Of a DNA stretch of 35,770 nucleotides, positions 1 through 35,770 are shown in pieces. The DNA is from an uncultured Candidatus Saccharibacteria bacterium (GTDB taxonomy: Bacteria > Patescibacteriota > Dojkabacteria > J137), in assembly GCA_965230975.1 (NCBI GenBank), contig OZ246402.1, forward strand, positions 1-35,770, read 5' to 3'. Below the pieces are notes generated by a model. The model had not been told where the DNA came from. It ran no database searches and saw only the letters and a list, made by a program, of their open reading frames with translations. A program made the translations under genes and the position numbers. The stretch's first letter is position 1, and the number at the start of each line of letters is the position of its first letter.

Positions 1-1000
1 TCTGAGTTCGATTGGCTTATAACCTCTAATCACCGCTCATCAGATAGATTCGTAATTCTAACCTGTTCGGACCTCCATTTCTATTTCTAGAAACTTCATC
101 CTGGCTATGATTAGGTCACTCAGCTTCGGGTCCATTTGTTTAAATCATAGACGCCCAAATTTAGACTCGGTTTCCCTATGGCTACACCACTTAGTGGCTT
201 AACCAAACTTAAACAAATGACTCGGTGGCTCATTCTTCAATAGGCACGCGGATAAACCTTATAGGATGAGAGTGCTTCAACTGTATTGCTACAGCGTCCA
301 CACAGACATTGACCTATTAGACGTTCTTCCACTGATTGTTGGCATATGGTTTCAGGTTCTATTTCACTCCCCTAACAGGGGGACTTTTCACCTTTCCCTC
401 GCGGTACTAGTTCACTATCGGTCTCAAAAAGTATTTAGTCTTGGGTTAATGGTTAACCCGACTTCCTACCGAATTACTCCTAGACGGTAGTACTTAGGAA
501 AACTTCCATGGAGACCCTATACCTTTCATCTACGGGACTATTACCCTCTACGGTGATTCTTTCCAGAATTCTTCTACTAGATATTGAGTTTTGTAACTCC
601 ATCTTCTACTTTGTGGCGTAAAAATAAAGTTCCCTTTAACACCTAAACTATCATGACCCCTACAAGGGCGAACGACCAATCTCACCTACAACGCAGGTTC
701 AAAAGGCCATTCAGATAGTATGGTTTAGACTTCTCCCATTTCGCTCGCCGCTACTTTGAGAATTTTTTCTTTTCCTCCGGTTACTAAGATGGTTCAGTTC
801 ACCGGCTTACCTTCGCTATGCATATTTTATTTTGCATAGGATTCTATCCCAAACGGATAGAGAGTTTCCTCATTCGGACACCCTTGGATAATAACGTTTA
901 TTTAACAACTCTCCAAGGCATATCGCAGTTTATTGCGTCCTTCATAGGCTTTTTGAGCCAAGGCATCCACCATACGCCGATATTAGCTTTTATCTTGATT
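1..1000 (-). rRNA. rrl: 23S rRNA, 5' ~1 kb (truncated by the left window edge)
   Basis: Conserved 23S 5' motifs lie on the minus strand. Revcomp of 962-971 is GGTGGATGCC and revcomp of 740-755 is AGTAGCGGCGAGCGAA. The gene follows 16S and the Ile/Ala spacer tRNAs in the usual operon order. The 5' end is estimated to within about 15 nt. Confidence 0.9.
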
Positions 1001-1168
1001 ATTGACTATGAATTAATGTGCTAGTTGCATTATATATATATCCTATTTTCAAGGATAACAGTAATGCACTCGTTCATTAATCTATTTCTATCCAATTTTT
1101 AAAGAACAATAGTTTTTTAAACTAAGAATCTTTGAAATTCAAAGACTCTATTACATAAAAAACTACTA

Positions 1169-1241
1169 TGGACCTGAGGAGATTCGAACTCCTGACCTCC
1201 TCATTGCAAATGAGGCGCTCTACCAACTAAGCTACAGGCCC
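1169..1241 (-). tRNA. tRNA-Ala (anticodon UGC)
   Basis: The revcomp starts GGGCCUGUAGCUUAGUUGG. The acceptor stem GGGCCUG/CAGGUCC contains the G3:U70 alanine identity pair. The anticodon loop is UUUGCAA and the T arm is GGAGTTCGAATCTCC. It sits in the 16S-23S spacer. Confidence 0.95.
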
Positions 1242-1255
1242 TTATTCGCTTTCTA

Positions 1256-1333
1256 TGGTGGGCGTGCCTAGAATCGAACCAGGGACCTCAGTCTTATCAG
1301 GACTGCGCTCTAACCATCTGAGCTACACGCCCT
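1256..1333 (-). tRNA. tRNA-Ile (anticodon GAU), CCA encoded
   Basis: The revcomp reads GGGCGTGTAGCTCAGATGGTTAGAGCGCAGTCCTGATAAGACTGAGGTCCCTGGTTCGATTCTAGGCACGCCCACCA. The anticodon loop is CUGAUAA. This is the typical spacer tRNA position. Confidence 0.95.
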
Positions 1334-1557
1334 CTTGGTAAAAAGCGTAGCTAAAAAACTAAAATTGTTAAAAGAGCTAAGCTCATTTTAAAACTTAAAA
1401 GCAAAGAGTATGTAAAGTTACTTAAGAGAGAGCTTTAAGTTAAGTTTCGATTAGAAAATAACTTAAAGTAGAAATGTTTCAAGATCGTGACCTTGAAACT
1501 TAAATGAATTTTAGTTCAAGCGCTAAACATTGCTTAATACTAAAATTTAACTCCTTA

Positions 1558-3075
<1,518 letters not shown>

Positions 3076-3344
3076 AGATTTACTTTACTAGTTCCGGGGG
3101 GAACTAATAAAAATGTTTATCTCTGTATTTAAACAGAGTTTAGAATCTTTTAAATTTTTTTGATCTAGAGTATCAAAAAATCAAAGAAAATTAACGTAAC
3201 TTATCACTTTGTAGTTTTTAAAGAAACCTAAGTATTTTGCGCAAAAAGAAAAACCCTTTAATTAAAGAGTCTTTTATTTTGTTAATCGCAAACTTCTTGG
3301 AAACTTCTGGATTCCTATTGGATAATCTCAGAAAAGGTAAGGTG

Positions 3345-3373
3345 ATTATATAATCGATTTATTCTTTTTGCAA
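3345..3373 (-). promoter_or_regulatory. Candidate sigma70-type promoter for the rRNA operon
   Basis: The minus strand reads TTGCAA, a 17-nt spacer, then TATAAT. The -35 is at 3368-3373 and the -10 at 3345-3350. The site is ~270 nt upstream of the 16S 5' end. Such matches are common in AT-rich DNA. Confidence 0.4.
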
Positions 3374-3391
3374 GTATATTTTACCAATAAT

Positions 3392-3799
3392 TTAACTTAT
3401 TATTTGGTATTTAGAATTTCTTGTAGAGCCAACCTGTTTAATCAAACCGCTCTTTTCTAGTTTTTGCATATCTCTTCTTAAAGTTCTTTCAGAAACATCT
3501 TTAAATCTTTCTGCTATGTCTTTAATTTCAAAGGCCTCTTTTTGCATACTTTTAATAAACTTTTCCATTTCAGACTGCCTGTCAGATATAGTCTCGGAGA
3601 CATCTTTAGCAAGTTTTTCAACTTCAGACTTTTGTTTTCTTACAACCTTAGCAACTATCTTAGCCTCTTTTTGTAGGTCATCTTTAATATTTTCTAACGA
3701 TTGCTTGTTATCCTTATGTAAATAAAGATAAACAATATATAACCAACCTAAAAATATAAAAAACAATGCCAACAATACTAATTTAAACAAAACTTTCAT
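3392..3799 (-). CDS. Membrane-anchored coiled-coil protein with C-terminal DeoR-like winged-HTH
   Basis: 135 aa. There is an N-terminal TM helix (FKLVLLALFFIFLGWLYIVYLYL) and a charged coiled-coil middle. The C-terminus DVSERTLRRDMQKLEKSGLIKQVGSTRNSKYQI resembles the DeoR/wHTH signature (VSxxTxRRDxxxLExxGxI). Confidence 0.6.
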   Translation of the reverse strand: MKVLFKLVLLALFFIFLGWLYIVYLYLHKDNKQSLENIKDDLQKEAKIVAKVVRKQKSEVEKLAKDVSETISDRQSEMEKFIKSMQKEAFEIKDIAERFKDVSERTLRRDMQKLEKSGLIKQVGSTRNSKYQIIS

Positions 3800-3853
3800 A
3801 TTTAATTATTTAACTAAATTATTATGCAACTTTAAATAACTTAGTTCAAGATT

Positions 3854-6433
3854 TTATAATTTCAATTCGGACATACTACCCCAACGGTCCCCCACTCTTA
3901 AATCTACGTCATACTTAACTCCAATGTCTTTAACATTTAGCATTATCTCTTTCACCTGATTAGCAAATCCAGAAATATCTGCATCTTTAGGTAATTCAAA
4001 CAAGAACTCATCATGAACTTGCAATAGAAGTTTAGCACTATACTTTTTAAGGGCTTCTGAAAAATTAGTCATACAAAGCTTCATTAAGTCTGCTGCAGAA
4101 CCTTGAATGATAAAATTAAATAATTCCCGCTCTGCTGCAGATTGAAGCATTTTATTGCTAGAATTAATATTTAATTCTTCCCGCTTTCTACCCATGATTG
4201 TTTGGGTATAGCCAGTTTTCTTTGCATTATCTAAAACCAAATCCATGTACTTTTTTATATTTGGATATTTTTTATAGTATTTATCTATAAACATTGCGGC
4301 AGTTGCCCTATCAATACCTAGCCTTTCAGATAAGGCGAATGCAGAGATTCCATAAATAACCGAAAAGTTAATTGTTTTTCCAACCCCTCTTTGCTCTTTA
4401 GTTACAGATTCTATTGGGATATTAAAAAGTTCTGAGGCTGTAATCTTATGAATATCTTCACCTTGATTAAAGGCGTTTAGCATAGTTTCTTCTTGGGCAA
4501 CTGCCGCAAGTATTCTTAATTCTTGTTGGGAGTAATCTACCCCTACAAAAGTTTTATCTTTTGACGATATAAATAAGTCTCGAATATTAATCCCGTCTAT
4601 CAACCCTTTTGGAATATTTTGCATGTTTGGATTTTTAGAAGAGAACCTTCCGGATATTGCTCCAAATTGATCAAAAGTTGCATGAACTTTTCCTGTTTTT
4701 GCATAAACATAATCTGGCAAAGATTCTAAATAAGTACTTCTTATCTTTTCTAAACCCCTATACCCTAAAATCATATCTATTAAAGGGTCTATACCTTTCA
4801 TTTGTACCAAAGCTGCCTCATTTGTACTTTGACCACCCGATTTTGTTTTTTTAGGAGACCTTAAACCCCTTTCTTGAAACAAGATAGAACTAAGTTGTTT
4901 AGGAGAGTTAATATTAAATTCATGGCCGACCTCTTTATAAATTTGCTGTACATAAGATTGAATACTTTTAACTATAACCTCTTTATCTTTTTGCAGTTGA
5001 TTTACATCTAACAAAATACCTTCTCTTTCCATTTCAATAACAACATTTATAACAGATCTTTCTATTTGATAAAGACTATCAATTTCTGCTGAATTTGTTA
5101 GTAAGTCCTTTAGCTTATTTAGTGAAAGCAACATTGATACAGAATTGTTTGAATATTTTATACTATAAAGATCTAATATATTTTTTAAAGAGTAATTACA
5201 CTTACCCTTAGACATTAACACAGCTAAGATTCCCAAATCCTCAAACTGATTGATATCAATTTCTAGATTGTTGTTTAGAAAGCAATTTAAAATCTTCTTT
5301 AAATCAAAAACATAGAATTTTTTATTTTTTATCTCTTTAGAAAATTGAACCAAATCATTAATCGAAAGCGTATAAATTTTCCCAGCAGATAAAATGAATA
5401 CCTTTACAAAATCAATATCTAAAGAATTTTGACCTTCTTTAAATTCACAATAAATAAATGACTCATCAGCCAAGTCGCTACCTTTTGTCCAAGGTATAAT
5501 ATCTATCAGGTCATCCTCAACCAAAGATTCCTCGTTAACACTTGCCATGCTGTAAGCATTAACCAATGTATCTAATCTTACCGTTAGCGACTTGAATCTT
5601 AATTCTTCAAAATAGTCTTTTAAGTGACCTGCGCTAAATGTTGGGAAAAAACACTTCTCAAATTCAAAAACAATTGGAACTTCTTTAACAACAGTAGCCA
5701 AGTTTTTAGACATTATTGCAGTTTCATAATTTTCTAAAAGTTTATTTTTGTATCTAGGTAAAACATCTTCTATATTTTTATAAATATTATCTAAAGTTTC
5801 ATATTTATTTAACAACTCAACAGCACTTTTAGGGCCAATTCCAGCAACACCTGGGATATTATCAGATGGATCACCACTCAGCCCCTTGTAGTCGGGTATT
5901 TGGTTTGGGGTTACGCCCATTTTTTCTTTAACCATTTCAAAGTTGTAAAGCTTTGATTGAGAAAATGAAGAACCCGCAAGATATACAAAAGTATCTTCGT
6001 CAACTAATTGAAAAAGATCTTTATCACCCGTTACAACAATTGTTTTTGCCCACTTTCCAGAATGAATGTTGTCTATTGTTGCAATAACATCGTCCGCTTC
6101 GTAACCATCTACAGAAAGTATTGGTATATCAAATCTATCTAGTAGCTCTTTAACTTTTGGAATTTGAATACTAAAGCCTTCCGGAGTCTCTTTTCTGTTT
6201 GCTTTATATTGAGTGTAATCTTGAGACCTTATTGTTGGCTTGTCAGAATCCATAATTGCAATGACATGCGTTGGTTTAAACTTAAGTAAAACCTCTAACA
6301 ACAAGCTTGCAAAACCATATACTGCATTAATTTGTACGCCATTTTTATCTGTAAGTGTTGGGGGAAATGCGTAAAATGCTCTAAATATTAAAGCGTAGGA
6401 ATCTATTAATAATAATGTTTTTTCTTCTTTCAT
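3854..6433 (-). CDS. polA: DNA polymerase I
   Basis: 859 aa. The N-terminal 5'-3' exonuclease/FEN domain includes GDKDLFQLV and the GVAGIGPKSA helix-hairpin-helix. Polymerase motif A is VDYSQQELRILA, motif B is GKTINFSVIYG and motif C is LQVHDEFLFE. Confidence 0.95.
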   Translation of the reverse strand: MKEEKTLLLIDSYALIFRAFYAFPPTLTDKNGVQINAVYGFASLLLEVLLKFKPTHVIAIMDSDKPTIRSQDYTQYKANRKETPEGFSIQIPKVKELLDRFDIPILSVDGYEADDVIATIDNIHSGKWAKTIVVTGDKDLFQLVDEDTFVYLAGSSFSQSKLYNFEMVKEKMGVTPNQIPDYKGLSGDPSDNIPGVAGIGPKSAVELLNKYETLDNIYKNIEDVLPRYKNKLLENYETAIMSKNLATVVKEVPIVFEFEKCFFPTFSAGHLKDYFEELRFKSLTVRLDTLVNAYSMASVNEESLVEDDLIDIIPWTKGSDLADESFIYCEFKEGQNSLDIDFVKVFILSAGKIYTLSINDLVQFSKEIKNKKFYVFDLKKILNCFLNNNLEIDINQFEDLGILAVLMSKGKCNYSLKNILDLYSIKYSNNSVSMLLSLNKLKDLLTNSAEIDSLYQIERSVINVVIEMEREGILLDVNQLQKDKEVIVKSIQSYVQQIYKEVGHEFNINSPKQLSSILFQERGLRSPKKTKSGGQSTNEAALVQMKGIDPLIDMILGYRGLEKIRSTYLESLPDYVYAKTGKVHATFDQFGAISGRFSSKNPNMQNIPKGLIDGINIRDLFISSKDKTFVGVDYSQQELRILAAVAQEETMLNAFNQGEDIHKITASELFNIPIESVTKEQRGVGKTINFSVIYGISAFALSERLGIDRATAAMFIDKYYKKYPNIKKYMDLVLDNAKKTGYTQTIMGRKREELNINSSNKMLQSAAERELFNFIIQGSAADLMKLCMTNFSEALKKYSAKLLLQVHDEFLFELPKDADISGFANQVKEIMLNVKDIGVKYDVDLRVGDRWGSMSELKL

Positions 6434-6535
6434 TTTTTAATTATATTATTGATATACCTATTTGGCGAGAATTTAATTATTTTTATAAAGCCAAGAGACT
6501 AGATTACGACTAAGTTATTGATAAATAGTGACTGT

Positions 6536-7396
6536 TTAGAAGTACGAAGCCGTGAGTTGCCCAACAATGTGAACATCCTGCTTTAATCTTCCATTTACCC
6601 TTAGCCCCAAATTATACTTGTTTGTAAGCAAGAAACCCTCTTCTAAAAAGAGATCCATCCACTTTTCCCAAGGTTTCCATTGCCCCGTCCACTGCATATG
6701 GGGAATATTTACATTAATTATCCAATCGTTAATTTTTATAAACTGTAATCTCTGACTTGGTGTTAAAGAATAAAACTTTGAAGTTAAATCAAAATTAGTC
6801 ATTATTGATAATTTATTATTATTTTCTACCAAACTACCTACATTTACACTATTCTCAAAAGACTCCTCCCATAATAATAATATACCTCCAGGTTTTAACA
6901 CTCGTTTAAATGTTTTAATGTGCGATTTTATTAACGATTCACTTTTAAAGTGGTGCAAAACAAACTCCAGGTTAATAAAATCGCACGAGTGGCTTTCTAT
7001 TGGGTAATCGAAAGAATCTTGAGATATTTGAATATAGTTACTCTTTTCAGGGTATCTGAATACTCTACTTTGAGGGACAACATCTATTGCAGTAAATAAC
7101 TTTATGTTTGGATATTTTCTAGCGACCTCATTTATTCTAGCCAAATTATTAGCTCCAACATCTACAAAATGATTTACTTTTGATAAATCAAAAAGATCTA
7201 TTAATGAAACTTCTTTTCGAGTTTTTGAAGTTTCAAGATTTGTGGTATCAAACACTTTTGCAACATTCTGTCTTAAAAAATCTGAGGCAACCAAACCCTT
7301 ATTTTCCCAAATATACTCCACCATATTTAAACCCACTTGTCCGCTAACGCCATATTCTTGAAAGTTTAAATAGTAAAATTCTTTTAACGGATTCAT
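6536..7396 (-). CDS. Class I SAM-dependent methyltransferase (substrate unknown)
   Basis: 286 aa. The motif I-like sequence is FVDVGANNLARI. An acidic residue ends beta-2 (FTAIDVV). The post-II/III-like sequence is LKPGGILLLWEE. Confidence 0.65.
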   Translation of the reverse strand: MNPLKEFYYLNFQEYGVSGQVGLNMVEYIWENKGLVASDFLRQNVAKVFDTTNLETSKTRKEVSLIDLFDLSKVNHFVDVGANNLARINEVARKYPNIKLFTAIDVVPQSRVFRYPEKSNYIQISQDSFDYPIESHSCDFINLEFVLHHFKSESLIKSHIKTFKRVLKPGGILLLWEESFENSVNVGSLVENNNKLSIMTNFDLTSKFYSLTPSQRLQFIKINDWIINVNIPHMQWTGQWKPWEKWMDLFLEEGFLLTNKYNLGLRVNGRLKQDVHIVGQLTASYF

Positions 7397-7551
7397 AATT
7401 TCTTAGAAAACCAATTTAAATTTTACAATTCAAATTAAGCTGGTTTAAGATTACAAGTTACTTTTAACTAATTGAAAAATCGAAAGCTAAATTATCAAAA
7501 TATATTACCAAATGATAGTCATTTCTAGGAGAAATAAGTCAAGATTATACT

Positions 7552-8259
7552 TTATTTAACATTTACATTAATAGTACCACTAGCAGATGTTACAATAATC
7601 TGATCAGAGCCACTCCATTCAAATTTAAATGTTTCTTCATTTTCATATTCACTTGGAGATACAACTTGTTTAAATGACTTAGTAGCAAAATTATAACTCC
7701 ATAATCCTCCATTTCTAGCATATTCTTTATTAAGTTCAGACATAAAATCTTCACACTCTGTACCAATAAGATCTTGGGGGCAACCTGTACCAATCATAGT
7801 AAAGAATATAAGTACAACCTCTTTATTTGGAGCAAAGCTGTACGATATTGGGATAGATATACTGGATTTTGGGAAATCTATTTTTGCAAGTAAAGAACCT
7901 CCATTTTCTAAGCTAAAAACCTCTAAACTACTATCTTTAAAAGATAGGTCAGAATTATAATTTTTAGAGTAAAGCACGTAATTTTGTATGCGACCGCTTG
8001 TATAATCTATATTTTTTAATGCAAAAAATTTATTTTGAGCTTTTAAAGTCTCTACTTCAGAATCAACACTAACTACTGCCTCTGAATTAATATAGCTTAC
8101 TGGAATTTCTGTATTAGTTTCTATAATATTTGTTCCAGTATTTACAATAGGATTATTCTGAGGCTTATTATTTAGTTGAAGAAATACAAGAATTGATATA
8201 CCGCTGATTACAAAAATTAAAACCACTATTGCTATAACTGCTGCTATTTTTTTATTCAT
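7552..8259 (-). CDS. Hypothetical membrane-anchored extracytoplasmic protein
   Basis: 235 aa. It has an N-terminal signal-anchor (IAAVIAIVVLIFVISGISILVFL). The rest is beta-rich with no recognisable motif. Confidence 0.55.
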   Translation of the reverse strand: MNKKIAAVIAIVVLIFVISGISILVFLQLNNKPQNNPIVNTGTNIIETNTEIPVSYINSEAVVSVDSEVETLKAQNKFFALKNIDYTSGRIQNYVLYSKNYNSDLSFKDSSLEVFSLENGGSLLAKIDFPKSSISIPISYSFAPNKEVVLIFFTMIGTGCPQDLIGTECEDFMSELNKEYARNGGLWSYNFATKSFKQVVSPSEYENEETFKFEWSGSDQIIVTSASGTINVNVK

Positions 8260-8425
8260 ATATTTAGGATTAATATTACTTATATAGGATATATAATTTT
8301 GGATCTGAGCACAATGGAAACAAATTTAGTTCTCCAAGAAGCAGAGACAGAAGGTGATGAAGAAATGTAAAAAACTATACTTAAATAGTTATTTAATTTG
8401 TTAAACTCAAGCAACTAGCACTTAA

Positions 8426-8458
8426 CATAAAAACGCCCCCGATGTATCGGGGGCGTTT
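8426..8458 (-). terminator. Rho-independent terminator downstream of ftsH
   Basis: A perfect GC-rich hairpin pairs ACGCCCCCGA (8433-8442) with TCGGGGGCGT (8447-8456) around loop TGTA. On the minus strand it is followed by TTTTTAT. It lies 20 nt past the ftsH stop. Confidence 0.75.
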
Positions 8459-8478
8459 AAAGTTATGTTTACAAAGCA

Positions 8479-10824
8479 TTAAAACAACATTTCAAACTCC
8501 TCTTTACCCAAAACCTCTTTTTCTAGAAGAGCTTTGGCAACCAAATCTAACTTCTCCCTTTTTTCTTGTAAAATTTTAACCGCATTTTGATAAGCCAAAT
8601 CAACAATCTCTTTAACCTCTTTATCTATCTCTTCTGCAGTTTTATCAGAGAACTCTTTAGATGAAGAGTAAGCATAACCTAAGTACTCATTTTCTTCAAA
8701 GTCACCATACTGAACCAATCCTAGCTTTTTACTCATTCCAAATTTTTGCACCATTCTTCTTGCAACAGCAGTTGCTTTTTCAATATCGTTGGAAGCACCT
8801 GTAGATATGTCATCTAGCGCAACTTCTTCTGCTGCCCTTCCACCTAAACTGACAGTAATGTCTGCAATAAGCTTACTTTTAGACATTATATATTCATCAT
8901 TTTCAGGTAAGAACATAGTTACCCCACCAGAGTTACCCCTAGACACAATTGAAATTCTATCTACAGGAGTTGAATTTGGCGTATATTTTGCAACAACAGC
9001 ATGACCTGCCTCGTGATAAGCGACTAATTGTAATTCTTTTTCTGTTCGCTTTCTTGATTTCTTTGCTGGGCCTAAAACCACTTTTGAAACAGCCTCATCT
9101 ATATCGTGCATGTTAATTTCTTTGTTGCCCGCTTTAGCTGCAATTATTGCAGCTTCATTTAAAATATTTTCTAAATCTGCACCAGAAAATCCAACTGTTC
9201 TTTTTGCAATCTTATTTAGATCTACACTAGCAGCAAAAGGTTTGTTTTTACCATGTATTTCTAAGATTTGCTTTCTACCCTCTGCATCTGGCAATTCAAT
9301 TCTAACCTGTCTATCAAACCTACCAGGTCTTAAAATTGCTGGGTCTAATACATCTGGTCTATTAGTTGCAGCTATAACAATTAAGTTTGTATTCTTTTCA
9401 AAACCATCCATTTCTACCAAAATTTGGTTTAATGTTTGCTCTGTTGTTCCAGATTGAATTCTAGTGCCTCTTTTTCTGGCTACAGCATCGATTTCATCTA
9501 TAAATATTAAAGAAGGGGCTGCTTTTTTAGCTTTTGCAAAAAGATCTCTAACTCTTGATGCACCTGCTCCAACTAACATCTCTTCAAATTCAGAACCTGA
9601 TGTGTGAAAGAATGGAACAGCTGCCTCACCTGCGATTGCCCTTGCAAGTAAAGTTTTACCTGTTCCGGGTGCACCAACCATTAAAATTCCCTTAGGGATT
9701 CTTGCTCCTAATTTTCTGTACTTATTTGGATCTCTTAAAAAGTCTACAATCTCGTTAAGTTCATCTCGTGCTTCATCTATTCCAGCAACATCTTTAAATG
9801 TCGTTTCTGTTTTTGAACCAAAAAATACTTTAGCTCTAGATTGGCCAAATTGAGAGATTCCCATGCCAGAAGATTGTGCACCTCTAAATATTATATATCC
9901 TAATACTACAAAACCAACTAAAGTAATAACCGTTAATATTTGGTCTATTGATATACCAGAAGGCACATTTGTTGGGATGATTTGTACATTATCTTGAGTT
10001 AAAGATATACCTTCTGCTTGTAGTAAGTCTGTAAATGAATAAACTCTTGGGTCCCAATCTATGTATGATTTTTCAACATTTTCAGGTTTGATTTCTGAGA
10101 TTAGTGTATTATCTAAAACCCAAACTGACGCTATTTGTGAAGTTTTCAATCTTGATTCTAGTGAATCTAATTCAACCTCTTGGGCAGTACTTTTTAATCT
10201 AACAGTGTTAATTCCATACATTGAAAGATTAATATTGTTTGATTTTAATGTTTCAGAAAATTCTGCATCTGAAGTATCTTTAATAATTAGATCTGTATTT
10301 GGAAGGTTCCTTTTAACAATTACAAAGTTAGAACCTATTACTACCTCTCTGATGGATTCACCCCTATTGAAAATTGATTTTACTTGATCTAAAACACTTT
10401 GATTATTTAAGGTAGCTATAAACTCTTGTAAAGTTATGTCTGTTAAGTTTCTATTTACACTAGATTCAAATGACTCATCTGTAGTGCTTAAAAGGTAAGA
10501 TTTGCCAATAACGCTTACTCTCGAGTCATTTTGGATTAAAACCTGGCTGTATTCGTTATTTTTGATACCTGAAACAATTTTATCTAACGAAGTTTTATTG
10601 GTAAAAACATCTCTATTGAATAAGCCGAAAATTACAAAAAATAACACTAACGCTGTTACCAAGTAAATTAGTGGGTTAACTTTAAAAATGTAGGACTTTG
10701 TGCCTTTTTGTGCTTTTGGGTTAGAACCAATTCTTTTAATTAGTTCTGTAGAAAAATCTTCTAAGTCCTGCTTTTTAGTAGCTGCAAGATTTTTAGGTTT
10801 CTTTGAATTTGATTTTGAATCCAT
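8479..10824 (-). CDS. ftsH: ATP-dependent zinc metalloprotease FtsH with an enlarged extracytoplasmic domain
   Basis: 781 aa. Walker A is GAPGTGKT and Walker B is LIFIDEIDA. The SRH is [19 protein letters not shown] and the zinc site is HEAGHA. The two TM helices (~aa 55-75 and ~aa 297-315) are separated by ~220 aa. Confidence 0.95.
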
Positions 10825-10980
10825 ATTTTTAATTTAAATTTTTAGTAATTGAGATACTTAAGTAATATTTAGCAGAATTAATTAGTTTATTATATATTTT
10901 TATTTATACAAACTAAATATTATCACGCTTTTATAGAATAGTGTTGAAAGGTTTATTAACAAGCACTACGTTTGATTTTA

Positions 10981-11054
10981 TAGCAAAGGAGGGGATCGAA
11001 CCCTCGACCTCAGGTTTATGAATCCTGTGCTCTAACCAACTGAGCTACTTTGCT
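10981..11054 (-). tRNA. tRNA with CAU anticodon (elongator Met, or Ile2 if lysidine-modified)
   Basis: The revcomp reads AGCAAAGTAGCTCAGTTGGTTAGAGCACAGGATTCATAAACCTGAGGTCGAGGGTTCGATCCCCTCCTTTGCTA. The anticodon loop is UUCAUAA. A paired 1:72 (A:U) argues against an initiator. Met cannot be separated from Ile2 by eye. Confidence 0.85.
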
Positions 11055-11151
11055 TTGTTGCTACAACAATTTATGTGCTTGTAATTGTAGCAAATATATA
11101 CCCTTTCTTAGAAGAGAAATATTGTTTATATTACAATATAGATTTTAAATC

Positions 11152-11181
11152 AAAAGGCCTAACATACATGTTAGGCCTTTT
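11152..11181 (-). terminator. Hairpin terminator abutting the 3' end of tRNA-fMet
   Basis: A 13-bp perfect stem pairs AAAAGGCCTAACA with TGTTAGGCCTTTT around loop TACA. On the minus strand it is followed by a T-rich tract (TTTTGATTT). Confidence 0.6.
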
Positions 11182-11255
11182 GGTTGCGGGGGTCCGATTC
11201 GAACGGACGACCTTCAGGTTATGAGCCTGACGAGCTGCCACTGCTCTACCCCGCG
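11181..11255 (-). tRNA. Initiator tRNA-fMet (CAU), CCA encoded
   Basis: The revcomp reads CGCGGGGTAGAGCAGTGGCAGCTCGTCAGGCTCATAACCTGAAGGTCGTCCGTTCGAATCGGACCCCCGCAACCA. It is nearly identical in layout to E. coli tRNA-fMet and has the diagnostic C1xA72 mismatch. The anticodon loop is CUCAUAA. Confidence 0.92.
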
Positions 11256-11352
11256 ATATTAATTTGTTAAACGTCAATTTGAATGCTGGTTATTATACCT
11301 CTAAACTTTGGTTTTTAAAAGATAGGTAATAAGATTAGAGTATGATACCAGT

Positions 11353-11862
11353 TTAGAGCTTAATTGATTCTGCAATAGTCAATATCATTTTGTGAGACCA
11401 ATAAGCTGTACTATATAAGTTATTTTTGGCAAAATTTTCTAAATCATCAATTTTTACCCATTGCACTTGAGCGACTTCTGCAATATCAAATTCAAAACTT
11501 GTTAAATCTACAATTGCATAATAACAATAAAAGAACCTTGATTCTCTATCATTTATGTCTAAGTGCTTATTAAAAAATTTAAGCCCAACATGGACACCTA
11601 ATTCTTCAAACAATTCTCTTTTAGCTGCCTGTGTAATATTTTCACCGGAAAGAATATGTCCGGCTGCAGAGATATCCCACCAACCAGGAGCAACTTTTTT
11701 ACTTAAACTTCTTTGAGCAAGGAGAATTTCCTTATTTTTATTGTAAAGGAAAATTGCAACTTCTCTATGAAAGTTTGTGTTGCTTGAATGAATCTCTTTT
11801 CGATGCATTTGTCCTATTACTGAATCTTGATTGTCCACAAGATCTAAAACTTCATGTATCAT
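11353..11862 (-). CDS. NUDIX-family hydrolase, Idi (type-1 IPP isomerase)-like
   Basis: 169 aa. The Nudix box is GHILSGENITQAAKRELFEELGV. RSLSKKVAPGWWDISAAGHI parallels E. coli Idi [20 protein letters not shown], but the catalytic Cys is Ala here. Confidence 0.75.
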   Translation of the reverse strand: MIHEVLDLVDNQDSVIGQMHRKEIHSSNTNFHREVAIFLYNKNKEILLAQRSLSKKVAPGWWDISAAGHILSGENITQAAKRELFEELGVHVGLKFFNKHLDINDRESRFFYCYYAIVDLTSFEFDIAEVAQVQWVKIDDLENFAKNNLYSTAYWSHKMILTIAESIKL

Positions 11863-11865
11863 GTT

Positions 11866-12300
11866 TTAATTTGTAATATATGAGCTTAGCATTTGCCACC
11901 AGTTTGAAAAATCTGACTTTTTTGTTAAATCTAATAGGTCTTTTTCTTCATCTAAATATGTAGCTTTTTGCCTTATTGTATACAAGTCTTCTGAAGATTG
12001 AGCCATGTTTGCAGAATTTCTTAAAAGTAACATTTTGTACTCATCAGAACTTACATATTCTAGCTCTTTTTGAAGCTCTTCATTTTTTGCTTTTAGGTCA
12101 TTTAAACTTTGAGATTCTATTGAAAATATCTGATAGTTGTTCCTAGCAGTTGTTATAACTCTTAAAATATTACCTGTTAAAACTAAAACGGCCAAGCATA
12201 AAAGAATGGATATAAGTAAATTTTCAGTAGTGAAATCTTTAAAGTATATCAATAGCTTTTCTGCATTAATATTTTTGCTTAAATTTTTAGCTTTATTCAT
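11866..12300 (-). CDS. FtsB/DivIC-like septum-formation initiator (bitopic coiled-coil protein)
   Basis: 144 aa. It has one TM helix (LLISILLCLAVLVLTG) and a leucine-zipper-like segment (LNDLKAKNEELQKELEYV). A following SSDEYKMLLLRNSANMAQSSEDLY block resembles the family's C-terminal region. Confidence 0.5.
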   Translation of the reverse strand: MNKAKNLSKNINAEKLLIYFKDFTTENLLISILLCLAVLVLTGNILRVITTARNNYQIFSIESQSLNDLKAKNEELQKELEYVSSDEYKMLLLRNSANMAQSSEDLYTIRQKATYLDEEKDLLDLTKKSDFSNWWQMLSSYITN

Positions 12301-12358
12301 TTTAAATAAATGTAATTTAAATTGACCCTATAATATTAGCTATGCTAAGATCAATGAC

Positions 12359-13237
12359 ATGAAAAAAAACTCATCACTGACAAATTTAGAATTGATAAAT
12401 AACTTTACTGAATATCTTAAAGAAAACAACAAGTCAGTGTCAACAATAATAGCCTATAAGAAAGATTTGCAACAGTTTAATGAAATTAATAAAGACAAAA
12501 GCTTTGATTTATACACTCCTGATGACATAAAATCCGCTGTTAACGAGCTTAGAAATGTCCATAAAGTAACATTAAAAACTGTATCAAGAAAAATCAATAG
12601 TATTAGAAGCTTTTTTAAATATCTTTATTCGAATCAATTAGTTAGCAATAACCCTTCTACAGAAATTAGTCATCCTAAATATAGAAATAAAAAACCTAGA
12701 GTTTTATCTCAAATGGAATATTATGCTCTAAGGGAAGCTAGTAGAAATAACTTTAGATTAAATACCATGATCGAGTTATTGCTACAAACCGGATTAAGAA
12801 TTAGCGAGCTTTCAAATTTGCAAAAAAGAGACTTGTACTTAGATGAAAAGAACCCATATTTAGTTGTGAGAGGATATTCCAGTACAGACGAACGAAGTGT
12901 GCCACTTAATTATAAGATTAAAGTATGCTTAAGGAATTATTTAAATCAAGACAATACAAAATTCCAACCATTATTCTCTACCAAAACAGGTAAAAATATT
13001 GAAATTAGGAATATTAGAACATCTATAGATAAAGCTATTGCCAACGCTCAAATAAAAAATGCATGCGTTAACGACTTAAGAAACACTTTTATTGTTGCCC
13101 AACTAAGTAGTGGTATGAGTTTAGATTTCTTGGCAAAAATAGTTGGCCATAAAAATATAAATACTACACTTAAGTACACCATGATGCTTTCAAAGAAATA
13201 TCAGCCAAGTTCTGTAAATCATGTAGTAGAATTGTAA
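12359..13237 (+). CDS. Tyrosine recombinase (XerC/XerD-like or phage-integrase family)
   Basis: 292 aa. The N-terminal SAM-like domain includes FTEYLKENNKSVSTIIAYKKDLQQF. Catalytic residues are Arg in LLLQTGLRISEL, a second Arg in DLRNTF, and His...Tyr in GHKNINTTLKYT. The gene lies ~550 bp from a tRNA with att-like repeats. Confidence 0.85.
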   Translation: MKKNSSLTNLELINNFTEYLKENNKSVSTIIAYKKDLQQFNEINKDKSFDLYTPDDIKSAVNELRNVHKVTLKTVSRKINSIRSFFKYLYSNQLVSNNPSTEISHPKYRNKKPRVLSQMEYYALREASRNNFRLNTMIELLLQTGLRISELSNLQKRDLYLDEKNPYLVVRGYSSTDERSVPLNYKIKVCLRNYLNQDNTKFQPLFSTKTGKNIEIRNIRTSIDKAIANAQIKNACVNDLRNTFIVAQLSSGMSLDFLAKIVGHKNINTTLKYTMMLSKKYQPSSVNHVVEL

Positions 13238-13265
13238 TAGATAGTTATTTAGAATATTAAAAGAT

Positions 13266-13754
13266 ATGCATAACCAAGTGCTTTCTATTTTAAATAATAT
13301 TTCATTACTCAGTTCTTCTAATTTACTAAGCAAATTCTCAGACAAGCTTGCATATGTTCTTAATACTCTAGATGTAAATAACTATAAGGATTTAGCCGAT
13401 GGGTTAAGAGTATATTACTCTCTAGACTGGAATATTGTTAATGACACGTTGATTAACAAGGTTTTAGCAATGCTTGCAGTTATTTATTTTTACCAAGCAG
13501 ATATAAATCGAAGTAATTTATTATTCGAACTGAATAAGTTTCGTACTCAAAATATTGAAGATTTAGAAATTGAAAAGTTTATTTCAATTATTGAATATTT
13601 TATAAATAACTTAGCAGATATAGTTACAACTTCCACTTTGGAAACAGATACTCATAGAAAAAAACTAATCTTAATGGAAAGGGTTAATAAATTTATTGAA
13701 GATTCAGAAATTAGAGATAAGACTGTGGATTTAATGCTATTAATGAATTCTTAA
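13266..13754 (+). CDS. Hypothetical protein
   Basis: 162 aa, predicted helical, with no recognisable motif. It is co-directional with the recombinase and 28 nt downstream of it. Confidence 0.5.
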   Translation: MHNQVLSILNNISLLSSSNLLSKFSDKLAYVLNTLDVNNYKDLADGLRVYYSLDWNIVNDTLINKVLAMLAVIYFYQADINRSNLLFELNKFRTQNIEDLEIEKFISIIEYFINNLADIVTTSTLETDTHRKKLILMERVNKFIEDSEIRDKTVDLMLLMNS

Positions 13755-13790
13755 CTAAGAAATTTGAGGTCTAAAACTTATATTCCTAAT

Positions 13791-13828
13791 AGGCCAGCGC
13801 GGACTCGAACCGCGGACCCCAGCTTTAT
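13791..13828 (-). pseudogene. Partial copy of the 3' half of tRNA-Ile(UAU), from the acceptor 3' strand to the anticodon loop
   Basis: The 38 nt at 13791-13828 match 13856-13893 with 2 mismatches (13796 and 13803). Identity stops exactly inside the anticodon loop (..CTTTAT) and continues as GGGCTAAATT. Confidence 0.75.
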
Positions 13829-13854
13829 GGGCTAAATTCTTTTAATTTACTGAA

Positions 13855-13928
13855 TAGGCCTGCGCGGGCTCGAACCGCGGACCCCAGCTTTATAAGAACT
13901 GTGCTCTAACCACCTGAGCTACAGGCCT
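13855..13928 (-). tRNA. tRNA-Ile with a genomically encoded UAU anticodon
   Basis: The revcomp reads AGGCCTGTAGCTCAGGTGGTTAGAGCACAGTTCTTATAAAGCTGGGGTCCGCGGTTCGAGCCCGCGCAGGCCTA. The acceptor is AGGCCUG/CAGGCCU and the D stem GCUC/GAGC. The anticodon stem is CAGUU/AGCUG with loop CUUAUAA (anticodon UAU). The T stem is CGCGG/CCGCG. Confidence 0.85.
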
Positions 13929-13944
13929 ATTCAGTAAACTGGTA

Positions 13945-13967
13945 TTTATAAGAACTGTGCTGTAACC
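13945..13967 (-). repeat. Partial copy of the anticodon-loop/D-arm segment of tRNA-Ile(UAU)
   Basis: TTTATAAGAACTGTGCTGTAACC matches 13889-13911 with 1 mismatch at an offset of 56 nt. It begins in the same anticodon-loop core where the other partial copy ends. Confidence 0.65.
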
Positions 13968-14009
13968 TCGATTATCGGGACTACTTTTCTATCTGCAATT
14001 AATGTGACA

Positions 14010-14022
14010 CTTTATGGGCTAA
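14010..14022. repeat. Direct repeat of the junction motif CTTTATGGGCTAA (second copy of 13823-13835)
   Basis: This is an exact 13-nt repeat within 200 bp, flanking the intact tRNA. It combines the anticodon-loop core with the non-tRNA arm GGGCTAA. Confidence 0.55.
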
Positions 14023-14189
14023 TTGCTGTGCAATTATAATTCAAACACAGGCTGTGCGTCCATAGATTAACAATCATTTCTTTTTACACAAAAAAGGTTC
14101 TTTACTATAGATTAGCGTAATGTTTTGGTCTTACCCTATTCTTAAATTTAATAATTGACTTTATAGGAAGTTTTTTGAAGATAGAGATA

Positions 14190-16643
14190 TTAAAAGCCTA
14201 AACCACCAAAAAGACTATCTTTCTTATCCTCTTTTTCCTTCTCTTTGGTAAAGGTACTTCTTAATTTAATCTCGTTTTCTATAATATTTCTATCTCTACC
14301 ATATTTAAGCCTTGAAATTTGCCTTGCGACTTCTGCAATTTCTTGATTAGGCTTACCAATCATATCATAAGGAGAATCTCCATAAAAAGACCTACAAGAG
14401 AATGCAGGAGTTGGCTTACCATCTGTAAGCATTTTTAAATAGAAACTATAGTTTTCTACCTGTTGCAAATCTTTTGGATCAACTAAATCTTCCCCTACCA
14501 CTTTACCCAAAAAAGGTGCATCCTCTTCTCCAATTCTCATAATTGCTTTGTTTCCAACATTACCAAATACCGCATCTTTAATTTTGGTGTTGCCACCCTC
14601 TCTAGTTAACTGTCCCAAGAACTGATGCCCAATTGTAAGTGCAAGTTTGTATTTTCTAGCTTCAGATAGAATAGTTACAATTCCATCTGTTAAAAAGTTT
14701 TGAAACTCATCTACATACAAGTAAAATGGAGTTCTTTCTGACTCCGGAACATTCTCTCTTTCTAAGGCTCCTACCAAAAGTTTACCAACCAAAACCATAC
14801 CTAATAAAGATGCATTAAAGTCTCCAATCTTACCTTTTGAGAGCTTAACAATTAGAATCTTCTTTTTATCCATTATTTCTCTAAATTTTATGGATGATTC
14901 TTGCTGAGAAACTATTGGCCTTAAATATGCATTTGATAAAAAGCTTGCCATTTTAGATGTGACATATGGGGTAACATTTTTTAGAGAAACATCTCCACCC
15001 GCCTGCTCTGCTTGTTTTTTCCAAAAATCTACGGTTTCTTGATTTTTACATTTAGAAAGTTTATATGCTCTATAACCCTCATCTGCAAAAACTTTTGGCA
15101 CTTCAAGCAAGGTTGCACCAGATTCAGTGTCTTCTGTTAATAATAAAATTGCGTACCTAAAATATTGTTCAAACATTGGGCCTCCAGTGACCTTCAAGTT
15201 GTACAAGGTATCAAATATATTCAACATTTCATTAATTGCCAATGTTCTTTGCTCCTCGTTATTAAACTCTAACATGTTTATTCCCACAGGTCTTTCAAGA
15301 TCTGCTGGGTCTACAATTACAACGTCTTCTATTCTTTCTGGGGGTACTTGAGCCAAAATTTTCTCGGCATCTGTTCCGTGAGGGTCTATATACCCACAAC
15401 CATGACCCATTTTCATGTCTCTAATCATCATTCCACTCATGAAACCAGATTTACCTGTACCTGTTTGTCCAATAACATAAAAATGTCTCAGCCTATCTTC
15501 TGGCTTTAAAAAGATTTCTCTAAACTGACCTCTATATGTATTTCGGCCAACATACATATAGTCTTTTTGAAAGCTATTAGTTACAAAATCTGGTGCTGGC
15601 AAACGTTTTGCCAATTGCCATTTAATATACGGTGTTTTTATATTTCTGTTTGGGAAGTGAAAAAGAGTTGCAAGTTCTGATGTGTTAAGAACCATAGAAT
15701 CTGAAGGGATTCTATATATAAATTCTGCCACTATGTTTTTTAAATTTTCGCTAGAAACTTTCTTTAGTTTATTACTACCAATCTTGGTAAATGGCTCAAA
15801 AGAACTTAACATGTTTGTTAAATGAGTATCTGCAGAAAACTTATCATCAGAAATAACTACTAATCTTGCACAAACATTAAATACAGGTTTTTGTATTTTT
15901 TGTTCTACAAAAGATAAACCCTCATCTTCTTTTTTAGGTTTTGGAGTCTCTCCTTCTTTTGGTGCAGGAGGTGGTTCTTTCATTTTATTTACATAGTCTT
16001 TTGTTTTATTTCTCCACTCAGAATCTGCCGGGGTTATAATTACTTGAAATGCGGCAGCTTCTTTATCTTGCAATTTACTAAATGCATCTGTAAGTGTTGA
16101 AATTGTATCTACAGGTAGTTCTTCGTAAGTTTGTATTGGATATTTAGAGTCCTTATCTAAAATAAGACCCGTATATGCAACGTGACTATCATCATCTGGA
16201 AAAAGGTTGTATTCTTTTACTATAGTTATTTCTGCTGTTGGGTATGTTCCATTAATTTGCCTATCTACAAGGCTTGAGATTTTTTTAGGGCAAACTACAT
16301 AAAACTTGATAGTTTCTTTAAAAGCGACCATTTCAAAACTAATAAATGACCTGGCTTTAATGTGTTTATTTAAACCTTTTAACTTTTCACTTACACTCAG
16401 TAAACCTGAATACAATTGCTCTGCAGCTTTAATTTCCACATCATTATTTTGAGGCAATTTAATTTCGTAAAATACCAAATTTAAGCCCTTTTCTTTTAAT
16501 ACATTCTCTTTAAATTTATTAAAAAGTTTTAATGCAATTATGTAAAGCACTATGAAAATAATTATCACAGCTACCAAACCAATTCCCAATGGAACTAAAA
16601 AATTGAAGTTGAAGTTTGTATTTAATATACTTTGAGACCTCAT
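14190..16643 (-). CDS. Membrane-anchored T4SS-type P-loop ATPase (VirD4/TraD/TrwB-like coupling protein; VirB4-like not excluded)
   Basis: 817 aa. It has an N-terminal TM helix (LVPLGIGLVAVIIIFIVLYIIAL), a ~350-aa N-domain and a Pro/Lys/Glu-rich linker (EPPPAPKEGETPKPKKEDE). Walker A is VIGQTGTGKSG and Walker B is FYLYVDEFQNF. ARKYKLALTIGHQFLGQL resembles the TrwB/TraD GxQxxxQL block. Confidence 0.65.
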   Translation of the reverse strand: MRSQSILNTNFNFNFLVPLGIGLVAVIIIFIVLYIIALKLFNKFKENVLKEKGLNLVFYEIKLPQNNDVEIKAAEQLYSGLLSVSEKLKGLNKHIKARSFISFEMVAFKETIKFYVVCPKKISSLVDRQINGTYPTAEITIVKEYNLFPDDDSHVAYTGLILDKDSKYPIQTYEELPVDTISTLTDAFSKLQDKEAAAFQVIITPADSEWRNKTKDYVNKMKEPPPAPKEGETPKPKKEDEGLSFVEQKIQKPVFNVCARLVVISDDKFSADTHLTNMLSSFEPFTKIGSNKLKKVSSENLKNIVAEFIYRIPSDSMVLNTSELATLFHFPNRNIKTPYIKWQLAKRLPAPDFVTNSFQKDYMYVGRNTYRGQFREIFLKPEDRLRHFYVIGQTGTGKSGFMSGMMIRDMKMGHGCGYIDPHGTDAEKILAQVPPERIEDVVIVDPADLERPVGINMLEFNNEEQRTLAINEMLNIFDTLYNLKVTGGPMFEQYFRYAILLLTEDTESGATLLEVPKVFADEGYRAYKLSKCKNQETVDFWKKQAEQAGGDVSLKNVTPYVTSKMASFLSNAYLRPIVSQQESSIKFREIMDKKKILIVKLSKGKIGDFNASLLGMVLVGKLLVGALERENVPESERTPFYLYVDEFQNFLTDGIVTILSEARKYKLALTIGHQFLGQLTREGGNTKIKDAVFGNVGNKAIMRIGEEDAPFLGKVVGEDLVDPKDLQQVENYSFYLKMLTDGKPTPAFSCRSFYGDSPYDMIGKPNQEIAEVARQISRLKYGRDRNIIENEIKLRSTFTKEKEKEDKKDSLFGGLGF

Positions 16644-16715
16644 ATGATTTTGCTTATTAAGTATATGCTAATGGTAGTTTAGAGTCTAGAGTAATAGTTT
16701 GCAATTCAAATTTGT

Positions 16716-17294
16716 TTACTTTTTTGATTTGTATTCTTGCAAAAACTTTTCAAATTGATTAGCTAACCAAGTACTTGTATTAGATGTAGATCCATTTTTA
16801 TTACTTTGAATATAGTCTTCTACTTGGTTTAAATCTGTTGGATCAAACTTTGTAACTTTAAAACCCTCATCAAAAGGCATTGGCATTTTAATATCTACAA
16901 CAGGCGTAGCAACTTGTGGGGTAGAAGCTTGAGCATTTTGTGCTGTATTAACTTTAGATTGTTTTTCTGATGCTTTTTCTATTGAGCTCTCTTTTTCTGC
17001 AGATTTTTCTATATTTACCTCAAGGCTAGATGAATCAACACTTGGAGGCATAACAGGCATTTGCTCTAAATTACCACCACTAGAAGTATCAGATGCCTTT
17101 TTTATTTGTAACTGCACAAAATCATATGCAACTTTCAAAGGAATTACCTGCCCATTTGGTGCTGTAACTAAAGGTGCATTATTTTCATCATTACCAAAAT
17201 ATTTAAACCCAAACTGCTCTATTTGAGACAATACAACACTAACCTGCGGATTTGAGTTAGCTGATGTGTTAGTATTTTGATTTGTAGTATTCAT
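16716..17294 (-). CDS. Hypothetical low-complexity (Asn/Ser/Thr/Gln-rich) soluble protein
   Basis: 192 aa with no TM segment. It starts 2 nt after the smpB stop and ends 72 nt upstream of the ATPase. Confidence 0.5.
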   Translation of the reverse strand: MNTTNQNTNTSANSNPQVSVVLSQIEQFGFKYFGNDENNAPLVTAPNGQVIPLKVAYDFVQLQIKKASDTSSGGNLEQMPVMPPSVDSSSLEVNIEKSAEKESSIEKASEKQSKVNTAQNAQASTPQVATPVVDIKMPMPFDEGFKVTKFDPTDLNQVEDYIQSNKNGSTSNTSTWLANQFEKFLQEYKSKK

Positions 17295-17296
17295 AG

Positions 17297-17761
17297 TTAA
17301 AAATTATATTGTTTTCTATCTTGATCTAATCTTTTTTGCATATCTTTTTCTTTTAATTTTTGTCTTTTATCAAACTTCTTTTTTCCTCTAACTAGGCCAA
17401 TTAATACCTTTACTAACTTTCCTTCGTTTTCATAAATTTCCAAAGGTACTGCTGTAATACCTTTTTTTTTAAGCTCTAAATCTATTCTTTTAATTTGATT
17501 CTTTTGCAATAAAAGACTTCTTTGTTTACGCTCCTCTTCTGGTGAATGTACAACGCCAGATTTCCAATTTGCGATAATTGCATTAACTAAGAAAGCTTGA
17601 TTACCAAAAATTTTAACAAAACTACCGCTTATACTACCTCTTCCACTTTTCAAAGATTTAACCTCCCAACCTTGCAAAACAATTCCGGCTTCGTATTTAT
17701 CTAAAACTTCAAAGTCAAAATAGGCTTTTTTATTATCTATTAGGGTTCTCATTGGCTGCAT
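17297..17761 (-). CDS. smpB: SsrA(tmRNA)-binding protein SmpB
   Basis: 154 aa. Family blocks are NKKAYFDFEVLDKYEAGIVLQGWEVKSLK, RKQRSLLLQKNQI, GITAVPLEIY and GLVRGKKKFDKR. Confidence 0.9.
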   Translation of the reverse strand: MQPMRTLIDNKKAYFDFEVLDKYEAGIVLQGWEVKSLKSGRGSISGSFVKIFGNQAFLVNAIIANWKSGVVHSPEEERKQRSLLLQKNQIKRIDLELKKKGITAVPLEIYENEGKLVKVLIGLVRGKKKFDKRQKLKEKDMQKRLDQDRKQYNF

Positions 17762-17781
17762 TATACCCTTTTAATAAGTCA

Positions 17782-20322
17782 TTACAAAGACACTTTTATA
17801 ATTTTTGACCCATCTAAAACATACACTGTATTTGTTGATTGATCTACCACAACCTCTTTTATATTAGAAAATATATTCTCTGTACCTCTATAAACAAATT
17901 GCTGAATAAACTTTACATTTTTTTGTTCATTATCTATAACTTCAAATACCATGACTCTTTTATTTTTTGGATCTGCAACTGCCATATAGTTTTGGTCAAG
18001 ATCAATTGCTGTAGCTTGTGATAAGGAGTTGAAATCAGTTTGAGCAAAGTTTTGATATGTTTCATAATTCAAACTATTGTCACCTCCTGCCAAGTATCTT
18101 TTAATACCTGTGCCCTCAATCAAAACATAAATTTCGTAAGGCACAGAGATATCTATAGCCCTAGCGAATTCTGCATCTGTCTTCCAATTTGGAGGATTAA
18201 TCGTTACATAAATTGAGCCTCCGCCTCCATAAGAATTACCTACTTTATCTCGTTTGAATATTTGCTGATGATTTTGGTGCAATTCGTATAGAGCATCATT
18301 ATTTGAATATATTGCTGCTTCGCTAATATTACCTATTAAAGCTGTAGACAAGCCGGCTAACCTTGTAAATTCTCCGGATTGTGTATTTAAAATACCCATA
18401 GAGCTTGATGTATCTGAATCGTAAACAACTAGATTATTTGCAGCATTTCTAACTAAATGTGCTGGTGTATTTAAGTTTTTAATTAGCTCTTGAGCAGTAG
18501 AGTTTACGCCTGTATTTATTTTGTAAACTACATTTCTTTTAGCATCTGTTGCATACAAGCTACCATTTGCAATAGCTAAATCTGATAGATTTGTATCTGA
18601 AAATAACTTGCCAACATCAGTTACTAATTGAATGTTTGACTCGTTAATCTCTTTAATAAAAGATAATGAATCTTTAGCTAAATTAATTTTCACTTTAAGT
18701 CTATCTAATTCATCTGTAAAAAGGTTCTCTTTCTTTTGAGTATCAATAGATGTAGCAAGTGTAGTTAATTTATTGCTTAAAATATCTTTTTTTGTTTGAT
18801 CTTGATTCTTAACAGTCTCAACTTGACTTACCGCTTGGTTAACTTCAGATTCTAATTGAGACACTTTAGATGTAACATTTTGAATTCTTTCTGATTCCCT
18901 TCTTGAATTATCTGCATCTTTCCAAGCGAAATAAATCAAACCTACTAAAATAATTAGTACAATAACCATTATTACTCTATTACGTTTTAATTTATCTGCA
19001 TTCTTTCTTCTATCTAACCTATCTAAACCTATAACATCATTTTTTAAAAACTGTAAAAACTTACCAAATAATATTTTAATTTTTTGGAAAAGTGTTTTAG
19101 CAACTTGCTGATATGTTTTTTGACCTGTAGAGCCCTCGCCTTTTTTAAAAGCAAAATTTTCTTTTAATGTAGCAGCAGTATTTTTTACACTTTCAAAAGT
19201 ATTTGAGTTTGCATTTGGGTTTTGAACATATGAGTTGTTTAAACCATTGTTTGTTGACTTTGAATCCTGATATTCATTGCTTTGATCATCTTCAAATTCT
19301 GTAAATTCAGGACCAACCTGTGCTTTATTTTTGTAAGTTGGTAACTTGGATGCTAAACCAGAGACTTTTTGAGATACATTCTTAAACCGGTTACCAAACT
19401 TATTTACAAGACCTACTGTGGTTGTGCTCTCTTCTACTAAATCGATATCATTCTCTCTACCATCATTTGCCCATTCATTATCATAAGGTATTGATTCTGT
19501 TTGCTCACCCGTAGGGTTTAATTGAGTAGATGATTGTAAATCATTTGAGTTGGTAAATGTATCTTCATTAAAATCATTAGGTGTATCTTCTATAAATTCT
19601 CCTATAGGGACTTGAGAGTCAATAACTTCAGTTGTATTGTCTACATCTATAATAGGAGCTTGTGGTACTGGTGCAAATGAATTCCAATTTTCAGATTCGT
19701 CTGCAAAGATCAATATTGCAGAACCTTTATCTTCTGATATATCTCCAAGTAAATCTACTTGTAAATACTTTGCTAATTCTTCTAATTTTGATAGTGAACT
19801 TGTATAAGGTGTTGATGTTGTTAACAAGATTCTATCTGAACTCTCAAGCTTTAAGCTACCTGTTTTTACAAAGCCCATCATATTTGCATCTACCAACCCT
19901 TTTGAAATATCTACAAGCTTTTGATTTCTGTAAATAAATAACTTACTGTCTCCAATAACCCCAACTGTTAGCAAATCTTTATTAACAAGTGCAATAGACA
20001 TTTCTATATCCATCCCTTTTTCTAAAATCTCATCTTCTCTAGATACAATTACCTCTAGTTTGGTTTTCATTTTTTGCAAAGCTTCTTCTAGCTTTACAAT
20101 CTCATCCTCTTCGACTAAATCGTTATAGTAAGCATCTTGAAACTCGTCTAGTAGCATTTTAGCTATTCTTTCTAACTCTACATTTTCTGCGTCGGATTTG
20201 AGTCTTACAACACAAAATAACTCACTTTCAATCTCAGCGCCTTCATCTGGCCTATAGCCGTAAATACCAGACCAGTCGTTACCTGAAATCTTTCCAACTA
20301 AGTAATTCGCTTTTATATTCAT
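17782..20322 (-). CDS. Bitopic protein: N-terminal PP2C/SpoIIE-like domain, TM helix, coiled coil, C-terminal beta-propeller-like repeats
   Basis: 846 aa. PP2C-like blocks are LLTVGVIGDSKLFIYRNQKL, SDRILLTTS and GSAILIFAD, but no DGHGG-type metal motif is seen. A long N/S/T/Q-rich linker leads to the TM helix VIMVIVLIILVGLIYFAW and a coiled coil. Blade-like repeats include LYATDAKRNVVYKI, LVVYDSD, YMAVADPKNKRVMVFEV and VYVLDGSKIIKV. Confidence 0.5.
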   Translation of the reverse strand: MNIKANYLVGKISGNDWSGIYGYRPDEGAEIESELFCVVRLKSDAENVELERIAKMLLDEFQDAYYNDLVEEDEIVKLEEALQKMKTKLEVIVSREDEILEKGMDIEMSIALVNKDLLTVGVIGDSKLFIYRNQKLVDISKGLVDANMMGFVKTGSLKLESSDRILLTTSTPYTSSLSKLEELAKYLQVDLLGDISEDKGSAILIFADESENWNSFAPVPQAPIIDVDNTTEVIDSQVPIGEFIEDTPNDFNEDTFTNSNDLQSSTQLNPTGEQTESIPYDNEWANDGRENDIDLVEESTTTVGLVNKFGNRFKNVSQKVSGLASKLPTYKNKAQVGPEFTEFEDDQSNEYQDSKSTNNGLNNSYVQNPNANSNTFESVKNTAATLKENFAFKKGEGSTGQKTYQQVAKTLFQKIKILFGKFLQFLKNDVIGLDRLDRRKNADKLKRNRVIMVIVLIILVGLIYFAWKDADNSRRESERIQNVTSKVSQLESEVNQAVSQVETVKNQDQTKKDILSNKLTTLATSIDTQKKENLFTDELDRLKVKINLAKDSLSFIKEINESNIQLVTDVGKLFSDTNLSDLAIANGSLYATDAKRNVVYKINTGVNSTAQELIKNLNTPAHLVRNAANNLVVYDSDTSSSMGILNTQSGEFTRLAGLSTALIGNISEAAIYSNNDALYELHQNHQQIFKRDKVGNSYGGGGSIYVTINPPNWKTDAEFARAIDISVPYEIYVLIEGTGIKRYLAGGDNSLNYETYQNFAQTDFNSLSQATAIDLDQNYMAVADPKNKRVMVFEVIDNEQKNVKFIQQFVYRGTENIFSNIKEVVVDQSTNTVYVLDGSKIIKVSL

Positions 20323-20360
20323 AACCCATGATTTTTAACTTTTTACAGTATATCAGAAAG

Positions 20361-20585
20361 TTAAAGCAAAATTATCAATAGAAGAATGACAATTAGTATA
20401 AAAATGTAAATTACATTTATTATTGTAAATAAAGGCTTATTGCCTGTAGAAAAAATATTATTCATACTTGAAATTCTGCTTACCAAGACAATCCCGACTA
20501 GAAAGTGAAACAAAGCAAAAAATATTGCTACAAGCTTTATTACCTCTGCAATAGTATTATTATCCATCTGTATATCTTTTAACAA
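20361..20585 (-). CDS. Small two-TM membrane protein
   Basis: 74 aa with two hydrophobic helices. It overlaps the upstream gene end by 8-26 nt depending on the start used (Met7 is also possible). Confidence 0.4.
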   Translation of the reverse strand: MLKDIQMDNNTIAEVIKLVAIFFALFHFLVGIVLVSRISSMNNIFSTGNKPLFTIINVIYIFILIVILLLIILL

Positions 20586-21369
20586 TTTTAACTAAATCCA
20601 TAATCACATCCCTTACCCTTGTTGGGTCTGCAATATAATCAAAGCTTAATTCTCCGGCATTAGATGCAGTTCTAACCTTTATTGTTCCATAGTTAAGCAT
20701 ATCTGCCAAAAATCCTAAAGACTGCTCTTCTACATCTTCTAAACTTCTTAATGGAGCCTCCGCAACCTTGTACCCTTGAAATGGAGAAAATTCATAATCC
20801 AAAATTCTGTGGTTAGTTACAATATAAATATCGTAATACCAATCATAAAAATTTTTAATTACATTTGAAAATATTATTGAGTAATAAGCCAAAAGTATTA
20901 TTATAAATACCCTAAAAGATAAAAATTCTATACTTATATTTAGCAATTGAAGAATTATTATTGAAATAAATGGAATTAATGCATAAAAAACATTGTTAAT
21001 AATCCAGCCTATGTTTCTAATCCAGTGCATTCTTACTAAAACATATATTTTTTCATCTGCATCTTGCGTTGCAAAAGTCATTCGTTTTGGTCTGTATTGA
21101 ATACTTCCAAACCACTTAGACATTCTCTTTGGGACAACAGCTTCTATCTCTTGATCAATCATTTGCTTTAAAACCATGCTATCTATTTTTGGCTGATTCA
21201 CACCATTTGGATAAGTGCCCTGAAACTGCGGTGGGTAAGGATAATAATTTTGAGGGTTAAATGGTGTGCCCGGCTGTGACATTGAGTTATTTGATGGGTA
21301 AGGATTATTATTTACCGGCTGAGTATTTGGATTATTTGCACTTGGCTGTATTAGATTTGTATCACTCAT
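20560..21369 (-). CDS. Membrane protein with bacterial PH (YdbS/YdbT-like) domain and Pro/Asn/Gln-rich N-terminus
   Basis: 269 aa with two TM helices (IGWIINNVFYALIPFISIIILQL and VFIIILLAYYSIIFSNV). They are followed by YDIYIVTNHRILDYEF...GTIKVRTASNAGELSFDYIADPTRVRDVI, typical of the bPH_2 layout. Confidence 0.5.
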   Translation of the reverse strand: MSDTNLIQPSANNPNTQPVNNNPYPSNNSMSQPGTPFNPQNYYPYPPQFQGTYPNGVNQPKIDSMVLKQMIDQEIEAVVPKRMSKWFGSIQYRPKRMTFATQDADEKIYVLVRMHWIRNIGWIINNVFYALIPFISIIILQLLNISIEFLSFRVFIIILLAYYSIIFSNVIKNFYDWYYDIYIVTNHRILDYEFSPFQGYKVAEAPLRSLEDVEEQSLGFLADMLNYGTIKVRTASNAGELSFDYIADPTRVRDVIMDLVKIVKRYTDG

Positions 21370-21428
21370 GTTTAAATTTAATTACTTTAATAATATCATC
21401 TTTTAGTTAATTATATAAAATTACCATT

Positions 21429-23222
21429 TTAGTTAACATTCAAATAGTAAGTTTGACTATAAATAAAGTCATTTGTCCCATTACTAGAAACCCATTCGTT
21501 CCAATAGTACTTAAACCACCAGCCACCAATAACCCTAATTTGACCGTTATTACCATTTAAATAAACTTTCTTAACTCTAAGAGATGGGTCACGCTCAAAA
21601 GATAAACTTTTTAGACCTCCAATATCTAGCATCCACTGACCCAATTGATTGTGGTAAAGCATTGATTCTATATTTGCCATGGTATAAGAATAAGTTTTCC
21701 ATTGCCACAAACCGCATGGTGAACCTTGGCAATAATAGTTCCAGTATAGTCGTGAGTTTTGAGCATATTGATTATCGTTAACAGACCTTAAATATGGCCG
21801 ATCTGCAGTTGCACTGCCTCCAAGACTTTGAAATCTTGTATCATAATCTGCTGATCCATTTCCCTGATTATTGTCTGCCGAATATAAAGCCTCTATTAAC
21901 TGACCTGAATAAGTAATTACCAAATCTTTTGTTTGTTGAACTAAATCCATCTCATTTTGATCTCCATTTTTAAAATAAGAAACCTGACAATATGTTGTTA
22001 AACAAATTGGATAATTAGGATCACCGTTATTTGTATATTTTGCTGCATAAGTTCTGGCAGCTATAATTTGAGCTTTTCTTGCCTCTGAATGCCACCCTTC
22101 TGGCATTTCACCCAAACCAGATAAATAAGAATCAAAGCTAACTCTATCTGTAACAACAGGACCATAGTAATTACCTCCATAATAACAACCCTCCTGATAT
22201 GGGGCTAAGGCTGGATTACCCTGACAATATTTAACACTTATTTGAGAATTTAACGAATATTGAACAACTTGTGCGCCAGTATAGTAAAACTGAAGTATTT
22301 GAGTTGCATTCAACCCTTGTTCTGCCGCACCCTTAGCCCCATATTGAGACATTCCAACTCCATGACCCATTGCCAAGTCCCTACCATTTCCGCAAAGGTA
22401 ATACGTACCGGCAGGTGCATTTGCATCTTTTATACAATTTGTATTTCCTAACGTACCTTGATTTTGACGTAAGATTTCCTCTTCCCTTAAAATTGCTTGA
22501 CGCTGTTCTTCACTTAATGACTGAATACTCCCTTGTATATTTTTTACACTTACTTGCAAATTATTTATTTGATTTCCGCTAAAAGATACCATATATGCTA
22601 AATATGCTATTTGAGCTTCTAAATCCCTTTTCTTTTGTTCAAGTTCAGATTGGGCCTTTTCTAAATCAGATTTAGCAGTTTCATATTTTGTTATTTCTTC
22701 AACTAGTGCTGTTATTTCTGTATTTACATAGCCAATATCTGTACTTTGCTTGTCCGCAACAATTTCTGTATATTTTTCGTTTTTTCTGAAATCATAATCC
22801 TCTTTTATAACCTTGTTAATGTCTGTATTTGTTGTTCTCCACTCCATATAATTAGATCTGACAGAATTTATTCTGGTAATTTCTCTTTGAAGCTTTTCAA
22901 GCTCTTTGAGCGCCCTGTTTTGATTGTATAAATCTAATTGTATTTTATTGTATTCGATTTCTGCCTCTATCTTTTTTATTTCAGCTTCAATTGCCGGAAC
23001 TCCTCCACCTATACTTGAAAGATCCTGAGTATATTTATCTAAATTTGTTTTGGCTTGTTCTAACTGACTTTGAGTTTGGTTAAGTTGATTTTGCTGGTTT
23101 AATATATCTTGTGCTATTTCTGCAGATGATTTAGCCAAGACAGTTAAAGGTAAAAAGGCAATTGAAAATGCTATTAAAACAATACTAATTTTGAAGATTT
23201 TAAAGGTTTTCATATAAGACAA
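21429..23222 (-). CDS. Secreted coiled-coil protein with SpoIID/LytB-like peptidoglycan-remodelling domain (segment order appears permuted)
   Basis: 597 aa. A signal peptide (FKISIVLIAFSIAFLPLTVLA) is followed by ~230 aa of coiled coil. SpoIID signatures are GHGVGMSQYGAKGAAEQGLNATQILQFYYTG, KAQIIAARTYAAKY, IEALYSADNNQGNGSAD and PYLRSV. Confidence 0.75.
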   Translation of the reverse strand: MSYMKTFKIFKISIVLIAFSIAFLPLTVLAKSSAEIAQDILNQQNQLNQTQSQLEQAKTNLDKYTQDLSSIGGGVPAIEAEIKKIEAEIEYNKIQLDLYNQNRALKELEKLQREITRINSVRSNYMEWRTTNTDINKVIKEDYDFRKNEKYTEIVADKQSTDIGYVNTEITALVEEITKYETAKSDLEKAQSELEQKKRDLEAQIAYLAYMVSFSGNQINNLQVSVKNIQGSIQSLSEEQRQAILREEEILRQNQGTLGNTNCIKDANAPAGTYYLCGNGRDLAMGHGVGMSQYGAKGAAEQGLNATQILQFYYTGAQVVQYSLNSQISVKYCQGNPALAPYQEGCYYGGNYYGPVVTDRVSFDSYLSGLGEMPEGWHSEARKAQIIAARTYAAKYTNNGDPNYPICLTTYCQVSYFKNGDQNEMDLVQQTKDLVITYSGQLIEALYSADNNQGNGSADYDTRFQSLGGSATADRPYLRSVNDNQYAQNSRLYWNYYCQGSPCGLWQWKTYSYTMANIESMLYHNQLGQWMLDIGGLKSLSFERDPSLRVKKVYLNGNNGQIRVIGGWWFKYYWNEWVSSNGTNDFIYSQTYYLNVN

Positions 23223-24618
23223 TTACCTGCCTTATATTGTTATATTTTTCTATGATTTCGTCAAATCTAAGTTGCTTACAGAAAATTACAAGTGGCAAAT
23301 ATACTTTTGTATTTTGAGTTTGATTATTGCCCTGCATTAACATTGAAATGTATTCATCATCCGGCTTTACAGATAAATTTGAAGAAAACTCAATATTTTC
23401 TTTTTCTATTTTTAAAATATCCAACTCTCTTCTTTTTTTATAATAGGTATCTACATCTATATTTTGCTTTTCTAGTTCTTCTAAACTTTTTTTTGATTCC
23501 TCTATTTGCGAAATTGTATTTTTTAAAGATGACTGAATATTTTCTAAGGTTTCACCTCCAAGGGATTTATTTATATTTTGATTTATATTCTCCTGCTCTG
23601 CTAATAAAGCATTTAAGTATGCACCCTTTACCATCTTCATATCTTCGGCTTGTGTTGCAAAAAGTTGTACATCAGTACCTTGTGGTATAGGAGCTACAGG
23701 CATTTGTTCATTTTTTTTGATCTCTTTTTTATTACTAACCTGTATAACAACAAATATCACAAGAAAAGTCATAGACACTGCTAAACCCAAAAGTAATAAG
23801 CCTATATTTGATGAAATCAAAAAATAAACTATGCTTGCTAAAACCTGAATAACAACAAGGGCTAAGATCCACTTATGTTTTAGTTTAATTGGATCTGGTT
23901 CTATTTTGTAGGTTTCTGCCATTCTACTAGCCTGCTTAAAACCACCACTTAATTTTTGATTTAACTGATCAATTCTCTCTTCTTTAATTTTATTTATCTC
24001 ATCTGTTTTATGATGTGCATTTTCATTTTGAACCTTTAAAACCTCTGACTCTACCTTTGTTTTGCCATCTAACAAAGATTGTACAGATGCAAGCTTTTGT
24101 TCTAAATTACCTTTAGATTTCTCTAATTCTGAAATCTTGCTGTTTAAAGACTCCTTGTTTGTTTTTTGACTTTGATAACCCGATACATCTTTATCTAAGT
24201 TCTTAATTTTGATAAGTATTTCTGCAAGCTTATTAAAATTTGCAATTTCATTTTCTTGCATACCATTTGTAAGCTGTTGAAATTTTGAATTTACATTCGT
24301 AGATGGCGTAGCTACATTTAACCCAATAGATTTTTCTTGAGCTATAGAATCTATATTTAATTGTGCAGTTTCAGGCAAAAGAATGTATTCACTTAGCAAT
24401 TGATTGTGAACAGGAATTTGTAAACCTTGTAAAAATGTAAGGTAGTTTGCAACAGATAAATGCTCTTGGCCATCAACTAATATATTTGATTCTACAGAGG
24501 ATTGGCCTCCGTTTAGAAAGTTTTTTATTTCTGATGCAACTTCGCTAGATATTGATACAGGTGCATTAGTATTTAAAACCAAATCTTTAATTTTTAGTGA
24601 CTTTATATCTATTCTCAT
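23200..24618 (-). CDS. Coiled-coil membrane protein with central TM hairpin
   Basis: 472 aa. Long heptad-like stretches lie on both sides of two adjacent TM helices (WILALVVIQVLASIVYFLI and LLLLGLAVSMTFLVIFVVIQV). Its end overlaps the SpoIID-like gene start. Confidence 0.55.
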   Translation of the reverse strand: MRIDIKSLKIKDLVLNTNAPVSISSEVASEIKNFLNGGQSSVESNILVDGQEHLSVANYLTFLQGLQIPVHNQLLSEYILLPETAQLNIDSIAQEKSIGLNVATPSTNVNSKFQQLTNGMQENEIANFNKLAEILIKIKNLDKDVSGYQSQKTNKESLNSKISELEKSKGNLEQKLASVQSLLDGKTKVESEVLKVQNENAHHKTDEINKIKEERIDQLNQKLSGGFKQASRMAETYKIEPDPIKLKHKWILALVVIQVLASIVYFLISSNIGLLLLGLAVSMTFLVIFVVIQVSNKKEIKKNEQMPVAPIPQGTDVQLFATQAEDMKMVKGAYLNALLAEQENINQNINKSLGGETLENIQSSLKNTISQIEESKKSLEELEKQNIDVDTYYKKRRELDILKIEKENIEFSSNLSVKPDDEYISMLMQGNNQTQNTKVYLPLVIFCKQLRFDEIIEKYNNIRQVIVLYENL

Positions 24619-24681
24619 ATTTCTAGAAATGTTTATTTACATTCTACTGAAGTTTAAGATGGAAAGAAAATGAAATTTGAT

Positions 24682-25488
24682 TTAATTTTGAAGCCAAGTA
24701 CCCCGATCTGCAGTACTACCGCCTGTTGCGCACACAAAGAACATACGACTTGCTGCACCTGCTGAATCTGGAGCTAAGTTTTCTGTATATATTTGAGTGG
24801 TTGTAATATACCTTTCGCCACAAAAGATCATTGACCCCGGGTTGCTACAAGCTAATCCATCTGGCAATGTGCCCCCAGATTCACAAGTATTTCTAAGGTA
24901 AGTTTCGTTTCCAGTACATATGCTTGTAAAAAAGAATTGAAATCCGGGCATATTTACGTTGTAACATTCTACATCTGTATTTACACCAAGCAATCTAAAC
25001 ACCGTTGTTAAAATTGGAACTGCCAAAAAAACTAGTATAAAACCTATTACGTAATTAATTATCTTTTTTCTAAGCTCTACTAGTTGATTGTCAGAAGTTC
25101 CACCTCTTAAAATATATTGATAGCCTAAAACCACAAGTAACACAAAAGAAAAAGATGCAACGAGTGCCCAAATTATGTATAAAATTCTAATAAACCAAAG
25201 TTCTATCTGCTGCAAAGCTGGTGGTATTAAATAAGCTCTATCATCTCCGGAAACGCCATCATCATCTAGGCCTCTACATAAATAATAGCCTGTTGCACTA
25301 TCTTTATAAATCGTTGCACTACTTCTGTTTCCAAATTTATCTAAACATTGGTAAGATGCTTCATCGTTACCTGAAAATGGGTTTGTTTGAATTTGTGCTT
25401 GGGCAATAGTTGGGAAAGCGATAGTAAAAAGAAGGCCTAATACTAGGCCAACTTTTAATTTATTTTTAGGTAAACCTATTAAATTCAT
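24682..25488 (-). CDS. VirB2/TrbC-like pilin paralog 6 with Cys-containing N- and C-terminal extracellular extensions
   Basis: 268 aa. The signal peptide ends AFPTIAQA. The core is TM, RGGTSDNQLVELRKK, TM. There are 8 Cys, 6 of them in the ~95-aa C-terminal module. Confidence 0.5.
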   Translation of the reverse strand: MNLIGLPKNKLKVGLVLGLLFTIAFPTIAQAQIQTNPFSGNDEASYQCLDKFGNRSSATIYKDSATGYYLCRGLDDDGVSGDDRAYLIPPALQQIELWFIRILYIIWALVASFSFVLLVVLGYQYILRGGTSDNQLVELRKKIINYVIGFILVFLAVPILTTVFRLLGVNTDVECYNVNMPGFQFFFTSICTGNETYLRNTCESGGTLPDGLACSNPGSMIFCGERYITTTQIYTENLAPDSAGAASRMFFVCATGGSTADRGTWLQN

Positions 25489-25491
25489 TAA

Positions 25492-25980
25492 TTAGTTTAA
25501 ATCATTTGTAATTTGATCTACTCCTTCTTGTGGCAATGGGTTTGTTAATGCACCAGTTGCCTCAAATAGTACCAAAATCAAGACTAGGCCAATAACACCT
25601 ACAAACAATGCTATTAAACCAACAAATACGCTTTTAATTGCTTTTTGTGCAGATTCAATTTTATCTTTATCTCCTTCAGATCTAATATATTTAATAGCAG
25701 CTTTAATAACAATGTAAACAGCAACAACAATAATTGCAATAAAGATAAACGATGCTCCTAATCTTGCCAAGTTTACTGCTTGTTGTGCTAAAGTTGTTTT
25801 ATCTGGAACAGCATCGGCTTTTCCTGAACAAACGCTATCTATACCAAAAGCCCCAATGTTTTTAATGAATGGGAATATATCACAAACTACACTACCTGTT
25901 GTTTGTGCATGAACCGGAATTGGGTTTATAGTTAAAGTTGCTAATGCGATTGCTGTTGCTACCAAAAGTTTCCTAAACAT
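25492..25980 (-). CDS. VirB2/TrbC-like pilin paralog 5
   Basis: 162 aa. The signal peptide ends PVHAQ. The core is TM (ASFIFIAIIVVAVYIVI), KYIRSEGDKDKIESAQKAIK, TM (VFVGLIALFVGVIGLVLILVL). It has 2 Cys. Confidence 0.6.
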   Translation of the reverse strand: MFRKLLVATAIALATLTINPIPVHAQTTGSVVCDIFPFIKNIGAFGIDSVCSGKADAVPDKTTLAQQAVNLARLGASFIFIAIIVVAVYIVIKAAIKYIRSEGDKDKIESAQKAIKSVFVGLIALFVGVIGLVLILVLFEATGALTNPLPQEGVDQITNDLN

Positions 25981-26043
25981 AGTTATCTTTTAAAATCTAT
26001 AAATTAATTAAATCACAATTATTTTAACACTGCAATAGAATTA

Positions 26044-26493
26044 TTAAAGAATAGGTAAATCCACCAAAGGTGGATCTTCAACCTGCTCATTAAAAATACC
26101 TGTTGCATCAAATAATACTGATATTACTATAATACCTATTACACCAACAAAGATTATTATTATTCCAAAAAATACACCTCTAATATTTTCAATACCTTCT
26201 TGAACTTTATCTTTGTCTCCTTCACTTCTGACAATCTTTAATACTGCTCTAATAATTAAAATTATCCCAAGCCCAATTATTGCAACAAATACCAGCGTTA
26301 AACCAAGTTTTATTAAATTACCCGAATCTGTATATGCACTTGCACAATCACCATTTGGGCAGCCTCCAACATCTGCACAAGGTATAAAATCACATAATCC
26401 TTGTGCTTTAATGCTTAAGTTAAAAAGACCGGGTAAAAAAGACGAGAATATTAAGATTAGTGCAAAAAATATAGTAAATAGTTTTGTTTTCAT
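26044..26493 (-). CDS. VirB2/TrbC-like pilin paralog 4
   Basis: 149 aa with a signal peptide and the motif CDFIPCADVGGCPNGDC (4 Cys). The core is TM, KIVRSEGDKDKVQEGIENIR, TM. The loop is near-identical to paralog 5. Confidence 0.6.
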   Translation of the reverse strand: MKTKLFTIFFALILIFSSFLPGLFNLSIKAQGLCDFIPCADVGGCPNGDCASAYTDSGNLIKLGLTLVFVAIIGLGIILIIRAVLKIVRSEGDKDKVQEGIENIRGVFFGIIIIFVGVIGIIVISVLFDATGIFNEQVEDPPLVDLPIL

Positions 26494-26505
26494 ATTGTTT
26501 TTAAA

Positions 26506-27030
26506 TTAAATTAGGCCCCCTCCCCCTGATGACCCACCAGTGTTTGAGGTATAACCACATTCTGCATCTGCTTCTTCCCTAGCATTTGCTCCACCTTTAT
26601 CTAAAAATGCCTGGAAATAGTAGTCGTAATCTGCAGATTCACAAGATCTAAACATTCTAGGCCACTCAAATATTGTTCCTAGGCCAGCAAATATTCCAAT
26701 AATACTTAAAATGACAGGAAATAAAAAACTCATAAAAACCCCTAGCAATATGTTTTGAAGTTTTTTTATTAGTTCTTGAATCTTATCGGCCTTTCCACCG
26801 CTTTGCATTCCTTCTACCCCTAACTGCACAATTTTAACTATCCAAAAAGCTACTATACCCAAGGTTGCAATTACCCCTAAAAAGGAAAGTAATGAAAAAA
26901 CAGTAGATGCAGACCCTGCAACAGCGCTAAAATCTACAAATAGTGGAATTGTTATTGGTTTTAAATTAACTTCGTCTGGTAAGTTTACTGTTGATTGTTG
27001 CAAAATTGTACTAATTATAGTTTGTAACAT
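26506..27030 (-). CDS. VirB2/TrbC-like pilin paralog 3 (no obvious cleavable signal; C-terminal extension)
   Basis: 174 aa. The core is TM (FLGVIATLGIVAFWIV), GMQSGGKADKIQELIKKLQN, TM. The C-terminal tail has 2 Cys and a Gly/Ser-rich end. Confidence 0.5.
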   Translation of the reverse strand: MLQTIISTILQQSTVNLPDEVNLKPITIPLFVDFSAVAGSASTVFSLLSFLGVIATLGIVAFWIVKIVQLGVEGMQSGGKADKIQELIKKLQNILLGVFMSFLFPVILSIIGIFAGLGTIFEWPRMFRSCESADYDYYFQAFLDKGGANAREEADAECGYTSNTGGSSGGGGLI

Positions 27031-27032
27031 AT

Positions 27033-27770
27033 TTATTGAATAACAATTGTTGGCACACCGGAATCCACTGGTGCATCTGGGTTAACCTGAAAATTAATTG
27101 TATTTAATGCAGGCAAACCAAGTATGCTAAATATAATTTGGGTTATTAACAAGAATGTAAGCGCCAAAATAAAGCCAATCAAAATAGCCCTTGCTTCTTT
27201 ACTAACAGCTGCAATATCTTCTTCTTTTGTAGTATTTGGTAATTTTATAGCATATATATAAATACCTCTAAATGCAGCGTAAATTGCCAAAACACCTATA
27301 ACTGTTGAGAATATAAAATTAATGATTGTAGGGATTTTTTCGTATGTAATATTTACTTTTGTGTTAAATATTTCAAAAGCAAAAAAATTAAGCTCAGCTG
27401 GAGTATCTATAGCAACACTCTCGTCTTTACATTTATTTTCACAACAATCTACCCTGCCAGAAGAACCTGGAGTCGGTAATGATTTAGCTAAAATACATGC
27501 GTAATCGGGTTCATACTCTCCAGGTCCGGAACAACCTGCTGGAATACATGTAGATTGAATAGGACAAGCGCACACACCTGAACCACTAGAACTTTCTGTA
27601 CAGTAATATTGATTACCACCTCTAGTTGCACACCATTCAGTTACTAACTTACCCCTACAAAGTGAATCACTTAGTGGGCCACAATCTTGTGCCTTCACGT
27701 TATTAGAAACCAAGAACGATGCTATTACTAAGAAAGCTGTAAATAAAAATATTTTAAAGATATTATTCAT
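27033..27770 (-). CDS. VirB2/TrbC-like pilin paralog 2 with N-terminal 12-Cys module
   Basis: 245 aa with a signal peptide, then a ~90-aa module containing 12 Cys. The core is TM (FSTVIGVLAIYAAF), KLPNTTKEEDIAAVSKEAR, TM (ILIGFILALTFLLITQIIF). Confidence 0.5.
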   Translation of the reverse strand: MNNIFKIFLFTAFLVIASFLVSNNVKAQDCGPLSDSLCRGKLVTEWCATRGGNQYYCTESSSGSGVCACPIQSTCIPAGCSGPGEYEPDYACILAKSLPTPGSSGRVDCCENKCKDESVAIDTPAELNFFAFEIFNTKVNITYEKIPTIINFIFSTVIGVLAIYAAFRGIYIYAIKLPNTTKEEDIAAVSKEARAILIGFILALTFLLITQIIFSILGLPALNTINFQVNPDAPVDSGVPTIVIQ

Positions 27771-27773
27771 ATT

Positions 27774-28151
27774 TTAAAAAATATTAAGAGTATCTACTCC
27801 TAAGAAACTTGCAACCACACCTGTTATAGCTGGTGCGAATACTGCAATTGCCATACCAACAATTGCTGCAACAATAATATTTCTTGCTGTTTTAATTTTA
27901 CCCTCATCTCCTTGAGATGTTAGCCAAACCGCAGCAGCATAGAGAATCATTCCAATAAATGTGAGTATAAATAATGGTCTAATTAAGCTTGTTGCAAAGT
28001 TTATTACTTGTTCTAAATCATCAAATACAGTTGGATTTGGAATTTGAGGTAAACCCAAACTGCCAGAGCTAGCAAAAGTTGTAATTTTAAAAGATAAAGA
28101 AAAAACTAGCACTAATAAAAAAAGAACAAATTGTTTGGTTAACTTTTTCAT
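27774..28151 (-). CDS. VirB2/TrbC-like pilin paralog 1 (minimal form)
   Basis: 125 aa. The signal peptide ends TTFASS. The core is TM (LFILTFIGMILYAAAVWL), TSQGDEGKIKTARN, TM (IIVAAIVGMAIAVFAPAITGVV). It has no Cys. Confidence 0.6.
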   Translation of the reverse strand: MKKLTKQFVLFLLVLVFSLSFKITTFASSGSLGLPQIPNPTVFDDLEQVINFATSLIRPLFILTFIGMILYAAAVWLTSQGDEGKIKTARNIIVAAIVGMAIAVFAPAITGVVASFLGVDTLNIF

Positions 28152-28206
28152 AAATTTAATTTAAGATACTCATAATTTAATACATATTGACTTAATTATC
28201 AAAAAA

Positions 28207-30771
28207 TTACTTAACTTCTTGAATAGATAATCCGTTCAAAAAAACATCATCACCATCTTTTACATTACCTAAAATTATTTCATTTGCTAATATGTCTTCT
28301 ATTCTTTCTTGCACAACCCTTCTCAACTCTCTAGCACCCCACAATGGTGAGTAACCTATTTTGGCCAGTTCTTCTAATGTCTTATCATTCCAATGAATTA
28401 CAATACCTTTCTCGATTAACTTCGTATTGACTTCTGCTAAGAATTTCTCAACAATTTTTGTAATTTCTAACAAACTTAAATGTTTAAACATTATTAATTT
28501 ATCAAATCTATTTAAAAATTCAGGTCTAAAATAATTACTTAATATTTCTAAAGATGAACTTTTTATTTCTGAATAGCTCTCTTTTTGCTGGTATAACTTT
28601 TGAATCTCTTTTGACCCTACATTTGAAGTCATAATTATAATTGTATTGTAAAAATCTATTTTTCTTCCCATTCCATCTTTAAAGAATCCATCATCTAAGA
28701 CAGATAAAAATAAATCCAAAACTTTAGGATTTGCTTTTTCAATCTCATCTAATAATACCAAGGCAAAAGGCCTTGACCGAACTGTGTCTGCTAAAAAGCC
28801 TTTTGTATAACTCCCATCAGAATTATAACCACCTATCAATCTTGTTAAATTTTGCTCTTCTTGATATTCGGACATATCTATTCTAATCATTAAGTTCTCA
28901 CTTCCGTAATATAAATCTGCCAATGCTTTTGCTAATTCTGTTTTGCCTACCCCTGTTGGTCCGTAAAATAAAAACGAAGCTATTGGTTTTTTACTATTGG
29001 TTAATCCGGACCTTGATCTTTTAATTGCAGCAACTACAGGAGTTATTGCTTCGGTTTGACCAACTACTCTACTTTTTAAATTATCTTCCAAATTACCAAG
29101 CACCTGTTTTTCATCTATACCTAAGTTTCCAATCTTTACGCCAAGTTTTGTATAAAGAAGCTCTTCTACCAAAGAACCGTCCAAATAGTTGAAACCTTTA
29201 GACTTTGCCAAAACCATAGCCTCTTCTAATAAATCCATGCCTTTTAAAGGCATCTTTTTTTCGTAATCAAATTTATATGCATAATCTACAATTCTTTTAA
29301 GTGCCGAAAATTGAATAGATATTTGATTTTTGCTCTCTTTGCTAAGTGCTTCATCTGCCATTATTTGTAATGCAATTTGTGGGTCGGGCTCTTTAATTTC
29401 TAAAACATCAAATTTAGAAGCTAAATCTAAATCACTTTTTATATATTTTTGATAGTTTAATGGTTCATCAATCGCAATAAATTTAATTTTATTATCTAGT
29501 AGATTTTTTAATAGATTAACTGCTTCATCTTTCAAATTAGATCTAAAACTAAATAAACTTGTAAAGTTTTCACCAATTAATAGAATTTCACCAGATGCAG
29601 AAACCTCTTGAAATATTGCCAAAAATATTTTTTTTATATCTTCTATGCTTTGGGCATTTGCTATTATTTTTGCAAAGTTTAAAACAACAAGCCTACTATC
29701 TTTTAATTTTGAAGGCACGTCTTCTACTACCATTCTTGTAGCTAAATATTTTATAAAGGTTGTTTTGCCAACTCCACTTTCACCAAGCAAATAAACAAAT
29801 GTAGATGTATCTCTTTCTAGCAAAGACAATAAATTTGTCATTAACTCTTCTTTCCCAATTGAAATGCTAAAACTTCTGTTTGCGGCCTGGCTTGTTAAAT
29901 CTTGCCCGTATTTATCTAGCGTTGGAGTAATTGTAGATGTATATGTTGTATTTACGTCCCCAATCGGTTTAAGCTGGGACAAGATTTTCCATTTTTTTTG
30001 GTACTCAAATTTTTGATTTGAGTTAGAGTACCATTTTCTTAGGCCATCAAGTTCTAAATCTGTTACCTTGTTTTCTATCAAGCCAGGCCGCAAGTAATAT
30101 TTAAGCAATGTAAAAAATATTACATAAAGATTAATTCCAGATGTATTAAGTAAAATCCCTTCATTTAATAGTCTAGAAAAGAAATTTACATAATCTTCTG
30201 AAAAAGTTAAAAAGGTGGTTTTATTAACAAATTCATTTAATTGATCTGCATTTAACCCTAGCCTTTTTGAAAGGATGTTTGAAAACCTGGAGTCTTTTAT
30301 TAAGCTACTAAAAAGATATTTAATATAAGTGCTATCTTTATTATAAAGCTGATTTAATAACATTGAGGACTCTATATCTAAAAAGTCATTAATATAAAAC
30401 CCTTTTTCTTTTTTATTGGCAGATGCAAAGATTTTTGTGAGTTTTTGTTTTTTATGATTTAGTTCTAGGCTATTTCTGTCTCTTTTTAAAAAGTACCCAA
30501 TTATCAGTGAGACAATTAATAAATAAGGTATTAAATGTAATATACTTTTTGGCTTAATAAAATCTGCAAAATAGAATGTACCCTGTAATATCAAAATTCC
30601 AAAAACAATCAGTAATAAGATTATTGAAATTGAGATTAAAAAATTACCCAACTTTCTCTCTTGATTGTAACGTTCATGTTTTAAGCCGTTGTATTCAAAT
30701 AGTCTGCCAAAATCCAAGTAAATATAGATATTTCTAAATTCGAATAGTTTTTCAATACCTTGGTTTTTCAT
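28207..30771 (-). CDS. Membrane-anchored Hsp100/Clp-family double-AAA+ ATPase (ClpB/ClpA/ClpV-like; D1 degenerate, D2 intact)
   Basis: 854 aa with two N-terminal TM helices (FLISISIILLLIVFGILIL and LIPYLLIVSLIIGYF). D1 has Walker A GESGVGKT, but Walker B is ILLIGE (usual ILFIDE) and SKF replaces RRF. D2 has GPTGVGKTELAKALA, LVLLDEIEKA, MTSNVGS, PEFLNRFD and GARELRR. No M-domain-length insert or IGF/IGL ClpP loop is seen. Confidence 0.8.
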   Translation of the reverse strand: MKNQGIEKLFEFRNIYIYLDFGRLFEYNGLKHERYNQERKLGNFLISISIILLLIVFGILILQGTFYFADFIKPKSILHLIPYLLIVSLIIGYFLKRDRNSLELNHKKQKLTKIFASANKKEKGFYINDFLDIESSMLLNQLYNKDSTYIKYLFSSLIKDSRFSNILSKRLGLNADQLNEFVNKTTFLTFSEDYVNFFSRLLNEGILLNTSGINLYVIFFTLLKYYLRPGLIENKVTDLELDGLRKWYSNSNQKFEYQKKWKILSQLKPIGDVNTTYTSTITPTLDKYGQDLTSQAANRSFSISIGKEELMTNLLSLLERDTSTFVYLLGESGVGKTTFIKYLATRMVVEDVPSKLKDSRLVVLNFAKIIANAQSIEDIKKIFLAIFQEVSASGEILLIGENFTSLFSFRSNLKDEAVNLLKNLLDNKIKFIAIDEPLNYQKYIKSDLDLASKFDVLEIKEPDPQIALQIMADEALSKESKNQISIQFSALKRIVDYAYKFDYEKKMPLKGMDLLEEAMVLAKSKGFNYLDGSLVEELLYTKLGVKIGNLGIDEKQVLGNLEDNLKSRVVGQTEAITPVVAAIKRSRSGLTNSKKPIASFLFYGPTGVGKTELAKALADLYYGSENLMIRIDMSEYQEEQNLTRLIGGYNSDGSYTKGFLADTVRSRPFALVLLDEIEKANPKVLDLFLSVLDDGFFKDGMGRKIDFYNTIIIMTSNVGSKEIQKLYQQKESYSEIKSSSLEILSNYFRPEFLNRFDKLIMFKHLSLLEITKIVEKFLAEVNTKLIEKGIVIHWNDKTLEELAKIGYSPLWGARELRRVVQERIEDILANEIILGNVKDGDDVFLNGLSIQEVK

Positions 30772-31091
30772 ATTCTAAAGACAAATCTTATAACCCCGTA
30801 TACTGGTATAAAAGGTAATATTGCCAATAATACTAGTAATAAAATTGGGAGTACTACTTTAAAAATGCTAATTATGGTTCCCAAACTAATCCACCAAAAC
30901 TTTACTATCTTGCCAAACATAAGTCCAAAGCCGGAATTATCTTTATATAAAGGGATATTAAAAGTCTTTGCGAAAGGCAAAGCCCTGGTTTTATTCATAG
31001 AAAAAATAAAGGTTGCTAAGACTTTATCATTCAAAAAGCCCCAACAAACAACCGAATACCACCAGTTAAAAACTTCTAGAAACAAAGACAT
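30768..31091 (-). CDS. Small polytopic membrane protein, translationally coupled to the Clp-like ATPase
   Basis: 107 aa with hydrophobic helices (WWYSVVCWGFL, FWWISLGTIISIF and VLPILLLVLLAILPFIPVYGVI). Its stop overlaps the ATPase start in a 4-nt ATGA overlap. It is preferred over the mirror-image plus-strand ORF 30760-31104. Confidence 0.5.
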   Translation of the reverse strand: MSLFLEVFNWWYSVVCWGFLNDKVLATFIFSMNKTRALPFAKTFNIPLYKDNSGFGLMFGKIVKFWWISLGTIISIFKVVLPILLLVLLAILPFIPVYGVIRFVFRI

Positions 31092-31168
31092 TAAATATAT
31101 CTAACTGCCTATATTATGGAGAATAAGCAATGGAAAGTCCAGGGAATTTGGGATTGCTAGGTGACAAA

Positions 31169-31645
31169 CTAAAGCAAATTATTTGTTTGTAAATATGATT
31201 TTAAACTTTGAAACCCTGTCATTTCAAACACTTGCAACCCTGCTCCTATCGCAGATTGGCAGTATTTATGATCATCATCAATAAATAATATTTCCTGTGG
31301 GTTTACATTTAGTCTTTGAGCTATAGTTTTATATGCCTCGGCATCATTTTTGGTATATCCTACAGATTCTTCATTAAATATGTTTTCAAATACTGGGGTG
31401 AATAAATTCTTTAGTTCTAGGTGATTTTGTATGTAACCGGCAGTAAACATATTTATAGAATATTTGGATTTTAAAGTTCTCATCAATTCTAAATATTCTC
31501 TATCTATATAAAAATAGTCCCAAAAGTTGTAGTCTGGATTTTCTTTTTCTAATTTGGAATATAGTCTATTTAGGGTTTCGGTCCAAGATTCATCTTTAAC
31601 AAATAAAAATGTTCTAGATAAGTCAGAAAGGATTACTTTAATCAT
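31169..31645 (-). CDS. HAD-superfamily hydrolase-like protein
   Basis: 158 aa. The N-terminal motif I-like sequence is VILSDLSRTF, where the second Asp is replaced. The motif IV-like sequence is ILFIDDDHKYCQSAIGAGLQVF. Confidence 0.5.
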   Translation of the reverse strand: MIKVILSDLSRTFLFVKDESWTETLNRLYSKLEKENPDYNFWDYFYIDREYLELMRTLKSKYSINMFTAGYIQNHLELKNLFTPVFENIFNEESVGYTKNDAEAYKTIAQRLNVNPQEILFIDDDHKYCQSAIGAGLQVFEMTGFQSLKSYLQTNNLL

Positions 31646-31713
31646 ATTAATTAGTTAATTTTTAACTTTACATTGTAGCAGAATTATACCAACCTGAGGT
31701 AAGAAAATATTAA

Positions 31714-31736
31714 AGAGGCTCCTTTTACAGAGCCTC
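31714..31736 (-). other. Orphan GC-rich hairpin in an intergenic region (possible minus-strand terminator or attenuator)
   Basis: A 7-bp stem pairs GAGGCTC with GAGCCTC around an 8-nt loop. On the minus strand it is followed by TCTTTAATATTTTCTT. No ORF lies immediately upstream on that strand. Confidence 0.3.
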
Positions 31737-31958
31737 CCTTTATGCTAAAGCAATATTTTCGATACATGATTTAGTTATATATTTATATCCTTAAATTGTT
31801 TGGGATATACCTCACCGTGATAACTTTTAATTTGTATATACTCATACATAATATAACTACAAGTAGTGCTTTTAAGTCAATACATCTTGAATTACAGTAA
31901 ATATCTTTCACAACTGTCTCAAACCTCATAGAGCTAATGGGTTAATAAATATAGTATG

Positions 31959-31967
31959 TGATATAAT
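31959..31967 (+). promoter_or_regulatory. Candidate extended -10 promoter element for 31993-32289
   Basis: TGATATAAT fits TGnTATAAT and ends 26 nt upstream of the ATG. This is weak evidence in AT-rich DNA. Confidence 0.3.
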
Positions 31968-31992
31968 CGCCATTATTTATTAACAAAATATA

Positions 31993-32289
31993 ATGACTGC
32001 TCCTACTCCAGATAATAGACCGTTTGAGGAAAGGTATAATGAAACTAACCGTCGAACTACTGACAAATATAGGGCGACAGAAGGAATCAACCGTGCTGTC
32101 GTAACTGCAATACAAAATCTGATTGAAACCTTAGGTGCAGATCGTGATGTAGCAATCGAATTAGTTAGAGAGCAACTGGCGCTTTTGGGTAATAATAACT
32201 ATTTCCTTGATAATTTATATTCTACCTTTGAAATTCACCCTCAGAGTTTTGAGCCTGCTTCTGAAGAACCTAAAGATTCAGAATCTTAA
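31993..32289 (+). CDS. Hypothetical small acidic protein
   Basis: 98 aa with no motif. It is one of the few plus-strand genes and is followed by a strong terminator. Confidence 0.5.
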   Translation: MTAPTPDNRPFEERYNETNRRTTDKYRATEGINRAVVTAIQNLIETLGADRDVAIELVREQLALLGNNNYFLDNLYSTFEIHPQSFEPASEEPKDSES

Positions 32290-32306
32290 TATATATTTAT
32301 TATGTT

Positions 32307-32336
32307 AAAAAGGGCTCCCTTCGGGAGCCCTTTTTT
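32307..32336. terminator. Bidirectional rho-independent terminator between convergent genes
   Basis: AAAAAGGGCTCCC-TTCG-GGGAGCCCTTTTT forms a perfect stem with A and T tracts on both sides. It sits between the 31993-32289 stop and the groEL stop. Confidence 0.8.
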
Positions 32337-32398
32337 AATTCCTACCTTAAGGTGCTTTCTTAAAACATACAACTTGCAACTTAAGACTTATAACTTGT

Positions 32399-34033
<1,635 letters not shown>

Positions 34034-34055
34034 TTAAAAATTAAGTTCAAAATTA

Positions 34056-34361
34056 TTAATCTACTAATACTGCTAAAATATCTGCTTCTCTCATTAACAA
34101 GTATTTTTTACCATCTAATTCAACTTCTTCTGGTGCGTATTTTTTAAACATTACTACATCACCTTCAGATACGTTAAAAGGAACAACTTTTCCATTGTCG
34201 TCTTTTTTGCCTGTTCCTAATGCAATGATTTTTCCTTTTTGTGGTTTTTCTCCTTTACCGGATGTTTGAATTATTAATCCAGAAGCAGTTACTTCGTCTT
34301 CTTCGGTAGCTTCTACAAGAATGTATTCGCCTATTGGCTTTAGTTTTATAGCGCTTGCCAT
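34056..34361 (-). CDS. groES: Co-chaperonin GroES (Hsp10)
   Basis: 101 aa. It reads LKPIGEYILVE...ASGLIIQTS...GKIIALGTG...GDVVMFKKY and ends 31 nt upstream of groEL. Confidence 0.95.
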   Translation of the reverse strand: MASAIKLKPIGEYILVEATEEDEVTASGLIIQTSGKGEKPQKGKIIALGTGKKDDNGKVVPFNVSEGDVVMFKKYAPEEVELDGKKYLLMREADILAVLVD

Positions 34362-34403
34362 AAAGTTAAATAATAATATGTAAGATATTTAAGAGTTTGC
34401 TTT

Positions 34404-34430
34404 CTAGCAGTTAAGCTTTCAGCATGCTAA
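34404..34430 (-). promoter_or_regulatory. Degenerate CIRCE-like inverted repeat (candidate HrcA operator)
   Basis: The minus strand reads TTAGCATGC-TGAAAGCTT-AACTGCTAG against the consensus TTAGCACTC-N9-GAGTGCTAA. That is 13/18 arm matches with the exact 9-nt spacer. It lies directly downstream of the -10 box and upstream of groES. Confidence 0.45.
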
Positions 34431-34459
34431 TCATACCAATCCTTGAAATTCTCTGTCAA
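34430..34459 (-). promoter_or_regulatory. Sigma70-type promoter of groES-groEL
   Basis: The minus strand reads TTGACA (34454-34459), an 18-nt spacer, then TATGAT (34430-34435). The site is ~70 nt upstream of the groES ATG. Confidence 0.55.
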
Positions 34460-34523
34460 GGGAACATTGTTATAAGATATTGTGGACTATAAAAACTATG
34501 TTATTATTTTGCAATAAATTTTA

Positions 34524-34970
34524 TTGACAATTATGAATACTCATATTGATATTGAGGGAGATGTACCAACAACTAACTACTTGAGAAATGATTATGTATC
34601 AGAAGAATACATGTTAAGAAAATCCCTACAACTTGAAAGAGCTGGGCTTATGCAGTGGGGGAATAAAATTAACGAAATGACTCGTGTAAGGCTAATAGCT
34701 ACCGGTGCATACTCAAGTGTTGTACGGTTTATTGATTCTACTTTTTTCAAAAGATTTCAAAATAACATACCTAATTTTTTAGAGTTTCTAAGAGCAAGTG
34801 ATACCTTTAAAAATCAAATAAAACAAATTGCCTTTGATTACGATGTAGATATGTCAAATCTTGCTAAACTTATTATCCAAGATGCTATTGAAATGGAAGG
34901 CTACTTCGAATCATACGCAGAAATTTACTATGCAATAGGCGCCTTATTTTATAATGAAGAGGAACTTTAA
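34524..34970 (+). CDS. Hypothetical protein (paralog of the next gene)
   Basis: 148 aa from the TTG at 34524. The ATG at 34533 is a more likely start. No motif is recognisable. Confidence 0.5.
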   Translation: MTIMNTHIDIEGDVPTTNYLRNDYVSEEYMLRKSLQLERAGLMQWGNKINEMTRVRLIATGAYSSVVRFIDSTFFKRFQNNIPNFLEFLRASDTFKNQIKQIAFDYDVDMSNLAKLIIQDAIEMEGYFESYAEIYYAIGALFYNEEEL

Positions 34971-34973
34971 AAC

Positions 34974-35390
34974 ATGGATAGTCACATTCTTACTACAGAA
35001 GCGGAACTGAGAGTTGGCGCAGAATTTGTTGACGAGGAATACATGCAAGATAGAGTTATTGAGACATTAAAAAGATATTCTGAAATTGCTATAAGGCCCG
35101 AAGAAATTAAATTACTTATTGATAGTGGCGCACTTAGGTTAACTTCAGATTTTGTAAGAAATATTACAGAGCAAATTTTATACTCTTTAAACGGTGATAA
35201 AGATAGCTATATCGCCACAAATCTAGATAATATAAGGATAAGACTAAATGCAATTGCAGAAGAGTGCCAAGTACCCCTAGAATTATTGATGAGAGGCATG
35301 ATTTATTATGGGACTATCAATGACGCAAAGTATCCTTATAACGTTCAAGGAAAAGTTATGTTAAAAATAGCAAACCTTATTGAGTGGTAA
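34974..35390 (+). CDS. Hypothetical protein (paralog of the previous gene)
   Basis: 138 aa, starting 3 nt after the previous stop. It shares blocks with the neighbour, such as FVDEEYMQDRVIETLKR against YVSEEYMLRKSLQLER. Confidence 0.5.
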   Translation: MDSHILTTEAELRVGAEFVDEEYMQDRVIETLKRYSEIAIRPEEIKLLIDSGALRLTSDFVRNITEQILYSLNGDKDSYIATNLDNIRIRLNAIAEECQVPLELLMRGMIYYGTINDAKYPYNVQGKVMLKIANLIEW

Positions 35391-35420
35391 TTACTGAATA
35401 TTCGTTAATTCTGAGTTCGA

Positions 35421-35705
35421 CTAGACTTCACCCGAATCTCGCTTAGGTTTCTCAAATTCTACTTCAAAGTCTGAGCTAGTGTATAGCTCTCCGTCATCAC
35501 CTATGCTAAATCGAGTTTCTGATGACAATCGGCCTGTAGCACTCTCAAGTCTCTTTTGCTTAACAGAATTAGCAGAAGTTAAAGCTTTTACTTGAGCCTT
35601 ATTAAAATTAAGACTATCAACTATAAATTTAACCCTGCTCCGCCTTCGGTTATTGAGTAAGCCTTTGTTTGGCATAGCGTATACAATCCTCAAAAGAACT
35701 TTCAA
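35421..35705 (-). CDS. Hypothetical small basic/acidic protein
   Basis: The 94-aa ORF has no motif and its start is uncertain. It lies near the window edge. Confidence 0.3.
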   Translation of the reverse strand: MKVLLRIVYAMPNKGLLNNRRRSRVKFIVDSLNFNKAQVKALTSANSVKQKRLESATGRLSSETRFSIGDDGELYTSSDFEVEFEKPKRDSGEV

Positions 35706-35770
35706 AGCAAGCTCTCTTAGCCTATTTGCTTCTAAAAGGCTTATTGTTGGATAGACTTTCGGATTTAATA

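Follow-up and report, generated by a model that had tools for sequence, protein, structure and literature searches.

This locus raises the question of whether a long row of genes on one strand builds a single secretion machine or brings together parts with separate tasks. The window, meaning the whole stretch of DNA that was analysed, has 35,770 nucleotides and comes from an uncultured Candidatus Saccharibacteria bacterium (GCA_965230975.1 OZ246402.1:1-35770). The bacterium is tiny and probably host-dependent, and in our analysis it belongs to Candidatus Dojkabacteria. The first-pass annotation proposed a stripped-down, self-contained type IV secretion (T4SS)-like machine of 16 genes. We favor another reading, with about even confidence. 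The 17-kb stretch would be a Dojkabacteria-clade gene order of separable modules, not one self-contained machine.

ORF calling finds 16 minus-strand ORFs at 14190-31091, in agreement with the packing first described, with overlaps or gaps of at most 72 nt. In gene order, from 31091 to 14190, the spacings are -4, 55, 3, 2, 12, 63, 3, 63, -23, 59, -26, 38, 20, 2, and 72 nt. The genes are the following.

30768..31091, minus strand: small membrane protein, 107 aa, two C-terminal membrane helices (module A)
28207..30771, minus strand: membrane-anchored Clp/Hsp100 ATPase, 854 aa, double AAA+ (Pfam AAA_2, ClpB_D2-small)
27774..28151, minus strand: pilin 1, 125 aa, the smallest VirB2/TrbC-like pilin, PF18895 T4SS_pilin at 30.8 bits (cut-off 26.6)
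27033..27770, minus strand: pilin 2, 245 aa, pilin hairpin behind a cysteine-rich N-terminal extension
26506..27030, minus strand: pilin 3, 174 aa, hairpin and loop motif, positional orthologues
26044..26493, minus strand: pilin 4, 149 aa, hairpin 42% identical to that of pilin 5, orthologues
25492..25980, minus strand: pilin 5, 162 aa, PF18895 E 0.014, hairpin alignment, orthologue
24682..25488, minus strand: pilin 6, 268 aa, PF18895 at 25.4 bits, E 1.5e-5, just below the 26.6 cut-off
23200..24618, minus strand: coiled-coil/membrane-hairpin protein, 472 aa, hairpin helices in residues 246-292 with coiled coils on either side
21429..23222, minus strand: SpoIID/LytB protein, 597 aa, coiled coil, secreted or anchored (PF08486, TIGR02669)
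20560..21369, minus strand: two-helix membrane protein, 269 aa, bPH_3 E 0.0045, below cut-off
20361..20585, minus strand: two-helix membrane protein, 74 aa, DUF5657 (PF18901) E 4.9e-5, 23.9 bits (cut-off 25)
17782..20322, minus strand: single-pass membrane protein, 846 aa, PP2C-like N-terminal part, membrane helix, coiled coil, probable propeller
17297..17761, minus strand: SmpB, tmRNA-binding protein of trans-translation, PF01668 E 4e-45
16716..17294, minus strand: low-complexity acidic/lysine-rich protein, 192 aa, 72 nt upstream of the ATPase gene
14190..16643, minus strand: membrane-anchored ATPase, 817 aa, one N-terminal membrane helix, DUF8128, coupling-protein-like motor

Module A (24682-31091) would comprise the small membrane protein, the Clp/Hsp100 unfoldase and the six pilins. 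Module B (17782-24618) would hold the envelope proteins around the SpoIID-type peptidoglycan-cleaving enzyme. Pfam and NCBIfam profile matches confirm most of the domains assigned in the first-pass annotation. These include the Clp-like ATPase, whose two AAA+ modules both align to the ClpB structure 1qvr, SmpB, and the SpoIID-like cell-wall enzyme, with a domain above the TIGR02669 cut-off. The tight co-directional packing is not peculiar to the array: about 27 of the window's 32 protein genes have the minus orientation, and only 77 nt separate the array from the HAD gene that precedes it.

Three ingredients of type IV secretion had been recognized, and all are present: pilins, a wall-cleaving enzyme, and a VirD4-type ATPase. 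The reported lack of a relaxase and of a VirB6-like channel holds for the array and about 10 kb past the window end. No relaxase domain was detected in any ORF, and the relaxase, origin of transfer and mobile context of a conjugative system were not found. VirB6/TrbL gave no match, and no array protein has more than four predicted hydrophobic segments. For VirB3/PrgI and VirB8/PrgL, the Pfam and NCBIfam sequence profiles have no match in the array at relaxed E-values. The VirB4 ATPase is the one signature protein common to all type IV systems. None of its sequence families is significant in any ORF of the window or the 10 kb beyond, and co-location with virB4 (within about 20 genes) was not seen in the relatives. 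The previous statement that there is no clear VirB4 is right by sequence, but by predicted fold the 817-aa ATPase has a VirB4-like N-terminal domain.

Earlier work has already described a type IV system of Patescibacteria that lacks a relaxase and carries arrays of VirB2 pilins (PMC12102498; PMC10633639). Its VirB2 arrays have 2-11 genes, and relaxases are missing (PMC12102498). In 2,918 of 3,035 genomes, coupling-protein homologues occur at roughly two per genome, most of them distant from virB4 (PMC12102498). In Southlakia epibionticum, a six-pilin array is essential (PMC10633639, PMC12857230). Two Dojkabacteria-class genomes are listed as VirB4-positive (Table S1, PMC12102498). Going by this table, which covers other genomes of the class, the core VirB4/TrsD/VirB3/VirB6 genes probably lie elsewhere in the genome.

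Compared with this patescibacterial system (Wang et al. 2023, PMC10633639; Quinonero-Coronel et al. 2025, PMC12102498), the window presents the same tandem divergent PF18895 pilins, six as in Southlakia epibionticum. Both lack a relaxase, are chromosomal and non-mobile, keep a VirD4-like ATPase away from virB4, and have a nearby wall hydrolase that is not a VirB1 homologue. However, virB4, trsD, virB3/prgI, and virB6 are absent in or near the window array. Its pilins come after a membrane-anchored Clp, its hydrolase is SpoIID-type, and the locus lies beside groESL and an rRNA operon instead of dnaA. Like the window, the monoderm conjugation systems of the MPF-FATA class (pGO1 trs, pCF10 prg) combine an envelope of Gram-positive type with a minimal set of components and a hydrolase dedicated to the wall. 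The small CagC/VirB2-like TrsB of pGO1 weakly matches the window pilins, pilin 4 best. Nevertheless, pGO1 has TrsD, TrsE (VirB4), a TrbL/VirB6-like protein, TrsK, and relaxases in one operon, and of this set the window has just a distant TrsK-type relative.

The six genes proposed as pilin-like are indeed one family of VirB2/TrbC type with the same layout. Pilin 1 has a signal peptide and a two-helix hairpin, with a positional orthologue in the related loci L087 and L094, and is a candidate major subunit. Pilin 6 carries cysteine-rich extensions on both sides of its hairpin, and its L087 orthologue reaches 171 bits. The other four (pilins 2-5) present a signal peptide, a two-helix membrane hairpin and a common loop motif. 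They also show sub-threshold PF18895 or pilin-like NCBIfam matches and match a purpose-built pilin profile. Pilin 2, for example, matches NCBIfam Mbov_0395 pilin-like (E 1.8e-4) and PF18895 (E 0.013), and has orthologues in related loci. Iterated profiles, started from pilin 3 and from the alignment of the six hairpins, pick up pilin ORFs in related loci. Each of the six has a 1:1 positional orthologue in L087, whose Clp is only 44% identical, and the first four have theirs in L094. The six pilins behind Clp are positional orthologues across lineages, which looks new. They are old and non-redundant and form part of module A. Together with the VirD4-like ATPase, they fall within the set of type IV secretion genes that earlier papers report from Patescibacteria.

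The Clp protein ahead of the pilins (AAA_2 169 bits, ClpB_D2-small 72 bits) is unusual in several domains. Two N-terminal membrane helices replace the N domain, and Clp_N (PF02861) does not match. Motifs compared across orthologues indicate that D1 is degenerate in the first Walker B motif and D2 is canonical. The M domain, which is required for ClpB-type cooperation with DnaK, is absent: the 1qvr alignment leaps from ClpB residue 390 to 526. The ClpP-binding IGF/IGL loop motif is present in no Clp orthologue. The NCBIfam models for ClpB (434 bits), TssH (344 bits), and ClpA all score far under their cut-offs. The N-terminal domain is rare, with 40 representative clusters among 1.84 billion. 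The 107-aa gene overlaps the start of the Clp gene by 4 nt, and its product has no Pfam or NCBIfam match. Its orthologue is immediately upstream of Clp in L093 (E 1e-21), and ORFs of 108 and 111 aa take the same position in L087 and L090.

In type VI systems, the sheath is recycled by ClpV. Like ClpV/TssH and ClpB, the window protein is a double-ring Hsp100 without a ClpP-binding loop. As with ClpV, its gene adjoins genes for a polymerising secretion-system component. In contrast to both, two helices anchor it in place of their soluble N domain, the M domain is missing, and its first-ring Walker B is degenerate. Its partners would be pilins in the membrane, whereas the sheath handled by ClpV is cytoplasmic. 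The functional analogy with ClpV is putative. A rare membrane-anchored Clp without N domain, M domain or ClpP loop, placed ahead of a pilin array, looks new. The main texts of PMC10633639 and PMC12102498 do not mention a membrane-anchored Clp/Hsp100 ATPase ahead of pilins.

The order small membrane protein-Clp-pilins is kept in L087, L088, L090, L093, and L094, that is, in every lineage sampled, over the stretch of the pilin array that each contig covers. In these loci and L091, pilins follow Clp wherever downstream DNA is present. The groES-groEL genes are immediately upstream of Clp in L087, L088, L090, and L093; in L091 and the window, a HAD gene plus a 98-aa ORF come between. They are conserved upstream as consistently as the pilins downstream, so the Clp protein could simply be the chaperone of the cell.

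Only the Dojkabacteria clade preserves all 16 genes in this order. There, all loci covering it keep the whole order down to 54-57% ATPase identity. L004 and L012 retain it with different genes immediately after the ATPase or an altered spacing to xer. Nevertheless, the clade flanks xer, ftsH, and polA are as collinear as the array genes. Since these housekeeping flanks are equally collinear, the common order does not show a common function. The ATPase of about 72 non-clade Patescibacteria loci is beside dnaX (38-40 of 73) and tRNA synthetase genes, not pilins, and its neighbours include cysS, serS, corA, and dus. Within 10 kb of it, a pilin appears in only 6 of these loci and SpoIID in only 1. 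In L005, L006, L032, L036, L041, and L086, all non-clade, a pilin or propeller protein adjoins the ATPase. L088 and L090, of a more distant lineage, have Clp and pilins without the SpoIID-to-ATPase part. Gene order is kept inside the clade; outside it, the ATPase goes with dnaX and the Clp-pilin genes occur on their own.

In module B, the 472-aa protein, with weak coiled-coil-type matches only, is present in 10 Dojkabacteria-clade loci and in none of the approximately 72 other Patescibacteria loci. The 597-aa protein, whose gene start overlaps the upstream gene by 23 nt, has a SpoIID/LytB domain: TIGR02669 gives 129 bits (cut-off 83.3), PF08486 E 9e-13, and PDB SpoIID structures E 2e-9. By sequence, it is probably a peptidoglycan lytic transglycosylase. 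What ties this SpoIID module to the pilins is clade-level gene order alone, and the housekeeping flanks share that order. For the supposed membrane PH-domain protein, the two membrane helices are found and the PH domain is weak (bPH_3, as listed). The 846-aa protein was described as a PP2C-like/TM/beta-propeller protein. Its membrane helix stands, and the other two parts depend on weak matches (E 0.002-0.004) to PP2C (E 0.0016), ScyE (E 0.003), and designed 'Pizza' propellers in NCBIfam and the PDB. It probably has a degenerate PP2C-like N-terminal part and an extracellular beta-propeller. It is fast-evolving, with 9 homologues in 5.8 billion proteins.

The 817-aa protein was annotated as a VirD4/TraD-like membrane ATPase, and its motor agrees with this. 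The motor has an all-helical insert, and TraG-D_C, DUF87, and TrwB_AAD_bind match in 18/18 family members. The NCBIfam TraD and the CD1115 VirD4-like families match as well, and TrwB, Cag-beta, and DotL are structural matches. FtsK_SpoIIIE matches weakly in 12/18 members. More than 3500 homologues exist. Among the homologues listed, all whose source is named are labelled Patescibacteria, and so are nearly all recovered loci.

We searched two AlphaFold2 models (pLDDT 82 and 86) with Foldseek. With the DUF8128 model (residues 52-345), the top 14 PDB matches are all TrwK/VirB4 (E 3e-7, TM-score 0.42-0.50), and the matches after them are unrelated folds with a TM-score of about 0.2. With the full-length model, VirB4 (TrwK) ranks first (E 1e-14). 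The DUF8128 domain is thus predicted to fold like the VirB4 N-terminal domain, at moderate TM-scores, which appears to be new. By sequence, CagE_TrbE_VirB never matches among the 18 members searched, and AAA_10 gives weak matches (best E 0.0026) in 4/18. Against single pGO1 proteins, hhalign is non-discriminating: TrsE/VirB4 has a marginal E of 4e-5, the coupling protein TrsK 1.7e-3, and TrsD gives nothing.

Compared with VirB4 (TrwK of plasmid R388; PDB 7o43, 8rtd), the ATPase has the same two-part plan, an alpha/beta N-terminal domain and a RecA-like motor, with a helical insert in the C-terminal motor of both. However, it has no match to VirB4 sequence families, its motor signatures are of coupling-protein type, and it bears its own N-terminal membrane helix. 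Its family also has about two copies per genome in housekeeping contexts. With the coupling proteins (TrwB, VirD4, TraD, DotL), it shares the membrane anchor, the all-helical domain between Walker A and B, and the TrwB_AAD_bind, TraG-D_C, and T4SS-DNA_transf matches. It differs from them by the extra 290-residue DUF8128 between membrane helix and motor, by one membrane helix where they usually have two, and by the absence of relaxase/DNA-transfer genes nearby. The ATPase is a Patescibacteria-wide motor of the VirB4/VirD4 superfamily, and its tie to the pilins is positional and limited to this clade.

The self-contained machine would require the DUF8128 ATPase, possibly with Clp, to replace VirB4, and the coiled-coil and propeller proteins to replace the VirB6/8/9/10 scaffold. 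The order retained in all clade loci covering it favors this idea, and the short gaps and overlaps are compatible with few long transcripts. The VirB4-like two-domain architecture of the ATPase (by predicted fold), the lack of VirB4/VirB6 in the window and 10 kb past it, and the six non-clade loci with a pilin or propeller protein beside the ATPase go in the same direction. Nevertheless, several findings speak against the single machine, and in part they are those that the first-pass annotation itself set as grounds for rejection: its genes are scattered outside the clade, the flanks are equally collinear, smpB, a housekeeping passenger, is embedded in the array, and VirB4 is probably elsewhere, the class genomes being reported as VirB4-positive. 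L088 and L090 retain Clp and pilins without the rest, and the array contains no polytopic channel protein. Of the lineage-specific machine first suggested, the T4SS-type pilins and ATPase remain, and the single 16-gene assembly is very unlikely.

The opposite reading, that the genes are merely neighbours, is possible but doubtful. Clp would be a general membrane-proteostasis unfoldase in a groESL-clp chaperone neighbourhood, and the DUF8128 ATPase a housekeeping DNA/chromosome motor, FtsK-like in role. The SpoIID module would serve growth and division, the pilins would work solely with a VirB4 system elsewhere, and the array would reflect a streamlined, leading-strand-biased genome. The steady GC skew with nearly the whole window on the minus strand agrees with the last point, and groES-groEL right before Clp in four loci with the first. 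For the ATPase, dnaX as conserved neighbour, the weak FtsK_SpoIIIE matches, and the Xer recombinase gene just downstream in the clade fit a chromosomal role. Its family would be near-universal in the phylum if it corresponds to the roughly two coupling-protein homologues per genome, an equation that we infer. Moreover, its Southlakia homologue is not essential for on-host growth, unlike the type IV genes (PMC12102498). Against a general chaperone counts the position of the pilins, consistently after Clp in six other loci wherever covered, since such a chaperone need not be so placed. Only about 40 protein clusters contain the Clp N-terminal domain, and the Clp protein lacks the M domain of ClpB-type DnaK cooperation and the ClpP loop. 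Also, the ATPase N-terminal domain resembles by predicted fold that of VirB4, and not any FtsK domain.

In the modular reading, which we prefer, module A would provide the pilus subunits for the dispersed type IV system, without relaxase, that is described for Patescibacteria. The pilins would be exported by Sec and parked in the membrane as two-helix hairpins. From there they would be drawn out and assembled into a mixed filament that has one small major subunit and cysteine-rich minor or tip subunits and would touch the host cell. A Clp hexamer, with the second ATPase ring alone intact, might handle the pilins at the membrane by extraction, recycling or quality control. The SpoIID-type enzyme could make a local opening in the wall. 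[quoted passage not shown]

A joint reading goes further, and we consider it unlikely. A dedicated Clp unfoldase would service VirB2-type pilins, and the DUF8128 ATPases would be a third VirB4/VirD4 branch, here acting as a pilus/secretion motor. If true, this would newly pair a Clp ATPase with a type IV-type filament, in analogy to ClpV in type VI. In Dojkabacteria and close relatives, Clp would power the extraction of subunits, or the retraction, of a mixed filament of six pilins. A previously unrecognised phylum-wide branch would join a VirB4-type N-terminal domain to a coupling-protein-type motor, and in this clade the motor would work without a canonical VirB4 at the locus.

The 192-aa protein has no family match and no membrane helix, and is conserved within the Dojkabacteria clade; small charged ORFs occupy its position in 51/73 other Patescibacteria loci, with homology not demonstrable. 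Flanking direct repeats were searched and none was found, GC content is uniform over the window, and the Xer recombinase gene shortly downstream belongs to the conserved chromosomal backbone of the clade.

The array is best read as a composite of separable modules. The first-pass annotation had described it as a set of sixteen minus-strand genes resembling a stripped-down type IV machine. The sixteen ORFs were confirmed, with a spacing that goes from a 26-nt overlap up to a 72-nt gap. The region is organized as follows:

1-3077: rRNA operon and tRNAs
One flank of the array: polA, a methyltransferase gene, ftsH, a NUDIX gene, a Xer-like recombinase gene and tRNA-Ile(UAU)
14190-16643, minus strand: 817-aa DUF8128/VirD4-like ATPase
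16716-17294, minus strand: 192-aa low-complexity protein
17297-17761, minus strand: SmpB
17782-24618, minus strand: module B, with the 846-aa protein (17782-20322), DUF5657 (20361-20585), 269-aa PH-domain protein (20560-21369), SpoIID (21429-23222) and 472-aa coiled-coil protein (23200-24618)
24682-31091, minus strand: module A, with six pilins (24682-28151), the 854-aa Clp protein (28207-30771) and a 107-aa small membrane protein
Other flank of the array: HAD hydrolase gene and groES-groEL
10 kb beyond the window end: FtsA/PilM-like gene, three large uncharacterised genes and a ClpX-like gene

The limits of the array are arbitrary. The HAD gene lies 77 nt upstream, and tight co-directional packing is the rule throughout the window. 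Nearly all flanking genes are on the minus strand, the GC skew is steadily negative across the window, and the GC content is ~31%. Promoter-like matches in the region were no more frequent than in shuffled sequence. The Rfam scan recovered only rRNA and tRNA, with no tmRNA near smpB. The closest source-named homologues of the window proteins are labelled Candidatus Dojkabacteria, a class of Patescibacteria (also called Candidate Phyla Radiation).

Profile searches upheld most of the labels first given to these proteins, among them the Clp/Hsp100 double AAA+ protein, the PF18895 pilins and SmpB. The coiled-coil SpoIID/LytB protein matched TIGR02669 with 129 bits (cut-off 83). The coupling-type ATPase matched TraG-D_C, DUF87 and the TraD and CD1115 VirD4-like families. 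The DUF5657 match was just under the cut-off. The PP2C, propeller and bacterial PH labels keep weak matches only (E 0.002-0.005). The 846-aa protein, with only 9 homologues among 5.8 billion proteins, conserves by eye the GDS(K) motif and the PP2C spacing, without the DGxGG and DG metal-binding motifs. Judging from these motifs, the N-terminal part of this single-pass protein is probably a cytoplasmic pseudo-phosphatase domain.

The six pilins are built alike: after a signal peptide comes a two-helix membrane hairpin, and the charged loop is conserved. The hairpins are 14-24% identical in most pairs and 42% in one pair. The six are connected by sub-threshold PF18895 or pilin-like matches and by a profile made from them. 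TrsB (CagC/VirB2-like) of the reference conjugative plasmid pGO1 has its best window matches in three of the six. In the comparison locus L087, the six pilins match those of the window one-to-one and in the same order, so the paralogues are old and individually maintained. Distinct structural roles fit better than interchangeable antigenic variants. Two of the pilins are rich in cysteine: the 245-aa pilin (27033-27770) has 13 Cys ahead of the hairpin, in an extracellular extension, and the 268-aa pilin (24682-25488) has Cys-rich extracellular segments flanking the hairpin on both sides. These extensions could be adhesin or tip domains stabilised by disulfides.

The Clp protein aligns to ClpB over both ATPase modules, and the M domain is skipped in the alignment. 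It differs from other Clp proteins in its first 265 residues, where two membrane helices take the place of the Clp N domain. The Walker B motif of the first ring is degenerate (GEN in the window; LEE, LED or IDD in orthologues), and the second ring is canonical. The motif check found no IGF/IGL loop for ClpP in this protein or its orthologues. The protein is rare. We found only 14 full-length orthologues among 5.8 billion proteins, and an exhaustive search of 1.84 billion with the N-terminal 300 residues gave 40 representative clusters. A metagenome scan for further membrane-anchored Clp loci added only two short contigs. TrsD of pGO1 matched the Clp protein (E 6e-4, 28-protein set); we rejected this as an 8.7-bit chance match in the first ATPase module.

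Wherever a locus covers the Clp gene and its downstream DNA, pilins come next. There are six in L087 (Clp identity 44%), eight by the pilin profile in L088, seven gene calls in the corresponding stretch of L090 (37%), and four up to the contig end in L094. L087, L090 and L093 also have a small membrane protein gene ahead of Clp. Beyond the pilin array, L088 and L090 carry unrelated genes, which shows that the Clp-pilin module is separable from the SpoIID-to-ATPase part. The rare membrane-bound Clp protein, always encoded ahead of the individually conserved pilins, suggests a filament of mixed subunits served by its own handling ATPase, and the combination argues against redundant antigenic variants. 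An FtsA/PilM-like gene followed by a large uncharacterised gene also recurs upstream of groESL in L087, L088 and L090. The three large uncharacterised proteins beyond the window (638, 735 and 710 aa; L091 10448-18094) lie downstream of an FtsA/PilM-like actin-fold gene, and the 710-aa protein has a weak GlxA beta-barrel match.

Patescibacteria represent a large part of bacterial diversity, and their cultivated members grow only attached to host cells. Their cells have a wall and a single membrane. In Southlakia epibionticum, the only species with genetic tests, the type IV cluster is essential for growth on the host, including its pilin gene series, and neither a coupling protein nor a relaxase could be recognised in it (Wang et al. 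2023, PMC10633639). Its six VirB2-like pilins are structurally conserved and divergent in sequence (review PMC12857230). A survey found VirB4 in 2,417 of 3,035 Patescibacteria genomes, as a clade inside the monoderm MPF-FATA class (Quinonero-Coronel et al. 2025, PMC12102498). TrsD, VirB3/PrgI and VirB6 are often close to VirB4, VirB2 arrays of 2-11 genes occur in 383 assemblies, and relaxases are almost absent (PMC12102498). The same survey counted 5,713 homologues of VirD4-like coupling proteins, spread over 2,918 genomes; just 148 of these homologues lie near virB4. In its Table S1, two genomes of the Dojkabacteria class are scored positive for VirB4. The three ingredients noted in the window (pilins, wall hydrolase and coupling-type ATPase) are therefore members of this published repertoire, and the absence of a relaxase is the norm in Patescibacteria.

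We compared gene order in 80 loci around ATPase homologues, one genome per species, together with loci obtained by exact-protein look-up. They were annotated with profiles made from the window proteins. The 11 loci of the Dojkabacteria clade (ATPase identity 54-77%) all keep the array order in the parts covered: pilins, 472-aa coiled-coil protein, SpoIID, PH-domain protein, DUF5657, ~800-aa protein, SmpB, low-complexity protein and ATPase. After the ATPase, most of them also keep xer, a 144-aa gene, ftsH, polA and a DeoR-like gene. These housekeeping genes are equally conserved, so the shared order within the clade says little about shared function.

In the ~72 loci of other classes (38-43% identity), the 472-aa, PH-domain, DUF5657, SmpB and low-complexity proteins are never near the ATPase. 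One of these loci contains SpoIID, six have a pilin no more than 10 kb away, and four or five have a propeller-type protein next to the ATPase. When the neighbours were clustered without supervision, another setting emerged. The dnaX gene (clamp-loader tau/gamma subunit) is downstream of the ATPase in 38-40 of 73 non-Dojkabacteria loci (L015-L086; e.g. L044 12165-13964). A small charged ORF is directly upstream in 51 of the 73; for the larger of the two families of such ORFs, the median gap is 5 nt. An uncharacterised ~217-aa protein is downstream in 28, followed by cysS, serS, corA and dus. The conserved setting of the DUF8128 ATPase family is housekeeping, not secretion, and dnaX, the small charged ORF and the ATPase suggest a conserved operon in a replication-related setting. 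The 192-aa low-complexity protein was discarded as a homologue of these small upstream ORFs: its HMM match (E 6e-5) came from Glu/Lys-rich low-complexity alignments only, with an hhalign probability <8%. Many Patescibacteria carry a second, longer DUF8128 paralogue (~970-1000 aa) a few kb from the ~830-aa one (L005 18321-21311; L006 18202-21108; also L054 and L071), often beside a sigma-70 gene.

The AlphaFold2 model of the ATPase, built on an 18-sequence alignment (pLDDT 82), predicts one N-terminal membrane helix, an alpha/beta domain (residues ~55-345) and a RecA-like motor whose Walker A and B motifs are separated by an all-helical insert. The alpha/beta domain corresponds to Pfam DUF8128 in homologues. 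In Foldseek against the PDB, the full model ranked full-length TrwK/VirB4 of plasmid R388 first (E 1e-14). HerA, TrwB, Cag-beta and DotL came next, with matches confined to the motor (E 1e-10 to 1e-12). Modelled by itself (pLDDT 86), the N-terminal domain had TrwK/VirB4 in all its top 14 matches (E 3e-7, TM-score 0.42-0.50), followed by unrelated ferredoxin-like folds (TM-score ~0.2). By sequence, all 18 family members matched TrwB_AAD_bind, TraG-D_C and DUF87, and none of the 18 had a significant VirB4 family match. The hhalign comparisons of the family with the single pGO1 proteins TrsD, TrsE and TrsK were too weak to discriminate. We conclude that the ATPase is a coupling-protein-like motor with a predicted VirB4-like N-terminal domain.

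The literature searched does not mention DUF8128. From its ~2 copies per genome and its Pfam signatures, we infer that this family corresponds to the coupling-protein homologues counted in PMC12102498. A VirB4-type domain in such near-universal "coupling protein" homologues could alter how genome surveys separate the two motor families, and it bears on the question of the pilus-building ATPase. This predicted domain is one of two leads; the other is the Clp-pilin pairing, with the positional orthology of the six pilins.

The components described as missing were searched in the window and 10 kb past its end. No match to VirB6, VirB8 or a relaxase appeared there, as had been claimed, nor any to VirB3. 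The array proteins have at most four hydrophobic segments each. The claimed lack of VirB4 holds in part: no significant sequence match was present in the same interval, and the N-terminal domain of the ATPase is VirB4-like by predicted fold. A search with pGO1 TrsE over all fetched loci matched only DUF8128 paralogues.

The proposal of a single machine stands for its ingredients, since pilins, wall hydrolase and coupling-type ATPase are present, and fails for their unity in the cross-class synteny. This makes it quite improbable that the array is one self-contained machine. A serious rival is that the genes are neighbours only, with Clp in a simple chaperone neighbourhood. It is favoured by groES-groEL, which lie just upstream of the Clp gene or within ~1.3 kb in every locus covering that side; the constant association of Clp with pilins points to the mixed filament.

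The composite remains the best-supported reading. In it, module A is a functional pair and forms part of the type IV system that Patescibacteria encode in dispersed form. Module B groups envelope and wall-remodelling proteins, tied to module A at clade level only. The smpB gene is a passenger, and the terminal ATPase, a motor present across the phylum, is tied to the pilins by position. The pilins would be exported via Sec and sit as membrane hairpins. ATP-driven extraction would then bring them into a mixed filament, Clp may drive the handling of the subunits, and the SpoIID-type enzyme might open the wall locally. These results fall short of establishing a novel type of secretion machine.

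An integrated conjugative element was ruled out. The GC content is uniform, the array shares no direct repeat between its tRNA-Ile end and its far end, and the Xer-like recombinase and all downstream genes are collinear in every clade genome.

The tRNA-Ile(UAU) gene (13854-13929, minus strand) has partial self-copies on both sides, within 13788-14036. A tRNA-Ile with a UAU anticodon decodes AUA directly and is uncommon among bacteria. The 3' half of the gene (41 nt) is copied at 13788-13828 (95% identical), and an anticodon-arm piece (23 nt) at 13945-13967 (96% identical). The downstream fragment has an anticodon loop of the CAU type (…GCCCATAAAGC…), and 14010-14036 holds a related piece of 27 nt. 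The copies resemble tandem tRNA duplicates that have decayed, or scars of old attachment sites, beside the Xer-like recombinase gene. Two CAU-anticodon tRNAs are nearby (10981-11054 and 11181-11255).

On the other side, the strongest terminator-like hairpin of the region, on both strands, is immediately upstream of the HAD gene (31712-31739). From the hairpin to groEL, a 650-nt stretch (31740-32398) has as its sole ORF one of 98 aa on the plus strand (31993-32289), with no family match and annotated as a gene in L091. Upstream of groES (34524-35390), there are two small plus-strand ORFs of 148 and 138 aa with no family match.

Follow-up and report, generated by a model that had tools for sequence, protein, structure and literature searches.

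In 383 Patescibacteria assemblies, 2-11 genes for VirB2-like pilins were reported in 2025 to stand in tandem and to belong to a type IV secretion system (T4SS) (PMC12102498), and for one cultivated species such arrays are essential (PMC10633639). Table S1 of the 2025 report flags two Dojkabacteria assemblies with 'Yes', an entry that we read as VirB4 being present (PMC12102498). We found no paper that describes a membrane-anchored Clp ATPase next to a pilin array, in agreement with a preliminary description of the locus studied here, which had presented the pairing as one not known to be described. The same description had proposed a new pilus or secretion module; the pilin arrays of Patescibacteria are already known (PMC12102498), and what seems new is their pairing with Clp. 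This pairing may point to a new factor that helps to build or recycle the essential surface filaments of ultra-small uncultivated bacteria. ClpV had been named as the one well-known Hsp100 dedicated to secretion; a second is HSP101 in the PTEX translocon of Plasmodium, where the exit of its D2 ring faces the PTEX pore.

Here we analyse the window, the whole 35,770-nucleotide stretch of DNA that carries the locus. It contains a conserved, lineage-specific operon of a small membrane partner, an anchored Hsp100 and an ordered set of six pilins, and we give about even chances to the proposal that the operon provides an accessory motor for membrane-embedded pilins.

Organization of the locus

An ORF check of the window found all eight genes, from that of the 107-aa protein to p6, on the minus strand at the coordinates below, as the preliminary description had placed them.

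32305-32335, minus strand: intrinsic terminator after groEL (13-bp GC-rich hairpin, then a U run)
30768-31091, minus strand: 107-aa small membrane protein (ORF; C-terminal half hydrophobic)
28207-30771, minus strand: 854-aa membrane-anchored two-ring Clp/Hsp100-family ATPase (Pfam AAA_2, 1e-49, and ClpB_D2-small)
27774-28151, minus strand: p1, 125-aa VirB2/TrbC-type pilin (PF18895, 30.8 bits)
27033-27770, minus strand: p2, 245-aa pilin paralog (PF18895, E 0.013; core HMM)
26506-27030, minus strand: p3, 174-aa pilin paralog (core HMM; phmmer links to p4, p5 and p6)
26044-26493, minus strand: p4, 149-aa pilin paralog (core HMM)
25492-25980, minus strand: p5, 162-aa pilin paralog (PF18895, E 0.014; core HMM)
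24682-25488, minus strand: p6, 268-aa pilin paralog (PF18895, 25.4 bits, E 1.5e-5; core HMM)
23200-24618, minus strand: 472-aa coiled-coil protein, possible extra operon member, 63 nt downstream of p6

The stop of the 107-aa gene shares 4 nt (ATGA) with the Clp start, and the intergenic gaps from Clp through p1 to p6 are 55, 3, 2, 12, 63 and 3 nt; a fold check of the three longest gaps of the unit found no terminator-like folds. The upstream boundary of the unit is the terminator after groEL, whose hairpin folds at -21.9 kcal/mol (z -5.8), a value that 0 of 200 shuffles equal. Downstream, a terminator-like fold was likewise not found in the 63-nt gap between p6 and the 472-aa gene, whose product has a central double-transmembrane segment at residues 246-297 by hydropathy. 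A Pfam-less protein of 358-520 aa, comparable by position only, lies 3' of the array in four related loci (L001, L003, L090 and L174), and none directly follows the array in L005, L172 and L173. As to other secretion genes, VirB4, VirB6 and VirB3 are absent from the 35.8-kb window. The absence of VirB6 had been stated before; the earlier account had not listed a T4SS-type ATPase gene at 14190-16643, which encodes a VirD4/TraD-like coupling-protein homolog.

Members of the family of the 107-aa protein fall into 49 clusters (76-124 aa), for which Ca. Dojkabacteria is the sole organism named as a source. Every related locus has a copy immediately upstream of Clp, and the Clp relative P0016 carries the same module as an N-terminal fusion (hhalign, 88% probability, E 3e-6), as do P0231 (4e-11) and P0170 (5e-8) (hmmsearch), the latter two being two-ring Clp proteins according to Pfam. 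We predict that the 107-aa protein either partners the Clp ATPase or anchors it.

A membrane-anchored, atypical Hsp100 ATPase

The Clp protein divides into four parts, as follows:

30484-30660, minus strand: N-terminal transmembrane hairpin, residues ~38-96 (two strong hydrophobic segments by hydropathy)
29974-30474, minus strand: divergent Clp_N-like helical domain, residues ~100-266 (fold similarity)
29212-29874, minus strand: D1 AAA+ module, degenerate (Walker B and pore-loop deviations)
28237-29145, minus strand: D2 AAA+ module, intact (invariant Walker motifs)

The evidence supports a genuinely membrane-anchored, atypical Hsp100, as the earlier description had proposed. The AlphaFold model places helices at residues 31-62 and 77-96 (block pLDDT ~80-94), and a transmembrane segment falls within the first 200 aa in 90 of the 93 full-length family representatives; among the 187 representatives of the wider family that shares this N-terminal region, ~90 are full-length, membrane-anchored proteins. 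Lys/Arg-rich stretches lie on either side of the hairpin, thus, by the positive-inside rule, the N-terminus and the ATPase are probably cytoplasmic.

The N-domain is recognizable by fold. Pfam Clp_N does not match residues ~100-266, and hhalign gives a weak match to Clp_N domains (37% probability, E 4e-4). In a Foldseek search with the AlphaFold N-domain model, nearly all top matches are Clp N-domains, led by PfHSP101 4irf/4iod (prob 0.99) and including ClpB 1khy (0.97) and those of ClpC/ClpC1, with target-normalised TM-scores of 0.5-0.62 and E-values of only 0.2-0.5. D1 has an intact Walker A (GESGVGKT); its Walker B is LLIGEN, not hhhhDE, and Ser stands in place of the pore-loop Tyr of ClpB (KYRGEFE). 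Across the Dojkabacteria clade, this Walker B pair is GE, ED, EE, DD or DN and never DE. In D2, neither Walker A (GPTGVGKT) nor Walker B (LLDEIEKA) varies within the family, and the aromatic residue of the pore loop GGYNSDGSYTKG is conserved (Y or F); on these motifs, D2 is likely to be the motor. The ClpP-docking motif [ILVM]G[FLM] is absent from the TSN-to-EFLNRF interval of D2, and D1 is joined to D2 by only ~15 residues, thus leaving no M-domain. Judging from these motifs, the Hsp100 is ClpP-independent, with a degenerate D1 ring.

Could this simply be a housekeeping ClpB or ClpC with a mis-called or trivially extended N-terminus, lying beside unrelated small membrane proteins? Its D2 is ~45% identical to the D2 of ClpB, its best PDB match; the closest PDB sequence to the protein is T. 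thermophilus ClpB (E 4.5e-103), and two homologs were named 'ClpC' by JGI. However, all orthologs align from residue 1 and the 4 nt shared with the gene upstream are conserved, so the N-terminus is not mis-called. The protein differs from ordinary ClpB, ClpA, ClpC and ClpV in its N-terminal transmembrane hairpin and in lacking the M-domain and the ClpP-docking loop; the D1 pore tyrosine is missing too, and its NCBIfam scores reach about a third to 40% of the equivalog cutoffs (ClpB 434 vs 1232, ClpA 396 vs 993, ClpV 344 vs 885). The N-terminal alignment, the transmembrane segments, the missing motifs and the low scores largely refute a housekeeping identity, and the T4SS_pilin and TrbC matches described below speak against unrelated small ORFs; we consider this explanation highly improbable.

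Six pilin paralogs

Hydropathy shows a loop between two hydrophobic helices in every one of the small proteins, and all six loop sequences quoted in the preliminary description are present. A signal-peptide-like N-terminus, previously attributed to most of them, is found in five, the exception in the window genome being p3. Against the gathering threshold of Pfam PF18895 T4SS_pilin (26.6 bits), p1 alone passes; p2, p5 and p6 match weakly, and p3 and p4 are unmatched and tied to the other paralogs by phmmer and the core HMM only. Matches of the iterated core HMM are confined to array genes across 12 loci, each of up to ~36 kb. Among 13 homologs of p1, all match PF18895 and five match PF04956 TrbC/VirB2 (best 1e-4). 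Assignment of the six paralogs to the VirB2/TrbC-type T4SS pilin class, as first proposed, is thus supported. The AlphaFold model of p1 (pLDDT 81) shows a signal-peptide helix and a hairpin of helices 46-77 and 83-116; Foldseek returned no significant PDB match for this model.

The paralogs are distinct from one another and have counterparts at the same position elsewhere. Same-position orthologs are 31-59% identical overall, whereas the window paralogs are mostly undetectable by BLAST among themselves; p4 and p5 share 50% identity over 74 aa. For p2, which has a Cys-rich domain N-terminal of the core and matches NCBIfam Mbov_0395 pilin-like (1.8e-4), the best matches are at the same position in the six-gene arrays L001, L003, L009 and L090 (31-38% identity), with no match in L005. 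Same-position orthologs are also found for p3 (31-42%), for p4 in other genomes and for p6 (43-47% over 219-239 aa), the N- and C-terminal extensions of which contain Cys. Of the four other six-gene arrays, three have the best match of p5 at the same position, and in L009 it is p4.

Conservation of the module

The order of small protein, Clp and pilin array is kept in 10 of 10 other related loci, with Clp identities of 31-66%. Six to eight pilin-core genes are present in the window and in L001, L003, L005, L009, L090, L171, L172, L173 and L174; L010 agrees with the module order and is interrupted by a contig end. A reverse look-up from the pilin homolog P0097 led to the same module. The survey bears out conserved adjacency within one lineage: the two distant membrane-anchored relatives whose DNA was covered, P0015 (L089) and P0016 (L007), have no pilin-core genes within ~10 kb, and the association is probably limited to Candidatus Dojkabacteria (WS6, Patescibacteria). 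It follows that the ancestral job of the family need not involve pilins.

This raises a possible, somewhat doubtful reading, that Clp and its small partner form a general quality-control or dislocase chaperone for membrane proteins, likened to FtsH without its protease or to Msp1, with the pilins at most one abundant client and the adjacency due only to inherited gene order or shared high expression. The size of the wider membrane-anchored family favours it, as do the neighbours of the two distant relatives, which are RF-1 or MraZ. Upstream of the module, at a distance of a few genes, 8 of 11 loci have groES-groEL in the same orientation. Synteny extends further (groESL, SpoIID, SmpB) in most conserved loci, so that the adjacency is in part an inherited gene order. 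Yet the adjacency persists where flanks have changed, with groESL missing upstream in L010 and L171 and other genes downstream in L005, L172 and L173. In these last three genomes the stop of Clp and the first pilin-like gene share 4 nt; in the window, the strong terminator and an opposite-strand gene split groESL off from the unit; and the array is present in every Dojkabacteria-clade locus found.

Proposed role of the ATPase

We return to the accessory motor for pilins. The anchor would be N-terminal, ~15 residues before the N-domain, which would set the substrate-entry face (N-domain and D1) against the cytoplasmic face of the membrane, a geometry like that of FtsH or Msp1. From there the motor could pull membrane proteins by the parts that they expose to the cytoplasm. 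Its most likely clients would be the co-encoded pilins, the short charged loop between their helices being the sole part expected in the cytoplasm. Clp may dislodge, hold or remove membrane-embedded subunits, thus controlling how many of them are available to a T4SS-type filament, whether by chaperoning assembly, by quality control or by recycling them once the filament has come apart; gene context suggests such extraction or recycling. A pull toward the cytoplasm is opposite to the direction of pilus extrusion, and VirB4 could carry out pilin dislocation without any Clp.

The same geometry bears on a rather unlikely alternative, in which Clp drives export as HSP101 does in PTEX and the pilins form an outer conduit. 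A Clp hexamer with 12 transmembrane helices would then build a threading translocon with the small membrane protein, pushing unfolded effectors or the Cys-rich pilin domains across the membrane. The PfHSP101 N-domain is indeed among the closest structural matches, the predicted ClpP independence and missing M-domain are compatible, and the conserved membrane partner is in some relatives fused to Clp. However, an anchor on the entry side turns the D2 exit toward the cytoplasm, whereas that of HSP101 points toward the pore; ordinary signal peptides on five of the six pilins lead one to expect the Sec route; and a channel-forming protein was not identified.

For the pilins themselves, fixed order and same-position orthologs suggest that the six paralogs may form a heteromeric structure, a better fit than interchangeable antigenic variants. 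As the shortest paralog with the best pilin match, p1 is the candidate major subunit; accessory roles would fall to p2 and p6, whose predicted outer domains are Cys-rich.

A membrane-anchored Clp ATPase and six pilin genes in one operon

The minus strand encodes a two-ring Clp/Hsp100 ATPase (hereafter Clp) that is anchored in the membrane, preceded by a small membrane partner that is fused to more distant Clp proteins, and followed by six pilin paralogs (p1-p6) in an operon conserved among related genomes. All open reading frames that the preliminary description had drawn were recovered with the same limits:

32305-32335, minus strand: intrinsic terminator directly after groEL (13-bp stem, -21.9 kcal/mol, z -5.8)
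30768-31091, minus strand: small membrane partner, 107 aa (open reading frame)
28207-30771, minus strand: Clp, 854 aa (open reading frame; 4-nt overlap with the 107-aa gene)
27774-28151, minus strand: p1
27033-27770, minus strand: p2
26506-27030, minus strand: p3
26044-26493, minus strand: p4
25492-25980, minus strand: p5
24682-25488, minus strand: p6

The six small genes follow Clp with gaps of 55, 3, 2, 12, 63 and 3 nt and end at 24682, and no terminator-like fold was seen in the longer gaps inside the cluster. The groEL terminator, which is not among the sites listed by the terminator scan, is separated from the module by one opposite-strand gene and a HAD hydrolase gene. A search for the CIRCE heat-shock operator gave no match, thus lending no support to a shared heat-shock regulon; sigma-70-like sites were fewer than in shuffles, in a promoter scan that is uninformative for this organism.

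Clp combines a ClpB-type D2 module with a membrane anchor

Clp shares with ClpB/Hsp104 the two AAA+ modules (D1 and D2), the C-terminal ClpB_D2-small domain and the lack of a ClpP-docking loop; a Clp_N-like fold of the N-domain may be a further likeness. D2 is a good ClpB-type module: its top PDB match is Thermus thermophilus ClpB (E 4.5e-103), it aligns end to end with the T. thermophilus and E. coli proteins (E 1e-103 to 1e-99), and its Walker A and Walker B motifs are invariant in the family. The D2 segment from TSN to EFLNRF aligns to ClpB gap-free, and the ClpP-docking motif [ILVM]G[FLM] was absent from it by regular expression in 11 family sequences, the segment of the related locus L174 being unmatched. 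The D2 pore loop differs from the GYVG of ClpB.

Apart from D2, Clp departs from the known Hsp100 types. The M-domain, which ClpB needs for cooperation with DnaK, is missing: the D1 alignment stops at residue 520 and D2 begins at 535, whereas about 135 residues separate the matching points in T. thermophilus ClpB. D1 keeps its Walker A motif, but its Walker B motif is a non-canonical LLIGEN instead of hhhhDE (GE, ED, EE, DD or DN in the Dojkabacteria clade, and DE in none), and the pore-loop tyrosine of ClpB is replaced by Ser. Clp reaches a third to 40% of the NCBIfam cutoffs for ClpB, ClpA and ClpV, with 433.6 bits against 1232.1 for TIGR03346 (the ClpB equivalog) and 343.7 against 884.95 for TIGR03345 (ClpV).

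Unlike ClpB/Hsp104, Clp begins with a transmembrane hairpin, which lies within residues 1-96, is confident in the AlphaFold model and has Lys/Arg-rich stretches on both sides. Residues ~100-266 are modelled as a helical domain. Its best Foldseek matches are Clp N-domains with few exceptions (PfHSP101, ClpB and ClpC1; probability 0.97-0.99), headed by that of PfHSP101 (4irf, 4iod; probability 0.99). Such N-domains account for the majority of the 20 best matches, with target-normalised TM-scores of 0.5-0.62 but weak E-values of 0.2-0.5. Pfam PF02861 (Clp_N) has no match in Clp, and the assignment relies on the structure model, since hhalign of the N-domain against Clp_N sequences gave a probability of only 37%.

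In a search of 1.84 billion proteins, a profile of the Clp N-terminal region (profile A5) found 187 representatives, clustered at 50% identity, with E up to 1e-3, and 90 of the 93 full-length representatives carry a transmembrane segment within the first 200 aa. The anchor is thus a family trait, and a mis-called N-terminus of Clp is rejected. The same proportion speaks against an ordinary housekeeping Clp, a reading that we regard as very improbable. Scans with an alignment of the N-terminus plus D1 were dominated by the generic Clp motif, which saturates: family members made up 2 of 80 loci in the genome scan, and only ordinary ClpA/ClpB appeared among the matches listed (at least 600) in the metagenome scan. 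Together, these proteins define a rare Clp family in which a two-ring ATPase is anchored in the membrane and has a detachable membrane subunit; our literature search found no account of such a family.

The detachable subunit is the 107-aa protein. Its homologs form 49 clusters, all of similar size, and the source names given are 'Candidatus Dojkabacteria' only. Every related locus has a copy immediately upstream of Clp, and in most cases the two genes overlap by 4 nt. More distant Clp proteins carry this module as an N-terminal fusion: in the relative P0016 it was detected by hhalign with an alignment of seven true orthologs (88% probability, E 3e-6), and in P0231 and P0170, both two-ring Clp proteins by Pfam, by hmmsearch (4e-11 and 5e-8, respectively). 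This fusion pattern argues that the small partner and Clp work as one membrane complex.

The array encodes divergent predicted pilins of VirB2 type

By hydropathy, each of the six small proteins contains a pair of strongly hydrophobic helices, one on either side of the charged loop that the preliminary description had quoted for it (the pilin core). A signal-peptide-like start, attributed to most of them, is found in five and is lacking in p3; the p3 orthologs of three related loci (L001, L003 and L009) do have a hydrophobic segment at the N-terminus. The assignment to the type IV secretion (T4SS) pilins held for p1, which scores 30.8 bits against Pfam PF18895 (T4SS_pilin), over the curated threshold of 26.6; p6 falls just under it (25.4 bits), the matches of p2 and p5 are weak, and p3 and p4 have none. 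All six are linked by paralogy (phmmer) and by a core HMM of our own, which for p3 and p4 are the only ties to the array; the matches of this HMM, when iterated, were confined to array genes across twelve loci. Among 13 database homologs of p1, all match PF18895 and five match TrbC/VirB2 (PF04956).

The AlphaFold model of p1 (pLDDT 81) consists of a signal helix and a hairpin of helices 46-77 and 83-116, with pLDDT 87-96 in the hairpin block. Short helical hairpins are poorly discriminated by structure and profile searches; Foldseek of the p1 model found no PDB structure with E < 1, and a profile search of PDB sequences with p1 gave nothing relevant. The pilin call thus rests on sequence family and architecture.

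With one exception, the best BLAST match of each paralog in another genome is the gene at the corresponding position of the array (31-59% identity), whereas inside the window similarity is detectable for p4-p5 only. This pattern favours six distinct structural roles rather than interchangeable variants, with p1 as a short candidate major subunit. The paralogs are ancient fixed-position orthologs and not recent variants, which changes how pilin arrays in Patescibacteria are to be read. The sole recent-looking duplication in any array is that of p1 in L174 (9536-9928 and 10001-10408; 130 and 135 aa).

p2 (27033-27770) and p6 (24682-25488) have Cys-rich outer domains, and it is possible that the Cys-rich members of the array are adhesin-like or tip subunits. 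Cys-rich domains outside the pilin core are also present in L005 (12574-13773), L171 (9834-11096), L172 (12925-14037) and L173 (12902-14065). In a second subclade, the first array gene encodes 370-420 aa, with the pilin core at the extreme C-terminus.

The Clp-pilin pairing is conserved in related loci

Ten further loci with the module were recovered; the starting points were Clp homologs, the small protein and, for the reverse search, a pilin homolog. Two of the related loci come from Dojkabacteria assemblies. Their Clp proteins are 31-66% identical to the window copy.

Pilin-core genes in the window and in the ten related loci
Locus: pilin-core genes
Window: 6
L001: 6
L003: 6
L009: 6
L090: 6
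L174: 7 (p1 duplicated)
L171: 7
L172: 7
L173: 7
L005: 8
L010: first gene Cys-rich, as in L005, and cut by the contig end

Much of this conservation is shared synteny, as groESL recurs on the upstream side and SpoIID and SmpB on the downstream side. However, the module is kept where its flanks have changed: L010 and L171 have no groESL upstream, and L005, L172 and L173 have other downstream genes. The first pilin-like gene of L005, L172 and L173 overlaps the stop of Clp. The Clp-pilin adjacency, which had been noticed in a single genome, therefore extends to related loci, including those with altered flanks. No pilin-core genes were found near two distant membrane-anchored Clp relatives, whose neighbours are RF-1 and MraZ; thus, the anchored Clp is older or broader than its pilin association. 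A general membrane-protein dislocase, which would be merely co-located with the array, is a possible reading of these data, though one we would place on the doubtful side.

The earlier statement that type VI secretion (T6SS) genes are absent also held, as none occur in the window or the related loci and the ClpV score of Clp is far below its cutoff. In contrast, the earlier gene listing had passed over an ATPase of T4SS type, about 8 kb from the pilin array:

14190-16643, minus strand: VirD4/TraD-type coupling-protein-like ATPase, 817 aa (Pfam TraG-D_C 22.3 bits and DUF87; NCBIfam SXT_TraD and CD1115 weak)

Syntenic copies of this gene (~819 aa, DUF8128) are present in related loci.

Comparison with known systems and a possible mechanism

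Tandem pilin arrays are a known feature of Patescibacteria. VirB2-like pilins were reported in 1,948 patescibacterial assemblies, with 441 chromosomal arrays of 2-11 divergent VirB2-like genes in 383 of the assemblies; identity between array paralogs averages ~25%, and host-range variation was raised as a possibility (Quinonero-Coronel et al. 2025, PMC12102498). The array described here is likewise tandem with very divergent paralogs, but its same-position orthologs argue for fixed distinct roles instead of host-range variation. In Southlakia epibionticum, the only genetically tractable patescibacterium, epibiotic life requires a T4SS-like apparatus with its series of pilins, and the pilins lie inside a T4SS/VirB4 cluster (Wang et al. 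2023, PMC10633639), whereas neither the window nor the ~10-kb flanks of the related loci hold VirB4, VirB3 or VirB6. In the present array the leading genes encode the anchored Clp and its small partner, and neither 'Clp' nor 'AAA' occurs in PMC12102498 or PMC10633639. The preliminary interpretation is supported in part: the pilin array is of a known kind (PMC12102498, PMC10633639), and what appears undescribed is an anchored Clp with a detachable membrane subunit, strictly coupled to an ordered pilin array in one lineage. We found no description of a patescibacterial ClpB/Hsp100 with pilins or with a membrane anchor in the literature. The idea that Clp replaces a missing VirB4 was rejected: in the visible part of Table S1 of PMC12102498, two Dojkabacteria assemblies are flagged 'Yes', which we read as VirB4 present, so Clp would add to VirB4, not replace it.

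The position of the anchor suggests how Clp might act. With ~15 residues between the anchor and the N-domain, the Clp ring would turn its entry face toward the membrane, an arrangement also seen in FtsH and Msp1. From there, the motor would pull on those parts of membrane proteins that are exposed to the cytoplasm, and the co-encoded pilins, with the charged loop alone exposed, would be its likeliest clients. FtsH and Msp1/ATAD1 are hexameric AAA+ proteins in which an N-terminal anchor holds the entry face under the membrane and membrane proteins are pulled out; they differ from Clp in belonging to another AAA+ clade and in having a single ring, FtsH carries a protease domain, and neither is linked to pilin genes. 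In 2010, Kerr and Christie reportedly found that VirB4, an ATPase of the cytoplasmic face, dislocates membrane-integrated VirB2 during pilus biogenesis. VirB4 is thus a functional precedent for the proposed role of Clp, although it is of a different ATPase family and not a threading Hsp100.

Two Hsp100 proteins of transport machines are also instructive. First, HSP101 of the Plasmodium translocon PTEX is a ClpB-like ATPase working at a membrane. It lacks a transmembrane segment, and its D2 end sits on the EXP2 pore, whereas Clp is anchored at its N-terminal entry end and would therefore thread in the opposite direction relative to the membrane. A PTEX-like export motor, whose HSP101 supplies the top match of the N-domain model, is improbable in our view. 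Second, ClpV/TssH is a secretion-dedicated, ClpP-independent Hsp100 that disassembles a polymer for subunit reuse; it differs from Clp in being soluble, in having two active rings and in binding the VipB/TssC sheath through its N-domain.

We consider the case evenly balanced as to whether the role of Clp is pilin-dedicated, and the exact job could be assembly, quality control or recycling. More specifically, and more tentatively, Clp and its partner may be a dedicated pilin-handling motor that extracts, holds or recycles the membrane-embedded VirB2-type subunits of a six-component heteromeric filament. If such a motor exists, it would represent a new class of pilus accessory ATPase, an Hsp100 standing to the T4SS-type pilus as ClpV does to the T6SS sheath, and Clp would bring to three the Hsp100 proteins recruited to secretion or surface machines. 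As a membrane-anchored unfoldase with strict linkage, it would also be the first candidate accessory factor for the building of VirB2-type filaments in a single-membrane bacterium.

Genes around the module

The window is a piece of bacterial chromosome (GC ~31%) with an rRNA operon, tRNAs, PolA, FtsH, SmpB and GroES/GroEL. Judging from the homologs of the 107-aa protein and from the two related loci in Dojkabacteria assemblies, it most likely belongs to Dojkabacteria (WS6, Patescibacteria). Further features are as follows:

23200-24618, minus strand: 472-aa coiled-coil protein with a central double-transmembrane segment
21429-23222, minus strand: 597-aa protein with a long coiled coil and a SpoIID/LytB domain
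13854-13929, minus strand: tRNA-Ile, anticodon UAU
12359-13237, plus strand: XerC/XerD-type tyrosine recombinase, beside tRNA genes
10981-11054 and 11181-11255, minus strand: two tRNA-Met(CAU)-type genes, close together
1-993, minus strand: 5' part of the 23S rRNA

The two coiled-coil genes overlap by 23 nt, and they may be part of the Clp-pilin unit, perhaps for cell-wall remodelling, as several related loci have genes in comparable positions after the array. An 846-aa protein (17782-20322, minus strand) without a Pfam match, weakly PP2C-phosphatase-like at its N-terminus, adjoins smpB syntenically in related loci.

tRNA-Ile(UAU) is uncommon in bacteria. One of the two tRNA-Met(CAU)-type genes may be an initiator or a lysidine tRNA-Ile. 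The 23S rRNA part spans 993 nt but covers model positions 1-843 only, which suggests an insertion of ~150 nt; rRNA insertions are often seen in Patescibacteria. A 115-aa open reading frame (2369-2716, plus strand) was discarded as spurious because it lies wholly within the 16S rRNA gene (1558-3077).

Outside the window, groESL of related genomes is preceded, at a distance of a few genes, by a conserved single-ring AAA+ protein of 390-440 aa (AAA, AAA_2, Lon_lid); these genomes thus hold other AAA+ unfoldase-like genes. The copies of this single-ring protein are at the following positions:

L001, 837-2006
L003, 1968-3296
L005, 1719-2966
L090, 2206-3393
L172, 562-1734
L173, 1438-2685

Follow-up and report, generated by a model that had tools for sequence, protein, structure and literature searches.

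What might a bacterium build from six neighbouring pilin-like genes whose products carry 0, 12, 2, 4, 2 and 8 cysteines? In the window (the whole 35,770-nucleotide stretch of DNA that we analysed), ORF calling gave six back-to-back minus-strand ORFs between 28151 and 24682, encoding proteins of 125, 245, 174, 149, 162 and 268 aa, here W1 to W6 (Table 1). As classified from their sequences, they are VirB2/TrbC-like T4SS pilins (Pfam PF18895) on the chromosome of a member of the Dojkabacteria (Patescibacteria/CPR). The source organism is an ultra-small wastewater bacterium.

Table 1. Array genes, their submodules and neighbouring genes in the window
Feature	Position	Strand	Remarks
W1, minimal VirB2/TrbC-like pilin	27774..28151	-	125 aa; signal peptide plus two hydrophobic helices; Cys-free
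W2, pilin core aa ~146-224 after 12-Cys N-terminal ectodomain	27033..27770	-	245 aa; PF18895 at 0.013; hhalign to W1 profile 95%
W2 distal 6-Cys submodule, aa ~28-70 (C30, 38, 47, 57, 67, 69)	27561..27689	-	in some species only
W2 membrane-proximal 6-Cys submodule, aa ~71-118 (CIPxGC...ACIL...DCCENKC)	27417..27560	-	in all orthologs
W3, pilin paralog	26506..27030	-	174 aa; hhalign to W1 95%, to W4 98.4%
W3 C-terminal tail aa 124-174, Cys pair C130/C158	26509-26661	-	pair in 20/20
W4, pilin paralog	26044..26493	-	149 aa
W4 N-ectodomain aa 31-59, CDFIPC + CPNGDC	26317-26403	-	orthologs 2 or 4 Cys
W5, pilin paralog	25492..25980	-	162 aa; hhalign W4-W5 99.9%, ectodomain included
W5 N-ectodomain aa 26-69, pair C33/C51	25774-25905	-	both Cys in 20/20
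W6, pilin core aa 97-168 between two ectodomains	24682..25488	-	268 aa
W6 N-terminal ectodomain, small beta domain, C48/C71	25201-25395	-	
W6 C-terminal ectodomain, 100-aa module, 6 Cys	24685-24984	-	Cys range 175-253
ClpB-like double AAA+ ATPase, two N-terminal TM helices (TM 39-96)	28207..30771	-	Pfam AAA_2 + ClpB_D2-small
472-aa coiled-coil protein, central TM segment	23200..24618	-	conserved directly downstream of W6
Secreted SpoIID-domain protein, 8 Cys	21429..23222	-	PF08486 at 8.8e-13; syntenic in related loci
VirB4/VirD4-family T4SS ATPase, 817 aa	14190..16643	-	weak TraG-D_C, DUF87 matches; NCBIfam TraD, VirD4-like CD1115

Family membership and surroundings of the array

W1 matched PF18895 above the gathering score (3.1e-7; 30.8 bits, cutoff 26.6), and its orthologs matched the same family in 19 of 19 cases (best 3.4e-14) and PF04956 (TrbC/VirB2) in 13 of 19. 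W6 (25.4 bits), W2 and W5 gave sub-threshold matches to PF18895, W3 and W4 gave none, and hhalign of the W1 profile to W2–W6 returned 93–97%; pairwise identity among the six paralogs is 18–39%. By hydropathy and sequence inspection, five of the six have a signal peptide with an AxA-type site and two hydrophobic helices joined by a short, charged, K-rich loop. On inspection of W3 no signal peptide could be recognised, which we count against the explanation preferred below, and a prepilin-peptidase motif is absent from the array proteins. Elsewhere the family includes polypeptides with 2–7 fused hairpins, which shows that the hairpins pack side by side.

An earlier note, made from the DNA letters, had proposed that the paralogs share a two-helix core and diverge outside it, which predicted topology and conservation bear out. 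It also took the loop RSEGDKDK of W4 and W5 as a trace of recent duplication. The motif does occur in both loops, but an SxGD-type loop motif is common to the whole family, and we reject a recent event because W4 and W5 share 39% identity and form distinct clades in the tree, with separate ortholog groups in all sampled species; on these sequence comparisons the duplication is ancient.

Throughout related loci the ClpB-like AAA+ ATPase sits directly upstream of the array, and synteny of the VirB4/VirD4-family ATPase (precomputed annotation DUF8128; no match among PDB sequences) is likewise conserved. The SpoIID-domain protein may be a partner that remodels the cell wall in the manner of VirB1, and the profile libraries used identified no VirB3/6/8 homologs in the window. 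W1 and W2 are separated by 3 nt. Promoter-like sites in the window do not exceed the level of shuffled sequence, the few terminator-like sites fall mainly within genes, and no attenuator was found after W1. None of the six array genes is preceded by a Shine-Dalgarno motif (0/6), so translation signals are uninformative on subunit stoichiometry.

Cysteines and ectodomains

All 28 cysteines of the array lie in predicted outward-facing segments (at residues 30–114 in W2 and 34, 39, 45 and 50 in W4, CDFIPCADVGGCPNGDC; the others in Table 1), both helices and the loop being free of them, and they make up 5.3% of ectodomain residues, a 15-fold enrichment over the window's 23 other ORFs (0.35%). Within the window alone, even counts in all five Cys-bearing proteins would arise by chance about once in 32 cases. 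The wider data take the evenness reported in the earlier note far beyond chance: ectodomain counts are even in 94 of the 96 Cys-bearing orthologs from 19 other Dojkabacteria loci (2 odd) and shift between orthologs solely in steps of two, whilst the N- and C-terminal ectodomains of W6 homologs, counted separately, are even in 70 of 71 cases apiece, their extra cysteines co-occurring (phi 0.8–0.95). Among 90 family representatives of <50% mutual identity, the count is even in 101 of the 104 ecto segments that contain cysteine (binomial p ~2e-26, a value that ignores relatedness), and 249 cysteines fall in ecto segments versus one in a core.

Each paralog type keeps its own cysteine scaffold across orthologs. 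W1 homologs are mostly Cys-free (109/120), each of the eight W6 cysteines is retained by 92% or more of 70 homologs, and no W4 ortholog has an odd count. In W2, C80, C92, C109, C110 and C114 vary little or not at all among 19–20 orthologs, whilst the distal submodule is gained or lost as a block, so that orthologs carry 6, 8 or 12 cysteines. Cross-species identity is 0.23–0.29 in the ectodomains versus 0.43–0.64 in the cores (W6 0.64, W5 0.63, W1 0.56); the W1 core is not the most conserved, a second point against our preferred explanation.

Given a Cys-poor proteome and cysteines nearly confined, in pairs, to outside segments, the ectodomains are in all likelihood braced by intradomain disulfides. 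The earlier proposal of disulfide-bonded extracytoplasmic domains thus gains support from predicted topology, which places the Cys modules outside rather than in the cytoplasm, from cysteines kept in orthologs down to 38% identity, and from gain and loss in pairs. A DsbA/DsbB/VKOR-type gene was not seen in the window or the ~20-kb loci, which counts against the preferred explanation, and a motif scan of the window and all loci (~20 kb per genome) gave no candidate thioredoxin/DsbA-like CxxC protein.

The same note called these modules knotted and adhesin-like, for which fold and sequence searches gave no support. The AF2 model of W6 is mediocre (pLDDT 72; hairpin helices at 91–127 and 133–166) and retrieved only generic helical hairpins from the PDB by Foldseek (E > 1), whilst that of W2, from a 7-sequence alignment, was judged unusable (pLDDT 50). 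Profiles of W1, the W2 N-module and the W6 C-module found nothing meaningful among PDB sequences, only spurious GPCR TM matches; no solved pilin there matched the array proteins by sequence, and the Cys modules had no match in Pfam or NCBIfam.

The array in related genomes

Of 24 distinct Dojkabacteria loci, 19 carry the same six types in identical order, as 1:1 orthologs, across species that share just 38–55% identity, and the positional groups W1–W6 cluster separately in the tree. Among the matches listed for the W1 profile all homologs fall within the Dojkabacteria, under the name Candidatus Dojkabacteria. Array content is the same in a near-identical strain (L001), and occasional extra copies are found in L012, L014 and L026. 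An apparent split of W2 in L026, considered as a pseudogene, was rejected as an effect of masked N runs.

All six genes are intact; dN/dS is 0.02–0.35, no Cys changes occur, and the few residues that differ between near-identical strains are concentrated in the W2 and W5 ecto segments. Purifying selection on intact genes is well supported, which argues against decaying copies. Pieces of all six also occur in wastewater metatranscriptome contigs, at low depth and with DNA carry-over possible, and the variants of W4 RNA contigs lie at third codon positions, a weak indication that all six genes are transcribed.

What the array may assemble

We think it probable, on balance, that the array encodes a fixed six-paralog VirB2/TrbC-type (PF18895) pilin set of a chromosomal T4SS-like envelope machine, with major and accessory roles. 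The paralogs would have diverged anciently and belong to one such machine, five of them being exported via a cleavable signal peptide, and each would insert as a helical hairpin, its short loop, rich in Lys and Asp, facing the cytoplasm and its two termini lying outside, where ectodomains of 30–120 aa would be stiffened by intradomain disulfides. In canonical VirB2/TrbC/TraA pilus structures, too, both pilin termini lie on the outer side. W1, which has no ectodomain, no cysteine and the best match to canonical VirB2, would be the bulk structural subunit, and W2–W6 non-redundant accessory subunits that co-assemble with it, their disulfide-stabilised modules touching the cell wall or a host surface from the outer face, tip or base. 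The division foreseen in the earlier note, a major W1 with minor or tip display subunits W2–W6, is therefore plausible, and we infer that the array proteins may form a filament.

A membrane-embedded hetero-oligomer, that is a channel- or stalk-like platform with no filament whose ectodomains anchor to peptidoglycan or an S-layer in a monoderm-type envelope, strikes us as unlikely. Monoderm T4SSs are generally without pili (PMC12102498, PMC12857230), six distinct fixed subunits suit a defined complex better than a homopolymer, and both the envelope-protein neighbours (membrane AAA+, coiled-coil TM protein and SpoIID hydrolase) and the fused hairpins of the family would fit; yet W1-type proteins genuinely match pilus-forming TrbC/VirB2 families, and the products of Patescibacteria arrays are discussed in reviews as possible pilus subunits (PMC12857230). 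More doubtful is a repertoire for recognition or variation, with interchangeable pilins for different host strains or for evading defences, an alternative that the earlier note had also raised and to which we give little credence. Paralog versatility for host adaptation has been proposed for Patescibacteria arrays (PMC12102498), and the passages of that paper which cite the multi-copy virB2 of Bartonella, Anaplasma and Rickettsia read them as antigenic-variation or host-range alternates. Ectodomains that diverge much faster than cores, Cys submodules gained and lost between species in W2 and W6, strain-level changes clustered in W2 and W5, and the occasional extra copies would all suit it. Against it, there are exactly six genes, in fixed order, in 19/24 loci rather than the copy-number or sequence variability between strains of a Bartonella/Anaplasma-type repertoire; type-specific scaffolds are kept, all paralogs are under purifying selection, and no shuffling, pseudogene reservoir or strain-level presence/absence was seen in the compared loci. 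The array thus resembles those of Bartonella, Anaplasma and Rickettsia in its several tandem paralogs beside a T4SS and differs in their 1:1 conservation under purifying selection.

It is very improbable that the cysteines bind a metal, as Zn or Fe-S knuckles, or that they act in redox chemistry or lipid modification. The W4 pattern C-x4-C-x5-C-x4-C and the W2 pattern CC-x3-C superficially resemble metal knuckles, no oxidase gene was seen locally (window and ~20-kb loci), and many CPR bacteria are anaerobic fermenters, but we rejected metal binding because a single Cys pair is the commonest state (W3, W5, most W4 orthologs and 61/90 family representatives). One pair cannot form a tetrahedral Cys4 site, counts move by 2 and not by 4, and the Cys segments are predicted to be extracytoplasmic; an even-number cysteine bias of exported proteins is, moreover, reportedly an established genomic signature of disulfide formation, said to have been described by Dutton and colleagues in PNAS in 2008.

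Type IV pili combine a bulk subunit with co-encoded low-abundance subunits whose exposed D-region is braced by disulfides. The bulk and minor subunits and disulfide-braced exposed parts proposed here recall such sets by analogy only, as fold and assembly machine are unrelated and the core is a hairpin, not a single N-terminal helix. Closer are VirB2/TrbC/TraA pilins (PF04956; T-pilus, F-pilus), with which the array proteins share signal peptide, helix-loop-helix hairpin, charged loop and outer-side termini; the canonical pilins, from diderms, are however single-copy, ~70 aa when mature, sometimes cyclised and without ectodomains, whereas five of the six paralogs here bear disulfide-type ectodomains of 30–120 aa, N- and/or C-terminal.

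Tandem VirB2-like arrays are already published for Patescibacteria, 441 of them with 2–11 genes and an average paralog identity of 25% (PMC12102498), as is, for Southlakia epibionticum ML1, an essential array of six pilin genes inside its T4SS cluster (PMC10633639, PMC12857230); this species is the only genetically tractable Patescibacterium, and its T4SS-like machine and pilin array are essential for epibiotic life (PMC10633639, PMC11665869). In the Dojkabacteria, purifying selection on the array may point indirectly to a comparable requirement. Our array is likewise a chromosomal tandem of PF18895/VirB2-like genes near T4SS-like genes in a CPR bacterium, with very divergent paralogs (18–39% against that 25% average) and, like that of S. 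epibionticum, six members. It differs from the published arrays in being a fixed, ordered, orthologous hexad across the class with type-specific Cys scaffolds, and in its position after a membrane ClpB-like AAA+ protein, with smpB in the ~8 kb that separate it from the VirB4/VirD4-like ATPase. Cysteines and disulfides go unmentioned in three Patescibacteria array papers (PMC12102498, PMC10633639, PMC12857230); what is new, in detail not found in the literature searched, is the rule of Cys parity, together with the orphan Cys modules and the conservation of the hexad.

A stricter form of our preferred explanation, in which all six would be required, as protomers that cannot replace one another, in a single heteromeric assembly of VirB2 type, we hold to be unlikely. 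W2–W6 might then, for example, make up one layer of five subunits that caps a W1 shaft or forms its base, in place of the VirB5 tip pentamer that is absent from monoderm and CPR systems; such a structure, if real, would be the first conjugative-type pilus of heteromeric make-up, built by a monoderm-like cell and fitted with disulfide-braced host-contact modules. A fixed set, fast-evolving ectodomains on five members and conserved disulfide scaffolds together make heteromeric assembly with host-facing modules a testable hypothesis, for which W2 aa 28-134 and W6 aa 32-96 and 169-268 are the segments to express, to raise antibodies or binders against, and to map for disulfides. By implication, these ultra-small bacteria, which live mostly by fermentation, form disulfides outside the cytoplasm.

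Architecture and family of the pilin paralogs

Six minus-strand ORFs (W1 to W6, the tandem VirB2/TrbC-like pilin paralogs; see table) were called with intergenic gaps of 3-63 nt, and the Cys counts of the earlier note were reproduced exactly, as were the strings it had quoted, CDFIPCADVGGCPNGDC in W4 and RSEGDKDK in both W4 and W5. Hydropathy gives a common plan of an N-terminal signal peptide followed by two long hydrophobic helices with an intervening Lys/Asp-rich loop of 15-19 aa; W3 is the sole paralog without a signal peptide, and the others terminate theirs at AxA-type sites (e.g. VKA, IKA, VHA and AQA, each before Q). The two-helix core described for all six is borne out by hydropathy. 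Against Pfam T4SS_pilin (PF18895), W1 exceeds the gathering score, three others (W2, W5 and W6) give hits that fall short of it, and W3 and W4 have no match, whilst PF18895 is matched by 19 of 19 W1 orthologs (best 3.4e-14) and TrbC/VirB2 (PF04956) by 13 of the 19. Using hhalign with per-position ortholog profiles, W2-W6 are linked to W1 at 93-97% probability and W4 to W5 at 99.9%, and core pairwise identity within the window is 18-39%. By these matches, links and identities, all six are diverged VirB2-type pilin paralogs.

With the cores of W1-W6 combined into one profile, a search of 1.84 billion cluster representatives recovered 9,871 members of the family (E <= 1e-3). Many are single polypeptides of 2-7 tandem VirB2-like hairpins (“poly-pilins”), with one N-terminal signal peptide and none internal; these account for 51 of the 141 best new representatives (e.g. 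P0197, P0198, P0200, P0201, P0206 and P0209). P0197 consists of six near-identical repeats and lies in an array on a 47% GC contig alongside four single or double pilin genes, whilst P0208, P0228, P0230 and P0233 carry 4-5 Cys per outside linker and a Cys-rich C-tail. No Shine-Dalgarno motif was recognisable upstream of the six pilin genes or their neighbours, the leaders being AT-rich, yet the 16S 3' end retains CACCTCCTTT; inspection of the array for promoters, terminators and Shine-Dalgarno motifs gave no hint on subunit stoichiometry.

Features of the window and of related loci, with Cys numbers (ORF calling and Cys counts; W1-W6 are genes 3-8 of the conserved locus)
Feature	Coordinates	Strand	Length (aa)	Cys	Cys in orthologs
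Gene 1, membrane protein			107		
Gene 2, ClpB-like double AAA+, two N-terminal TM helices	28207-30771	minus			
Genes 3-8, W1-W6	28151-24682	minus			
W1		minus	125	0	0 in 18 of 19
W2		minus	245	12	6, 8 or 12
W3		minus	174	2	2; 4 in three species
W4		minus	149	4	2 or 4
W5		minus	162	2	2
W6		minus	268	8	8, 10, 12 or 14
Gene 9, coiled-coil TM protein	23200-24618	minus	472		
Gene 10, secreted SpoIID-domain protein	21429-23222	minus		8	
Gene 11, membrane protein			269		
Gene 12, membrane protein	17782-20322	minus	846		
Gene 13, SmpB					
Gene 14			192		
Gene 15, VirB4/VirD4-family ATPase					
tRNA-flanked island	10981-13929	plus			
XerC/D-type tyrosine recombinase	12359-13237	plus			
Additional W1 copy, related locus L012	7170-7436				
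Additional W1 copy, related locus L026	7072-7443				
Additional W5 copy, related locus L014	9181-9828				
Poly-pilin, locus L029	1777-3435				

Cysteine number and placement in the ectodomains

The helices and the loop of W1-W6 are free of Cys; all 28 lie either between the signal peptide and the first helix or in the C-terminal tail. In the ecto segments, the predicted outward-facing parts, Cys make up 5.3% of residues (28/526), against 0.35% (30/8,457) over the remaining 23 ORFs of the window. Every position retains its own Cys scaffold across orthologs. The number in mature ortholog proteins is even in 91 and odd in 5, and because three of the five odd cases have one additional Cys within TM2 of W2, the ectodomains taken by themselves give 94 even against 2 odd. 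W2 has a composite 12-Cys module: its membrane-proximal 6-Cys unit (CIPxGC...ACIL...DCCENKC) occurs in every ortholog and its distal 6-Cys unit is either present or missing as a whole block, certain lineages having one additional pair. Each of the eight W6 Cys is kept by 92% or more of 70 homologs, which reach down to 38% identity; additional Cys come as co-occurring sets, and the N-ectodomain and C-ectodomain each hold an even number in 70 of 71 homologs; the sole odd homolog, without the conserved C48, aligns to about half of the query and so may be incomplete. Across 90 single-hairpin family representatives the number was even in 101 of 104 Cys-bearing ecto segments, with 249 Cys in 6,063 ecto residues against a single Cys in 6,994 core residues, and a pilin array on an unrelated 47% GC contig has the same pattern.

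Disulfide formation classically shows at the genome level as an even-Cys bias in exported proteins. With this bias, with counts that change by twos and with each ectodomain even on its own, the predicted intradomain disulfides are well supported, and the earlier reading of the even counts as disulfide-type outside domains is upheld by the same parity and steps together with the ecto-only placement. No thiol oxidase gene was found in the window or in the related loci (ca. 20 kb per genome). Searches of Pfam, NCBIfam and PDB sequences gave no relative for the Cys modules; in an AlphaFold2 model of W6 (pLDDT 72) the hairpin is present, the N-domain is small, of beta type and confidently modelled, and the C-module is poorly defined. 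This model found no match in the PDB, and the W2 model was unusable, thus the words “knotted” and “adhesin-like”, which the earlier note had applied to these modules, are guesses.

Conservation of the six-gene set and its locus

The presence/absence comparison that the earlier note had proposed was run on 23 Dojkabacteria loci (one genome per species) and contigs fetched by protein look-up, 24 distinct loci in all. In 19 of these the array comprises six pilin genes, no more and no fewer, in unchanged order, and each gene best-matches the window paralog of the same position or its W4/W5 sister. They include L001, a near-identical strain with identical six-gene content (96-99% amino acid identity), against which dN/dS is 0.02-0.35 with zero Cys changes and zero disrupted genes. 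The copy-number exceptions are mild: additional W1 copies in L012 (without signal peptide) and L026 (with a new CPSRVC pair), an additional W5 copy in L014 (with a low-complexity N-terminal insert) and only five pilin genes in L028; one further locus lies on a contig cut at its end. In L026, W2 looks split, but masked bases cause this, and a real disruption was rejected. Between species the cores share 43-64% identity, the ectodomains only 23-39%. In a neighbour-joining tree, the positional groups of W3 and W5 are cleanly separated, with the W4 group adjacent to W5. The W4/W5 duplication is therefore older than the sampled class, not recent as had been proposed from their shared loop; loop motifs of SxGD type characterise the family as a whole, W1 and distant representatives included.

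The window, with its rRNA operon, tRNAs, polA, ftsH, smpB and groEL, is chromosomal, its homologs are annotated as Candidatus Dojkabacteria, and runs containing its sequence are mostly wastewater, activated-sludge and bioreactor metagenomes. The array is part of a conserved envelope locus. The ClpB-like gene adjoins it upstream in nearly all examined Dojkabacteria loci, and this membrane-anchored unfoldase might have a role in pilin extraction or quality control. In the SpoIID-domain protein the N-region is a long coiled coil and Cys are unusually numerous by the standard of this proteome; its gene, with a TTG start, overlaps the coiled-coil TM gene by 23 nt at the latter's end, and both genes keep synteny with the array. 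The 846-aa protein is also syntenic across loci, with a single TM helix (445-471), an N-terminus weakly similar to PP2C-type phosphatase and a C-terminus with weak similarity to ScyD/ScyE-type (possibly repeat-like) proteins. The window is almost wholly minus-strand outside a short plus-strand island, which is flanked by two tRNA-Met and a tRNA-Ile(UAU) and holds the recombinase and a 162-aa ORF without family match.

Wastewater metatranscriptome assemblies contained pieces of all six pilin genes at 90-100% identity, with W4 variants at third codon positions, at low depth and with DNA carry-over possible, so expression of all six is weakly supported; the pieces were uninformative on which paralog is the major subunit. 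Contigs from three runs join 28641/28647 to 28733, omitting 85-91 nt within the ClpB-like gene, and one high-depth contig (62-72x) matches W3 only to 26767 and diverges beyond (region 26752-26767); both probably derive from homologs in other organisms.

Possible roles of the array

Taken jointly, the family, the topology, the disulfide-type ectodomains and the fixed set can be held with high confidence. As for mechanism, we somewhat favour a reading in which W1-W6 would be VirB2-type subunits inserted in the membrane, with N- and C-terminus both outside, W1, minimal, Cys-free and most canonical, likely being the bulk subunit and W2-W6 non-redundant accessory subunits, whose disulfide-braced, fast-evolving ectodomains would sit on the outside of the assembly, at its tip or at its base, and may contact wall or host. 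That the six proteins instead form a non-filament membrane complex is unlikely, yet the fixed six-subunit composition and the family members fusing 2-7 hairpins per chain would both suit it. A variable host-range repertoire, close to the repertoire for host-surface recognition raised in the earlier note, is disfavoured by the 1:1 orthology of the six types and appears improbable, whilst metal binding by the cysteines is very improbable, single pairs being their commonest state.

Tandem VirB2-like arrays of 2-11 genes have been catalogued in 383 Patescibacteria assemblies (PMC12102498), and S. epibionticum has an essential six-pilin array within a T4SS cluster (PMC10633639, PMC12857230); the Dojkabacteria array is a further member of this kind. 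It was suggested that paralogs confer versatility towards different hosts (PMC12102498), a pattern that the Dojkabacteria data do not show. Cysteines or disulfides are not mentioned in these three papers, and a full-text literature search returned no paper uniting Patescibacteria, disulfide, pilin and T4SS. Three things are new: the rule of even Cys counts, the orphan Cys modules (among them the modular ectodomains of W2 and W6) and the hexad, conserved in its order. They are useful refinements of a known kind of system rather than a new one.

What the first reader, a model, noticed from the sequence alone, without database searches (positions are those of the whole stretch)
28207..30771. The Clp-like ATPase combines an inactivated-looking D1 ring, an intact D2 ring, TM anchors and no ClpP-docking loop
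Aligned by eye to E. coli ClpB, D1 keeps Walker A (GESGVGKT). Its Walker B is ILLIGE instead of ILFIDE, so the Mg-coordinating Asp is Gly. The sensor-1 GATT is AIDE, and the arginine-finger pair RRF is SKF. D2 has every catalytic element: GPTGVGKT, LLDEIEKA, TSNVGS, NRFD and GARELRR. D1 connects to D2 without a ClpB-length coiled-coil M-domain. I find no IGF/IGL tripeptide after the D2 sensor-1 region, which argues for a ClpP-independent unfoldase. Two TM helices precede a region that loosely resembles Clp N-domain repeats. Hsp100 proteins are normally soluble, so a membrane-integrated one with a pseudo-ATPase D1 is an unusual architecture.
Basis: partly seen in the sequence, partly recalled or inferred. 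Interest (0 to 1): 0.7.

Follow-up and report, generated by a model that had tools for sequence, protein, structure and literature searches.

The report
Membrane-anchored Clp ATPase with small partner
This gene encodes a real membrane-tethered relative of the ClpB/ClpA protein-unfolding machines in which only the second ATPase ring looks active; it belongs to a large undescribed family in ultra-small Patescibacteria, always travels with a tiny membrane protein, and in this lineage heads a pilus/secretion gene cluster.

Summary
ORF 28207-30771 (-) encodes an 854-aa class-I Clp/Hsp100 ATPase. It has two N-terminal TM helices, a divergent Clp_N-fold domain, no M-domain and no ClpP-docking tripeptide. 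D1 keeps Walker A but has lost the Walker B Asp, sensor-1, both arginine fingers and the pore-loop Tyr. D2 keeps every catalytic motif, although its GYVG pore loop is non-canonical.

It is not a one-off. A profile search found over 100 clusters (50% identity) of 830-930-aa TM-anchored, M-domain-less Clp proteins. The named ones are all Patescibacteria, annotated only as "AAA family ATPase". Loss of the arginine fingers and D1 pore Tyr is family-wide. Loss of Walker B and sensor-1 is specific to this sublineage.

Two new points emerged:
- The overlapping upstream 107-aa membrane-protein gene (30768-31091) is a conserved partner, and in at least 8 clusters it is fused to the ATPase N-terminus.
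- In about 20 Dojkabacteria loci the pair directly precedes six VirB2-like pilin genes of a T4SS-like cluster. Five distant relatives lack that context.

Best reading: a ClpP-independent, D2-driven membrane-proximal unfoldase or extractase, possibly serving the pilin/T4SS apparatus. The function is inferred, and whole-genome absence of clpP is untested.

The parts
28207..30771 (-). TM-anchored class-I Clp/Hsp100 ATPase gene (854 aa)
   Evidence: ORF. Pfam AAA_2 at 595-758 and ClpB_D2-small at 767-843. PDB phmmer gives ClpB at 4.5e-103. AF2 model pLDDT 86. Foldseek matches ClpC/ClpB/ClpA protomers with TMt up to 0.86.
30768..31091 (-). 107-aa integral membrane protein ('o107'), the conserved partner gene. 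Its stop overlaps the clp start (ATGA).
   Evidence: Sequence at the junction. Present directly upstream in about 20 Dojkabacteria loci and in the distant locus L030 (E 1e-11). Fused to the N-terminus of the TM-Clp in P0178, P0179, P0172, P0107, P0113, P0140, P0016 and others. No Pfam family; all homologues are named 'hypothetical'.
30682..30771 (-). Cytoplasmic N-terminal beta-hairpin segment (residues 1-30), with conserved DF..L....G.R
   Evidence: AF2 strands 6-12 and 15-20. G29 is invariant in the family.
30484..30681 (-). TM hairpin: TM1 residues 31-62, short outside loop, TM2 residues 77-96, followed by a conserved KRDRN
   Evidence: Hydropathy. AF2 helices. Conserved in 115 of 117 family representatives. 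Basic residues flank both cytoplasmic ends, read directly from the sequence.
29977..30477 (-). All-alpha N domain (residues 99-265) with a divergent Clp_N fold
   Evidence: AF2. Foldseek top 50 are nearly all Clp/Hsp100 N-type domains (two unannotated) (PfHSP101, ClpB, ClpC, ClpV, Hsp104). No sequence-level signal.
29926..29976 (-). N-D1 linker (residues 266-282) with a conserved KPxGxVNRAYTS-type motif
   Evidence: 47-82% identity within the family, although pLDDT is below 50 at residues 269-275.
29197..29925 (-). D1 AAA+ module (residues 283-525), degenerate. Walker A at 29761-29784; pore loop without Tyr at 29632-29661; Walker B ILLIGENF at 29563-29586; sensor-1 position AIDE at 29464-29481; arginine-finger position SKF at 29407-29424.
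28210..29178 (-). D2 AAA+ module plus small domain (residues 532-854), catalytically canonical. Walker A at 28939-28962; non-canonical pore loop at 28795-28833; Walker B at 28732-28755; sensor-1 at 28612-28629; segment equivalent to the ClpP loop, without IGF/IGL, at 28561-28599; arginine finger at 28501-28512; sensor-2 GAR at 28318-28338.
24682..28151 (-). Six co-directional VirB2-like pilin paralogues, each a signal peptide plus two TM helices: 27774-28151, 27033-27770, 26506-27030, 26044-26493, 25492-25980 and 24682-25488. They start 55 nt after the clp stop.
   Evidence: Pfam T4SS_pilin PF18895 on two of them. NCBIfam Mbov_0395 pilin-like on a third. TM pattern. Gene order conserved in about 20 loci.
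14190..16643 (-). VirB4/VirD4-superfamily T4SS ATPase (817 aa) at the far end of the same conserved cluster
   Evidence: Pfam TraG-D_C and DUF87. NCBIfam TrbC/TraD/VirD4-like. In L011 it lies directly upstream of o107-clp.
32300..32335 (-). Intrinsic-terminator-like hairpin just after groEL (GGGCTCCC-GAAG-GGAGCCC-TTTTT). It separates groESL from the clp unit.
   Evidence: Read from the sequence. An opposite-strand ORF (31993-32289), a second terminator-like site (31739-31712) and a HAD gene lie in between.

Best explanation
The gene encodes a membrane-tethered, ClpP-independent AAA+ unfoldase of a Patescibacteria-wide Clp/Hsp100 family that has not been described.

Proposed mechanism:
- An N-in/C-in TM hairpin places the N-domain/D1 face of the presumed hexamer against the cytoplasmic side of the membrane.
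- D1 still has a P-loop but has lost the residues needed for hydrolysis and for gripping substrate. It most likely serves as a nucleotide-binding assembly ring.
- D2 is the only motor.
- With no M-domain, the protein cannot be coupled to DnaK in the way ClpB is.
- With no IGF/IGL loop, it cannot dock ClpP in the known way.
- It works together with the 107-aa integral membrane protein encoded by the overlapping upstream gene.

Most likely job: ATP-driven pulling, unfolding or remodelling of membrane-embedded or membrane-proximal proteins, moving them from the membrane side towards the cytosol. In Dojkabacteria its preferred clients are probably the VirB2-like pilins or other parts of the T4SS-like apparatus encoded just downstream.

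Shown here: the architecture, the motif states, family breadth, the partner-gene link and the synteny. Inferred: hexamer formation, the topological argument, substrate identity and ClpP independence.
For: Architecture and motifs.

D1 degeneration is evolutionary, not a sequencing error:
- The closest relatives P0002 and P0003 share [GA][ED]N and A[IV]DE at the Walker B and sensor-1 positions.
- All about 20 Dojkabacteria sequences lack the arginine fingers and the D1 pore Tyr.
- D1 is still conserved at 34-67% identity, which points to a retained structural role.

D2 motifs are kept in at least 112 of 117 family representatives.

The TM anchor is present in 115 of 117 representatives. Basic residues flank the cytoplasmic ends of the hairpin, and TM2 runs straight into the N domain. 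The pore entrance therefore faces the membrane, as it does in FtsH and Msp1 (my own knowledge of those systems).

Partner gene:
- ATGA overlap with the clp start.
- Adjacency in about 20 Dojkabacteria loci and in distant L030; L029 is weaker.
- Gene fusions in at least 8 clusters, E 4e-15 to 7e-8.

Operon with pilins:
- 55-nt gap, same strand, and no terminator-like site between clp and the first pilin gene.
- The order is conserved down to 36% protein identity.
- groESL adjacency is broken in L011, L012, L014 and L018, while o107-clp-pilin is kept.
- In this window groESL is cut off by a terminator and an opposite-strand gene.
Against: - There is no experimental data of any kind.
- Five distant family members sit in housekeeping contexts with no pilin genes within 8-10 kb. 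A T4SS-specific role therefore cannot be the ancestral function.
- The D2 pore loop lacks GYVG. Only 45 of 117 family representatives have any aromatic residue there, which weakens the assumption of classical processive threading.
- Whole genomes could not be searched for clpP, clpX or a second Clp ATPase.
- In relatives with LEE, LED or IDD at Walker B and a Thr at sensor-1, some D1 hydrolysis cannot be excluded.
- Hexamer formation and membrane topology are predicted, not shown.
Confidence: 0.5

Rival explanations
1. It is simply the lineage's general stress chaperone, a ClpB/ClpC replacement that acts on cytosolic aggregates or misfolded proteins. The membrane anchor only localises it, and the adjacency to pilin genes is a frozen accident of gene order.
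For: D2 is most similar to ClpB and ClpC D2. The gene usually lies just downstream of groES-groEL in Dojkabacteria. Distant family members sit in housekeeping neighbourhoods such as ribosomal genes, prfA, secDF, the dcw cluster and tRNA synthetases. The family is very widespread in reduced genomes.
Against: There is no M-domain, so the DnaK-dependent disaggregation mechanism of ClpB is unavailable. The D1 pore Tyr is lost and the D2 pore loop is non-canonical. groESL is a separate transcription unit here, and its adjacency is lost in 4 loci while the pilin adjacency never is. No CIRCE element is present in the window. A conserved membrane partner that is sometimes fused argues that the membrane is integral to the function.
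Confidence: 0.22
2. It is a dedicated secretion motor. It unfolds substrates and feeds them outward into the T4SS-like channel, as HSP101 does in the Plasmodium PTEX translocon, or it replaces a missing VirB11-type ATPase.
For: It stands at the head of a conserved T4SS-like cluster. In L011 the VirB4/VirD4-like ATPase gene is directly upstream. The best structural matches of the N domain are PfHSP101 N domains. The published survey of the Patescibacteria T4SS lists no VirB11 and no unfoldase.
Against: The anchor is N-terminal. Hsp100 machines thread from the N-domain/D1 side to D2 (established for ClpB, ClpA and Hsp104; my own knowledge). Threading would therefore run away from the membrane, which is the wrong direction for export. 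Family members in other Patescibacteria are not next to T4SS genes. The N-domain match is weak (E 0.02) and not specific to HSP101.
Confidence: 0.1
3. It is the ATPase partner of a peptidase after all (ClpP through a non-canonical contact, or FtsH/Lon-like partners), that is, a membrane-bound protease complex.
For: The overall D1-D2 arrangement without an M-domain is ClpA-like. An FtsH gene lies in the window, and a Lon-AAA-only gene lies near the locus in relatives.
Against: No IGF, IGL or VGF tripeptide is present; the equivalent segment is ClpB-like in the whole family. No clpP, clpX or clpS was found in the window or in about 583 kb of related loci. That sample is local, not genome-wide.
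Confidence: 0.08
4. It is a largely non-enzymatic scaffold, a pseudo-ATPase whose rings organise membrane complexes without translocating any substrate.
For: D1 is degenerate, and even Walker A decays in P0003 (GVGKQ). Pore-loop aromatics are missing in D1 throughout and in the D2 of most family members.
Against: D2 Walker A, Walker B, sensor-1, arginine finger and sensor-2 are invariant or nearly so across more than 110 divergent representatives. This indicates selection for hydrolysis.
Confidence: 0.05

Closest known systems
ClpB / Hsp104 (class-I Hsp100 disaggregases)
   Same: Clp_N-fold N domain, two AAA+ modules, and a D2 of the AAA_2 type with the ClpB_D2-small domain. The best sequence matches are ClpB D2 (265 bits). 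No ClpP-docking loop.
   Different: No coiled-coil M-domain (7 residues against 129). A TM hairpin is present. D1 lacks the Walker B Asp, sensor-1, arginine fingers and pore Tyr. D2 GYVG is replaced. TIGR03346 scores 434 against a cutoff of 1232.
ClpA / ClpC (ClpP-coupled class-I unfoldases)
   Same: D1 joins D2 directly, as in ClpA. A single HMMER stretch covers residues 249-843 of the query against the ClpA model. The best Foldseek hits are ClpC protomers.
   Different: No IGL or VGF loop, no clpS or clpP nearby, degenerate D1, and a membrane anchor. TIGR02639 scores 396 against a cutoff of 993.
ClpV / TssH of type VI secretion
   Same: An Hsp100 that works without ClpP and is encoded inside a secretion-system gene cluster, where its N domain binds a component of the machine (my own knowledge; ClpV N domains appear among the fold matches).
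   Different: ClpV is soluble and belongs to the T6SS. TIGR03345 scores 344 against a cutoff of 885. No T6SS genes are present here.
Plasmodium HSP101 in the PTEX translocon
   Same: An Hsp100 working at a membrane together with membrane proteins. Its N domain is the top structural match (4iod/4irf).
   Different: HSP101 has no TM helices of its own, keeps an M-domain, and docks on the pore with its D2 face. Here the anchor is at the N-terminal, D1 side.
Pex1/Pex6-Pex15, Msp1/ATAD1 and FtsH (membrane-tethered AAA+ extractases; analogy from my own knowledge)
   Same: AAA+ rings held at a membrane by their own N-terminal TM helices (Msp1, FtsH) or by a small membrane partner (Pex15/Pex26). They pull proteins out of the membrane. 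Pex1/Pex6 also has an inactive D1 ring and an active D2 ring.
   Different: They belong to different AAA+ clades, with no Clp_N domain and no ClpB-type D2. FtsH carries its own protease.

Membership tests
Clp/Hsp100 class I (two-ring) superfamily | Two tandem AAA+ modules, with D2 of the AAA_2 type plus the C-terminal D2-small domain | tested here: met
   Pfam AAA_2 9.5e-50 and ClpB_D2-small 3.8e-20. D1 aligns to ClpB/ClpA D1. Foldseek TMt 0.8-0.86 to ClpC, ClpB and ClpA.
Clp/Hsp100 class I (two-ring) superfamily | Clp_N-type N-terminal domain | tested here: inconclusive
   No Pfam Clp_N hit and no hhalign signal. The predicted fold matched Clp-type N domains in nearly all top-50 PDB hits, at weak E-values of 0.02-2. 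A distant family member, P0072, has a weak Pfam Clp_N hit.
ClpB / Hsp104 | Coiled-coil M-domain inserted in the D1 small domain (the DnaK/Hsp70 coupling site) | tested here: not met
   7 residues stand in place of ClpB 400-528.
ClpB / Hsp104 | Score above the curated equivalog cutoff (TIGR03346 / NF008118) | tested here: not met
   433.6 against 1232.1, and 364.1 against 1417.
ClpB / Hsp104 | Catalytically competent D1 (Walker B DE, sensor-1, arginine fingers) with a pore-loop Tyr | tested here: not met
   IGE, AIDE, SKF and QSIE at the respective positions.
ClpA / ClpC / ClpE (ClpP partners) | IGF/IGL/VGF ClpP-docking tripeptide loop in D2 | tested here: not met
   The segment aligned to ClpA SIGL is KLYQQKESY. 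No [ILVM]G[FLM] occurs in D1 or D2.
ClpA / ClpC / ClpE (ClpP partners) | A clpP gene in the genome | not testable with these tools
   No clpP in the window or in about 583 kb of related loci.
ClpA / ClpC / ClpE (ClpP partners) | Score above the ClpA equivalog cutoff (TIGR02639) | tested here: not met
   396.4 against 993.15.
ClpV / TssH | Score above the TIGR03345 cutoff and location in a T6SS gene cluster | tested here: not met
   343.7 against 884.95. The neighbours are T4SS-like pilins, not T6SS genes.
Patescibacteria TM-anchored Clp family (defined here) | N-terminal TM helices, Clp_N-like domain, D1 without a pore Tyr, no M-domain and a canonical D2 | tested here: met
   The window protein plus 115-117 representatives share these features.
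Patescibacteria TM-anchored Clp family (defined here) | An o107-type small membrane protein encoded directly upstream or fused at the N-terminus | tested here: met
   Window 30768-31091; about 20 Dojkabacteria loci; L030; fusions. Not found upstream in L031 or L028 (L028 carries the fusion instead).

The most novel reading that the evidence does not exclude
The small membrane protein and the TM-anchored Clp ATPase together form a previously unrecognised membrane machine of Patescibacteria. In Dojkabacteria it would have been recruited as the dedicated extraction, assembly or recycling motor for the VirB2-like pilins of the T4SS-like apparatus thought to support the epibiotic lifestyle. That would make it a T4SS counterpart of ClpV in the T6SS, or of PilT in type IV pili.
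Probability: 0.2. Interest if true: 0.8.

Novelty: new variant of a known kind. Interest (0 to 1): 0.62.

Why it matters
All characterised Hsp100/Clp unfoldases are soluble (my own knowledge). This family shows that a whole bacterial radiation with minimal genomes has kept a membrane-integrated version. It has a single active ring, no Hsp70-coupling domain, no ClpP dock and an obligate small membrane partner.

If it extracts or remodels membrane proteins, it would be a bacterial Clp-clade analogue of Msp1, Pex1/Pex6 or FtsH. It would also be a handle on how Patescibacteria maintain their envelope and their pilus/T4SS-like host-interaction apparatus.

The naturally inactivated D1 series runs from the canonical D1 in the fused forms, through LEE, LED and IDD variants, to IGEN and IADN. 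It is a ready-made evolutionary experiment on ring specialisation in double-ring AAA+ machines.

Surveys of the Patescibacteria T4SS that I could read do not mention this gene.

Tried and rejected
- The TM helices do not belong to a separate upstream ORF. The frame is continuous and homologues align from residue 1.
- Sequence-level similarity of residues 100-262 to the E. coli ClpA and ClpB N domains by hhalign gave no signal, probability below 1%. Only the predicted fold supports Clp_N.
- The idea that the gene is part of a groESL heat-shock operon is rejected for this window. A terminator hairpin, an opposite-strand ORF and a HAD gene intervene, and there is no CIRCE element. The adjacency is lost in 4 related loci.
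- A T4SS-specific function for the whole family is rejected. Five non-Dojkabacteria contexts lack pilin genes.
- The 846-aa downstream ORF is not an ATPase: it has no P-loop family hits and only weak beta-propeller-like hits.
- tblastn searches for clpP, clpX and clpS with the E. coli proteins, over the window and all held loci, found nothing except cross-hits of ClpX to the Clp D2 itself. They did find a Lon-AAA-only gene.
- Literature searches for a membrane-anchored bacterial Hsp100, or for Clp in Patescibacteria T4SS papers, found nothing relevant.
- No curated phylogeny against ClpC, ClpE, ClpL, ClpV and Hsp104 was built. Only the E. coli ClpA and ClpB reference sequences were available to the scripts.
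Full report
**1. The object**

Window 28207-30771 on the minus strand is one uninterrupted ORF of 854 codons starting at ATG. Its start overlaps the stop of an upstream 107-codon ORF by 4 nt, ATGA. The window has about 31% G+C. It carries rRNA, tRNA, polA, ftsH, smpB and groES/groEL genes, so it is chromosomal DNA. The closest relatives of the protein and of the whole gene neighbourhood are MAGs labelled Candidatus Dojkabacteria, WS6 or Patescibacteria.

**2. Check of the observation**

Pfam finds AAA_2 (595-758, 9.5e-50) and ClpB_D2-small (767-843). Over D1 it finds only generic P-loop hits. The NCBIfam models for ClpB, ClpA, ClpK, ClpV and ClpG all match, but far below their curated cutoffs.

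D1 was compared with T. thermophilus and E. coli ClpB by HMMER and with E. coli ClpA and ClpB by MAFFT.

| D1 element | This protein | ClpB |
|---|---|---|
| Walker A | GESGVGKT (330-337), intact | GEPGVGKT |
| Walker B | ILLIGENF (Asp to Gly, Glu kept) | ILFIDELH |
| Sensor-1 | IAIDE | VGATT |
| Arginine fingers | LASKFD | LERRFQ |
| Pore loop | ANAQSIEDIK (Tyr lost) | AGAKYRGEFE |

The D2 catalytic elements are all present and fall in invariant alignment columns: GPTGVGKT, LLDEIEKA, TSNVGS, NRFD and GARELRR.

The D2 pore loop reads GGYNSDGSYTKGF where ClpB has GAPPGYVGYEEGG. The family consensus is D-x-G-N-[FY]-x-G-G, so an aromatic residue is kept in most Dojkabacteria members but the GYVG motif is not.

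- **M-domain:** only 7 residues occupy the place of ClpB 400-528, which is like ClpA with 11.
- **ClpP loop:** the segment aligned with the ClpA IGL loop is KLYQQKESYSEIK. The only [ILVM]G[FLM] tripeptide in the protein is in the N domain.
- **TM helices:** two are predicted by hydropathy and by AlphaFold2 (helices 31-62 and 77-96; mean pLDDT 86). Homologues align from residue 1.
- **N domain:** residues 99-265 show no sequence similarity to Clp_N. A separate model of that region (pLDDT 83) matched Clp/Hsp100 N domains (or ClpC2 N-domain-like domains) in nearly all of its 50 best PDB matches, two being unannotated: PfHSP101, ClpB, ClpC/ClpC1, ClpV, Hsp104 and ClpA, with TM 0.45-0.63.
- **Whole protein:** the full model superposes on ClpC, ClpB and ClpA protomers with TMt up to 0.86.

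**3. It is a family, not a singleton**

A word-indexed search found 13 full-length relatives at 37-66% identity. A profile of the TM, N-domain and D1 part, searched against 1.84 billion representatives, gave 3375 hits at E ≤ 1e-30. The best 150 are almost all 830-930-aa proteins.

Counts among the 117 full-length representatives:

| Feature | Number of 117 |
|---|---|
| N-terminal TM helix | 115 |
| M-domain | 0 |
| D1 pore aromatic | 8 |
| D1 Walker B "DE" | 10 |
| D1 "RR" arginine fingers | 8 |
| D1 Walker A GK[TS] | 75 |
| D2 Walker B | 116 |
| D2 arginine finger | 115 |
| D2 GAR sensor-2 | 112 |
| D2 sensor-1 Asn | 117 |
| Any aromatic in the D2 pore loop | 45 |

Where sources give a name, it is "AAA family ATPase [Patescibacteria group bacterium]" or an automatic "ClpC".

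Within Dojkabacteria, loss of the arginine fingers and of the D1 pore Tyr is universal. Walker B varies (LEE, LED, IDD, LDN) and sensor-1 Thr is usually kept. Only the window protein and its two closest relatives have [GA][ED]N and A[IV]DE, and one of these relatives has also lost the Walker A Thr. D1 degeneration is therefore progressive and real. D1 is still conserved at 34-67% identity, which fits a retained structural role.

**4. A conserved membrane partner**

The 107-aa upstream ORF (30768-31091) is hydrophobic. It has no Pfam family, and all its homologues are annotated "hypothetical".

- A homologue lies immediately upstream of the clp gene in all about 20 Dojkabacteria loci examined.
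- The same holds in a distant lineage, L030 (hmmsearch E 1e-11, 4-nt gap).
- The link is weaker in L029 (hhalign probability 84%).
- The same domain forms the N-terminus (residues about 2-105) of the TM-Clp protein itself in P0178 (4e-15), P0179, P0172, P0156, P0107, P0113/HLD11399.1, P0140 and P0016 (7e-8; hhalign probability 93.5%).

Gene adjacency across deep divergence, together with repeated fusion, is strong evidence that the two proteins work as one unit. The fused forms keep a near-canonical D1 (IDE, GATT, one Arg) but no D1 pore Tyr. The extreme D1 decay seen here is therefore derived.

**5. Genomic context**

The six ORFs downstream on the same strand (24682-28151) each consist of a signal peptide plus two TM helices. 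Two match Pfam T4SS_pilin PF18895, and one matches a mycoplasma ICE pilin-like family.

Further downstream lie a SpoIID-domain protein, unknown proteins, smpB and an 817-aa VirB4/VirD4-superfamily ATPase.

The order [groES-groEL]-o107-clp-pilins-...-SpoIID-...-ATPase is conserved in about 20 loci, down to 36% Clp identity.

- The groESL adjacency is interrupted or absent in L011 (where the T4SS ATPase gene is inserted), L012, L014 and L018. The o107-clp-pilin order never is.
- In this window groEL is followed by a strong terminator hairpin, an opposite-strand ORF, a second terminator-like site and a HAD gene. No CIRCE element is present.
- clp and the first pilin gene are 55 nt apart, with no terminator-like site between them.
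- Five family members from other Patescibacteria lineages are not near pilin or T4SS genes.

The T4SS link is thus lineage-specific, whereas the o107 link is family-wide.

**6. Mechanism (inferred)**

Basic residues flank the cytoplasmic ends of the TM hairpin, and TM2 runs directly into the N domain. The N-domain/D1 face of a presumed hexamer would therefore lie against the inner face of the membrane.

Hsp100 machines thread substrate from the N/D1 side to D2 (my own knowledge). Substrate would then be pulled from the membrane side into the cytosol. This is the geometry of FtsH, Msp1/ATAD1 and membrane-recruited Pex1/Pex6, the last of which also has an inactive D1 and an active D2 (my own knowledge).

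- Without an M-domain, the protein cannot use the ClpB-DnaK mechanism.
- Without the IGF/IGL loop, it cannot dock ClpP in the known way.

I therefore favour a D2-driven, ClpP-independent membrane-proximal unfoldase or extractase that acts with o107. In Dojkabacteria the co-transcribed pilins or the T4SS-like apparatus are its likely clients (confidence about 0.5 for the general model, lower for the clients).

Rivals:
- a general cytosolic chaperone (0.22);
- an outward secretion motor of the PTEX type (0.10), disfavoured by the topology;
- a protease partner after all (0.08);
- a non-translocating scaffold (0.05), disfavoured by the strict conservation of D2.

The weak point of every threading model is the non-canonical and poorly conserved D2 pore loop.

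**7. Comparison with known systems, and novelty**

The protein belongs to the class-I Clp/Hsp100 superfamily. It fails the defining tests for three known families:
- ClpB: M-domain, active D1 and the curated cutoff;
- ClpA/ClpC: docking loop and the curated cutoff;
- ClpV: the curated cutoff and the gene context.

Papers on the Patescibacteria T4SS and a recent perspective on Patescibacteria biology do not mention a Clp or AAA+ component. Full-text searches for a membrane-anchored bacterial Hsp100 found nothing relevant. I rate it a new variant of a known kind: a widespread but undescribed membrane-integrated Hsp100 subfamily with a dedicated small membrane partner.

**8. Limits**

- All functional statements are inference.
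- Whole-genome absence of clpP or of other Clp ATPases could not be tested. Only the window and about 583 kb of related loci were searched, and no clpP, clpX or clpS was found there.
- Topology, hexamer formation and the o107 contact are predictions.
- The N-domain fold assignment rests on weak Foldseek E-values, though the hit list is highly consistent.

Noticed in passing
L001 837-2006 (also L003, L005, L007-L010, L013, L014, L020-L023): Dojkabacteria relatives carry a 389-442-aa protein about 8 kb upstream of the clp gene. It consists only of the Lon AAA+ module (TIGR00763 4e-104 over model positions 250-572; aligns to E. coli Lon 249-579), with no N domain and no protease domain. This is another 'orphan' AAA+ unfoldase module near the same locus.
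   Followed up: partly
window 13854-13929 (-): A tRNA-Ile with anticodon UAU (ARAGORN). It lies next to two tRNA-Met(CAU) genes (10981-11054, 11181-11255) and a tyrosine recombinase gene (12359-13237, +).
   Followed up: no
window 1-993 (-): The 5' part of the 23S rRNA spans 993 nt but covers only model positions 1-843. This suggests about 150 nt of extra sequence, possibly an insertion.
   Followed up: no
window 8479-10824 (-): FtsH (781 aa) has an unusually long segment of about 215 aa between its two TM helices (45-74 and 289-317).
   Followed up: no
window 29908-29973 (-), residues 267-288: The N-D1 linker motif LKPxGxVNRAYTSxxTPxLD is better conserved in the family (47-82% identity) than the N domain. 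Even so, it is predicted to be disordered (pLDDT below 50 at residues 269-275). It may be an interaction motif.
   Followed up: no
window 24682-28151 (-): Six tandem paralogous VirB2-like pilin genes. Several have Cys-rich ectodomains: 12 Cys in the 245-aa protein and 8 in the 268-aa protein.
   Followed up: partly
window 17782-20322 (-): An 846-aa conserved protein of the T4SS-like cluster has no family assignment. It has one central TM helix and weak similarity to beta-propeller ('Pizza') proteins.
   Followed up: partly
window 32300-32335 (-) and 31993-32289 (+): A strong terminator hairpin lies immediately after groEL. A 98-aa ORF with no family hit sits on the opposite strand between groEL and the HAD gene.
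   Followed up: partly
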